This document shows, piece after piece, positions 1 through 64,000 of a DNA stretch of 64,000 bases; position 1 is the stretch's first letter, and each line of letters opens with the position of its first letter. Made by a program: the position numbers and the translations under genes. The stretch covers positions 29,512,001 to 29,576,000 of the forward strand of contig OY740800.1 in NCBI GenBank assembly GCA_963514005.1. Reading direction: 5' to 3'. The notes beneath the pieces are model-generated. The model had not been told where the DNA came from, did not search any database, and saw only the letters and a program-made list of their open reading frames with translations. Origin of the DNA: Raja brachyura (Eukaryota).

Positions 1-1459
1 TGCTGTACTTGAACCACTGACAGTCCTTCTGATGAAGGGGCAGTGGGGAGGTGGTCCCACGATTGGGACCCAGTGATGGCATCGTCTCCCAAGCCGGGGA
101 GGTGTGAAACGTAGAGGGAAGCAGGGGGTTGGGGTGTTCCCATGTGTTTACTGCACGTGTCCCTCTGGGTTCTGGTGATTAGGGGTTCGGCTGGTGCGGT
201 CGGAGATGCCTCAATGCGCTGCTGCAGCACACATTGTTGATGGATCAGAATGCAGGCGTGGTTCACCGGTGGTGGGGCAGGAAATGTTGAGTGGGTCAAT
301 GCACCGAACCAGGCGATTATAGGATGTTCCATCCCAGCCTGGCCAGTGGGCAATAATGGAAAGGGCAGCAAAGTCTGCAGGAAGCACAGCCTCGTATTAT
401 AACCATACTGTTATGAATGGAAAACATTTATCCACCGTGTCTGAAAACCACCGATCTCCAACTATCTTCTCTGGCAACCGATGTGCCCGCAACCGGCGTC
501 TCTGGCAACCACTTTCTGCTGCGTGCTGTTGTGCCGTGAGACCTTGCCTTCAAGCATCGCTGAGTCTTGTGTGAGTGGACTCGAGGATTTTGTCAGATCC
601 GACTGTGATGATGGGGTTGATCCATCTTTGTCTGTAGCACTGTTGACCGTGTGGTGACTTCCCTCAGTCCTAGGCTGCTCCTGGCAATCCATCTGGGATT
701 GTTCGTTGACCCCGGCTTGGCTTCTTGACTTGGGATGCCAGGCCATGACATTACACACGGTTACACAATGAACGCTGCCTCTGTGCTACTGCAAGATCGG
801 TGAGGAAGTCAGGAGCTCGCACCACAGTCCTGGCCTGGCAACTACAGCCCACAGCAAATGGCCAGCCTGCTCAAATGACGTTGTACCCTAGAACGCTGCC
901 AGTGCTGCCTCTGACATCACCAGGGATTACAGCAAAGGAATCAGCAGCAGGATTCTGTATTGACAAGCGTTCGGTTGTTGCTTGACAAGTCTGCGGAGAC
1001 AGCTCTCAAAATCCTCGGCACGGATACCCAGGTATCAGCAGGGGCGGCTTCACAAGGTTGGCTGGCTTTGCCCGTGTTGTGTGCCGTATCCCCTCTCTGC
1101 ATCAGAGAGCAGGAGATTCAGTGACAGAATGTACCAAGGCACGAGTGAGCAGTGGGGGCAATAGAACAGGGAGTGTGATTTGCAGCATCAGCAGTAATTC
1201 CGACACATGGAACCAAGCCAGTGTGCCAGATGGATCAGAGAGCTGAGCAGTATTGGTGATAGATACCTCGCACAGATTCACAACAGCAGGAGTAAGATAC
1301 AAACAGCATGGATCAGGAGCAACTGTAAAGATGTCACACAACCAATAAATATTCTGAAACACGGAATGATGACAGAAAAACCCTGAATTGCTAAATATTT
1401 AGAGTATTTTTCCCTTTTGCTTTAGATTTTCGGCAACTTTTGATTATTTTGATTTTTAT

Positions 1460-1900
1460 GCAACTCCTGTAATGTAGAATAGTGACTGGGGCACATGCTT
1501 CCCTTACACAGAACATGATTGCTGTAACATAGAACAGCAGCACGTGTAACACATGACTCCTGTAACATGGAACGGTGAGAGTTATGCATGACCCCTGGAA
1601 CAAGCTACTGGGGTCAAGCTGGTTACATTCACTGCTACATGTTACAGGAATCATGGGTTACGCACACTGTTCTGTGTTACTGGAGTCATGTGTTACACTG
1701 TCCCATGTTACAGTAACACATGATGCCTGAAACACAGAGCAACGTAACACAAGACTCCTGTGACACAAAAGGGTGTGTTTATAATGCATGACCCCTGTAA
1801 CATGGAACAATGAGTAACACAAGACTCCTGTAACAGGACACTGTCCAACGTGGCATCTGTAACACAGGATTGAGAGCGTGCCAGACACCGCTGTTACAGC
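1460..1900. repeat. Degenerate tandem repeat (gtaacacaagactcctgtaaca-like)
   Basis: Recurring ctgtaaca, gactcctgt and gttaca motifs. Confidence 0.6.
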
Positions 1901-3614
1901 AGTGAGTGTGACTAAGGATTCCTGGTCAGAACCGAGACCGTGTCATGCCTAGTGATTCACACACAGCAACTTCACTGCACATTCTTGTTTTACAGAAGTT
2001 TTTTAACACAGATCAAGTATGTCAAACATTCACTGCAATACTTAACAGTAAGTGTGATATTTAGCACTCGTCACACACAAGAGTGTGATCCTTGACTCAT
2101 ATAGGTCCAAACACCATGCATTCATTCATTCACACTGCATGCTGTTGTTAGCTCACTGCTAGTGGTGGTAGCAAGTTAAGAAGCTGTCCAAGCACACTAG
2201 GAAGTGTCAAGCTTCCACAGAGCCCTGTCATACCTGGTGGAGATCACTGAGTGGTGGTGCAGGGGGAGCCACAGGGTTCTGGCCTGTGATCAGCTGTGTA
2301 CCTGCTGACTGAACCTGCACCTGAAGAACAAATGTTTATTGGCAACAGAGGAAGATGGACAATTGTACATCACTGGAGCAAAGCCAGGGGAAATGGTTGG
2401 AGCGCGCTGATGTACAGCAAGTGATCTGAGCACAGAGCCGAGGAAGAGCGACTTGGAATCCACTGCCCATGGGATTGGAGGGTCCATGCAATACTTGACT
2501 GGAGCTGGGACTGATTCAGTCACTGCATGCTTGTATCCTGCACTTAACGGCTGTGTGAAAGGGCAGCTCAGCTCAGGGCCAGTCAGTTAGATGATATGTT
2601 TACATCAACTAACCTTCCCAGAGAAGGTGAGACATGGCTTGGCAAAGTTCCCTCTAACCTGATCCATTGACCACAGGCTGGGGTGTGTAAGTTAAGGTTA
2701 AGGACAGAGTTCTCTCTCTAGAATGCGCTATCTAACACTTCTGGGGAAGGATTAGCACAGGTTAACAGTGTGAAACCTCCATCTAACCTAGTCTCTGGGC
2801 AAACACTGCACAAATCAATCTCTGGTAACACGAGCAGGGCTGCTATACAGCATCTGATGCATCTTAAGACAAGGCCACAAATCATCCCACTGACACATAG
2901 AGCTCTGCAGAACTTAAATTTAAGGTTAGATTGGGCCCCTTGACAATTAATTCCCAAAATGGAGAAGATGATCAGGGCTGAAAGATTTAGCCCAGTGAAC
3001 TACAAGGATACCCAGGGAAAACAATGGGCAGATGTGAGTAGGATCAAACATCAGCTCCTAAAGCCAGAAACAAGCAGGTGAAGCTAGTAATGCCATGCTG
3101 TGACATCACCTGTCTGCATCGTAAGGGGCCAGGAACAGGCCAGGGAAGCATTACAATCATCTTGGGACAAACTTGCAATTGCCGCATGTCTCTTCCCTTC
3201 AGCCAGAAAGATGGGGAGAAGACAGGTGTTAGGCAGAACAATGGAGGCAGCAATGCTCAGTCGAGTGCTGATAACACAGCAATACCAAGTTACCCAAATT
3301 CCTCTTCACTGCTTCTGAAGGTATTAGACGGAAGAAAATACAGAACACTTTCACTCCAAGTGCACTTCTCCACCAATGTCTACTTCCACCATTATCAGAT
3401 GAAGATTGTACAGTACAGAGCATAGAATAAGGTCAAAGAAGTCTGTAGCCGTGTTTATGCACACCAACCTCCTCTCATTTCACACCATCAACACGTTTTC
3501 ATTACACTCCATCCAGACCCCTCACCTTCACCCAGTGTTCCCGGGGCTTGTGGCCAGAAGGCTATCTTTGAATGGGTTGATACCAAGGGTCTGAGAATAT
3601 AGATGCATGTTTAC

Positions 3615-3698
3615 CTGCTTCCATTGAGGAACAGCAGCATGTGGTGTTGCTTCTCTTTGTCTGCTGTACGGATGCTCCTGCGATGAGAGGTTTGGCCG
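3615..3698 (-). CDS. MICAL3: Probable alternative MICAL exon [28 protein letters not shown]
   Basis: 84 nt, phase 0-0; gctcacag| and CAG|gtaaac; PxWKQ ending recalls a MICAL3 cassette exon (from memory). Confidence 0.65.
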
Positions 3699-6600
3699 CT
3701 GTGAGCATGCAGTGGGGGAGCAGGGAGGAGGAGGACAACACAGTGGGCAAGCAACAGAGTAATGGTGGCAATACATAGGTGCAACGTACATGGAACATGG
3801 CAAAGACAAACAAAAGGAAAAAAAAACGGGAGAATTAGGACTTCTTTAAAAATGTTTCACATTTGTTTGAAAATGGGATGATTTGTAGGTGTTTTATCAC
3901 CCAATTAACGACTAATTCATACTGAAAGTTACATCACAAAATGGTCCATAGTCAACTGGCATCCAGATTATCCCAAGGATCTGAAAAGAGTTCAGTTTAG
4001 TTGTCTGTGCTCATTGAGCTCTGATAATATGTTCATCACCTGACCGCAAACCCAACCTAATATATCAGCCACAAACTTCTGCCGCCTTAATAACTCTTCA
4101 AAGCACCTGAACAGCTGAAATCTAGCCGGCTAAGAACTGGGAAGTGAGAGATCTGCTTCCTTTGCTGTACACCTTTGCATCTGGTGAATTTTTGCAGCCT
4201 CCAGTGAGCAGAGTATTTTGGCTGTGGCTGAAGCAATGTCTTGTGAAGGTTAGAAACATAGAAATAAGGTGCAGGAGTAGGCCATTCGGCCCTTCGAGCC
4301 TGCACCGCCATTCAATATGATCATGGCTGATCATCCAACTCAGTATCCCGTACCTGCTCTCCATACCCTCTGATCCCCTTAGCCACAAGGGCCACATCTA
4401 ACTCCCTCTTAAATATAGCCAATGAACTGGCCTCAACTACCCTCTGTGGCAGAGAGTTCGAGACTCACCACTGTGAAAAAAGTCTTTCTCATCTCGGTCT
4501 TAAAGGATTTCCCCCTTATCCTTAAGCTGTGACCCCTTGTCCTGGACTTCCCCAACATCGGGAACAATCTTCCTGCATCTAGCCTGTCCAACCCCTTAAG
4601 AATTTTGTACGTTTCTATAAGATCCCCTCTCAATCTCCTAAATTCTAGAGAGTATAAACCGAGTCTATTCAGTCTTTCTTCATAAGACAGTCCTGACATC
4701 CCAGGAATCTGATGAACTTTCTCTATACTCCCTCTAAGGCAATTAATGTCTTTCCTCAGATTTGGAGACCAAAACTGTACATAATACTCCAGGTGTGGTC
4801 TCACCAAGACCCTATACAACTGAAGTAGAACCTCCCTGCCCCTATACTCAAATCCTTTTGCTATGAAAGCTAACATACCATTCGCTTTCTTCACTGCCTG
4901 CTGCACCTGCATGCCTACTTTCAATGACTGGTGTACCATGACACCCAGGTCTCGCTGCATCTCCCCTTTTCCTAATCGGCCACCATTTAGATAATAGTCT
5001 GCTCTCCTGTTTTTGCCACCAAAGTGGATAACCTCACATTTATCCACATTATACTGCATCTGCCAAACATGTGCCCACTCACCCAGCCTATCCAAGTCAC
5101 CTTGCAGTCTCCTAGCATCCTCCTCACAGCTAACACTGCCCCCCAGCTTAGTGTCATCCGCAAACATGGAGATATTGCCTTCAATTCCCTCATCCAGATC
5201 ATTAATATATATTGTAAATAGCTGGGGTCCCAGCACTGAGCCTTGCGGTACCCCACTAGTTACTGCCTGCCATTGTGAAAAGAACCCGTTTACTCCTACT
5301 CTTTGCTTCCTGTTTGCCAGCCAGTTCTCTAACCACATCAATACTGAACCCCCAATGCCGTATGCTTTAAGTTTGTATACTAATCTCTTATGTGGGACCT
5401 TGTCGAAAGCCTTCTGGAAGTCCAGATACACCACATCCACTGGTTCTCGCTTATCCACGCTACTAGTTACATCCTCGAATAATTCCACAATATTCGTCAG
5501 ACATAATTTACCTTTCATAAATCCATGCTGACTTTGTCCAATGATTTCACCACTTTCCAAATGCGCTGCTATCCCATCTTTAATAACTAACTCTAGCAGT
5601 TTCCCCACTACCGATGTTAGACTAACTGGTCTGTAATTCCCCGTTTTCTCTCTCCCTCCCTTCTTAAAAAGAGGGGTTACGTTTGCTACCCGCCAATCCT
5701 CAGGAACTACTCCAGAATCTAGAGTTTTGAAAAATTATCACTAATGCATCCACTATTTCCGGAGGTACTTCCTTAAGTACTCTGGGATGCAGCCTATCTG
5801 GCCCTGGGGATTTATCGGCCTTTAATCCATTCAATTTACCCAACACCACTTCCCGACTAACCTGGATTTCACTCAATTCCTCCTTTGACCCGCGGTCCCC
5901 TGCTATTTACGGCAGATTATTTATGTCTTCCTTAGTGAAGACGGAACCAAAGTTGTTATTCAATTGGTCCGCCATGTCCTTGTTCCCCATGATCAACTCA
6001 CCTGTTTCTGACTGCAAGGGACCTACATTTGTTTTAACTAATCTCTTTCTCTTCACATATCTATAAAAACTTTTGCAGTCAGTTTTTATGTTCCCTGCCA
6101 GCTTTCTTTCATAATCTATTTTTCCTTTCCTAATTAAGCCCTTTGTCCTCCTCTGCTGGTCTCTGAATTTCTCCCAGTCCTCTGGTATGCTGCTTTTTCC
6201 GGCTACTTTGTACGCATCATCCTTTGCTTTAATACTATCCCTGATTTCCCTTGTTATCCACGGATGCACTACCTTCCCTGATTTATTCTTTTGCCAAACT
6301 GGGATGAACAATTTTTGTAGTTCATCCATGCAGTCTTTAAATGTCTTCCATTGCATATCCATTGGATACCCATTGCATACCGATTGACACGACCTCTTTG
6401 TTTAGAGGGATATTGGCCAAATGCAGACAAATGGGACTAGCCCAGGAAGTCACCTTAGTCAGCATTGGCGAGTTGGGATGAAAGGAATGTTTCCGTGCTG
6501 TATAATTTCATGACGCTTCCAAGAAGTGATTTCTACCAGATGATGTTCTGCTGGCACCTGGTGTCTCACTCTGATGTGCTTTCTCTTTCTTCACCCACAA

Positions 6601-9600
6601 CACAAGGAGCCACTGGTACCCCCATGGTTCTATCCCATCTTACTTCTCAAGTAGGTACTGCTTCTCTGCAACGACATCCAAACTCACAGCCTCACACGCT
6701 GGCAGTTCCGATGAAAAGTAATTGACTCGAATCATTGGCAGTCTTTCTCTCTCTCCACCAATACTGCCTGACCTGCTGAGTATTTCCAGGACTTTCCTTC
6801 CTGTTCTCGGGTTATTTCTCTTTCTTCATTGAACAAAAGTTCATGGCCTTCGAGATCTAATTTGCAGACTGTGGCCTTGGTTACTGATTCACCATGGTCT
6901 GTTCCTCCCTCTCCTTTCCAAAGCTCTCACACCCTTCTTATAATGGCATCTTCTGGACGTTAGTCCCAATGGCCAAGCTGTGATCACAAATAAAGTATAG
7001 TACAGGCCTTGCAACTTTCAACATCTCCTAGAACCTAGAACTTCATTGGTACATTTTATTTTTTTTAATTCACGCTTCCGCCAATATCTTTAAAATCTTG
7101 AAATCCCGAAGTTCCCCAACACTGTCAACATTCCTAACCTCCACACTTCCTATCACCATTGCTTTCCAATGCAGTCGACTTTGTTTCTCTACCGATTGCT
7201 GCCTGTGTGGTGACTTTCCTCTGCCAACCTGCCCATAGCTCGTCACCATCATCTCCATTCCTTCTATCAACTTTTCATCCTTCCTCCAAACACCAATATC
7301 ACTGCTCTTGTACCCACGTGCAAACAAGTGGCAAGATCCGTGAAGCGGCCATCACCATTTCCCACCAATCCAGGAAACATCTGGTTTTCCCTGCTCTCCT
7401 CTCTTTTCCGTTCAGCACATTCCTTAAATACTTTCTGCAACAATCTGCTACAACCAATCTTTTATTTGGAAAAATATCAAATACTTGTTAAATATTCTCA
7501 CCCCATTTCAAAACCTCCTCCTAAATTTTCACAGCGTTCCAGAATCTCTTTCCCTTTCCTAAATTCCATTGCTAATTTAAACACCCCTTTCACTGCCCAA
7601 CATTCCTTCACCATTGTGGGTAGTGTGCTTCATAAACCGCACGGAATTCCACTGTTCTAATCCATCCTTCCTGCATTTCTATTGTGGGAACCTCTTGTGC
7701 CTTGATCGCTGATGGCGACAGTGAAGGTCGATACAGAGTTTAAGAGGTCCCATAAAAAGGACCCTTTATTATCTGGGGAATAGACTATAAGACCAAGGAG
7801 GTCTTGATATTGCTTTATAAAACTTTGGTTGGGCAGTTCAAACATTGTGTACTGGTCCGGCCACCAGATTATATCAAGGAACGTGACTGTGCTGTAGAGG
7901 GTGCAGAGGTGTTTCAATAGGATGTTGCCTGGGATGGAGCATTTCAGCTATGAAGAGACTATGGATAACTTGGGTTTGTGTTCCTAGAATGGGTGAGGCT
8001 GAGGCAAGAATGAGTGTGTATTAAATTATGAGGGCCTGGATAGATATCGACAATAGGTGCAGGAGTAGGCCATTCGGCCCTTCGAGCCAGCACCGCCATG
8101 CACTGTGTTCATGGCTGGTCATCCACAATCAGTACCCCGTTCCTGCCTTCTCCCCATATCCCTTGACTCCGCTATAGAGTGAGGATAATTTTCCTACAAC
8201 AGAAGTATTTAACACTGAGGGAATAGATTTAGGATGAGGGGTCAGAGGTTTGGAAGGGATGTAAGGAAGACCTTTTGTCACCCAGAGAATGATTGGAATC
8301 TGGAATGCAATGGTGGTGGAGGCGGAAACGCTCTCATTTAAGAACAAACTAGACAAGAGCTTGAATTGCCGAGGAATAGATGGCTATGGACCCGTGCTGG
8401 TAAATGGGACCATTGCAGATGGGTACTTGATAGCCTGGAAATGATAGGCTGAAGGGCCTGTTTCTGTGCCAAAAGACTCAATGACTCTACAGATCATCCT
8501 TAGACTCTCCAGCAAAATCATACAGCCCTCCATAATATTCTCCGTGGAACTGTGCACAGAGTTCACCACACATTTCAGAGTCATAGAACTTTACCACAGA
8601 GAAACAGGCCCTCTGGCCCATCAGGACCAAGCTAATTACTGGACACATCCACACTAATCCCATTTACCTGCATTTAATCCACGGCCTCCTATGCGCCTTT
8701 GCGATTCAAGTACCGTCTAGTTGCTTCTTAAACACTGTGACAGCTTTTGTCTCCACCACTACCTCAGGCAGCATTCCAGTTTCCAACCAACCATATTCAG
8801 TGTGTAAAAATTACACCTTAGATCCTCTCGAAACCTCTGCACCTTAAACCAATGTCCTCTCATCTCAGACCCCTGCCAGGGGTAAATTATTTATAATATC
8901 TACCTCCCTCCACCCATGATACCTCTGAAAATGTTCCTCACTATTAACCCTATCCAGGCCCTCATAATTTAATACACATCAATTCTCATAATACAGGTTA
9001 CTCTTTAGCTTCCAACGCTTCAAAGGAAACCAAATTCCGCCTATCCAGCTCTCCTATATAACCATATAACAAACCATATAACCATATAACAATTACAGCA
9101 TGGAAACAGGCCTTCACGGCCCTTCCAGTCCGTGCCGACCATTTATTTTCCCCTAGTTATAATGGAAATGCTTCAATTCCAATGCAGTCATGTCCTTCCT
9201 ATCTAAGCTAGTCCCATTTGTCCGTGTCTGGCCCACATTGCTCTAACCTTTTCCTATGTACCCGTCCAAGTGTCTTTTAAATGTTATTAATGTACCGGCC
9301 TCAACTACTTCGACTGGCATCTCTTTCCATATACCTACCACCCTCTGTGTGAAAATGTTGCCTCTCATATATTCCTACTAAATCTCTGCCCTCTCATCAA
9401 AAACTCTATTTGTCATTCCTTGACCTACTTACCTCAGTGAAATTCCCCACTGGACCCAGAGTCCAAAGTGGACTGAAATACAAGAGACTATTCGAATCTC
9501 CAATCTGTATGTTTCTGCCTTGCATTTATCTCAAATAGCACCAGCAGTTGCTTTCCTCAAAGACATTGTATTTCTGTTGTATACCGAGAAGCTGCCCATT

Positions 9601-12600
9601 TGGCAGAAACTGCCGTGGATAAGTTGTTCCAATGTGATGAGAAATACAAACACATTTTTTCGTTCAGCACAATGGTTGCTGTCTTTTTTCAATTTTTGGG
9701 GCTTTGTGGTGATTTTATTGACCGACAAGAAACAACAAGAAGGAATGGACGCAAAGAGTAGCTTGCACATGCAGAGCCAGCAGAAGCTGACCGCAGTTGG
9801 CCGGGAGTCAAAGAGCTCAGAGGGCACGTCTGAGTGGCCTCCAACTACCAGTGGTCAAGCAAGCTGTGACACAGGGTGATCCCGCAATGGGACATCCTGA
9901 GGCTGTCCGGCAGCAGAGTGCCTGCTGGGAGCGGGCCGCTTGTGAGAAGAGGCAGTCTGAGACCTCAATGTAGGCCAGTGGCAGAGACTGGTGAGTTCAG
10001 TGGTCGCTGGGAGCACCCGGGCTACGTGATAGCTCATCCCGGCAAATCTCTGCCGCTGCTTCAGTCTTCACCCTGAAGTGTGAGATCCTGAATAGATCAC
10101 AATGTTCAGGCTGAGGCCACTGAGTGTGTTACAGTGCAGCAGAAATGCCTTGCTTTACTTGCGCTGCCTGTTTATAAAACCAAGGAGGAACAACGACTTA
10201 AAACAAAAGTTACGTGAACCTGTCCTATTGCCCTGACCCGTACGTCCTCACATTCCAGCACCCAGTACAAACACCACCCACCCATCCTCTGTTGCAATAA
10301 GGAACCAGCAGGTAAAACTTTTCCAACTTAAGCCAGCAGCGTGTTTGTCAATTCTACATTGTCTTTTTTAGTATGTCCAAATGTTTGTTTTTATGTCTCT
10401 CGGTGTGTCTTGTGTGGGGGGTGTGGGGGGGGGGAGAACCGCTTTCGGTCGCCTCCTCCACAGAGAGGCGACTTTTTCCATGTCACCTCCCTCGCGGCCT
10501 AACACCAAGGATTGGTGCGGCCTTTCCCAGAGACGGGCCTGGAGCTTCAGCAGCTGGCGCAGCATGGACTTTTTCATCGCGGAGCGGGCGAGCCCTTGCC
10601 TGGGGTCGCCAGAAGGGAGTGCTCCGATCGCTGGCCCGCGGCAGCCTGAAGCCGCGAACTGCGGTGCTTCTTGCCGCGGGCGCGGACTGCGGAGCTTCTA
10701 GCTGCGGGGACTTACTTACTTACCATCCGGAGCGGGATCCCTCGCCGGGAATCCCTGGAGAAGAGCCCCGACCGCCGGCCTGCGGCCTACGTCATCTTCA
10801 AGCCATGGTCTCCGGTAGGGAAGCACCGATTCGTGACTTACCTTGCCTGTACATCTAGTAGAGATGGTGTCGACTATGGGGAAAAATGGGGGAGGACTGA
10901 CTGAACTTTGTGCCTTCCACCACAGCGATGAATGCTGTGGTGGATGTTTGTGTTAAATTTTTGATTGTGTATTGTGTGTTCTTTTTTTTTATTGTACCGC
11001 TGCTGGCAAGTTCATTTCACTGCACGTCATTGTGTATGTGACGAATAAATCTGATTATTGACTTGACTATTGACAGAGGTTCCATCCCTCAAATAATATT
11101 AATTTATCCAGCATTTTATCTAGTCCTGATTTATGCAGCCAGGCTATACAGTTCAGAATAAGTTAGGAGGATGGAATTTGTGTGCGTGGGGAGGAGTGTG
11201 CATGTTCACGTGCGTGTCTGTTTGTCTGTGTGGGAGAGTGGATTTTGCTTGCGTCTGCTGATGCATGTGGAACCGCCGCAGATAGAAGTGTGTATATATG
11301 TGTGTGTAAATAGTGACGCTCCCTGGAAGGTAAGTCTTTTGCATTCCCTATCCCAGCATGAAAGACATCGGTGGGGTTTTAGATATAATAAAGGGTGCTG
11401 CGATTATAGATCAGCCAGGATCTTAATCAATGGCAGAATGGGACAAAAGGCTGAATGTTCTTCTTCTGCCTCTCCTCCTGCCCCCCCCAATGAACACACA
11501 TGTTTCCTCATCTACCCAGTTTCTATTTCACACTTTCCCAGCACTCATCCTGTTCAGCCACCAGCCTCTACCTGTCTCTTCACTCCTCCGGCAGTGTTAA
11601 TCTCAGATTTGGACAAGATCTTGTCAGCCATGGTTTTGACATTTCCACTCGGGTGTGCGAGTCGATCCTCCTAAAGAGAGCAACACGGTGGGGAAGCGAG
11701 CATGAGATTCTCTTCATGAGCAATTTTTTATCACGTTTAATGCCCCCACACCTGTTAGGGCAATTCTGTTTCATAACTGCAACGTCAAGCTTAAAGTTCT
11801 ATCAGATACAAATCTACTCCACCATCCTGAAAGTACACTATTGGCCATTCAGGCAAATTATACAATACACGAGGACAATCAAACCATACGTAAGCACAAT
11901 CTAGGATAGAAGACCATACTACAATCTAAGTAAAATCAATTAAGGACCATCAAGAGTAGTATCACAGTGAAGAAGGTTATCAATAATTACAGCAGATTGA
12001 TCAGATAAGTGGGCTGAGGAATGGCAAATGGGGTTCAATTCAGATAAATGCAAGGCATTGTTTTTTGGGAAGTCAAACTAGGGTAGGTGAATGGTGGGGC
12101 CCTGGGCAATGTTGTAGAGCAAAGGGCCCTTGTGGTACAAGTATATGGTTCCCTGAATGTTGCATCCCAAGTGGACAAAATAGTGAATGAAACATTTGGT
12201 ATGCTGACCTCCTTCACCAGGGCACTGAGTAGAGTGTTTGGGGCATTATGTTGCAGTTGTACAAGACAGTACCACAGTTTTGGTCACCCTGCTGTAGGAA
12301 ATACTTCATTAAGCTGGAACGAGTGCTGAGTACTTATGGGCATGTTGACAGATCCTGAGGGCCAGGGCTATAGGGAGAGTTTGGGCAGACTAAGAGTTTA
12401 TTCCTTGGACTGTAGGAAACTGAGTGATATAAAGATGTATAACATCAAGAGGGGTGTAGATAAGCTGCATGCACCGTCTTTTTCTCAGGGAAGGGGAATC
12501 AAAAACAAAAGGACACAGATTTACGGTCAGCGGGGAACGATTTAAAGGAGATGCGCGAGGCAATTCTTCACGCAGAGGGTGACGCGTATATGGAACAAGA

Positions 12601-15600
12601 TGCCAGAGAAAGTGGTAGAGCCAAGTACAATTATGGAATTTAAAATACATCTGTGTAGGAAGGAACTGCAGATGCTGGTTTAGACCAAAGGTGGACACAT
12701 TATGCTGGAGTAACTCAGCGGGACTCAGTCTGAAGAAGGGTCTCGACCCAAAACGTGACCCATTCCTTCTCTCTGGAGATGCTGCCTCTACCGCTGAGTT
12801 ACACCAGTGAGAAACCAGTGCAAGATTGTCCAAACTCTACTTAGAGCAAATACTTTTCAATCCAGACAATATCCTGGTGGCCATCTCCAAAATCTCCCAT
12901 TCTTCCTGTAGTGCAGTGACCAGAATTACACACATTTCTCCAAAAATGTTTTATACAGCTGCAGTACAACTCCAATAATCTATTAACTGAATATTTGGAA
13001 ATAGGATGGCACAATACTTTGCTCGCCAAGTATTGTTTCATAGCAGCTCTTGAAATTCTTCCAGCCTCTAGTTCCCACATTCTCCTGAAATTCATTAGTC
13101 TTGGTTCCCCTACTCTCCCGACACTCACCAGGATCCTGGTCACTGCATAACCTTTACACTTAATAATTTCACTGAAAGGTTATAATACTATGTAACATGA
13201 ATGATACATTCAAGTGTATTGGAGTAGTAATTGATTTGGCACTACCAGAGGTCCTAAGTGTGCCAGGTTAATGGAGTTTTAGTTCACAACAACCCGAGAC
13301 CATGCGATGGGGAGGGATTTTTCATTGAATTTAATGAGTTTAGAGATAGACGAAACATGGAGCAAGGTCAGCAAGCCAAAATAGTAACACTGAAGGTTCC
13401 ACAGCGACCAGAGTTGATGTTCTTAAGTCATAGGAGCAGAATTAGGCCATTTGGACCATCAAGTCGATTACGCCATTCAATCATGGCTGATCTATCTTTC
13501 CCTCTCAATCCCATTCTCCTTGTCTTCTCCCCATAACCCGTGATACCCTAACTAATCAAGAATTTCCGCCTTGAAAATACCCAATGACTTCACCTACACG
13601 GCCATCTATGGAAATGAATTCCACAGATTCACCACTTTCTGATTAAATAAATTCCTCCTCAGCTCCTTTCTGAGGGAACGTCCTTTTATTCTAAGGCTGT
13701 GCCCTCTGGTCCTAGACTCACACTATAGTGGAAATATCCTCTCCACATTCCCTCTATCCAGGCCTTTCACAATTCTGAAAAGCTTCAATGAGGTTCTCCC
13801 TCATCTTTCTAAACTCCAGTGAGTACAGGCCCAGTACGGTCAAACGCTCATCATACGTTAACCCATTCATCCCCGGGAGCATTCTAGTAAACTTCCTCTG
13901 GATCTTCTCCAATGCCAGCGCATCCTTCCTCAGATATGGGCCCCAAAACTGCTTACAATACTCCAGATATGGTCTGGCCAGTGCCTTATAAAGCTTCATC
14001 ATTACATTCCAGTTTTCATATTCTAGTTCTCTTGAAATTGTATTTGCCTTCCTTACTACCAATTCAACTTGCAAATTAACCTTTTGGGAATCCTGCCACC
14101 AGCATTCCCAAGTTTTTTTGCATCTCTGATTTCTGAATCCTTTCCCCATACTCAATACCAAATCCAGAATTGCCCTTTAGTCCAGTAGGCTTGACTACAA
14201 GCTGCTCGAAAAAAGTCACCTCGTAGGCACTCTACCAATTCCTTCTCTTGGGATCCAGTACCAACCTGATTTTCCCAGTCTGCCTGCATATTGAAATTAC
14301 CCATGACCTGGTTACTGTTTGGAGGCCTGTGTATAACTTGGCTACTGTTTGGAGGCCTGTGTATAACTCATAGTGTCAGTAGTCTATACACTGTAGACAG
14401 TGCTCACAGTTCACTGGATCAGTAGGGTCAGAGGTCGCAGTGCACTGGGTTCCGTGGTCACAGTTCATAGGGTCAGTGGTCCGTACACTGGGGCAGTACA
14501 AACAGTGGTCACTGTACACTGGGTCAGAGGTCACCATTCAGAGGGTCAGTTGTCTGTACACTGGGGTAGTGCTGACAGTGGTCAATGTACACAGGGTTGA
14601 TAACACATTATGATAGTTAGTGCAAAGAGGGGCCACACTGAATGCTGAGTTAGTGAAAAGCTCACACAGCTCACTACATTTGTGTGAATAGAGGACCCAG
14701 TGCATACTGGGCCAATGTGTTTGGGATAAATCTGTGAACTAGTCACCAGGGTCACCAGGGGTTCAGGATTCACTCTGTACACGGGGTCAGTGGGTCCAAG
14801 GGTCATTCTGTACATAGGGTCACTAGATACACTGTGGTGTTCTCGTTGGGGTCTAGATGTTGAGGTACAGAACTGAAAGGTGAATAAACAAAGTGTATTG
14901 GTTTATTATTGTCACATGTACTGAGACACAGTGATAAACTTGGCTTTGCATGCTATCCAGGCAAATCATACCATACACGAGTACACCAGGTAGTGTGCAA
15001 AGTGAGAAAGGAAACAGAGTACAGACAATAGTATTACAGCTACAGGGAAAGTGCAGAGAACAAAAACGCAAGGACAGTAAAGTGGTCAATGGAAGATCGG
15101 TAAATTCACCCTTAGCACGTGAGAGGTCCATTGATGACAGGGAATACCTGTGATAGGATGTCCAGTGTTGTCCAGGTGACACTAATGCCAGTGTTGCAGT
15201 CAAAGACAGGGCGACGAATGGGAAAAGCCAAGATTGATCCTGCTTCTTTCTCCATAGACGCTGCCTGATCTGCTGAATGTCACCAGCATCTACTGTTTCT
15301 ATTTTAGCAAAATCTAGTATTTCTGAGTAAATAAGAAATGCCAATTTATAATGAGGCTGAAAATCCGACTGCAGACAAACTTTACATTTTAGTTCAGTTT
15401 AATTTAGAGGCACAGCATGAAAACAGGCCCTTCAGCCCACTGAGACTGTACTGACCAGTAATCACCCATTAATAGTGCTATCCTAACACGAAGGACAATT
15501 TACAGAAGCTGATTAACCTCCAAACCTGAATGGAGGGATTGTAAATAAAGAACAAACAAGGGCAAAGGAGAGAAAATAAAGCATTGCTGGGATTGTGATG

Positions 15601-18600
15601 CAGAGCAGAGCAGTCCCTGGAAATATGAAAAGTGAAAACTAGGAGTAACTAGAAAATTAGGCATCTAAGGAGAGAAAATCTAAGCAATTGTTACAGGAGA
15701 CCTTGCATCAGCGTTGGCCAGCTCAGGCTCAGAGGCAGGTTATTTGAAAATGTAACTCTTAATTTGGTGATTTTCTTCCAGCTATGTTGACTTCCATTGG
15801 AAGAGTGCAGAAGGCTAAAGAGAGAAAGATCAGAGTAGGATGGAGCAAGAGGTCACTCTGTACACAGGGTGAAGTAGGGTCAGGCTTCACTAGGTCAGAG
15901 TGAAAGCAGACAGGGGTTTCTTAGCAGACAGGTTAAGCAATGTCCAGTGTTACATTGTACGGCCAATTGGGTCAGGGGCCAATAGACAATAGGTGCAGGA
16001 GTAGGCCATTCGGCCCATCGAGCCAGCACCGTCATTCAATGCGATCACGGCTGATCATCCCGTGATCATGGCTGATCAGGGGCCACTCTGTACATGGGCT
16101 CAGTGGGCTCAGGGGTCACTTTATACAGCTTCTGCTACTCTCTGTACACTGGGCACTAACTCACTTGTTTCCCTGCAATCTTCACAGCTGTAACGTGCCT
16201 ATCATAATCCTAAAACACAAACACATAGAAGGACGTCAAAGGTGGGAGTTGGTCTCGGTGATCTGCGGCTGTGATGAAGCAGACCCAGGGCTGGTGTTCA
16301 CACCGGGAAACCGGCAACCGGACCACGGGGGCACCGAGTGGCGACAGCACCGGCCCCAGGGGACAGGCCCCACCTGATGCCTGGGTTTGGACAGGAACCC
16401 CATCCGAGGCAAGGTTAGAGGTGACTGGGGGCCCTCAGGGAGGTCAGGGGTCACTCTCCTTCCAGGGCGAATGGGTTTACTATAGAATGTTGGTGGGATC
16501 GTGGGTGGGGTGGGTGTGATGGTGGGTCACTGCACACTGTTTTCATGTTGGGTTGCAAGCTACCCAAGCAGAATATGATGTGTGGTTCCTCCAGTCTCTG
16601 TGTGGCTTCACTCTGGTAATGGATGAGACCGAGGGTAGAAAGGCCGGAATGGGAATGGGAAGTGGAGTTAAGATGGATAGTAACCGAGAGATCCAGCAGG
16701 CCTTGGTAGACCGACGGCAAGTGCTTGGCGAAACATTCTCGCCAATGTGGAGCAGGCCACATCAATAGCATTGTATGCAGTAGATGGGGTTATAGAAGGT
16801 GCACGTGAATGCCTGTCTCACCAGGAAGGGCTGACAGGTCACCCTTTACACAGGGCCAGTGAGGACATGGGGTCAGTAATGATTATACACACGGCCATCG
16901 GTCACTGAACTGAGGGTCAAAGGTGTAAGAAGGAACTGCAGATGCTGGTTTACACCGACGATAGACACAAAATGCTGGAGTAACTCAGCGGGTCAAGCAA
17001 CATCTCTGGAGAAAAAGGAATAGGTGACCTTTTGGGTCCAGACCCTTCATCAGTCTGATTCGAAACGTCACCTACTTGTTTTCTCCAGAGATGCTGCCTA
17101 ACCTGCTGAGTGACTCCAGCATTTTGTGTCTATCTCAGGGTAAAGGGTTTGCATAAAGGCTGGTGTGGCCAGTATTCATTCTGTACAGAGGATTTGTGGG
17201 GTCAGGGGTAATTTTGTACGTGGGGCAGGATTAGGGATCACTCTGACCAAAGGGACAATGGGATCAGGGGTCACTCCGTACATATAGTCATTGGGGTTAG
17301 GGGTCACTCTGTACACGGGATCAGGTGTCTGTACACAGTGGGATCCTGCTATTCTCTGTACGTATGTACTAACTCACTTGTTTCGCTGCAAGCTTCATAG
17401 TTGTGACATTTCTACCATGCTCCTAGAACACAAACACATAGAAGGACATCAGAGGTGGGAGCCGGTCTCGGTGTTCTGCGGCTGTGATGAAGCAGACCCA
17501 GGGCTGGTGTTCACACCGGGAAACTGGCAACTGAACCACGGGGGCACCGAGTGACGACAGCACCGGCCCCGGGTGACAGGCCCCACCCGATGCCTGGGTT
17601 TGGACAGGAACCCTATCTGTGGCAAGGTGTTGGGTTGTAAGCTACCCAAGCAGAACATGAGGTGTGGTTCCTCCAATTTTGTCGGGCCTCACACTGGTAA
17701 TGGAGGAGGCCCAGGACAGACAGGTCGATATGGGAAAGGGAAGTAGAGTTAAAATGGATAGTAACCGAGAGACCGACTGCAAGTGTTCGGCGAACCAGTC
17801 TTGCCAATGTGGTGCTGGCCACATCATTGAATGCAGTAGATGGGCTGAACGCCTGTCTCAGCTAGAAGGACAGACAGGTCACGGAGGACAGGGCTCAGTA
17901 ATGTCTATACACAGGGTCAGCGGTCACTGAACAAAGAGTCAGAGGAATCAGATTGTCACTATGTAGTTTTCAGGACTCACTCTAACAGTATGGTCAAAGG
18001 CAACGGGGTCAAACTGTACACAGGGTCAAAGGCGTAAGAAGGAACTGCAGATGCTGGTTCACACCGATGATAGACATAACATTTTGGAGTAACTCAGCGG
18101 GACAGGAAGCATCTCTGGAGAAAAGGAATAGGTGATGTCTCATGTTGAGACCCATCATCAGTCTGACCCGAAACATCACCTACACGTTTTCTCCAGAGAT
18201 GCTGCCTGATCTGCTGAGTTACTCCAGCACTTTGTGTCTATCACAGGGTGAAAGGGTTCCGAGGCCCCTTTGCACAAAGGCTGGTGTGGCCAGTGTTCAT
18301 TCTGTACAAAGGATTATACATTCTGTACGTAGTGGGGCCAGGGATGATTTTTGTGCATGGGGGCAAGAATGGGGATCACTCTGACCAAATGGTCAGCAGA
18401 GTCAGGGGTCACTCCTTACACAAGGTCAGTCGGGTCAGGTGTCTCTGTAAACGGTGGGTTCCTGACACTCTGTACGCGGGGTACTAACTCACTTGTTTCA
18501 CTGCAAGCTTCATAGCTTGTGACACTTCTACCATAATCCTAAAACAAACACACAGAAGGACGTCAGAGGTGGGAGTCGGTCTTGGGGATCTGCAGCTGTG

Positions 18601-21600
18601 ATGAAGCAGGCCGAGGTCTGGTGTTCACAACGGGAAACTGGCAACTGGACCACATGGGGCACCCGGTGACAACAGCACCGGCCCGGGGGGACAAACCCCA
18701 CCTGATGCCTGGGTATGGACAGGAACCCATTCCGTGGCAAGGTTAGAGGCGACTGGGGACCCCTGCTGAGGGGTCAGGGGTCACTCTGTGCACATGGTGA
18801 ATAGCGTCAAGAGTCACAATACACAGGAACTGGGTGAGAAGGGTCAAAGGCCATCCAGCACAGTGTCAGTGGGAAAAGAGGGTGAATGGGATCTATGTCA
18901 CCTAATAAATAGGGTTTGTGGGGAAACGGGGTGTCTCTCTGTAGCCAGTGTGAGAATAGACAGGGATTATTAGTGGATAGGGGGAGTAGGGTGTTTTTGG
19001 ATTAGCGTGTACACGTAGTTAATGGGGTCAGGGTCACTCTGTAAACAGGGTGAGTGGGCTCAGAGGTGAATCTGTAAACAGGATAATAAGGTCATGGGTG
19101 AACCTGTACACAGGGAGATGAGGCCGGCAGTGAATTTGAACAGTGACGGAGCCAGGGCTGCAACTGTACACAAGGTGATGGGGTCAGGGGCATATCCGTA
19201 CTCAGGTTGAGTGGGGGTCAGGGGTCACCATGTTCACAGGGTGAGTGCGGTCAGGGGTCACCGTGTTCACAGGGTGAGTGGGGTCAGGGGTCACCGTGTT
19301 CACACGGTGAGCGGGATCAGGGGTCACTGTGTTCTCTGCACCTTCTTTAAGCCCCTGTCCCACTTTCCCGAGTTACTCACGAACTCTCCCGAGTTTTCCC
19401 CTTGATTCGAACTCGGGGAATGTCGGGTAATGTCGGTAGCGAGCTCGTAGGAACCCGATGGAGTCCGTAGATGTTTCATAGCGGCTTGTAATGCCAGCCG
19501 TAGGAACTCGGGGAATCAGGTAAGTCGGGATGTTTTTTCAACGTGTTGAAAAATGTCCATGAGTTAAAAGAAATAGCCCCGACTACCTACGAGCGGCTAT
19601 TACCATAATTCTCCGAGTTCGAATCAAGGTGAAAACTCAGGAGAGTTCGTGAGTAACTCGGGAAAGTGGAACAAGGCCTTAAAACTTTGCCCCCTGCACC
19701 TTACAGGTATGCTTTCTAGTTTGTTGATATTTCTACACTTGGAGAAAAAAGTTTTGCCTACATTATTTATTCCTCAGTTATAAGGAAAAAGTGCTTTCCC
19801 TGGAGTTTTGGAGTCTGATGGATGACCTGATATAAGTATACAAAATTATGAGCGGAGTGGAATAGATAGGATTGATAGAAAAATCTTTTTCCCATGGTAG
19901 CGGTGTCTGAGATTTGAGGGAATGGGTTTAAAGTGAGAGGGTTAGAAAGAACTGAAAGGGAATTATTTCATAAAGAATGTGAACCTGGAATGTGCTGCAC
20001 GAGGCAGTGGTGGAAGCAGAGACATCACAGCATTTAAAAAGCATCTAGACATGCCCTTGCATCGCACAGGCAGAGGAGTCTGAGGTCCATATGCAGGTAA
20101 ATGGGATTAGTATAGTTGGGTTCGATGATGGCATGGCCGTGGTGGGCCAAAGGGCCTGTTTCTAGTGCTGTTCACAGAGTCAGTTAGGACAAGGGTCCTT
20201 CTGCACATGGGATCAAGGGTCACTCTGCGCATAGAATAGTGGGGTCAGGGGTTACTCTGTACACAGTGGGTTCCTCCTACTCTCTGTACACAGGGTACTA
20301 ACTCACTTGTTTCCCTGCAATCTTCATAGCTGTAACACGTCTATCATAATCCTAAAACACAAACACACAGGACGTCAGAGGTGGGATCTGCGGCAGCAAT
20401 GAACCAGTAACCCCATCCAAGGCAAGGTTAGAGGTGACGTGGGCCCTCCATTAGGAGTCGCTCTCCTCACTGGGCATGTGAGGTCAGGGATCATTCCGAG
20501 TGGTGTCAGCGGTGATTGTAGGCAAGTGGGTGGGGTCAGGGGTCACTGCACAAGGTGCATGGGGTCACTCTACACATTGAGTGAGGTCAACGGTCACTCT
20601 GTATAGAAGGTGAGTGGGGTCAAGGGTCACTCTGTATACAAGACGAGTGGGGTCAGGGGTTGCTGTGTTTACCGGGTGAGCGGAGTCACCGGTCACTGTG
20701 TTAACAGGGTGAGAGGGGTCAGGGGTCACCATATTCACAAGGTGAATGGAGTCAGGGGACACTGTACCACAAAGATCCTATAGCAAGCAAGATAGTCTAC
20801 TTGACGAAAAAGACGTAGTACGGTCATGGGCAGATTCATGGGTAATTTAAGGCCCCATTTCCGTAACCGGCTTCCGTCTCCGCACCAAAGATCCCATAGG
20901 ATACTAGTGCGGAGACGGAAGCCGGTTACAGAAACAACCTCGTAAAAATAAAAGTGAATTGGTAAAAATCTTCTGCTCATTTTCAGAATTTTAATTTGTT
21001 AACACAAACTGTTCCCCGCAACGTTGATTACACTGCGAGTCGGGTCGGGTCGGGTCCGGTTACGGAAATGGATGAAAAAAAGGCCCACTTTCCATTCCAT
21101 TGAATACTACACGTCAGCCCATTGCATTTAGCAGGAGTGGTCTATCTTGCTCTGATCTTTGCCGTACAATGGGTGAGTGGGGTCAGGGGTCACCGGCTTC
21201 ATAGAGTGAGTGGGGTTGTCATTCTCGCTACCTGAACTAACTCACATTTCTCTGTGCCGGGTGGGTCATTGGCTCACGTCCTAAATTATCCTAAAACACA
21301 GAAACATAGCGATAAACTCATCAACAATCTGCAGGTCTGCTCCCGATGTAAATCTGAGATGCCCACGGTGCCTGGGATGGTTACTTGGATGGGTGTGAGC
21401 GGTATGAAGGGTCAGTTTGTACTCAGGGTCATGGTCAGCGGTCAATCTGTATGCACTTTATGGAGGGGGGGGGGTCACTCTGTTCACAGGTTCAATTGCA
21501 TCAAGATCAGTCAGTACATGGGGTCATTGGGTGACTTGGTGTTTTTGTGGAGAGGGAGGTGGGTTGTCTGAGACTACAACATGGTATGGATCAGGTGGAC

Positions 21601-24600
21601 GCCTGGATGGAGCAACGGTAGATGGGTATTTAATCCTGACAATTGTGAGGCGGGGCACAAGAGCAGTGGGGTCAGGAGTTACTCTGTACACAGTGGGTTC
21701 CTCCTACTCTCTGTACAATGGGTACAAACTCACTTGTTTCCCTGCAATCTTCATAGCTGTAACACGTCTGTCATAATCCTTAAACACAAACACACAGGAA
21801 GTCAGAGGTAGAATCTGCGGCTGCAATGAAGCAGGAACCCCATCTAAGGCAAGGTTAGAGGTGACGGGGGGGATCACACTGTACACAGTGAGTCATGGTG
21901 GCTCTGTACACATGGGGAGTGGTGTCAGCGGTGACTGCAGACAAGTGGGTGGGGTCATATGGGGTCGCTCTGTACACATTGAGTGAGGTCAAGGGTCACT
22001 GCAATGAGCGTGAGAGGGGTCAAGGATCACTATACAAGGCGAGAGGGGTAAAGGGTCACACTGTGACAAGGGTGCGTGGGGTCAAGGGTTACTCTGCATA
22101 CAAGGTGAGTGGGGTCAGGGGTCACCGTGTTCACAGGGTGAGTGGGGTCAGGAGTCACCATGTTTTCAAGGGTGAATGGGGTTGTCATTTCCTCTACCTG
22201 AACTAACTCACATGGTCTCTCTGCCGGGTGGGTCATTGGCTCACCTCCTAAATTATCCCAACACATAGAAACACAGCGATAAACTCATCCACAATCTGCA
22301 GGTCCGCTCCCAATGTAAATCTGAACTGCCCACGGTGCCTGGGATGGTTCCATGCACTGGATGTGAGGGGTATAAACATCAACCTGACATCATCATCCTT
22401 TATGCAAGGTAAAAAGGTGTAATAGGTCATTGTACTCGGGGTCAGTGGGATCAAGGGTCAGTCTGTACACAGGGTCGTTGTCAGGGGTCAATCTGTATGC
22501 ACGTTATGGGGCGGTGGGGTCACCCTGTTCACAGATTCACTTGGATCAGGGTCAGTTAGTACATGGGGTCAATGGGTGACTTGGTGTTTTTGTGGAGAGG
22601 GAGGTGGGTTGTCTGAGACGACAACATGGTATGGATCAGGTGGACGCCTGGATGGAGCAACGGTAGATGGGTATTTAATCCTGACAATTGTGAGGCGGGG
22701 CACAAGAGCAGTGGGGTCAGGAGTTACTCTGTACACAGTGGGTTCCTCCTACTCTCTGTACAATGGGTACAAACTCACTTGTTTCCCTGCAATCTTCATA
22801 GCTGTAACACGTCTGTCATAATCCTTAAACACAAACACACAGGAAGTCAGAGGTAGAATCTGCGGCTGCAATGAAGCAGGAACCCCATCTAAGGCAAGGT
22901 TAGAGGTGATGGGGGGCTTCTGTTAGGAGTCACTCTCCTCACAGGATGATCAGCCATGATCACATGGAATGTCAGTGCTGGCTTCATAGGCCATATGGCC
23001 TACTCCTGCACCTAATGCCCATTGTATGTGGGGTCAGGGATCATGCTGTACACAGTGAGGCAGGGTGGCTCTGTACACATGGGGAGTGGCGTCAGCGGTG
23101 ACTGTGGACAAGTGGGTGGGGTCAGGGGTCACTCTTTATACAATGAGTGGTGTCAAAGGCCACACTGTGACGAGGATGAGTGGGGTCAATGGTCACCCTG
23201 TTCACAGGGTGAGTGGGGTCAGGGGTCACTGTGTTTACAAGGTGAGTGGGGTTGTCGTTCCCTCTACCTCAACTAACTCACATGTCTCTCTGCCGGTTGG
23301 GTCATTGGCTCACGTCCTAAGTTATCCTAAAACACAAAACACAGCGATAAACTCATCAACAATCTGGAGGTCGGCTCCCGACAGAAATTTGAGCTGTCCA
23401 CGGTGCCTGGGATGGTTCCCTGCACTGGGAGTGAGGGGTATGAACATCAACCTGACATCATCATCCTCTATACAAGGTAAAATGGTGCAACGGGTCATTG
23501 TACTCAGGGTCAGTGGGGTCAAGGGTCAGTCTGTACATGGAGTCGTGGTCAGGGGTCAACCTGAATGCACGTTATGTGGGGGGGGGGGGGGGGGGGAGGG
23601 GTCACTCTGTACACAGGTTTAGTTGGATCAAGGTCAGTCAGTACATGGGGTCAATGGGTGACTTGGTGTTTTTGTGGAGAGGGAGGTGGGTTGTCTGAGA
23701 CTACAACATGGTATGGATCAGGTGGAAGGCTGAATGGAGCAACTGTAGATGGGTATTTAATCCTGACAATTGTGAGGCAGTGCACTTTCCAAGGGCAATC
23801 AAGGGTAAGGTGGACACAGTAAACGTTAGATGCCTAGAGTGTTGATGAACAGAGGGACCTTTGGGTAGAGGCCCACTGATCCCTGGAACTGGCAGCACAA
23901 GTGGAGAGGGTGGTGAAGAAGGCATCTGGGATGCTTGTCTTCACTGGTCAGGGCAGAGAATATAAGAGCAGGGACATGGTGTTACAGCTTTATAAAACAC
24001 TGGTTAGGCCTCACCTCGTGTATTGCGAGCAGGTCTGGTCACCACATGATAGGACAGGACTGATTACACTGGGGAACACGATATTGAATGGTTTGGAGCA
24101 TTTCATAGAACAGTACAGAACAGGAACAAGCCTATTGGTCCAGGATGTCTGTGCAGAACATGATTCCAAGATCTGCCTACACATGATCCATAATCCTCTG
24201 TTCAAATGCCACAATCATAAATGCCTCCACCACCAGGCTGGCATTTATTCCTCAGTTATAAGGAGAAAGTGGATAGGCAGAATTGGCTTACCCTGGAGTT
24301 TTGGAGTCTAATGGATGACCTGATAGAAGTATACAAAATTATGAGCGGAGTGGAAGAGATAGGATGGATGGTAAAAATCTTTTCCCCCATGCTTAATTGG
24401 CATTGGGAAAAATAATTGACATGGCCGTGGTAGGCCAAAGGGCCTGTTTCTAGTGCTGTACGACTGTTCACAGAGTCAGTCAGGGCAAGGGTCACTCTGT
24501 ACATGTGGTCAAGGGTCACTCCGCGCACAAGAGCAGTGGGGTCAGGGGTTACTGCGCACACAGTCGGCTCCTCCTACTCTCTGTACACAGGGTACTAACT

Positions 24601-27600
24601 CACTTGTTTCCCTGCAATCTTCATAGCTGTAACACGTCTGGCACAATCCTAAAACACAAACACACAGGACGTCAGAGGTGGGATCTGCAGCAGCGATGAA
24701 GTAGGAACCCCATCCAAGGCAAGGTTTGAGGTGACGGGGGGGGGGGGGGGGGGGGCCTCTGTTAGGAGCCACTCTCTTCACAGGATATGTGGGGTCAGGG
24801 ATCAGCCAGGACAAGGGTCTCTCTGTACATGGGGTCAAGGGTCACTACGCGCACAAGAGCAGTGGGGTCAGGGGTTACTGCGCACACAGTCGGTTCCTCC
24901 TACTCTCCTACAAGGTGTGGGGTCAGGGGTCACCGTGTTCACAGGGTAAGTGGGGTCAGGAGTCACCATGTTTTCAAGGGTGAGTGGGGTTGTCATTTCC
25001 TCTACCTGAACCAACTCACATGGTCTCTCTGCCGGGTGGGTCATTGGCTCACCTCCTAAATTATCCCAACACACAGAAACACAGCGATAAACTCATCCAC
25101 AATCTGCAGGTCCGCTCCCAATGTAAATCTGAACTGCCCACGGTGCCTGGGATGGTTCCATGCACTGGATGTGAGGGGTATAAACATCAACCTGACATCA
25201 TCATCCTTTATGCAAGGTAAAAAGGTGTAATAGGTCATTGTACTCGGGGTCAGTGGGATCAAGGGTCAGTCTGTACACAGGGTCGTTGTCAGGGGTCAAT
25301 CTGTATGCACGTTATGGGGCGGTGGGGTCACCCTGTTCACAGATTCACTTGGATCAGGGTCAGTTAGTACATGGGGTCAATGGGTGACTTGGTGTTTTTG
25401 TGGAGAGGGAGGTGGGTCGTCTGAGACTACAACATGGTATGAATCAGGTGGAAGGCTGAATGGATCAGCTGTAGATGGTATTTAGACCTGACAATTGTTA
25501 GGCAGTGCACTTTCCAAGGGCAGTCAAGGGTAAGGTGGACACAGTAAATGGTAGAGCTCTAGAGTGTTGATGGAGAGAGGGACCTTTGGGTAGAGGCCCA
25601 CTGATCCCTGGAAATGGCAGCATAAGTGGAGAGGGTGGTGAAGAAGGCATCTGGGATGCTTGTCTGGAAGGGTCACTCTGTACACAAGGCGAGTGGGGTC
25701 ACTGTGTTCATAGGGTTGACGCTCCCTGTCCCTGAACTAACTCACTGGTTTCTCTGCCGGCCTGGTTACTGCCTCACGTCTTAAATGATCCTAAAACACA
25801 GAAACACAGAGACAAATCCATCAGCAATCTCCAGCGCTGCTCTCGATGTAAATCCGAATTGACCACAGTGCCTGGGATCGCTCCCTGCACTGGGTCCTGG
25901 GGGAACGGACATCAACCTGACATCGTCATCCTTTATACAGGATGGGCCAGAGATTACAGAACACAGTGTCAGCGAGGTCGGGGTTCTCTTTATACATAGG
26001 GTTACTGGGGTCAGGGTTCACTGCAGGTGGTCACTCAGGTCAGGGTTTCACTCTTTCCGCAGGGTTCATGGATCTGGGGTCACGACACATAGGGTTGCTG
26101 GGATCAGGGATCACTATGAACATACCTATGCACACAGGCGGTTCCTTCTACTCTCTGTACACAGGGTACTAACTCACTTGTTTCCCTGCAATCTTCATAG
26201 CTGTAACACGTCTGTCATAATCCTAAAACACAAACACACAGGACGTCAGAGGTGGGATCTGTGGCAGCGATGAAGTAGGAACCCCATCTAAGGCAAGGTT
26301 TGAGTTGACGGGGGGGGGCCTCTGTTAGGAGTCACTCTCCTCACAGGATATGTGGGGTCAGGGATCACACTGTACACAGTGAGTCATGGTGGCTCTGTAC
26401 ACATGGGGAGTGGTGTCAGCGGTGACTGCAGACATGTGGGTGGGGTCATATGGGGTCGCTCTGTACACATTGAGTGAGGTCAAGGGTCACTGCAATGAGC
26501 GTGAGAGGGGTCAAGGATCACTATACAAGGCGAGAAGGGTAAAGGGTCACACTGTGACAAGGGTGAGTGGGGTCAAGGGTTACTCTGCATACAAGGTGAG
26601 TGGGGTCAGGGGTCACCGTGTTCACAGGGTGAGTGGGGTCAGGAGTCACCATGTTTTCAAGGGTGAATGGGGTTGTCATTTCCTCTACCTGAACTACCTC
26701 CCATGGTCTCTCTGCCGGGTGGCTCATTGGCTCACCTCCTAAATTATCCCAACACACAGAAACACAGCGATAAACTCATCCACAATCTGCAGGTCCGCTC
26801 CCAATGTAAATCTGAACTGCCCACGGTGCCTGGGATGGTTCCATGCACTGGATGTGAGGGGTATAAACATCAACCTGACATCATCATCCTTTATGCAAGG
26901 TAAAAAGGTGTAATAGGTCATTGTACTCGGGGTCAGTGGGATCAAGGGTCAGTCTGTACACAGGGTCGTTGTCAGGGGTCAATCTGTATGCACGTTATGG
27001 GGCGGTGGGGTCACCCTGTTCACAGATTCACTTGGATCAGGGTCAGTTAGTACATGGGGTCAATGGGTGACTTGGTGTTTTTGTGGAGAGGGAGGTGGGT
27101 CGTCTGAGACTACAACATGGTATGAATCAGGTGGAAGGCTGAATGGATCAGCTGTAGATGGTATTTAGACCTGACAATTGTTAGGCAGTGCACTTTCCAA
27201 GGGCAGTCAAGGGTAAGGTGGACACAGTAAATGGTAGAGCTCTAGAGTGTTGATGGAGAGAGGGACCTTTGGGTAGAGGCCCACTGATCCCTGGAAATGG
27301 CAGCATAAGTGGAGAGGGTGGTGAAGAAGGCATCTGGGATGCTTGTCTGGAAGGGTCACTCTGTACACAAGGCGAGTGGGGTCACTGTGTTCATAGGGTT
27401 GACGCTCCCTGTCCCTGAACTAACTCACTGGTTTCTCTGCCGGCCTGGTTACTGCCTCACGTCTTAAATGATCCTAAAACACAGAAACACAGAGACAAAT
27501 CCATCAGCAATCTCCAGCGCTGCTCTCGATGTAAATCCGAATTGACCACAGTGCCTGGGATCGCTCCCTGCACTGGGTCCTGGGGGAACGGACATCAACC

Positions 27601-30600
27601 TGACATCGTCATCCTTTATACAGGATGGGCCAGAGATTACAGAACACAGTGTCAGCGAGGTCGGGGTTCTCTTTATACATAGGGTTACTGGGGTCAGGGT
27701 TCACTGCAGGTGGTCACTCAGGTCAGGGTTTCACTCTTTCCGCAGGGTTCATGGATCTGGGGTCACGACACATAGGGTTGCTGGGATCAGGGATCACTAT
27801 GAACATACCTATGCACACAGGCGGTTCCTTCTACTCTCTGTACACAGGGTACTAACTCACTTGTTTCCCTGCAATCTTCATAGCTGTAACACGTCTGTCA
27901 TAATCCTAAAACACAAACACACAGGACGTCAGAGGTGGGATCTGTGGCAGCGATGAAGTAGGAACCCCATCTAAGGCAAGGTTTGAGTTGACGGGGGGGG
28001 GCCTCTGTTAGGAGTCACTCTCCTCACAGGATATGTGGGGTCAGGGATCACACTGTACACAGTGAGTCATGGTGGCTCTGTACACATGGGGAGTGGTGTC
28101 AGCGGTGACTGCAGACATGTGGGTGGGGTCATATGGGGTCGCTCTGTACACATTGAGTGAGGTCAAGGGTCACTGCAATGAGCGTGAGAGGGGTCAAGGA
28201 TCACTATACAAGGCGAGAAGGGTAAAGGGTCACACTGTGACAAGGGTGAGTGGGGTCAAGGGTTACTCTGCATACAAGGTGAGTGGGGTCAGGGGTCACC
28301 GTGTTCACAGGGTGAGTGGGGTCAGGAGTCACCATGTTTTCAAGGGTGAATGGGGTTGTCATTTCCTCTACCTGAACTACCTCCCATGGTCTCTCTGCCA
28401 GGTGGCTCATTGGCTCACCTCCTAAATTATCCCAACACACAGAAACACAGCGATAAACTCATCCACAATCTGCAGGTCCGCTCCCAATGTAAATCTGAAC
28501 TGCCCACGGTGCCTGGGATGGTTCCATGCACTGGATGTGAGGGGTATAAACATCAACCTGACATCATCATCCTTTATGCAAGGTAAAAAGGTGTAATAGG
28601 TCATTGTACTCGGGGTCAGTGGGATCAAGGGTCAGTCTGTACACAGGGTCGTTGTCAGGGGTCAATCTGTATGCACGTTATGGGGCGGTGGGGTCACCCT
28701 GTTCACAGATTCACTTGGATCAGGGTCAGTTAGTACATGGGGTCAATGGGTGACTTGGTGTTTTTGTGGAGAGGGAGGTGGGTCGTCTGAGACTACAACA
28801 TGGTATGAATCAGGTGGAAGGCTGAATGGATCAGCTGTAGATGGTATTTAGACCTGACAATTGTTAGGCAGTGCACTTTCCAAGGGCAGTCAAGGGTAAG
28901 GTGGACACAGTAAATGGTAGAGCTCTAGAGTGTTGATGGAGAGAGGGACCTTTGGGTAGAGGCCCACTGATCCCTGGAAATGGCAGCATAAGTGGAGAGG
29001 GTGGTGAAGAAGGCATCTGGGATGCTTGTCTGGAAGGGTCACTCTGTACACAAGGCGAGTGGGGTCACTGTGTTCATAGGGTTGACGCTCCCTGTCCCTG
29101 AACTAACTCACTGGTTTCTCTGCCGGCCTGGTTACTGCCTCACGTCTTAAATGATCCTAAAACACAGAAACACAGAGACAAATCCATCAGCAATCTCCAG
29201 CGCTGCTCTCGATGTAAATCCGAATTGACCACAGTGCCTGGGATCGCTCCCTGCACTGGGTCCTGGGGGAACGGACATCAACCTGACATCGTCATCCTTT
29301 ATACAGGATGGGCCAGAGATTACAGAACACAGTGTCAGCGAGGTCGGGGTTCTCTTTATATGTAGGGTTACTGGGGTCAGGGTTCACTGCAGGTGGTCAC
29401 TCAGGTCAGGTTTCACTCTTTCCGCAGGGTTCATGGATCTGGGGTCACGACACATAGGGTTGCTGGGATCAGGGATCACTATGAACATACCGTCAATGGT
29501 CATTCTGTACAGTGTGTCATTGAGTTCAGGGCCATGTTCTGTTTATACATCGGGTATACAGAACTGCACACAGAACATGGAATAGTACAGCACAGATGCA
29601 GCCCTTCGGACCACAATATCTGTGTTGCAAATGATGCAAAGATAAACTAATCTCATCTGCCTGCTCACAATCCACATCACTCTACATGTATGTGCCTATC
29701 TAGAAGCCACTATAGCATTTACCTCAACAACCACCACTCGAAGCATGTTCCAGGCACTGACCACCCTTTGTGTAAAATAACTTGCCACACACATCTTGTT
29801 TAAGCTTTGCCCCCCTCACCTTAAAGCTATGTCCTCTAGTTTTTGACATTTCCACCATGAGGAGAAAAGGTGCTGACTGTCTACCCTATCTATGCCTCTC
29901 ATAATTTTGTTTTCTTCTGTCAGGACTACCCTCAACCTCCATCTTTCCAGAGTAAACAATCCCAAGTTTGTCCAACCTTTCTTTGTGGCTAATACCACCT
30001 GGAGTAAGTAGCACTCTTCTGTACCCTGTCCACAAAGCCTTCACAATAATGGGATGTTTAGAACTGCATGCTATACTCCCCAAATGTGGTCATTAGCTGC
30101 ATTATGACTTCCTGACTCTTCTACTCAACCAGTGAGGGCAAGCAGACCACATGCCTTCTTTATCTGCTGGTTTTGCCACTTCCCGGGAGCTATGGAGATC
30201 TCTGTGCATCAATGTTGTTAAGAGTCTTGCCATTAACTGTATGTTTTTCCATTCAATCCTCCAAAATGCAAAACCTCACACATTTGCTCAGATTAACTCA
30301 ATCTGCCATTTTTTCAGCCATTTCTGTTGTTGATCTTATACCCCACTGAATTATTTGACAGACCTTCGCAGTGTCTGCAATGTGTAAGGCAGTTTTGAAT
30401 CCAAATGACCATGTCACTGAGGGGTCACACAAACACTGTGTGAGTGGGGTCCGGGGTCACACAAACACTGTGTGAGTGGGGTCAGGGATCACCGGGTTCA
30501 CAATGTGAGTGGGGTCAGGGGTCACTGTGTTCACAGGGTGTGTGGGGTCAGGGGTCACCGTGTTCACAGAGCAAGTGGGGTCAGGGGTCAGTGTTCACAA

Positions 30601-33600
30601 TTGAGTGGGGTCAGGGGTCACCAAGTTCATAAGGTGAGTGGGGTCAGGGGTCACCGTGTTCACAGGGTGAGTGGGGTTGTCGTTTCCTCTACCTGAACTA
30701 ACTCACACGTCTCTCTGCCGGGTGGGTCATTGGCTCACGTCCTAAATTTTCCTAAAACACAGAAACACAATGATAAACTCATCGACAATCTGCAGGTCTG
30801 CACCCGATGTAAATCTGAGCTGCCTGGGATGGTTCCCTGGACTGGGTGTGAGGGGTATGAACATCAATCTGACATCATCATCCTTTATACAAGGAAAAAA
30901 AGTGTAATGCATCATTGTACTCGGGGTCGAGGGTCAGTCTGTACACAGGGTCGTGGTCAGGGGTCAATCTGTATACATGTTATTGGGGTACATGGGTCAA
31001 TGGGTGACATGCTGTTTTTGTGGAGAGGGAGGTGGGTTGTCCGAGACTACAACATGGTATGGATCAGGTGGAAGGCTGGATGGAGCAACGGTAGATGGTA
31101 TTTAATCCTGATAATTGTGAGGCGGTGCACTTTCCAAGGGCAGTCAAGGGTAAGGTGTACACAGTAAACGGTAGATGCCTGGAGTGTTGATGTACAGATG
31201 GACCTTTGGGTAGAGGCCTACCTATCCCTGGAACTGGCAGCACAAGTGGAGAGGGTGGTGACGAAGGCATCTGGGATGCTTGTCTTTAATGGTCAGGGCA
31301 GAGAATATAAGAGCAGCGACATGGTGTTAACAGCTTTATAAAACACTGGTTAGGCCTCACCTCAGTATTGCGAGCTGGTCTGGTCACCACACGATAGGAC
31401 AGGACTGATTACACTGGGGCACATGCTTAGACAAGTTGAGAAATTGAATGGTTTGGAGCAGGGGTGGGAAACCTGCGGCCTTTTGAATGAATTCAAATTT
31501 TGTAGAACAAATCTTATTATTATTAATATGCTTTTGTTCATCTTTTATTATTTTTATTTTAATCTTAAAATGAACATTTAAAATACCAAAGAGTAAAAGA
31601 AGAATCAACGAAATAATCCTCCCCGAATGACGGCCACAATTAAAACATTAGTAATAAGGGCTATTTTACAAAATAAAGTACATTTTGAAGTATACCTAAT
31701 TAAAGTTTCTTGAATGCGGCCTTATTAGACCACAGCTAACTTAATTCCACCATGAAAAGGTTCCCCACCCCTGGTTTGGAGCATTTCATAGAACAGCACA
31801 GGACAGGAAGAAGCCCATTGGTCCAGGGTGTCTGTGCAGAACATGATTCCAAGATCTGCCTGCACATAATCCATAATCTTCCATACATTGCCTCTTAAAA
31901 GCCACGATCATATGTGCCTCCACCACCAGGCATGGCAGAGCGTTCCAGGCACCCATTATCCTCTGTATAAAAAACATTCCCTGCACCATCTTTAAACATT
32001 GCCCCCTGCACCTTACAGATATGCTTTCTAGTTGTTGATATTTCTAACCTGGGAGAAAAAAGTTTTGCCTACATTATTTATTCCTCAGTTATAAGGAGAA
32101 ACTGGATAGGCTGAATTTGCTTTCCCTGGAGTTTTGGAGTCTGACGGATGAGCTGATATAAGTATACAAAATTATGAGCGGAGTGGAATAGATAGGATTG
32201 ATAGCAAAAATCATTTTCCCATGGTAGCGGTGTCTGAGATTTGAGGGAATGGGTTTAAAGTGAGAGGATTAGAGAGGACTGAAAGGGAATTCTTTCACAA
32301 AGAATGTGATTAGAATCTGGTATGTGCTGTCCGAGGCAGTGGTCGAAGCAGAGACATCACAGGATTTAAGAAGCATCTATACCGGCTCATGCATCGCACA
32401 GACTGAGGTCCATATGCAGGTAAATGGTATTAGTATAGATGGGTCTAATAATTGGCATGGCCATGGTAGGCCAAAGGGCCTGTTTCTAGTGCTGTACGAC
32501 TGTTCACAGAGTCAGTCAGGACAAGGGTCACTCTGTACATGGGGTCAAGGGTCACTCCGCGCACAAGAGCAGTGGGGTCAGGGGTTACTCTGTACACAGT
32601 TGGTTCCTTCTACTCTCTGTACACAGGGTACTAACTCACTTGTGTCCCTGCAATCTTCATAGCTGTAACACGTCTGTCATAATCCTAAAATACAAGCACA
32701 CAGGACGTCAGAGGTGGGATCTGCAGCGGCGATGAAGCAGGAACCCCATCCAAGGCAAGGTTAGAGGTGACGGTGGAGGGGGGAGGGGGGCTCTGCTAGG
32801 ATCCTTACAGGGTATGTGGGGTCAGGGATCACTCTGTACACAGTGAGACAGGGTGGCTCTGTACACATGGGGAGTGGCGTCAGCGGTGACTGTAGACAAG
32901 TGGGTGGGGTCAGGTGTCACTGCACAAGGGGCATGGGGTCACTCTATACAACTGAGTGAGGTCAAAGGTCACAATGTAAAGAGGGTGAGTGGGGTCAGGG
33001 GTCGCTGTGTTTACAGGGTGAGTGGGGTCAGGGGTCACCGTGTTCACAGGGTGAGTGGGGTCAGGGGTCGCCATGTTCACAGGGTGAGTGGGGTCAGGGG
33101 TCACCGTGTTCACAGGGTGGGTGGGGTTGTCATTCTCGCTACCTGAACTAACTCACATTTCTCTCTGCCGGGTGGGTCATTGGCTCACGTCGTAAATTAT
33201 CCTAAAACACAGAAACACAGCGATAAACTCATCAACAATTTGCAGGTCTACTCCCGATGTAAATCTGAGCTGCCCACGGTGCCTGGGATGGTTCCCTGGA
33301 CTGGGTGTGAGGGGTCTGAACATCAACCTGACAAGGTAAAATGGTGCATCGGGTCATTGTACTCATGGTCAGTGGGGTCAAGGGTCAGTCTGTACACAGG
33401 GTCATTGTCAGGGGTCAATCTGTATACACGTTATGTGGGGGCGGTGGGGTCACTCTGTTCAAATTCAGTTGGATCAGGGTCAGTCAGTATATGGGGTAAA
33501 ATGGGTGATTACTTGGTGTTTTTGTGGAGAGGGAGGTGGGTTGTCTGAGTACAACATGGTATGGATCAGGTGGAAGGCTGAATGGAGCAACTGTGGATGG

Positions 33601-36600
33601 TATTTAGTCCGACAATTGTGGGGCGGTGCACTTTCCAAGGGCAGTCAAGGGTAAGGTGGACACAGTAAATCGGCAGAGCTCTACAGTGTTGATGAACAGA
33701 GGGACCTTTCGGTATAGGCCCACTTATCCCTGGAACTGGCAGCACAAGTGGAGAGGATGGTGAAGAAGGCATCTGGGATGCTTGTCTTCACTGTTCAGGG
33801 CAGAGAATATAAGAGCACAGGCATGGTGTTACAGCTTTATAAAACACTGGTTAGGCCTCACCTCGTGTATTGCGAGCAGGTCTGGTCACATGATAGGACA
33901 GGACTGATTACACTGGGGAACATGCTTAGACAATTTGAGATTTAGAATGGTTTGGAGCATTTCATAGAACAGTACAGAACAGGAACAAGCCCATTGTTCC
34001 AGGATGCCTGTGCAGAACATGATTCCAAGATCTACCTGCACATAATCCATAATCCTCTATTCACTGCTTCTTAAAAGCCACGATCGTATGTGCCTCCACC
34101 ATCAGCCCTGGCAGAGCGTTCCAGGTACCCATGACCTTCTGTGTAAAAAACATTCCTTGCACCTTCTTTAAACATTGTCCCCTGCACCTTACAGGTATGC
34201 TTTCTAGCTGTTGATATTTCTAACCTGGGAGAAAAATTTTTTGCCTGCATTATTTATTCCTCAGTTATAAGGAGAAACTGGATAAGCTGAATTTGCTTTC
34301 CCTGGAGTTTTGGAGTCTGTCGGATGAGCTGATAGAAGTATACAAAATTATGAGCAGAGTGGAATAGATAGGGTTGATAGCAAAAATCCTGGCTATGGTA
34401 GATTTGAGGGAATGGGTTTCAAGTAAGAGGATTGAAAGGGGATGCTTTCACAAAGGGTGTGATCGGAAACTGGAATGTGGTGCCTGAGGCAGTGGTGGAA
34501 GCAGCATTTAAGAAGCATTTAGACAGCCCCTTGCATCGCATAGGCAGAGGAGACTGAGGTCCATATGCAGAGAAACAGGACTAGTATAGTTGGGTCCAAT
34601 AATTGGCATGGCCGTGGTGGGCCAGAGGGTCTGTTTCTCGTGCTGTACGACTGTTCAGATTCAGTTAGGACAAGGGTCCCTCTGTACATGGGGTCAAGGG
34701 TCCCACTGCACACAAGAGCGGTTCGGTCAGGGGTTACTCTGTACGTAGTGGGTTCCTCCTACTCTCTGTACACAGGGAATTAACTCACTTGTTTCCCTGC
34801 GATCTTCATAGCTGTAACACGTCTATCATCGTAATCCTAAAACGCAAACACACAGGACATCAGAGGTGGGGTCTACGGCTGCAATGAAGCAGGAACCCCA
34901 TCCAAGGCAAGGCTAGAGGTGACGGGGGGCCCTCTGTTAGGACTCTCCTTACAGGGTATGTGGGGTCACGGATCACTCTGTACACAATGAGTCAGGGTGG
35001 CTCTGTGTCCATGGGGAGTGGCGTCAGCAATGATTATAGATAAGTGGGTGGGGTCAGGGGTCACCACACGATGCATGGGGTCACTCTACACAATTGAGTG
35101 AGGTCAAGGGTCACACTGTAAGTGGGGTCAAGGGTCACTCTGTTTACAAGGCAAGTGGGGTCAGGGGTCACTGTTCACAGGGTGAGTGGGATCAGGGGTC
35201 ACTGTATACTCAGGAGTGGGGTCAGGGGTCACCGTGTTCACAGGTGGCTGGGGTCAGGGGTCATTGTGTTCACAGGGTGAATGGGATCAGGGGTCACTGT
35301 TCACAGGATGAGTGGGGTCAAGGGTCACTGTGTTCAAAGGGTGAGTGGGGTTGTTTGTCCCCTCTACCTGAACTAACCCACAAGTCTCTCTACCAGGTGG
35401 GTCATTGGCTCATGTCCTAAAGTATCCTAAAACACAGTGGGGTCACACAAACACTGTGTGAGTGGGGTCAGGGGTCGCCACAGCCAGGGTCAGTAGAGAA
35501 AGTGTCTGAAGAAGGGTTTTGGCCCAAAACGTTGCCTATCTCCCTCGGTCCATAGATGCTGCTGCACCCGCTGAGTTTCTCCAGCATTTTTTGTACCCAG
35601 GGTCAGTAGAGTCAGGTGCACAGTGCCAGAGGTCACTACAAAACAGAGGCAGCAGGATCAGGGATCATGTTATACAGTCAGTTGGGTGAAGGGCTATTCT
35701 GCACACTTGGGCTGTGGGCTCAGGGGTCACTTTATACAGCTTCTGCTACTCTCTGTACGCAGGGTACTAACTCACTTGTTTCCCTGCAATCTTCATAGCT
35801 GTAACACGTCTATCATCATAGTCCTAAAACACAAACACACAGGACGTCAGAGGTGGGAGTCGGTCACGGTGATCTGTGGCTGTGATGAAGCAGACCCAAG
35901 GCTGATGTTCACACCGGGAAGCCGGCAAACGGACCACGGAGGCACCGAGCGATCACAGCACCAGCGGGATGGGGGTGAGTGGCGCAAGTGTCACTCAGTA
36001 ATCAGGGTCATTGTGGGGTCAGGGGTGAAAGGGAAGAGGGAGCGGTAAGAAATGTATGCACGAGAAAACCTAGAATGCTACACAAAGGCTGGTGTGGCCA
36101 GTGTTAATTCTGTACACAGGGTCAGTGGGGTCAGGGGTCACTCCTTACACAAGTTCAGTGGGATCAGGGGTCACTCCTTGCACAAGGTCAGTGGGGTCAG
36201 GAGTCAGTCTACACAGTGGGTTACTGCTAGTCTCTGTACGCGGGGTACTAACTCACTTGTTTCTCTGCAAGCTTCATAGCTGTAACACTTCTACCATAAT
36301 CCTAAAACACAAACACACAGGATGTTAGAGGTGGGAGTCGGTCTCGGTGATCTGCGGCTGTGATGAAGCAGACCCAAGGCTGGTGTTCACACCGGGAAAC
36401 TGGCAACCGGACCACGGGGGCACCGAGTGACAGCACCGGCCCTGGGGGACAGGCCCCACCCGATGCCTGGGTTTGGACAGGAATCCCATCTAAGGCAAAG
36501 ATCCTATAGCAGAGCAAGATAGACCACTCCTGCTAAATGCAATGGGCTGACGTGTAGTACGCAATGGAGCGGAACGTGGGCCTTTTTTTCATCCATTTCC

Positions 36601-39600
36601 GTAACCCGACCCGACTCGCAGTGTAATCAACGTTGCGAGGGAACAGTTTGTGTTAATAAATTACAATTCTGAAATTGAGCAGAAGATTTTTACCAAATAA
36701 GTTTTATTTTTACGAGGATGTTTCCGTAACCGGCTTCCGTCTCCGCACTAGTTATCTTTGCTCCGCTATGGGTTCTTTGGTGTGGAGACGGAAGCCGGTT
36801 ACGGAAATGGGGCCTAAAATTACCCATGAATCTGCCCATGACCGTACTACGTCTTTTTCGTCGAGTGATCTATCTTGCTCGCTCTAGGATCTTTGATCCA
36901 AGGCAAGGTTAGAGGTGACTGGGGGCCCTCAGGGAGGTCAGGGGTCACTCTCCTCACAGGGTAAATGGGGTTACTATAGAATGGTGGGGCCGGGGTCACT
37001 GCACAGTGTTGGCAGGGTCAGGGGTCGCACTGTGCACAGGGTGAGCGGCTCAAGTGTCACTCAGTACTCATGGTCAGTGTGGGGGCAGGGGTGATTGGGG
37101 GGAGAGGGAGCAGTAAGAAATGTATGCACGAGAAAACCTAGAATGGTCAGCAGAGGTGCTGGGGGGAGGGTTACCTAAAATCTGAGAATTTAATGTTCAT
37201 GTTGTTGGGTTTTAAGCTACCCAAGCAGAATATGAGTAGTAGTTTCTCCAGTTCACATGTCTCCTCACTCTGGTAATGAAGGAGGCACAGGACAGAAAAG
37301 CCAATATGGAAGTAGGAAGGGGAGTTAACATGGTTGGTAACAGGGAGATCCAGCAGGCCTCAGTGGACCGACTGTAAGCGTTCAACAAAACAGTCTTGCC
37401 AATGTTGAGCAGGCCACATCAATGGCATTAAATGGAGTAGATGGGGTTATAGGAGGTGCAGGTGAATGTCTTTCTCACCTGGGCAGGTCATCCTTTACAT
37501 TGGATCAGTGAGAACAGGGCCCAGTAATGTCTATACACAAGGTCGGGGGTCACTGAACAAAGGGTCAGAGGAATCAGATTGGCACCTCGTGTTCAGGAGC
37601 CACTCTAACAGTAACGTCGAAGGCAACAGGTTCAAACTGTACACAGGGTCAAAGAGTTCAGGGGTCTCTTTGCACAAAGGCTGGTGTGGCCAGTGTTAAT
37701 TCTGTACACAGGGTCAGTGGGGTCAGGGGTCACTCCTTACACAAGGTGAGTGGGGTCAGGAGTCAGTCTACACAGTGGGTTACTGCTAGTCTCTGTACGC
37801 GGGGTACTAACTCACTTGTTTCTCTGCAAGCTTCATAGCTGTAACACTTCTACAATAAGCCTAAAACACAAACACACAGGATGTCAGAGGTGGGAGTCGG
37901 TCTCGGTGATCTGCGGCTGTGATGAAGCAGACCCAAGGCTGGTGTTCACACCGGGAAACCGGCAACCGGACCACGGGGGCACCGAGTGATGACAGCACCG
38001 GCCCTGGGGGAACAGGCCCCACCCGATGCCTGGATTTGGACAGGAACTCCGTCTAAGGCAAAGATCCTATAGCAGAGCAAGCTAGACCACTCCTGCTAAA
38101 TGCAATGGGCTGACGTGTAGTACGCAATGGAGCGGAACGTGGGCCTTTTTTTCACCCATTTCCGTAACCCGACCCGACTCGCAGTGTAATCAACGTTGCG
38201 AGGGAACAGTTTGTGTTAATAAATTACACTTCTGAAAATGAGCAGAAGATTTTTACCAAATAACTTTTATTTTTACGAGGATGTTTCCGTAACCGGCTGC
38301 CGTCTCCGCACTAGTTATCTATGCTCCGCTATGGGATCTTTGGTGTGGAGACGGAAGCCGGTTACGGAAATGGGGCCTAAAATTACCCATGAATCTGCCC
38401 ATGACCGTACTACGTCTTTTTCGTCAAGTGATCTATCTTGCTCACTCTAGGATCTTTGATCCAAGGCAAGGTTAGAGGTGACTGGGGGCCCTTAGGAAGG
38501 TCAGGGGTCACTCTCCTCACAGGGTGAATGGGGTTACTATAGAATGTTGGTGGGGCCGGGGTCACTGCACACAGTGTTGGCAGGATCAGGGGTCGCACTG
38601 TGCACAGGGTGAGTGGCTCAAGTGTCACTCAGTACTCATGGTCAGTGTGGGGGCAGGGGTGATTGGGGGGAGAGGGAGCAGTAAGAAATGTATGCACGAA
38701 AAAACCTAGAATGGTCAGCAGAGGTGCTGGGGGGAGGGTTACCTAAAATCTGAGAATTTAATGTTCATGTTGTTGGGTTTTAAGCTACCCAAGCAGAATA
38801 TGAGTAGAAGTTTCTCCAGTTCACATGTCTCCTCACTCTGGTAATGATTGAGGCACAGGACAGAAAAGCCAATATGGAAGTAGGAAGGGGAGTTAACATG
38901 GTTGGTAACGGGGAGATCCAGCAGGCCTCAGTGGACCGACTGTAAGCGTTCGACAAAATACTCGCCAATGTTGAGCAGGCCACACCGATAGCATTGAATG
39001 GAGTAGATGGGGTTATAGGAGGAGCAGGTGAACGTCTGTCTCACCTGGACAGGTCATCCTTTACATTGGGTCAGTGAGGACTAGGGTCAGTGACAACAGG
39101 GCTCAGTAATGTCTATAAACAAGGTCACTGAACTAAGGGTCAGAGAAATCAGATTGGCACCTAGAGTCACTCTAACAGTAAGGTCAAAGGCAACAGGGTC
39201 AAAGTGTACACCGGGTCAAAATGTTCAGGGGTCCCTTTGCACAAAGGCTGGTGTGGCCAGTGTTCATTCTGTACACAGGGTCAGTGGGGTCATGGGTCAC
39301 TCCTTACACAAGGTCAGTGGGGTCAGGAGTCAGTCTACACAGTGGGTTCCTGCTAGTCTCTGTACGCGGGTACTAACTCACTTGTTTCTCTGCAAGCTTC
39401 ATAGCTGTAACACTTCTACCATAATCCTAAAACACAAACACACAGGATGTCAGAGGTGGGAGTCGGTCTCGGTGATCTGTGGTTGTAATGAAGTAGACCC
39501 AAGGCTGGTGTTCACACCGGGAAACCGGCAACCGGACCACGGGGGCACCGAGTGGCGACAGCACCGGCCCTGGGGGACAGGCCCCACCCGATGCCTGGAT

Positions 39601-42600
39601 TTGGACAGGAATCCCATCCGAGACAAGGTTAGAGGTGACTGGGGACTCCCGGAGTTCCCTCTTTACACAGGGTCAGAGGGGAAAGGAGTCTCTCTGCCCA
39701 CAGGCTCAAACAGTTCAGCAGACATGCTGATTGGGAGGAAATGTCTCAAAATCAATAGGGTCAGTGAGAACGGTGGTCTCTGTCTCTGTCCCCAGAGACA
39801 GCAGGGACAGGGGTCTGGTTGTGCACTGGGAGTGTGGTCACCCCCTACACAGGGACAAGGGGGTCAGGGGACAGAGGCAGTCTGTACACACAGGCAATAG
39901 GACGGGCAGTCAATGTACAAAGTGTAAGTGCATTCAGGGGTCACTTTGTGCACAGGTCAGTGGATCAGAGGTGACCCTCTCCGCAGGATGTGGTGTCAGG
40001 GTTGACCCTGAATGTGTGGGGTCAGGGGTCATTGCAGACCAGTCAGTGGGGTCAAGGTGACCCTGAACACGGTGCATGGGGTCAGGGGTGACTCTGTGGG
40101 GCCAGGGATCACTGTCCTACCGTCTACCTAAACTAACTCACATGTTTCGGCGACGGCCTGCTCAATGCTTCAAGTACTACATTTTCCTAAAACACAGAGA
40201 CACAGAGATAAGCCCAAAAACAAACTCCAGGTCCTCTCCCGATGTAAATCCGTACTGACCACGGTCCCTGGGATAATCCCATACATTGGGTGTGAGGGGT
40301 ATCGACCACCCGACATGATCATCCCTTAGATAGGCACAGAAATCTGGAGTAATTCAGCGGGTCGGGCAGCATCTCTGGAGAAAAGGAATAGGTGACGTTT
40401 CGGGTTGAGACCCTTCATCATCCTTTATACAGGGGCAGGGGTCACTGGTCACAGGGTCAGTGAGATTGGGGGTTCTGCCTAGACTCAGGGTCAGCTGTGA
40501 CTATACAAAGGATCAGAGGTCTCAATGGTCATTCTGCACACAGGGTTCATGGGGTAGAGGTATCTCTCTAAATAGTGTAATGGGGTCAGAGGTGACTGCA
40601 GTGAGTGGGGTCAGGGGTCACTATACAACACAAGGACAGTGGGGCCAGGGACTGCTTTGTACTTGGGGTCAGGGGCCAGCCTCTACACTGGGCGTCAATG
40701 GAGGTGCAGGTGTTACCCTGTACCTTGGGATCAGTTACAAATTCCGAGCAGATAAGTTGACACTCTACAGAATCAATGGTGACAATGACCGGTGCATTGT
40801 TGTACAAAGGACACACTCACTATTTTCTCTGGAGTTTGAACTGTCATCATACTTCTATAGATGGCCTAAAACACAAAAATAATGTCAACAAATCTGAAAA
40901 GGAGAGGACAGGGTCAGACTACACGGGATGGGTGGGCTCAGGGTGGGTGGGAGAGTGTCAGTGTACACGGGATGGCTGGAGAGGGTCAGAAGTTAATGAT
41001 CTTATGGTCGTCACCATATCTAGGGTGAAAGTTGGGTGAGCTCTGCTGTGTGAAGGCGAGACCAACGCATTGTCCACTTGGCACACATACTCGGGCTTCT
41101 CAGCAGTCTGCGGGGCACCGCGCACACGCGACTGTGTACACAGTTGGCATACACCCCAGTATGTGCAGGTGTGCACAGGGCCAGTATCAATAGGACTCTC
41201 TCTGAGTGATGTTACAGAGTGGCATCCAAAGAAGGGTGTTGTGGAGCAGGGAAGGTGCCTTAGACAAGGAACGCATGGACATGGCGAGTGGAAATAAGGC
41301 CATGGTGGGGATGGTGAATGCAGTGGTGTTATTGGCTGTAAAGGACGAGGAGAGCATGATGGACGTCCTGCAAAAATTCAGTGAATAAGAAGCACAGAAT
41401 CCTCAACACAATCGCCGGCGAGGCAACAACGAACGCTGTCCGTCCAATGTGTACGGCCTCAACCAAACACCACAAAAGCCTGATGTCATCTGTGACACCT
41501 CTAATGCCCTCCAACACCTTGCCTGTTTGCAATTCTCTGGTGCTCATCATGGACATACAGTCTCTTTACATCACCATCCCACATCACGAGTGTCCACTGA
41601 GCCTCCACTTCTTCCTTGAATAGAGGCCCAACCAATTTCCCAGCCCAACACACCCATTCACCTGGCCCAACGGCCTCACATTGAACAATTTATTCTTGAA
41701 CTCCACCCACTGGTGCAGCTGTGGGCACTCGCATGAGCTCAAGCCATGGCTGACTTTTTATGGAACAGTCTTTGTGTCAGTCCTATCTGAACCCATTCCC
41801 TCAACTTTTCTCGCAGTGCATCCATGACTACCTTCGTGCTGCTTCCTGCACTCATGTTGAATATTTCATCACTTTTGCTGCCAATTCAACACTGTCCTCA
41901 CCTTCACATGGTCAATCACTGACTATTTTCTTCTCCTTTCTGGACATCTCAATCTCCATCTCAGACCTAGCCACTAAGACTCGTTGCAAGCCTATCGACT
42001 ACCGCAGCTTTCTAGACTACACTTCGTCCTGCCTTCTGCAAGGACGCTGTTCCACTCTCCCAGCCCTTCCATCTCCGTCGTGTTTGCTCCGACAAAGAGA
42101 CTTTCCGTATAGGTGTCTCTGGAACGTCTTCCTTCTTCCTGAACTACAGCTTCCCCTTTAACATTCTTAACAAAGCTCTTGACTGCATCTGATCCACTAC
42201 CCATGCCTCTGCTCTCACCCCTCTCCTACGAAACAGAACAAGAATCGAGCTCCCCTGGTCCTCACCTCCCACCCCACCAGCCTATGCATCCAACAGATCA
42301 CTCTCTCCCATTTCTGCCGCTTCCAGACACATCTCCCTCTCTCCTTCCCTTTCTGTATTTCACAGGGAACGTTCCCTCCAAGGCTCCCTGGTTTCCGTTT
42401 GCACCAACCACCCCGTTTCTTACAGCACTTTCCCTGCACCTACAAGTGATACATTTGTCTTTTCACCTCTTACCACTATCCAGGGACGCAAATAGTTTAT
42501 CCAGGTGAAGTAGTCATTACAATCTAGCGGACTGCATTCAATGTTCACAGCATGGTCTCCTCCACACTGGGGAAACCAAAATCATTGGGTAACCGCTTTG

Positions 42601-45600
42601 TGGAACATCTGCCTTCAGACCACAGAGGATAGCAATAGATAGACATCACGACTGGCCGGCTTAGATGAAGTGAGCTTAAGGCCAGTTCCTGTGCTGTACG
42701 ATTCCACGATTCATAGTATTTGCTGCTCAAGATATAATCTCCTCTGCACCAAGGAGACTAAATGCAGGGTGAACTCTGTGGAGAACCCAAAATGGGCCGA
42801 ACTTTCATTTGTCCATCACATTAATCTGCCCTCTTGCTTCCATCTCATGCTTAGCCTCTTTCACACTGCAAAGGAAACCGTGAGGAATTGCACCTTGTCT
42901 CCTAGCAAGGCACTGAACACCTGGGCAACCTACACCTGATGTCAACCACCAGATCAGCAGCACTACCGCTTGCAATTCGATTTCCAGCATCTGTAACATT
43001 TCTAAACATTTCTCCCTCCCCTGTCTGTACCTCCTCCAGGCCCACCCTCCGTTTCTTGACTTCAAGCCAAGACCAAGAGTCAAGAGAGTTTCTTGTCATG
43101 TGTCCCTGACAGGCCAATGAAATTCTTGCTTTGCTTCAGCACAACAGAACATAGTAGGCATTGACTACAAAACAGATCAGTGCATCCATATACCATTCTA
43201 TACGTAAATACACACATGACTTGGCTCAGTGTCACCGTCTGACCCACACCCATCACCTTGCCCAGTCTCTCCGGCCCAACGGCAGAGATCTACCCCTCCA
43301 TTCCCGTCATCCCTCTGCATCCTCAAACTATGTCCAGATGAAGGATCGTTGAGCTGAAAGATTAACGCTTTCTCTCTCGCTATCTGACCTACTGCGTATC
43401 TCCAGCATTTCCTGTTTTTATATAGTCTTGATCCTTGGAGAAAAGTTAGGTAAAAATCAGAATTAAATCAACAATTTCCACTCAAGGGGCTGGACTGCAA
43501 CAGTCTGTACAAGGGGTACACATGGTCCTGGTGCAAAGCCAGCTGGAGCGGTGTGAGCAGCTCGGAAGCACACTCCAAACCAGAATGCCCTGATGGTGTC
43601 TGTGCCCTCCACCCAGGGTTTAATGCAGACTCCACAAACTAGGCAAGTTTAGCCTGGCATCTGGAGGATTCCTTCCCGATTTTTCTAATATAAATCAGAA
43701 CAACAAGGAGAGATAGAAAACGAGTGACTTTTATGATTGGGCGGATGAAACACAACGGACTCAGTTTAACGGAGAGAATTAGTCTGCTGGGAAATGGGGA
43801 ACGTGAAAATAGGTTGGAAGTGTGAGTGGCTCTCCTGTAAATGGCAGCTGAAGGCATGCTGTTCACATTAAACATAAAGTTTTTGCTAATCAAGGCATAT
43901 TAACAGGAAAAGAAGCTGGAGGGAGATGCGTCACTTGGAGGGAGAAGCGTCACGTGGAGGGTCACAAAGTGGCTACACATAATGATTAAATAATGAATTC
44001 CTCTTACAATGAAAACAGTATCCACAGGTTCACGGGTCACAGTGTACATGCTGATACAAGGGTCAAGGGTCAGTAGATTGCGAGGTCACAGTGTATTGGT
44101 CAATGCAGGGGATGAGGTAATACTGTTCAATGGGATCAGAGTTCACAGTGTACCAGTCAGTACATGGGTGAGGGGTCAGTCTACACGATGTCAGCAGGTT
44201 TAGAGGTCCTTGTGTACATTAGCAGTGGTGTCAGGAGTCACGCTGTACCAGTCTATACAATGGTGGGAATTGCTCTGTACACGGGGTTAGTGGGTTCAGT
44301 GATTATGTGCGTGGATCACTGGGTTCAAGGGTCACACTGCACATGGGGTCAGGGGGTTCAGGGGTTACACCGTACATTGGGGTCAGTGGGTGAGGACAGG
44401 CTCAGTCTGTAGACAGGGTCGAGCTCAAGGGGAACTTGGGCCAAGGTGCTTAATGAGCTGAAAGCCTCAGTCACTACACTAGAGGGCAAACTCACTGATT
44501 TCTCAAGGTCTGCTGCTGTACGATTTAAAAGGCCCTGAAATGGGAAAGAAATAGAATCAAATCATTCATCCATTATCATAAACCATTCGAGAAACAAGAG
44601 TGCGGAGGAGAGGAGTTTGGAAGATCTTTTATCACACAGTCAGTGAAGGAAATGAGCAACATGGTTGGTGGGGCCAGGGGTCAGTTTGTGCACTGTGTGT
44701 GGGGTCAGGGTAGGGGGAGCACAGTGAGTTGGGGCAGTCCAGTCCACAGTCCAGTTAGTACATGGGTGATGGGTCAGTCTATACAAGGTCAGCCGGTTTA
44801 GGGATCCTTGTGAACAGTAGCAGTGGTGTCAGGAGTCACGCTGTACCAGTCTATACAGTGGAGGGGGGGGGGGGGGATTGCTCTGTACACATGGTTAGTG
44901 GGTTCAGTGATTATGTGCGTGGATCACTGGGTTCAAGGGTCACATTGCGTACATGGATCAGGAGGTTCAAGGGTCACACTGCACATGGGGTCAGGGGTTC
45001 AGGGGTTACACCCTACATGGAGGTCATGAAGTGAGGACAGGCTCTGTAGACAGGGTCTAGTTCAAGAGGAACATGGGTCAAGGTGCTTAATGAGCTGAAA
45101 GCCTCAGTCACCACACTAGAGGGCAAACTCACTGATTTCTCAGCTGATGTAGGTGTACGGCTTAAAAATCCCTAAAATTGGAAAGAAATAAAATAAAATC
45201 ATTCATCCATCCATTATCATAAACCATTCAAGACAAAAGTGTGTGGAGGAGAGGAGCCCAGAAGATCTTTTATCACACAGTCAGTGAAGTAAATGAGAAG
45301 CATGGTTGGTGGGGGCCAAGGATCAGTCTGTGCACTGTGTGTGGGGTCAGGGTAGGGGCAGCACAGTGAGTTGGTGCAGGTGACTGTGTTTAGGACAGTG
45401 GGGCCAGGGGTCACTCTGTAGAAATGGTGAGTGGGGTCATGGGTCACAGTATTCACAGGTGAGTGGGGTTGTCATTCCCTCTATGGCCTGGGTGCAGCGG
45501 TAGAGTTTATACATTACAGGGCCCCCGGTTCGATCCTAGCTACAAGCGCTGTCTGTACGGAGTTGGGACGTTCTCCCAGTGACTGCGTGGGTTTTCCCCG

Positions 45601-48600
45601 GGTGCTCCAGTTTCCTCCCACGCACCAAAGATGTACAGGTTTGTAGGTTAATTGGCTTCTGTAAAAACTGTAAATTGTCCCTAGTGTGCAGGATAGTGCT
45701 AGTGTATGGGAATCGCTGGTCGGCGCCGACTCAGTGGGCCAAAGGGCCTGTTTCCACACGGTATCTCTAAACTAAACTAAACTGCTGGGACTAACTCACT
45801 TGTTTGTCTGCCAGCCTGCTCATTGTTCCACGTTCTATATTATCCTAAAAGACAGAGACAAAGAGGTAAACCCACCAATAATCTCCAGGTCCGCTCTCAG
45901 TGTAAATCTGAACAGGCCAGGGTGCCCGGAATGGTTCCCTGCACTGAGTGTGAGGGGCATGGACATCAACCTGACATCATTATCCATTATACAGGGTCAG
46001 GGATCACTGGACATCAGGTCAGGGATCAGGGTTCTGTCTATACTTGGGGCCGCGGGGTCACAGGGCACAAGACCACGATCACCATACAGAGGGTCAGAGT
46101 TTCCAGTGGTCACTCTGGACCCAGGTTCCATAGGGACAGAGATTTCTCTGTACTCATGACCAGGGATCACTGAACACAGAGTCTGAGTGGTCAAGCGACG
46201 CTCTGTATACAGGGTAAGTGCGATCAATTTATTGGGGCAGCAGGGAAGGGGGTCTTTCTCTGTACATAGAGTGAGGGTGGGCAAGGGTTTTTTGTTAAAC
46301 ACAGGGTGAGCAGGGTGTCAACTCACTGATTTCTGATAAGAGGGGTCAGGGGGTCACTGTCCTCGCAGGGTGAGTGGGGTCAGGGGTCACTGTACTCACA
46401 GGGTGAGCGGGGGTCAGGGGTCGCTGTACTCACTGGGTTAGTGGGGTCAGGGGTCACTGTACTCGCAGGGTGAATGGGGTCAGGGGTCACTGTACTAGCA
46501 GGGTTAGGGGTCAGGGATCACTGTACTCGCAGGGCGAGTGGGGTCAGGGGTCACTGTACTCACAGGGCAAGTGGGGTCAGGGGTCACTGTACTCACAGGC
46601 CGAGTGGGGTCAGGGGTCACTGTACTCACAGGGCGAGTGGGGTCAGGGGTCACTGTACTCACAGGGCGAGTGGGGTCAGGGGTCACTGTACTCACAGGGT
46701 GAATGGGGTCAGGGGTCACTGTACTCACAGGGTGAGTGGGGTAAGGGGTCACTGTACTCACGGGGTGAGTGGGGTCAGGGGTCACTGTACTCACAGGGTG
46801 AGTGGGGTCAGGGGTCACTGTACTCACGAGGTGAGTGGGGTTGACGTTCCTTCTACCTGAACTAACTCACATGTCTCACTGACAAGTTGCTTCTTGTCTC
46901 AAGTTCTCCATCACCCTAAAACAGAAACACAGAGAGAAATTCATCAACTGATGCTGGGGGTCTGTGCCGATCCCCTGGGTCCCCGGGTCGGCACCTCAGT
47001 GGAAGAGCAGGTAGTATCCTCGAGGGTGGGACTGCAGTCTGTGGAGGGACATGATGAGAACTGGACAGCAGCCACTGGACAAGGGTGACAATATAGCAGC
47101 GTTACTGGAGCATGGTGGACATTGCTGCCCTGGCCCTCGTGGAAACAACGGAGATGGCTAAATGACCTTTGAACGCAGAGCCAACCAAGCATGTGGGCCT
47201 CCACGACCATGGACTAGATGGGCCGAATGGTCTGTGTTGTAAGGCCTGCAGAACCTGCGCACAGTAGGTACTCACGAACACAGCGTGAAATTAGCTGCAG
47301 ATACTTGTGACCATAACTGGAAGTGGGACTGCAGAACCTGTGAACACTGTGTGAAGCGGGTTGGTGGATAATTATGAACACAGTGAGACTGCTGACACTC
47401 ATGCACACAGTGTTAAGTAGGCTTGTGAATACTCACAAACACGGTGTGAAACAGCTTTCTGGATAATTGTGAACAACAGGATGTAGGCTCAAGGATGCTA
47501 GTTCAAAGTGGGACGTGGGGCAGTTTAACAGAGCAGGAAGTGTGTCAGTCAACATCTATAAACACGGCTGAAGGTGAGTAGTAGTGAATACAGTGGGGTG
47601 GGCTCATGGAGACACCTGAACACAATGGGAAGAGGCCTGCAGACATCGTAAACACAGTGTGATGTAGGCTTGTGAACACGTGAGCAAAGTGCGAAGTGGG
47701 CCTATGGATACTTGTGAACACAGTGTGAAGTCGGCTTGTGGAGGTTAGCACAAAGTGGAATGAGGGGCAGCGACATGGCAAGCAGGAAGTGAACTAGAAA
47801 ACTCTTGTAAAACTCAGCTAAAGGTGACCAGTAGTGCACGTGGGAAGTGGACACTTGTGAACTCATTGGGCAATGGACGTCACTGGTAAACATTGGAGTG
47901 GATTAATGGGCTAGTTGTGGATGGTCTAGTCTAGTGGATACTAGTGAATGCAATCAGGAGTGGATTAATGGACACTGGTGAATACTGTGAAGATCAGTGA
48001 TGGGAGGCACTTGTTTACCTCGATGTTGATTCAGGACATGTGTAAGCCCATGTCAGGACCACAGACTGTGTAGGACACTAAATAGTCCAACTCCCTGGAC
48101 CGGTCGTCCAATTCTCTCCACCTTCGACTTTGAAAATCAGTCTTTACAGGCTCAGTCTAAACAACTACTCATATCCATCTCACAACCTTCAGCGTTTGTG
48201 CTGCCACGTCCAGCGGTGATGGAACCTAAACCAGATCCATCCTTGTGCTTCTACCCTGTGGTAGCAGAATCACTGGTACAAATGAGCAGGCAACACTTCC
48301 CTCCCCTCTCCTCAGAAGCTTACCTTTGGCATCCGTTTGCGTGTGATATTCTGTCCCAGCCTGGTTAGGAACGAGATGGGCGATTTTGTGGTAACTCCAA
48401 TGGTGGATGAGTGAAATCCCAGCAGGTATTCTGTAGGGGAGAAGTCCATTCATAACTTTAGCCCAGTGGCTGCAAATGCAGAATGAGTCAGTACAGCTGA
48501 TGACAAGTCGCCTATATGAACAGGACCTGCACTTAAACCTGTTCCATTGAACAGGTAAATATTCCATTGGTAAATATTCTCAATAACCACCTTAATTAAA

Positions 48601-51600
48601 GGCCACAAACAAATGCATCATTGAAGGAGCATCTATCTGGCTCTTCATATCATTGTTCTTTGAGACTATTCAGTCTGGCCTAACTGCCTGCTCTTTCAAT
48701 TTTTACAATTTTTTTCTCTCTCAGACTTTTCCGATTCCCTTGCCTCTGAATCTGGTGGCATGCACCCCTGAAGCTAACCACTTACTGCATTTGCTTTCCT
48801 CTTACAACCCAGATTCTTGAGCACACCAATTTAAATCTGTTCCCCTACGGTGTCAATCAAACTCACGATTTCCGACCATTGGTCCAGACCCTGTGGTACT
48901 TGATCAATAACACGATAATATCTCATTCTGTAACACATGTCACTTGCTAATAATCACATATCAACAGCCACATCCTGGATTAGTGGCCCTTTCACAAGGT
49001 GGAGTAGCTGGAGTACAAATCTAACTACACTTACCATACGCTTGAATACCAGTACAGACCAGAGCGTTAACCACAAATAGACCAGTACAGACCAGAGTAT
49101 TAACCACTTAACACTCCAACAATATTACTCTTGGAGTATTAGTCCTTTACCACAAAAACTGTACTACTACACCCTGGAGTATTAGTTAATTAACAAAATG
49201 ATTGTATCACCACAAAATGGAGATGTTATTTAACACAAGTTCACTGATAGTTCTGCTATAAAGCAAAAGTTGTGTTCCTAAGAAAGTTTGTGATATAGTT
49301 AATTAACTGTGTTATAAAACAATTGTGTCAAAGGAGAAAAGGGGGGGGGGGGGGTTTGGGGCTAGAGTGTTTCAGATTCATAGTAACAACATTATTTCTC
49401 GCACAAGATTTTCAAAAATAAAGGTATTTAAGTTTGCAAGCTAAAAACACTGAAGAATGTATGTTACATTGTTTAATTGAGTTCCATTGCACAAGTGGCA
49501 ATAAAAGTGACAAAGTACTATTCTCAAGACCTCCAGCAGTGAATTGTGTTCTTAAGTGAGAATGGTGTCTGATTATTGCAAGCAGGTTTCATGGGGGCAA
49601 TTTCTTTTCCCCCCAAGGCAGCTGTTATTCTGCTTGTTAATTTTCAAAGTAACTTTGAAGTGGTTCTCTAGCTCCCGATAGAATGTGTGTGATTAATAAT
49701 TCGGCCCTCGTAATACAAATACTGTTCTCTAAATAACGGAAATTCACCTTAATGGAATTCATAAATCATTGTTGAAAAATTTGAGATACAGAATAAAATT
49801 TGCTCCTATGGAAATTATGTGGGTAAAACGCAAATAAATTAACATAGTTTCATTTCAACTGACAATTCTCAATGGATGCACGAGTAGGTGACGTGGCTTT
49901 CCGTTGTGGAAAATCCCAATAAGGGTCAATTGTTACAAACACAACCCCCTCCCCCCAAGAGGTCACCTGTACAGATTCATTTACACCATGGCTATACTAC
50001 AACAACTTGCAGTATTCATTTATTAACACAATGGTGCTACCACATCCTGAAGCCCAAGTCTCCTGTGAGCCACTCTCTCTCCAAACAGTCCAGCTCCGCA
50101 CTGATGGCTCACACTTCTCACTGGGACCATATGCCAGGGATCAATTCCCAATCCTCCAACCTACCTCGTTGCAGCCTCTGCACTTTTTTAAAATCTGCAA
50201 ATTCTCTGCAGCTGTAACACTATATTCTGCACTCTGTTTATCTTCCTACTTCCACTACCTGATGTACTCATGTAGCACGCAAAACAAAGTTTTCCACTGT
50301 ATCTCCCATACACCAAAGAAGTACAGGTTTGTAGGTTAATTGGGTTGGTATAAATGTAAAATTGGCCCCAGAGGGTGAAGTGTTGATGTGCGGGATCGCT
50401 GGTCGGTGTGGACTTGGTAGGCCTGAAGAGCCTGTTATCGCACTCCAGCTTTAAACTAAACTAAGGAAGGCACAACCAATCTCCCAGAAATACTAGGGGA
50501 CTGAGGATCTAATGGGAGGGAGGAACTGAAGGGAACCCAATTTGGTTAGGAAATGGTGTTAGGTAAACTGTTGGGACTGAAAGCAGATAAATCCCCAGGG
50601 CCTGATGGTCTGCATCTCAGAGTGCACAAGGAGGTGGCCCTAGAAATCAAGGTGATCATTTTCCAATGTTTTCTCGACTCTGGATCAGTTCCTGTGGACA
50701 GGAGGGTAGCCAATGTAACTCCACTTTTTAAGAAAGGAGGGAGAGCGAAAACAGGGAATTATAGACCAATTAGCCTTACAACGGCAGTGGGGAAGATTCT
50801 CGAGTTGATTATTAAAGATGTTATAGCAGCACATTTGGAAAGCTGTGACAGGATCGGTCAAAGTCAGCATGGATTTATGGAGGAGAAATTATGCATGATT
50901 TATCTTCTAGATTTTTTTGAGGATGTAAGAAGTAGAATGGATAAGGGAGAGCCAGTGGATGTGGTGTATCTGGACTTTCAAAAGGCCTTTGACAAGGTCC
51001 CACATGATAGATTAGTGTGCAAAATTAGAGCACAAGGTATTGGGGGTAGGGTACTGACATGGATAGAGAACTTGTTGGCAGACAGGAAGCAAAGATTAGG
51101 AATTAACGGGTCTTTTTCAGAATTGCAGGCAATGACTAATGGGGTGCCGCAAGGCTCGGTGCTGGGACCCCAGTTATTTACAATATATATTAACGATTTA
51201 GATGTGGGAATTAAATGTGACATCTCCAAGTTTGCAGATGACACAAAGCTGGGTGGCAGTGTGAGCTGTGAGGAGGATGCTATGAGGCTGCAGGGTGACT
51301 TGGATAGGTTGGGTGAGTCGGCATATGCATGGCAGATGTAATATAATGTGGATAAATGTGAGGTTATCCACATTGGTGGCAAGAACAGGAAGGCATATTA
51401 TTATTTGAATGGTAGACACAAAATGCTGGAGTAACTCAGAGGGACAGGCAGCATCTGTGGAGAGAAGGAATGGGTGATGTTTCGGGTTGAGACCCTTCAT
51501 CAGACTCATGACAGGGGAGTGGGCGGGACAGAGATAGAATGTAATCTGAGGCAGTAAGACTGGCGGGAGATTTGGGAAGGGGGAGGGGATGGAGAGAGAG

Positions 51601-54600
51601 GGAAAGCAAAGGCTAATTGAAGTTAGAGAAGTTGATCTTCATATCGCTGGGGTTTAAGCTACGCAAGCGAAATATTATCTGAATGGTGTCAAATTAGGAA
51701 AAGGGGAGGTGCAACGTGACCTGGTGTGCTTGTACATCAGTCACTGAAAGTAAGCATGCAGATACAGCAAGCAGTGAAGAAAGCCAATGGCATGTTGGCC
51801 TATTTTCTAGGTTCCATTGAGAGAGGATTTGAGTTTAGGTGCAAAGAGATCCTACTGCAGTTATACAGGGCCCTGGTGAGACCGCACCTAGAGTATTGTG
51901 TACAATTTTGGTCTCCTAATTTGAGGAAGGACATTATTGCTATTGAGGGAGTGCAGCGTAGGTTTACCAGGTTAATTCCCGGGATGGAGGGACTGACATA
52001 TGATGAAATAATGGGTCGACTGGGCTTGTATTCACTTGAATTTAGAAGGTTGAGAGGAGATCTTATAGAAACATATAAAATTCTTAAAGGATTGGACAGG
52101 CTAGATGCAGGAAAAATGTTGCCGATGTGGGGGAGTCAAAACCAGGGTTCACAGTTTAAGAATAAGGGGTAGGCCATTTAGGAGTGAGATGAGGAAAAAC
52201 TTTTTCACCCAGAGAGTTGTGAATCTGTGGAATTCTCTGCCATAGAAGGCAGTGGAGGCCAATTCATTGGATGTTTTCAAGGGGGAGTTAGATTTAGCTC
52301 TTAGGGCTAAAGGAATCAAGGGATATGGGGAAAAAGCAGGAATGGTGTACTAATTTTAGATGATCAGCCATGATCATCTAAAAGGTGCTGGCTCCAAGGG
52401 CCGAAAGACCTACTCCTGCACCTATTTTTATATGTTTCTATGTGCTAAACTAAACACTGCAGATTTTTTTTCAAATAAAATGCACTGAATGCATCTGCTC
52501 ACCATCAGGAGAGATGTCCTTGAGCATCTCGTAGAACTGCAGCAGGTACATCACCATGCTCAGTTTGTCCGGTTCACCCACGGATGCCATCTCCTTCCCT
52601 GTCATTATGGGCGAAATCCCAAACTCACGCTCGGCAATGTCGAATGCCAGCTGGTTATTGCTCTCCACGTTCCTCTCGTTCAGCTGCTGAAAGTCGCTGC
52701 AAGCAAACGGGAAGGAACATTGGGTTAATTGATCAATCGGTCAGGTAGTCACAGGCTTTGCTGGGTGGATTGACTGGCTGAACAAGTTGTCCTTGCACTG
52801 AAAAGTGAATCAGCTACGGTCCGGAACCGGAAAATGGGTGATCTCGCTGAAATATGGCTGACCGGGTTTGACAAGATTTTGCTCTTTGGTGGTGGTTGGG
52901 GGGGGGGGGGGGGGGGGTGGGGGGGGGAATCTAATACTAAGTAGTATTATTTCAGAATTCAGAGCTGCCTATTTAAGGTGAATTATTTACTCTCGGGGGC
53001 TGTGACTCTTTGGATGCTGAATCGCTTAATACAGGCTGAGGTAACAGAAATAATTTGAATGCAGGGCACAGGGCACACTAAGATCAGATCAATCACAGCC
53101 TTACTGAACGGCACAGCAAACTAAGCCATTAATATCTTACAATATTAATAGCAGCCTGATGTCATGAAAGGCAAGCATTCTTTACCCATCAGCCACTAGG
53201 AAGGCAGATTCCCCAGCCCTCAAAAAACGAATCAACCTGATGGCTGTATACAATGCTGTGAGTTTCCTCTCACCGTTACTGAGACTAACATTTTTTTTTC
53301 CTCCATCGGAATATCAACACCTGCAGTAAGATGCAGTGCACATCTCACCTGTTAGAGCACTCTATTATCCAGAAGGTCAAAGGAAGCAAGACTCCTCCAA
53401 GATTACTCACCATCCGCCACGTCCTTAAAAGTCCTACAACCCTCATCCCCCATCAACACTTTGAAAACAATCACTTCTAACATTTCTCAGTGGATGGTAA
53501 TAAATGCTGGCCGTGTTCCAGAAAGTAATCAAAATCTAACACATTGACCTAATTAATTCACACTGCTGACAGGACACTCGAGGATTCTGCAGTGGATTTC
53601 AGTGAGAGGCCAGCCTAGACAGGAAAACGCATCACGTACAGAAGACTCCAGTGAGACCACAACATAAGCCTCAGTTGCATCCAAACATCCCAAAATAACG
53701 TACGTGGAGCCCAAATTGAATATAATAATTGGTGCGTCACCACTGCTGCATAACCTGAGTGCCAGCAGTAAAAATTGGCTTTGTTGACGAAGGCCACCGT
53801 TTGCGGGAGAGGGGGAGCTCTGTATGTAATGGTTCCTGTTCCCCACCGGCCCCTCAAAGCAGGCAGGACGCAGCTACAGACACTCACATCTGGTCTGGGC
53901 GGTATCGATGGATGATGGCACAGAGCGCCAGTCCGCTCTTCCACGATGTCGTCAGGTCGACCACGTTGACATTCCTGTAGCCCTGCGTTTGCTTCTGGCA
54001 CCAGGCTAGCAACACATTTGACCGCGCCAAGGTGTCTGTAAACAGAAAGGAGACATTACTAGCACATGGTTTAGGGGGAGGGGGGTGAGAATGGTGTAGT
54101 TGCAGGGATTGTGATCAGAAGGGTCGGTACAGGCTAGACGGGTCATGGAAAAAAGGTGCAGCAATGGGGGTTGGTGCAGTGTTAGGTAAATCCGATCAGG
54201 ATTGTACTGGAACGGGATCGATGGTTGTTAAGGACCTTGGTGCATCGTCCGGTGTGAGATTACAAGACAGGGTGCAGGGTCAGCCCAGTGTCTGAATTTA
54301 AAGCAACCATGTCTCCGCTGAATGGGGAAATACTGTTCAGACCCATTACACTAACTTATTGACTTTTCATCCAGATATATTTTATTTGTGAGGAGGGTTG
54401 CCGATCCAACTAGGGCTTCAGGCAAGAGCTCCAGATTCCCTCTATTCTCAGGCTGAAAAGCACCACCCCACCTCGCCTTGAATCCTTCTAGTGGCTCACA
54501 ACACTGTTCTTTGACTCTCTGCCAATGGCCTGGCACCAAAACACTTACTCCCTCCCCTTGCATTGTCAGCCCTTTTCTAAACCATTGCCTCGTGCTCCTC

Positions 54601-57600
54601 TGGACTGAACTTCCTTTGACAGATTGTTGCCCTTCCGTGCAATCCATTGATAGCTCCCTGCCACCCACAGCTTTCCTCCCCACTACTAATGCCAATACCA
54701 CCGCCCAGCCAACCTTTGCACAGACTATGAAACGAATCACAACTTCACTCCCTCTGCTCCATTGGTTAAGTCTCCCTTCAGGCTCCTCTATTCTGAAGCA
54801 AAAAAACCCAGCCTTGTTAGTTTCTCTCTATATCGTGTACAAGAGAACTCAAGATGCTGGGATCTGGAGGAGAAAACAAACTGCGAGAGGAACTCAGTGG
54901 GGGAAGAGGAACAGTCGATGTTTCATGATGAGGCATCAGTTTCTCCTGATTATTAAACTCCTGCAGGCCCAGTAACGTCCTGGTTAAATGTCTCCCTGGG
55001 GATGTCACATTGTTGCTGTAAGGTATCGACAAGATCTACATTCACCACTTTGTGCTCAACACACTTTTGGCATAACTTGCCTGCTCTTGATTTCTACACC
55101 GCTGCTAGTAGGAAGAATCACCCCCGTTAACTTTATTGCCACTGTGTTGCCCAAACCTGCTACCTTCTAGGAAATGAGGATGCATCATAGATCCCTCTGT
55201 CCCTCTATGGTATCCAATCTGTGTATTGTGTCTCCCCCTTACCTGGTTTGCCCTCTCTGGGTAATGTGGTTAACCGCAAAAAAAAAATGACCACACTGCA
55301 GGAAAATAATCAATGGATTGGATGCATGGGCAAAAAAATGACAAATGGAAATCAGTTCAGAGAGCCATTAGGTCTCCACCTTGGCAATATCCTCATAAAT
55401 CCATTCTACAATCTGTCGAGCAATATCATATCCTCCCTGTGGGGTGATGACAACTTCAGCTACGCTCTGTGATTTACACACTTCCGTGATGACCATGCTG
55501 CTCTTGGCCCAGTGAAGCAATTAGTCCACCTACCTCCTCAACCGAAGATAGACACAAAAAGCTGGAGTAACTCAGTGGGACAGGCAGCATCTCTGGAGAG
55601 AAGGAACGGGTGACGTTTCTTCAGACCCTCCTCAACCCCCTTATCCATACCCAGGGATCAATAGACTTGTCTGTACACACTGCTTCCTCTCTTACAACAG
55701 CTCAGAAAGTCATGTTGCAGCTTTATAAAATCGGTGAGGCTATATTTGGAATATTGTAGACAGTTCTGGCTGCTCCGTAGCAGGAATGATGTGGAGATAT
55801 TGGAGAGGGTGCAGAAGAGGTTTATGAGGATGCTTCCCTAATCAGAGGATATTAACTATAAGCTGACATTGAACAAACTTGGATTGTTTTCTCTGGAATG
55901 AAGGAGGTTGAAGGGAGGGAGACCTGATAGAAACCTCTGACACTCCAGAGAACATAATCCAAGTTGAGGGGAGACCAGATAGAAATGATAAGTTATGAGG
56001 GACATAGATAAGTTAGACTGTCAGAACATTCACACAAAGGGTGGTGGGTGTATGGAACCTGATGAGATAGTTGAGGCTGGGACTATCCCCGCGTTTAAGA
56101 AACAGTTAGACAGGCACATGGATAGGACAGGTTTGGAGGGATATGGACCAAGCGCAGGCAGGTGGGACTAGTGTAGCTGAGACACGTGGCTGGTATGGGC
56201 AGGTTGGGCCGAAGGGCCTGTTTCTACACTGTATCACTCTCTATGACTCTATTTCTCCTAGGGTGGACATTTCAAATAGTAGAGGACATAGCTATAAGGT
56301 CAAAGGACAAAGGTTCAAAGGAGATGCACGTTTTAGCTTTTATACAGACAACGATAGGTGCCTGGAATGTCTTGTCAGGGATGGTGGTGGAAGCAGATTA
56401 TGATTGTTGCGTTTAAGAAACTTTTTGACATGCACGTTGATAGGCAGAATGGGGGGGGATGTGAAGCATGTGCAGGCAGAAAGCATTAGTTTAAGCAGGT
56501 ATCATATTCGACGCTGACATTCTGTGTTGTTAAACGTCTGTATTCTATGTTAGCAGTTAACTTTTGTACCATTTGCAATTAGTCCAATCATTCATACTTT
56601 ATATACTAAAGTTTAAATCATTGAAATATATCAGGGAAGGTGACTAGGTACTGAGACCTGTAAAGACCTTGGTATACGGTGATCCTGCCACTCAAATGTC
56701 TGAAAACATAATTGTCACAATTGTGAATCCATTTTGTGGAGGAATTGCAGAAAAGGAGCAAACATCACAGACATTGGCACTAGAGGCACAGTAAGTAGAA
56801 AAATCAGCAGTGCAATAAAACAGTCTGCAGAGGTTCTGGAAAGCAAGGTCGGAAGGATGTGCTGAGTCAGAGAGGATCTGGAATTGGTCCGTATAAGTCA
56901 GCATGGACATGGTGGGCTGAAGGTTATGTTTCTGTGACTCTAACTATATGGGCAAGGGCATACAGATATGATACGTGGGTTAGGACAGTCTGCACAGGAC
57001 CGAATGAGTCAGTCAAGAACTAGGGAGTATCAGGACCAGACTGGAAGCAACTTCACGGCACTACTAGAGGTGTGCCCGGATTAAGCTGCTGCTGAGGTTG
57101 GTTGGTTGATTGAAGAGGATTGTTCTTCCACAGTGTAGGGCCTGTGGAACTACAGGTCTGCTCCTGACTCTTTAAAGTACGCTTACATTCTCGGACATTT
57201 ATAGACCGAGCCATTGCTAAAACAACAAAATCATTGAGTGGAAGGTCACGGATGGTGACAATCCCAGTCTCCATTCCCTTGGGATCTCACATTGTACTCC
57301 TTTCACTCACCGCTGTTCTGCTTTGTGCGTGGTGACTTTGAACTTGCCGGAGGTTCGGGTGCTGTGATAAACTTTTGATCGGCTGTGATCCACAAGCGCC
57401 GTACCTGCCAAATGTAAGGGTACAGACACGTCAGTCTTGCTGCGGCTGAAGCTTTCAGCACGGGCGATAAATACCAGGGCTTTGTTGCAGTGGATTAGTG
57501 CCGATGATGTTTGAGTGTTATAATTATTACCCGCCCGTGAGGGTCAATATTAGAGAGGTAGGGACCTGGGGAAGAAGCCTTGGGTAAAGGGGCATTAGAA

Positions 57601-60600
57601 GCTGGAGCCCCTCCTGGGAGAGACCATCGTGAAGAGGAGCCAGTTCCCATTAAACCTCCAAAGCTACGGAAACGTGAGTGAGGTGGAACAGGAACTGTTA
57701 GCTGGAGAGTATCGGCCACAGGTCAGGAAGCAGGACTGCTACCAGCATCCCTTGTGCGGAATTATATTCAACTTCAGCCTCCTCTGAAAACTCATAGCCA
57801 ACTATCCCTTTCCCAATCCCACCCCTTCCATCTGCCTGATGGGTTTGGCTCGGTTCCCTGATATGTTGGGGTGACTGAAGGTTCAGGGTAGGGTGGGGGA
57901 ATTAGTCTGCTGTGAGAGGGCACAACGGATGCTGTCTGTTTTCTGTTGTACTGTTAGGGCTGGATCCTCTGTAGCAGCAGGACTAAACCTGAGGAGTGGG
58001 GTTGTGTTCATGGCAACTGCTGGGTCAGGCAGGTCAAATTTGCTGCTGTGATACAAGCTGCTGGAATTGGCTCAGTTATTGCACATTGGACGTTACTGAG
58101 GGCTAGAGCAAGGGTGATGGTTCCTCCAGCATCAGGGTGCTACGGGAGCTTGTGGGCATAGAAGATTTAACTTCCTGATGTTGGATGGGAGGTTGGATTG
58201 GATGGAAGGTGTGTTCAGATTAAGGCCGACTGCTTGATTAAGGCCGGCTGCTGCTGAGGTTGGTTGAAGTTGAAGGCCGACTGCTAAGTTTGCCTTTGGT
58301 CTGATGACGTCAGATGATGCATTGCTTCTTACGCGAAGGAAATGTGGAAATCTTCATCCTGAGATATGTTTGTGATTTTCTCATGTTCACGACCAGGCCA
58401 GCATTTATTGCCCATTCCTAATCGTCCTTGAGAAGGTGGACGATTCATTGCAGTCCATCCGTCATGGGTGCTTCTCCCCGTGCAGTAGAGTATGGCCCTT
58501 TATCTCTTGATGCATTCCAGTGCTCAGACCCTGCAATAAGGAAGCAATTGCAGGCAGGTTTGCGGGAGTCCCTCCGGAAATTGGCGTTCCCACATACCTT
58601 CTGCCCTTTTCCAAAGTGCTGGGCATTGGGGAGTATTGTGAAAAAAGCCTTGATACTTTGCCAGAGTACTTGCTGTACCGGGCACCCACCACTGCTGATG
58701 GTGGAATTAGGTTTTTAGGATGGTTTACTTTTTCCAGATTGATGTCGTACTTCCTAGGAGTCATCGGAGTGGTGCTCATCCAGACAGGTGGGGAGTGTTC
58801 TGCCCCACTCCCGCTTATCGCTTTCCAAAGGGGGAGCAGCGGCAGGGAGTCAAGTTTGAGTCGCACCCTGGGCGGCAGATGCCCTGTTTCCCAACTTCTT
58901 TTGTGGTGATAGTGAGCAGGGGCCTGGGCCAGTTAAGAGTGTGCTGATTAATGCACCCACGGTGTCAATGGTGGGTTATCAGACAATGGTAATGCCAAGT
59001 CAAGAAACTGTTGTTAGAGGCAATCATTACATGATTCATGCCTGACTTTCCCTTGTTCTTGCATCATTAAGTGAGTGACACCAAATAGAATTGACCACTG
59101 GGCAGTGAGCAGAGAAGATGCATTGACTCAAGTGGTAGTGCCTTGGATTCACTGATGTTCTGGGGACTGCAGGAATCACAATCTCTTCCTTTCACTGGAG
59201 GCTTCTCGTGTCAAAAGCTCCGTTGACTTCAGGGACAGTCTCTCACATCGGTGCTGGAGTTTGGCTCTTTGTTCATGTGTGGACCAAGAATGTAAAAATG
59301 CCTGGAGCTGTGTCGGCCTGGAGCAGCTAAACTGAACATGAGCGGGCAGGTTAGAGCTGAAGTCGGCAACACCTTCCTGCATTTGCTGCAGGAAGATGAT
59401 GGTGAAATGCTGTTCATTAACAGTTGGATTTCTCCTGCCTCTTGTTGAGAGGACACACTTGGGCGTTATTCCACACGGTCGGGTTTGTAGCAGCAAAGCA
59501 GCCCGAGGTATAGCTGCCGAGGGAGCACAAACCTTTCTTCAGTATTGGGTCTTTTGGATCTGTCGCTTCCTGGCCACTCATGCGAACCACGATACACACA
59601 AAGGATGTGATTGACTACAGCGCTGTGCTGCAGAGCAGGGATGCCTCCGGAGGAGGACAAGTGAATCAACCATCGGCTCTTCTGGATGAACAGTTCAACC
59701 TTGCTTTTCCCAGGCTCCACTATGCTGAGTTAGAAGACGGGTTCCGTTTCCCGACCCAAAACATCAGCTATCCGTGTTCTCCAGAAATGTTGCCAGACCT
59801 GCTTGCTCCAGCACTTTGTGTTCTAATTTCCACTACGCTAGGGATAGCCACGAAGCTGCCTCCTCAGACTGAAGGGCCAACTGCACATCGCTATACGCGG
59901 CATTTCAGGGCATGGATGCAGAGTTTTGACCTTGCGGGATTGTTTGCCTCGGCTTCTAAACACATCTAATCCATTGTTCGATTTCAGGCATGCCCAGTGC
60001 ATACCCCTCACTGAAGGCATGGGTAGGGACGGGTATGTCGGGCCACGAGGTTACACATTGGGGCGGTGTACATTTGCAAATGGAACAAGCTCAGATAAAC
60101 ACATAGGTTGGCATGGACGAGTTGGGCTTGTTTTGGTGGTGCTAATGGGCCAGAGTCCTCATGGACGTCCAGTTTTGATCCACCAGCATGGCTTTGAATC
60201 CATACAATCCGGCATGATTGCTGGGGCTATGTCTTAACAAGGAAGGTGCAACCATCACTGCCATGGTCAAAAGGTCCAGCAATTGATGAGGGCAAGAAAC
60301 AGGTTCATCATTAGTGGCTGGTTTACATCCAATGTAGGGGTCTTGGAAAAGGCTACGGATAGAGCCTGGATCCAGTGGAGGGCAGGAGTGTTGGAGAACG
60401 CTGTGGCTAGGACTTGGGGTTATGTTTGTGCTGTGGCGATGGGGAGGTCAGGTTGACTGCTGAACTAGGGCTTATAATAGTTCATACAGCGGTGCTGGCT
60501 TGGCTTCACTGCTGTATGACCAAAGTGGTACTGTGGTCACTGCTGTGTTGGACAGAGGAGACCATGTCTCCCAACAGACTGGAGCTGCACAAAGAGGCCC

Positions 60601-61893
60601 TGTTCTCCTGGTAAGACACAAGACAAGACGGTAGACACAAAATGTTGGAGAAACTCAGCGGGTGAGGCAGCATCTATGGGGAGAAGGAATTGGCAACATT
60701 TTGGATTGAGACGATTCTTCAGACTGATGTCAGTGGAGGGGGAACAAAGAAAGAATGTAGGTGGAGACAGTAAGACTTGTGGGAGAACTTGGAAGGGGGA
60801 AGGGATGGACAGAGAAAGCAAGGGCTATCTGGAGTTAGAGAAGTCAATGATTTCATACCGTGGGGTGTAAACTACCCAAGCGAAATATGAGGTGCTGTTC
60901 CTCTAATTTGCGCTGGGCCCCACTCTGACAATGGAGGAGGCCCTAGACAGAAAGATCAGATTGGGAATGGGAGGGGGAGTTGAAGTGCTGGGCCACCGGG
61001 AGATCAGCTTGGTTAAGGAACTGAGCGGAGGTGTTCAGCGAAGATCACCGAGCCTGCGCTTGGTCACGCCAATGTAGAGAGGTTGACACCTGGAACAGCG
61101 GATGCAGTAAATGAGGCTGGAGGAGGTGCAAGTGAACCTCTGCCTCACCTGGAAAGACTGTTTGGGTCCTTGGATGGAGTCTGCTAAGCTCATCTACTGC
61201 ATCTGCTGTTCTAGGTGTCAACTTCTCTACATCGGCGAGACCAAGCGCAGGCTCGGCGATCGTTTCACTGAAACACCTCCTCCGCTCAGTCCGTCTTAAC
61301 CAAGTTGATCTCCCGGTGGCCCAGCACTTCAACTCCCCCTCCCATTCCCAATCTGACCTTTCTGTCTAGGGCCTCCTCCATTGTCAGCGAGGCCCAGTAC
61401 AAATTAGAGGAACAGCAGCTCATATTTTGCTTGGGTAGTTTACACCCAAGGGGTATGAACATTGACTTCTCTAACTTCAGATAGCCTTTGCTTTCTCTCT
61501 CCATCCCTTCCCCCTTGCCAGTTCTCCCACTAGTCCCACTGTCTCCACCTACATTCTTTCTTTGTCCCACCCCCTCTCCTGACATCAGTCTGAAGAAGGG
61601 TCTCAACCCGAAATGTCGCCAATTCCTTTTCTCCATAGATGCTGCCTCACCCGCTGAGTTTCTCCAGCATTTTGTGTCTACCTTCGATTTTTCCAGCATC
61701 TGCAGTTCTTTCTTAAACAAGACAAGATGGTGTTGGTGGACTGAGCATTAATGATTATTTACTAACCTGATTGGGATCCACAATGTGGATATTGACCTTG
61801 GGGTATCGGGTGACGGGATCAAGGCTGTACGCATTGTGGTCCTTGATGATGTTCTGCGGCGTGGTCTGAGGCAGTAATCTGTAAATGCTCTCC
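3615..61893 (-). CDS. MICAL3: MICAL-family F-actin monooxygenase gene (MICAL3-like), partial multi-exon span; 5' monooxygenase exons and the LIM/C-terminal exons not found in window
   Basis: Seven exons with GT-AG sites chain in compatible phases. They translate to MICAL motifs [101 protein letters not shown]. Family is secure; exact orthology is not established. Confidence 0.9.
4250..6362 (-). mobile_element. 5'-truncated CR1 LINE (ORF2 RT region and 3' tail)
   Basis: ORF 4433..5608 has [39 protein letters not shown]; tail tttctatgtttcta. Confidence 0.95.
7700..9400. mobile_element. Nested decayed CR1 3' fragments in both orientations
   Basis: Remnants such as tataaaactttggtt and ggtgcaggagtaggccattcggcccttcgag; boundaries approximate. 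Confidence 0.75.
10365..11073 (+). mobile_element. Unclassified CpG-rich SINE-like element with LINE-type tail
   Basis: Ends tttcactgcac..gtgacgaataaa plus (ttgac)n; same layout as the element at 63050-63920. Confidence 0.6.
11572..11670 (-). CDS. MICAL3: MICAL exon [33 protein letters not shown]
   Basis: 99 nt, phase 0-0; ctctctttag| and CAG|gtagag; resembles MICAL2/3 NKVKxMAxQLLAKFE..RQ. Confidence 0.85.
11940..12660 (+). mobile_element. Decayed CR1 3' fragment
   Basis: CR1 ORF2 C-terminal remnants ([19 protein letters not shown]). Confidence 0.75.
13428..14150 (-). mobile_element. CR1 3' fragment
   Basis: ORF 13754..14161 [36 protein letters not shown]. Confidence 0.88.
16165..16209 (-). 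CDS. microexon 28 (A) [15 protein letters not shown]
   Basis: 45 nt; intact sites. Confidence 0.72.
16925..17135. mobile_element. Short palindromic Penelope-terminus-derived repeat (related copies near 12655-12805, 18035-18241, 35500-35597, 40335-40420, 55545-55628)
   Basis: Arm gatagacacaaaatgctggagtaactcagc pairs with gctgagtgactccagcattttgtgtctatc; same sequence as the Penelope ends at 60630 and 61680. Confidence 0.75.
17378..17422 (-). CDS. microexon 27 (A) [15 protein letters not shown]
   Basis: 45 nt; gtgttctag| and |gtgagttag. Confidence 0.7.
18493..18538 (-). other. frameshifted 46-nt type-A copy with intact splice sites (poison exon, recent decay or assembly indel)
   Basis: ttgttttag| 46 nt |gtgagttag; one extra base in plus-strand tagcttgtgac. 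Confidence 0.65.
19351..19678. mobile_element. MITE with long TIRs, flanked by TTAA (Kolobok- or PIF/Harbinger-like)
   Basis: gcccctgtcccactttcccgagttactcacgaactctc pairs with gagagttcgtgagtaactcgggaaagtggaacaaggcc; empty sites in paralogous units near 31990 and 34168. Confidence 0.85.
20307..20351 (-). CDS. microexon 26 (A) [15 protein letters not shown]
   Basis: 45 nt; intact sites. Confidence 0.72.
20770..21161. mobile_element. ~390-bp MITE with CAAAGATC termini; orientation opposite to the two copies at 36496 and 38059
   Basis: TIRs caaagatcctatagc and gatctttg; imperfect 8-bp TSD ctgtacca/ccgtacaa; internal hairpin. Confidence 0.85.
21246..21290 (-). CDS. microexon 25 (B) [15 protein letters not shown]
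   Basis: 45 nt; intact sites. Confidence 0.72.
21734..21778 (-). CDS. microexon 24 (A) [15 protein letters not shown]
   Basis: 45 nt; AAG acceptor; duplicate of microexon 23 at 1045 bp. Confidence 0.6.
22212..22257 (-). pseudogene. dead type-B microexon copy
   Basis: 46 nt; acceptor AG changed to GG, donor retained. Confidence 0.8.
22779..22823 (-). CDS. microexon 23 (A) [15 protein letters not shown]
   Basis: 45 nt; weaker AAG acceptor, donor gtgagtttg. Confidence 0.6.
23282..23326 (-). CDS. microexon 22 (B) [15 protein letters not shown]
   Basis: 45 nt; intact sites. Confidence 0.72.
24604..24648 (-). CDS. microexon 21 (A) [15 protein letters not shown]
   Basis: 45 nt; intact sites. 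Confidence 0.7.
25020..25065 (-). pseudogene. dead type-B microexon copy
   Basis: 46 nt; acceptor AG changed to GG, donor GTGAGT retained. Confidence 0.8.
25746..25790 (-). CDS. microexon 20 (B') [15 protein letters not shown]
   Basis: 45 nt; intact sites. Confidence 0.7.
26178..26222 (-). CDS. microexon 19 (A) [15 protein letters not shown]
   Basis: 45 nt; intact sites. Confidence 0.7.
26703..26748 (-). pseudogene. dead type-B microexon copy
   Basis: 46 nt; both splice sites mutated. Confidence 0.8.
27429..27473 (-). CDS. microexon 18 (B') [15 protein letters not shown]
   Basis: 45 nt; intact sites. Confidence 0.7.
27861..27905 (-). CDS. microexon 17 (A) [15 protein letters not shown]
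   Basis: 45 nt; intact sites. Confidence 0.7.
28386..28431 (-). pseudogene. dead type-B microexon copy
   Basis: 46 nt (+1); acceptor AG changed to GG and donor GT changed to GG. Confidence 0.8.
29112..29156 (-). CDS. microexon 16 (B') [15 protein letters not shown]
   Basis: 45 nt; intact sites. Confidence 0.7.
29570..30400 (-). mobile_element. Decayed CR1 fragment
   Basis: [22 protein letters not shown] remnants. Confidence 0.75.
30707..30751 (-). CDS. microexon 15 (B) [15 protein letters not shown]
   Basis: 45 nt; intact sites. Confidence 0.72.
31459..31773. mobile_element. hAT-type MITE
   Basis: CAGGGGTGGG..CCCACCCCTG termini; perfect 8-bp TSD gtttggag; empty sites near 24090 and 33950. 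Confidence 0.9.
32640..32684 (-). CDS. microexon 14 (A) [15 protein letters not shown]
   Basis: 45 nt; intact sites. Confidence 0.7.
33157..33201 (-). CDS. microexon 13 (B) [15 protein letters not shown]
   Basis: 45 nt; intact sites. Confidence 0.72.
34789..34836 (-). CDS. microexon 12 (A) [16 protein letters not shown]
   Basis: 48 nt; intact sites. Confidence 0.72.
35382..35426 (-). CDS. microexon 11 (type B) [15 protein letters not shown]
   Basis: 45 nt; weaker donor gtgggt; upstream intron segment truncated close to the acceptor. Confidence 0.5.
35776..35823 (-). CDS. microexon 10 (A) [16 protein letters not shown]
   Basis: 48 nt (one extra codon); intact sites. Confidence 0.72.
36257..36301 (-). 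CDS. microexon 9 (A) [15 protein letters not shown]
   Basis: 45 nt; intact sites. Confidence 0.72.
36496..36895. mobile_element. CAAAGATC MITE with 8-bp TSD (hAT- or P-type)
   Basis: TSD atctaagg/atccaagg; TIR about 28 bp. Confidence 0.87.
37816..37860 (-). CDS. microexon 8 (A) [15 protein letters not shown]
   Basis: 45 nt; intact sites. Confidence 0.7.
38059..38458. mobile_element. CAAAGATC MITE, copied by tandem duplication of its host unit
   Basis: Same insertion site and flanks as the 36496 copy. Confidence 0.87.
39382..39426 (-). CDS. microexon 7 (type A) [15 protein letters not shown]
   Basis: 45 nt; intact AG and GTGAGT. Confidence 0.72.
40142..40186 (-). CDS. microexon 6 [15 protein letters not shown]
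   Basis: 45 nt; intact AG and GTGAGT. Confidence 0.72.
40821..40865 (-). CDS. microexon 5 [15 protein letters not shown]
   Basis: 45 nt; gtgttttag| and |gtgagtgtg. Confidence 0.7.
41400..43060 (+). mobile_element. Decayed Penelope-like element (RT and GIY-YIG remnants)
   Basis: [14 protein letters not shown], gctgtgggcactcgcatg (AMGTRM-like), [28 protein letters not shown]-like remnant near 42560. Confidence 0.8.
44496..44534 (-). CDS. microexon 4 [13 protein letters not shown]
   Basis: 39 nt; cccatttcag| and |gtgagtttg; paralog of microexon 3, 637 bp away. Confidence 0.7.
45133..45171 (-). CDS. microexon 3 [13 protein letters not shown]
   Basis: 39 nt; ttccaattttag| and |gtgagtttg. Confidence 0.7.
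45488..45783 (+). mobile_element. tRNA-derived V-SINE (HE1-like) with CR1-type tail
   Basis: A/B-box-like gggtgcagcggtagag and ggttcgatcct; V-domain gtttcctcccac; (aaact)n tail; partial copies at 15390-15530 (-) and 50312-50463 (+). Confidence 0.85.
45800..45844 (-). CDS. microexon 2 [15 protein letters not shown]
   Basis: 45 nt; tcttttag| and |gtgagttag. Confidence 0.75.
46340..46842 (+). repeat. 33-bp G-rich minisatellite (ggggtcaggggtcactgtactcacagggtgagt), about 15 units; shorter runs at 19180-19330, 30440-30675, 32980-33125, 35110-35350
   Basis: 11-aa periodic ORFs in several frames ([11 protein letters not shown]; [11 protein letters not shown]). Confidence 0.95.
46871..46915 (-). CDS. 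microexon 1 [15 protein letters not shown]
   Basis: 45 nt; tgttttag| and |gtgagttagt. Confidence 0.75.
47240..48000. repeat. Degenerate tandem repeat (gtgaacacagtgtgaagtgggc-like)
   Basis: Recurring aacacagtg and tggata motifs. Confidence 0.6.
48324..48430 (-). CDS. MICAL3: MICAL post-CH exon [36 protein letters not shown]
   Basis: 107 nt; cccctacag| and AAG|gtaagc; phase 1 to 0; resembles MICAL3 SPISFLSKLGQTISRKRSPK. Confidence 0.92.
50465..52443 (+). mobile_element. 5'-truncated CR1 LINE interrupted by a Penelope terminal fragment (about 51412-51672)
   Basis: ORFs 50553..51341 ([22 protein letters not shown]) and 51726..52172; tail atgtttctatgt. Confidence 0.95.
52503..52696 (-). CDS. 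MICAL3: MICAL CH domain exon 2: [64 protein letters not shown]
   Basis: 194 nt; ttgcag| and G|gtgagc; overlaps ORF 52471..52668. Confidence 0.95.
53888..54035 (-). CDS. MICAL3: MICAL CH domain exon 1: [49 protein letters not shown]
   Basis: 148 nt; tttacag| and AT|gtgagt; calponin-homology motif. Confidence 0.95.
55700..56550 (+). mobile_element. Nested decayed CR1 3' fragments
   Basis: ggagagggtgcagaagaggttta and gggccgaagggcctgtttc remnants. Confidence 0.75.
57311..57404 (-). CDS. MICAL3: MICAL linker exon [31 protein letters not shown]
   Basis: 94 nt; tttggcag| and G|gtgagt; phase 0 to 1 bridges both neighbours; VRRLW resembles MICAL VRHLY. Confidence 0.85.
58380..60600 (-). mobile_element. 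Old decayed non-LTR retrotransposon (CR1/L2-group-like); similar remnant at about 1-330
   Basis: ORF 58462..58866 [14 protein letters not shown] resembles LINE ORF2 C-terminal EYSPLAW; many stops; boundaries approximate. Confidence 0.55.
60630..61716. mobile_element. Inverted pair of Penelope 3' ends (GIY-YIG plus terminal repeat)
   Basis: [26 protein letters not shown]; 60630-61110 is the reverse complement of about 61190-61683. Confidence 0.9.
61767..61893 (-). CDS. MICAL3: MICAL exon, end of monooxygenase region: [42 protein letters not shown]
   Basis: 127 nt; acceptor gtttcag|, donor CAG|gttagt; phase 2 to 0; matches MICAL [12 protein letters not shown]..Y.LDP.TRYP. Confidence 0.93.
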
Positions 61894-61984
61894 CTGAAAC
61901 AAGTTTTGCACATTAATCATGGCCTGCACACCACCAATTAACTAAACAGAAAGCCAACTGCAGAGAAAGGTGTACTAGGTGTGG

Positions 61985-62320
61985 TCTGGATAGAGTAAAT
62001 GCGGGGAGAATTTTTCCACAGGTGGGAGTGTCTAGGACTAGAGGCCATTGGCTCAAAATAAAAGGACGTACCTTTAGAAAGGAGATGAGAAGGAATTTCT
62101 TTAGTCAGAGGGTGGCAAGTCTGTGGAATTCATTGCCAGACTGCTGTGGAGGACAAGTTTAAGGTGGACATTGACCGATTTTTGATTAGTAAGGATGTCA
62201 ACGGTTATGGGGTGAAGCCAGGAGATTGGGGATGAGAGGGAAAGATTGATCAGCCATGATTGAATGGCAGATAGATTTGATGGGCCAAATGGACTAATTC
62301 TGTTCCTAGAACTCATGGAC
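61985..62320 (+). mobile_element. CR1 3' fragment
   Basis: gagatgagaaggaatttctttagtcagagggtg..gatcagccatgattgaatgg. Confidence 0.8.
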
Positions 62321-63049
62321 TTATCAAGAACCTCATTGAATGATTCAGCACCATCACGCCATTTACAGGACACGGACGTCTGCTGATGAAGCAAATCAAG
62401 CACATTGAACACTAATTAATACAGCCAGGATCTCTTAAGGGAAGACACTCTGGCTTGGGAATGACATTGATTATTAAAATTTCATGAAGAGATTCCACTG
62501 GTCCACCCTCTCGTTTCTTTAGATGCAGTGTAGATGACTCAAGTAAACCGATCGCAGCGGGCCAGAGGTGAGGAGATCGCAGCAGCCTGATCTTCCATGA
62601 GAGAAAAGCAGACAGGAAATCTATTCCAGGTGCTTATCTTCAAACAAGAAGAACGACCTGGCTAGTTTGTCGATTATTCACTGTTCATGTTACCAGCCCC
62701 GATGCTCAGTAACCCCTCTCTTTCATGGCAATGAACTTCACCCCTTCCTCAATGGCAGGAATCACAGAAAGAAAAGTAAGTGCCATCAGTGTTGTCTGGG
62801 CACTTGGGAAAGCTTACAATAGAGAAGAAACTCATCAGAGGAAACAGGCAGCTCTGTCGTGACTAACACAGGAACATGGTGCCACAACAACATGTGGCAC
62901 ATTTGCACAAAACGTCCCTGATTTCTGTTCCATTCCTGTCCAGTTGGACAAGGAAATGTGGAGAGCTCCTCGAGTCGTCACCTGTTGTCAGAGGGAGGAA
63001 GGAATTCGCTCATACTGCAGGTGAGGGGATGCACTGTCTGAACTCTCAC

Positions 63050-63920
63050 AACAACGCCCGCAATGGCCGCCTCGCCAACAGTCTGTCTCGCCCCTTCCTT
63101 CTTTGTTGTTTTTAAGTTTGTGTTAAATGTATGTTTTTAATGTTATTTAGCTTGTTTTAAGTGGGGGCTGGGAAACTTTTTTTAATCTCTTACATCGACA
63201 GAGATGTGATGTTTTTCTGTATCATATCTCTGTCCGCCCTGCGGTCTAACATCAAAGAGATGGCGGCCTCTGCTGGGGACCGACTTTGGGAGCTCCAACC
63301 GCGCGTGGGAGCCTGCAGGACTTAACATTACAGAGCTGGCGGACTTGGAGCTCCTACCGCGGGAGCCTGCGGACTTTAACATCGTGGAACTTGCAAGTCC
63401 CTAGTTAGTGACCGACTTCAGGATCTCCAGGCCGCAGGAACTTAAACCTCCCTGATCTCCCCGACGTGGGAGCTTCGTTCACCGGCTGAGGGAGCTTCGA
63501 TCGCCCCGACCACCCCGACCGCGGGAGAATAAAGAGGAAGAAGATCAGACTTTATTGCCTTCCATCACAGTGAGGAATGTGGGGAATCCGCTGTGGTAGA
63601 TGTTTATGTTAACTTCTATGTAGTTGTGTGTCTTGTTCCTATTGTTTAGTATATCTGTATGGTAATCAGAGTTTCACTGTACCTTTACATGGAATTATAG
63701 AAAATAGGTGCAGTAGACCATTCGGCCCTTCGAGCCTGCAATATGATCCATTCAATATGATCATGGCTGATCATCCAACTCAGTATCCTGTACGTGCCTT
63801 CTCTCCATACCCCCTGATCCCCTTAGCCACAAGGGCCACATCTAACTCCCTCTTAAATATAGCCAATGAACTGGCTATTAACCGGTACACGTGACAATAA
63901 ACTGACCTTTGGACCTTTGA
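63050..63920 (+). mobile_element. Unclassified SINE-like element with a CR1 3' end (about 63697-63875, minus) inserted in its tail
   Basis: Shares tgccttcca..ctgtggt..gatgttt and gtgacaataaa with the 10365 element; insert nearly identical to 4260-4430. Confidence 0.65.
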
Positions 63921-64000
63921 ACACTTGTTTAGTAGTTATAAGAGTTCAGGCAGCAAGTCCCTTCACCTCCATTTTAAACAGAAGTCTTTGCACCATGTGT

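Follow-up and report, generated by a model that had tools for sequence, protein, structure and literature searches.

The PEVK region of titin is encoded by many short, repetitive, duplicated exons whose alternative splicing yields a disordered region of variable length (PMC6469411). Nebulin and tau carry one repeat per exon with alternative inclusion, as described in bioRxiv 10.1101/2023.04.29.538821, where MICAL does not appear in the main text. For MICAL3, a single microexon of 51 nt adjoining the coiled coil has been described (PMC12721327). MICAL activity must be kept under tight restraint. Autoinhibition needs the CH, LIM and RBD domains together, the mechanism is conserved in MICAL3, and the long L2 and L3 loops of MICAL3 have been proposed as tuners of autoinhibition (PMC11315924). 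Human MICAL3 FMO-CH alone shows an F-actin stimulation of about 15-fold (PMC6949599). MICAL2, which has no C-terminal coiled coil, has been described as constitutively active (PMC11557892); it retains the LIM domain and a bipartite NLS (PMC10742852). Here, we describe a repeat array in MICAL3 that arose by exon duplication and is PEVK-like in its logic. As supposed when the array was first noticed, no published description of such an array in MICAL was found in the literature searched. The unit exons are already contained in automatic RefSeq models.

The analysed stretch of DNA, here called the window, comprises 64,000 nt of Raja brachyura (GCA_963514005.1, contig OY740800.1, 29,512,001-29,576,000), and all positions below are in window numbering. 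A sequence-only reading had placed the array in a MICAL3-like gene, with which both the PDB bit scores and the Pfam domain order agree. The best PDB match of the gene product was human MICAL3 6ICI, with 1106 bits compared to ~699 for MICAL1, and the CH domain scored 194 bits to MICAL3 and 161 to MICAL2. Judged by these bit scores, the gene is nearer to MICAL3 than to MICAL1 or MICAL2. The domain order is MO-CH-LIM-bMERB: the MICAL monooxygenase followed by CH (PF25413, PF01494, PF00307) was identified in the close homolog P0010, which the window exons match at 78-100%. The LIM exon was found just outside the window, and bMERB in the long homologs P0002, P0156 and P0166. The skate genome holds three MICAL loci, one of them of the MICAL3 type; the MICAL2-type locus on C18 retains a KRRR exon and carries no array. 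The exons and exon copies of the MICAL3-type locus are as follows.

52504..52695 (-), exon for the second half of the CH domain; approximate tblastn bounds, 100% identity to P0010 564-627
48324..48430 (-), constitutive exon ending in RKRMPK, with the L2-alpha-1 helix (as defined in PMC11557892; aligned with MICAL1 630-647) and a phase-0 donor
46871..46915 (-), unit 1, 45 nt, 15 aa; 7/15 identical to the first unit of Leucoraja models
45800..45844 (-), unit 2, 45 nt, 15 aa; 13/15 to Leucoraja
45133..45171 (-), unit 3, 39 nt, 13 aa
44496..44534 (-), unit 4, 39 nt, 13 aa; duplicate of the unit 3 region
40821..40865 (-), unit 5, 45 nt, 15 aa
40142..40186 (-), unit 6, 45 nt, 15 aa; 14/15 to Leucoraja
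39382..39426 (-), unit 7, family A, 45 nt
37816..37860 (-), unit 8, family A, 45 nt
36257..36301 (-), unit 9, family A, 45 nt
35776..35823 (-), unit 10, family A, 48 nt
35382..35426 (-), unit 11, family B, 45 nt, GTGGGT donor; similar unit in Leucoraja model P0013
34789..34836 (-), unit 12, family A, 48 nt
33157..33201 (-), unit 13, family B, 45 nt
32640..32684 (-), unit 14, family A, 45 nt
30707..30751 (-), unit 15, family B, 45 nt
29112..29156 (-), unit 16, family B', 45 nt
28386..28431 (-), dead family-B copy, 46 nt, acceptor and donor lost
27861..27905 (-), unit 17, family A, 45 nt
27429..27473 (-), unit 18, family B', 45 nt
26703..26748 (-), dead family-B copy, 46 nt, acceptor and donor lost
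26178..26222 (-), unit 19, family A, 45 nt
25746..25790 (-), unit 20, family B', 45 nt
25020..25065 (-), dead family-B copy, 46 nt, acceptor lost
24604..24648 (-), unit 21, family A, 45 nt
23282..23326 (-), unit 22, family B, 45 nt
22779..22823 (-), unit 23, family A, 45 nt, AAG acceptor
22212..22257 (-), dead family-B copy, 46 nt, acceptor lost
21734..21778 (-), unit 24, family A, 45 nt, AAG acceptor
21246..21290 (-), unit 25, family B, 45 nt
20307..20351 (-), unit 26, family A, 45 nt
18493..18538 (-), family-A copy, 46 nt, splice sites intact; gap-free in contigs from three DNA runs of three organisms
17378..17422 (-), unit 27, family A, 45 nt
16165..16209 (-), unit 28 (last), family A, 45 nt; 13/15 to the last Leucoraja unit
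14902..15322 (-), alternative last exon, acceptor AG followed by AAA TAC TAG (Lys-Tyr-stop), with untranslated tail drawn here as far as the first AATAAA, at 14907-14902
11572..11670 (-), exon EDRLAH..KRQ, entry to the long isoform; LIM and bMERB lie past the window start

The 28 units first reported, spanning 16165..46915, were recovered with the same sizes (24 of 45 nt, two of 48 nt and two of 39 nt), the same total (1254 nt, or 418 aa) and the same donors (27 GTGAGT and one GTGGGT). Their reading frame 0 is free of stops throughout (28/28); frame 1 is closed in all 28 and frame 2 in 27. AG/GT sites flank every unit as claimed, except that two acceptors read AAG instead of YAG (22823 and 21778). 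The donor at 48324 and the acceptor at 11670 are both phase 0, as are all units, so that any subset keeps the frame. Each of the 28 thus has the anatomy of a cassette microexon: a length of at most 51 nt, a multiple of three, AG/GT sites and the phase of its flanks. The same scan detected 26 units in the 31-kb span, compared to seven scattered matches in 28 kb and three in 8 kb at two paralogous MICAL loci, and no exon family formed among the latter matches; the array exceeds what chance would give. Five further copies had been overlooked, making 5/33 copies defective. Four belong to family B and have their acceptor AG changed to GG, two of them also lacking the GT. The fifth, at 18538-18493, has intact splice sites, and its inclusion would shift the frame and lead to a stop in the following unit. 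Living, dying and frameshifted exon copies hence stand side by side in one array.

Also missed at first was the alternative last exon, which lies at 15322, past the array and ahead of the 11670 exon. AG-AAA-TAC-TAG occurs nowhere else on the window's gene strand, and the exon matches the ends of eight Leucoraja models and of Rhinoraja X13. In run X4 it showed one difference in 472 nt compared to 70 in 3408 nt for the run's other seven listed pieces, a comparison biased by the run having been found using this stretch. The four sequencing runs compared with the locus were of DNA or probably so, and the joints listed in them were noise from repeats, so that they have no bearing on expression. The splicing evidence consists of automatic database gene models of related skates, none of them of Raja brachyura. 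Among the 12 unit-bearing skate models, eight end in the KY-stop, four read through into an intron and none joins the 11670-type exon; conversely, no long skate model (0/15) carries any unit. Eleven Leucoraja models include 7-20 units together with single skips. Both inclusion and skipping are thus implied by the relatives' models. Rhinoraja X13 reaches the KY-stop without any unit, so the array is not required for truncation. The coupling of the block to the KY-stop may in part be a modelling artefact, because short reads cannot link distant exons.

Like the skates, an electric ray and three sharks carry homologous 15-residue units at this boundary. Units were present in 11/19 non-skate shark and ray sequences with anchors, and none was seen in the three such models from stingray and bamboo shark (P0032, P0153 and P0035); no holocephalan MICAL3 was among the matches listed. 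In register, shark and batoid units scored 4.84, compared to -10.1 +/- 1.2 for shuffled units, and the interior positions alone scored above 5000/5000 shuffles. Going by these alignments, the units are homologous across sharks and rays. The expected joining of the array to the 11670-type exon holds in nine models of the electric ray and the three sharks, but not in the skates; truncation is therefore not general.

None of 114 bony-vertebrate MICAL3 sequences contained the 15-mer units. The earlier statement that mammals have a short linker here was incomplete, as 99/114 of these sequences carry a [KR]RRK segment at the array boundary, which the skate gene lacks, and the bony-vertebrate linker is alternatively spliced as well. 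The segment was not found after RKRxPK in the window or in the elasmobranch models. RKRxPK..KRRK is presumably the bipartite NLS shown in a published figure, and its second basic cluster is the part missing from these sequences. As for an origin of the units from a lost KRRK exon, KRRK was the best window in 4/5 bony-vertebrate linkers, one residue out of register, and scored 0.7-3.2 against the units, compared to 12.7 among the units themselves.

The array tail is predicted to be disordered and mildly basic. FoldIndex was -0.12 to -0.16 for the arrays of five species, compared to +0.17 to +0.19 for the MO and CH domains, and in each of the five the net charge per residue was between +0.06 and +0.10. 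P/E/V/K content reached 25-37% (25% in this skate), compared to 21-22% in folded controls. The repeat unit matched nothing in Pfam or PDB and no related protein was found for it, and a search of 1.84 billion representatives returned ten matches, all unrelated periodic repeats (9/10 checked with Pfam). Mimicry of the actin D-loop was rejected: with five unit sets, the D-loop came at rank 39, 7, 3, 92 and 33 among 357 windows of actin, and in 440-500 of 500 trials the best shuffled score was higher. A methionine decoy was likewise dismissed, since Met is frequent in Leucoraja units (17/20) and rare in those of Narcine (2/9) and Scyliorhinus (1/21).

The L2-alpha-1 helix is part of the autoinhibitory CH-LIM-bMERB assembly, and the array starts directly behind it. 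We lean towards the reading that the skate block is a set of co-included cassettes tied to a short MO-CH isoform, whose disordered, basic tail varies in length. A regulated splicing choice would then switch the gene between two enzymes: a long, autoinhibited and Rab-controlled form, in which the block is skipped in skate models, and a short monooxygenase-CH form without LIM and bMERB, in which the block runs into the KY-stop. Unable to build the CH-LIM-bMERB brake, the short form should disassemble F-actin without Rab input and probably escapes autoinhibition. Its tail could range from 0 to about 420 residues, the length being set through splicing, and more likely works via length, disorder and charge than via its exact sequence. 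In the electric ray and zebra shark, the block rejoining the long isoform would lengthen the L2 linker and may loosen the brake.

It had been proposed that the array is a PEVK-like tunable spacer in the full-length protein, which would apply to this skate too, the main role of the units being to insert up to 418 aa behind L2-alpha-1 and ahead of the 11670 exon and so to alter the distance from CH to LIM/bMERB. The common phase of units and flanks and the predicted disorder fit such a spacer, as do Narcine X1 (nine units) and Stegostoma X1 (seven), whose proteins carry the array together with LIM and bMERB, and the models of Scyliorhinus and Mustelus (6/8) that rejoin the downstream EDR-type exon. 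The skate models speak against it, with units and the 11670-type exon or long isoform never combined, and we regard it as unlikely for this skate. Less probable again is that the 15-mers are individual binding sites for F-actin, microtubules or a membrane, like the repeats of tau or nebulin, the number of units setting avidity. Unit length, A/B alternation, D1, R/K10 and K14 are common to skate, electric ray and sharks, and the positive charge recurs in five species; however, no relative of the repeat was found, shark and skate units diverge widely, boundary residues are partly fixed by the splice sites, and pN/pS among paralogous copies is about 1 or higher (0.98 for eight distinct copies of family A and 1.77 for six of family B). 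A Dscam-like mode, in which every transcript takes just one unit to the exclusion of the others, would suit related exons of similar size standing in tandem and had also been raised, but is contradicted by up to 20 units in a single model and by introns of 349-3630 nt. Family-A units moreover have a branch-point-like motif of their own near -27, and pairing of the donors was not above that of shuffles (0.65 vs 0.69); we consider exclusive choice highly improbable. Sequestration of donors by the intronic ACTCAC minisatellite was unsupported. RBFOX, QKI and MBNL motifs were not enriched.

The array expanded by tandem duplication of exons plus introns, separately in each lineage: exon and intron segments were duplicated together at 67-99.5% identity, and a 1.68-kb unit is present three times at 99.5%. 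Such expansion could be largely neutral, one symmetric exon with strong splice sites being recopied by unequal crossing-over in minisatellite-rich introns, with copies tolerated because they keep the frame and short transcripts merely diverting output away from the long isoform. The recent near-identical duplications, the local 33-bp minisatellite within the introns and the five defective copies are what neutral growth would leave. No sign of purifying selection on residues was seen in the pN/pS values of paralogous copies or in the exon-versus-flank comparison, exon conservation being barely above that of the immediate flanks. Against neutrality, sharks and batoids have both kept homologous units open at this boundary, and 28/29 copies with intact splice sites keep the frame. 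Stop codons in the last exon are generally spared by nonsense-mediated decay, which the KY-stop transcripts should thus escape. We rate the neutral account as improbable, slightly more so than repeat-by-repeat binding. An origin as transposon fragments or an assembly artefact receives next to no weight and, where the whole array is concerned, stands refuted. LINE- and SINE-like pieces do lie in the introns, and the 99.5%-identical triplication is outside the stretch compared with reads. In the 2.70-Gb genome, however, family A with its flanks gave at least 15 matches and family B at least 14, all within the window, which excludes dispersal by a transposon. The same units occur in independent assemblies and in models of other species, and contigs of three DNA runs span parts of 11500-21400 with 0-3% differences.

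The co-included block tied to a short isoform thus remains our preferred reading. A wider and rather doubtful proposal is that elasmobranchs possess a splicing dial on MICAL3 autoinhibition: the array would have replaced the NLS segment, its units would set the distance of the LIM-bMERB brake from the enzyme, and the skate stop exon would remove the brake, leaving a multivalent basic tail that tethers an always-on actin-disassembling enzyme in one tissue, e.g. muscle or electric organ. The locus offers a natural series of 0 to about 28 in-frame units, with brake domains present or absent, at the exact linker position, so that the tuning proposal of PMC11315924 becomes testable. It is also a clear example of an exon array expanding independently in skates, electric ray and sharks.

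Compared to known systems, the gene shares the MO-CH-LIM-bMERB order and an alternatively spliced linker with vertebrate MICAL3 at large; where bony vertebrates have [KR]RRK after RKRxPK, the skate has the 15-mer array and the KY-stop exon. The known 51-nt MICAL3 microexon lies in a different place in the gene. SRRM4-type neural microexons are likewise at most 51 nt long, and UGC is the SRRM4-type upstream enhancer, but TGC stands upstream of just 2/28 skate units, which sets the array apart from that type. Dscam-type clusters also consist of tandem duplicated exons, used exclusively, whereas the skate units are co-included. The short KY-stop isoform would resemble MICAL2 in constitutive activity and differ from it in having lost LIM. 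Nebulin and tau share the repeat-per-exon organization with alternative inclusion, and no sequence similarity between them and the skate units was found. The closest likeness in logic is to titin PEVK, where duplicated short exons also vary the length of a disordered region; the skate units, however, encode 15 aa, are not PEVK-rich and have no sequence match to PEVK, and they sit in the regulatory linker of an enzyme with no known mechanical load, next to an alternative last exon.

Units of the array, tandem phase-0 microexons of 13 to 16 codons, were sought on the minus strand of the window, which is the strand of the MICAL3-type gene. A splice-site scan found 26 units directly, and a BLAST census using exon-plus-flank queries gave 33 copies in total, 28 of which combine AG and GT sites with a length divisible by three. 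Their lengths (24 × 45 nt, 2 × 48 nt and 2 × 39 nt; 418 aa in sum) and donors (27 GTGAGT, one GTGGGT) match exactly those claimed in the sequence-only reading. Its claim of a stop-free frame 0 in every unit was likewise borne out (28/28); frame 1 is closed throughout, and frame 2 is closed in 27 of the units. Acceptors read AAG in two of these units. The microexon array is a real feature. In 23/28 units (window 16165-46915), in-frame translation of the donor itself gives Val-Ser(or Gly)-stop, which means that reading through almost any donor terminates the protein immediately; this may be simple inheritance from an ancestral unit. Five of the 33 copies are defective. Four family-B copies beyond the 28 have lost the acceptor and gained one base, and a further copy belongs to family A:

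18538-18493, minus strand: family-A copy of 46 nt with intact splice sites, whose inclusion would give a stop in the next unit

Three DNA runs, each from a different organism, have contigs that span this copy gap-free; it is therefore not an assembly slip. It could serve as a poison exon or be a dead copy.

The sequence-only reading had named genome-wide dispersal of the 45-mers, as part of a transposable element, as one of the results that would speak against it. In the 2.70-Gb genome, family A matched at least 15 places and family B at least 14, and every listed match lies within the window. Exons were copied together with their introns, at identities from 67% up to 99.5%, and a 1.68-kb unit is present three times at 99.5% identity. 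A 33-bp minisatellite containing both GTGAGT and ACTCAC runs throughout the array introns (window 19165-46841); its best matches are local, with weak ones elsewhere, and it may have promoted unequal crossing-over. Introns also hold LINE-type reverse-transcriptase fragments (window 4433-6401, 13754-14176 and 50550-52172; family assigned by eye).

Two skates, Leucoraja erinacea and Amblyraja radiata, have MICAL3 models that match the exon preceding the array at 93-95% identity. Human MICAL3 was the top match among solved structures. The genome has three MICAL loci, and no array was found between CH and LIM at the other two. Three more cassette exons of the L2 linker lie at window 2234-3698 on the minus strand and are variably combined in long Amblyraja models. 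In a Hemitrygon model (P0032), two downstream linker exons are tandemly duplicated, making this the second instance of duplicated exons in the linker. Elsewhere in the genome, contig C4 carries a tandem cluster of at least 10 actin genes (35.46-35.77 Mb), in each of which a single long open frame holds most of the coding sequence.

Unit usage was read from RefSeq-type gene models of other species. Eleven Leucoraja models contain 7 to 20 units, and several differ by a single skipped unit, which indicates co-inclusion with skipping and contradicts the Dscam-like choice of one unit among many that had been envisaged. The array had also been expected to join the EDR exon (window 11572-11670), the entry to the long isoform. 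For skates this did not hold: the junction occurs in 0/12 unit-bearing models, 8 of which finish at Lys-Tyr-stop and 4 run into an intron as Val-Ser-stop, and units are found in none of 15 long models. The corresponding alternative last exon could be located in the window:

15322, minus strand (gene strand): YAG/Lys-Tyr-stop site, the sole such site on that strand of the window

The site lies 842 nt past the last unit and before the EDR exon, with AATAAA at 14907. One of the two Rhinoraja isoforms examined joins it directly, with zero units. About 65 nt of the untranslated part of this exon (window about 15240-15307) are a dispersed repeat with at least 40 other matches, and a repeat may thus have supplied part of the exon. 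In the same intron, a repeat-derived stretch following CAG (window about 12214-12288, minus strand) resembles the alternative end of the Rhinoraja model P0003 (GDQ..NCNIM..LYSVP) and is a possible second alternative last exon.

The comparison took in 22 shark and ray sequences from outside the skates. Three of them stop before the anchor, the RKRxPK-type boundary ahead of the array, and 11 of the remaining 19 carry units at that boundary. Narcine X1 has 9 units, alternating A/B as in the skate; Stegostoma has 7 and Scyliorhinus 21, and 6/8 Mustelus isoforms carry units in differing subsets. Nine of the 11 unit-bearing models rejoin an EDR-type exon, as had been proposed, and two end short; LIM and bMERB are also present in Narcine X1 and Stegostoma X1. 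In register, shark and batoid units score 4.84; shuffled controls give -10.1 ± 1.2, and no rotation scores above -7.8. Interior positions alone exceed 5000/5000 shuffles. Judged by this sequence comparison, the units are homologous. A 15-residue periodicity above 0.11 was seen in 0/114 bony-vertebrate MICAL sequences, drawn from the best 120 of 655 matches. In 99 of the same 114, a [KR]RRK segment, which we take to be part of a putative bipartite NLS, lies within 25 residues of the anchor. A search of the 64-kb window did not find this segment, and the MICAL2-type locus on another contig (C18) retains an exon with a KRRR cluster. A putative bipartite NLS is indicated for MICAL2 and MICAL3 in a figure legend (PMC10742852).

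Several observations count against the reading of a short, brake-less enzyme that is set out in the next paragraph. Among paralogous copies, pN/pS is 0.98 and 1.77 (small counts). Exon identity is 0.89 in family A versus 0.84-0.87 in the immediate flanks, and 0.73 in family B versus 0.76-0.85; distal flanks are less conserved (0.63-0.71). The 5/33 defective copies point the same way. The coupling of array and Lys-Tyr-stop does not hold in sharks, and in skates it could partly reflect the construction of short-read models. Four further ideas were rejected after testing: actin mimicry by the units, a methionine decoy role, donor hairpins and a neural-microexon signature.

The pre-array exon aligns to MICAL1 residues 630-647, described in PMC11557892 as the L2-alpha-1 helix, a wedge that sits between CH, LIM and the coiled coil. 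According to the studies cited here, autoinhibition depends on the complete CH-LIM-RBD assembly; the mechanism is also conserved in MICAL3, where the long loops are proposed as its tuners (PMC11315924). Constitutive activity is described for forms without the C-terminal domain (PMC9982024), and F-actin stimulates human MICAL3 FMO-CH about 15-fold (PMC6949599). Arrays of five species are predicted to be disordered and mildly basic. We infer that the skate short form would be an enzyme without the LIM-bMERB brake, accompanied by the array and ending in it as a tail of variable length; in other elasmobranchs, the array could extend the linker of the full protein.

Database searches for a Pfam family, a solved structure or a related protein covering the repeat found none, and a literature search, with most subscription journals outside its reach, found no paper describing the MICAL3 array. 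One paper brings MICAL3 and a microexon together (PMC12721327); its subject is just one exon, of 51 nt, adjacent to the coiled coil. MICAL goes unmentioned in the main text of two surveys that deal with duplicated or repeated alternative exons, mainly of human genes. The array is real, and its working logic is similar to that of titin PEVK as presented in PMC6469411; it resides in MICAL3 and is not itself a PEVK member.
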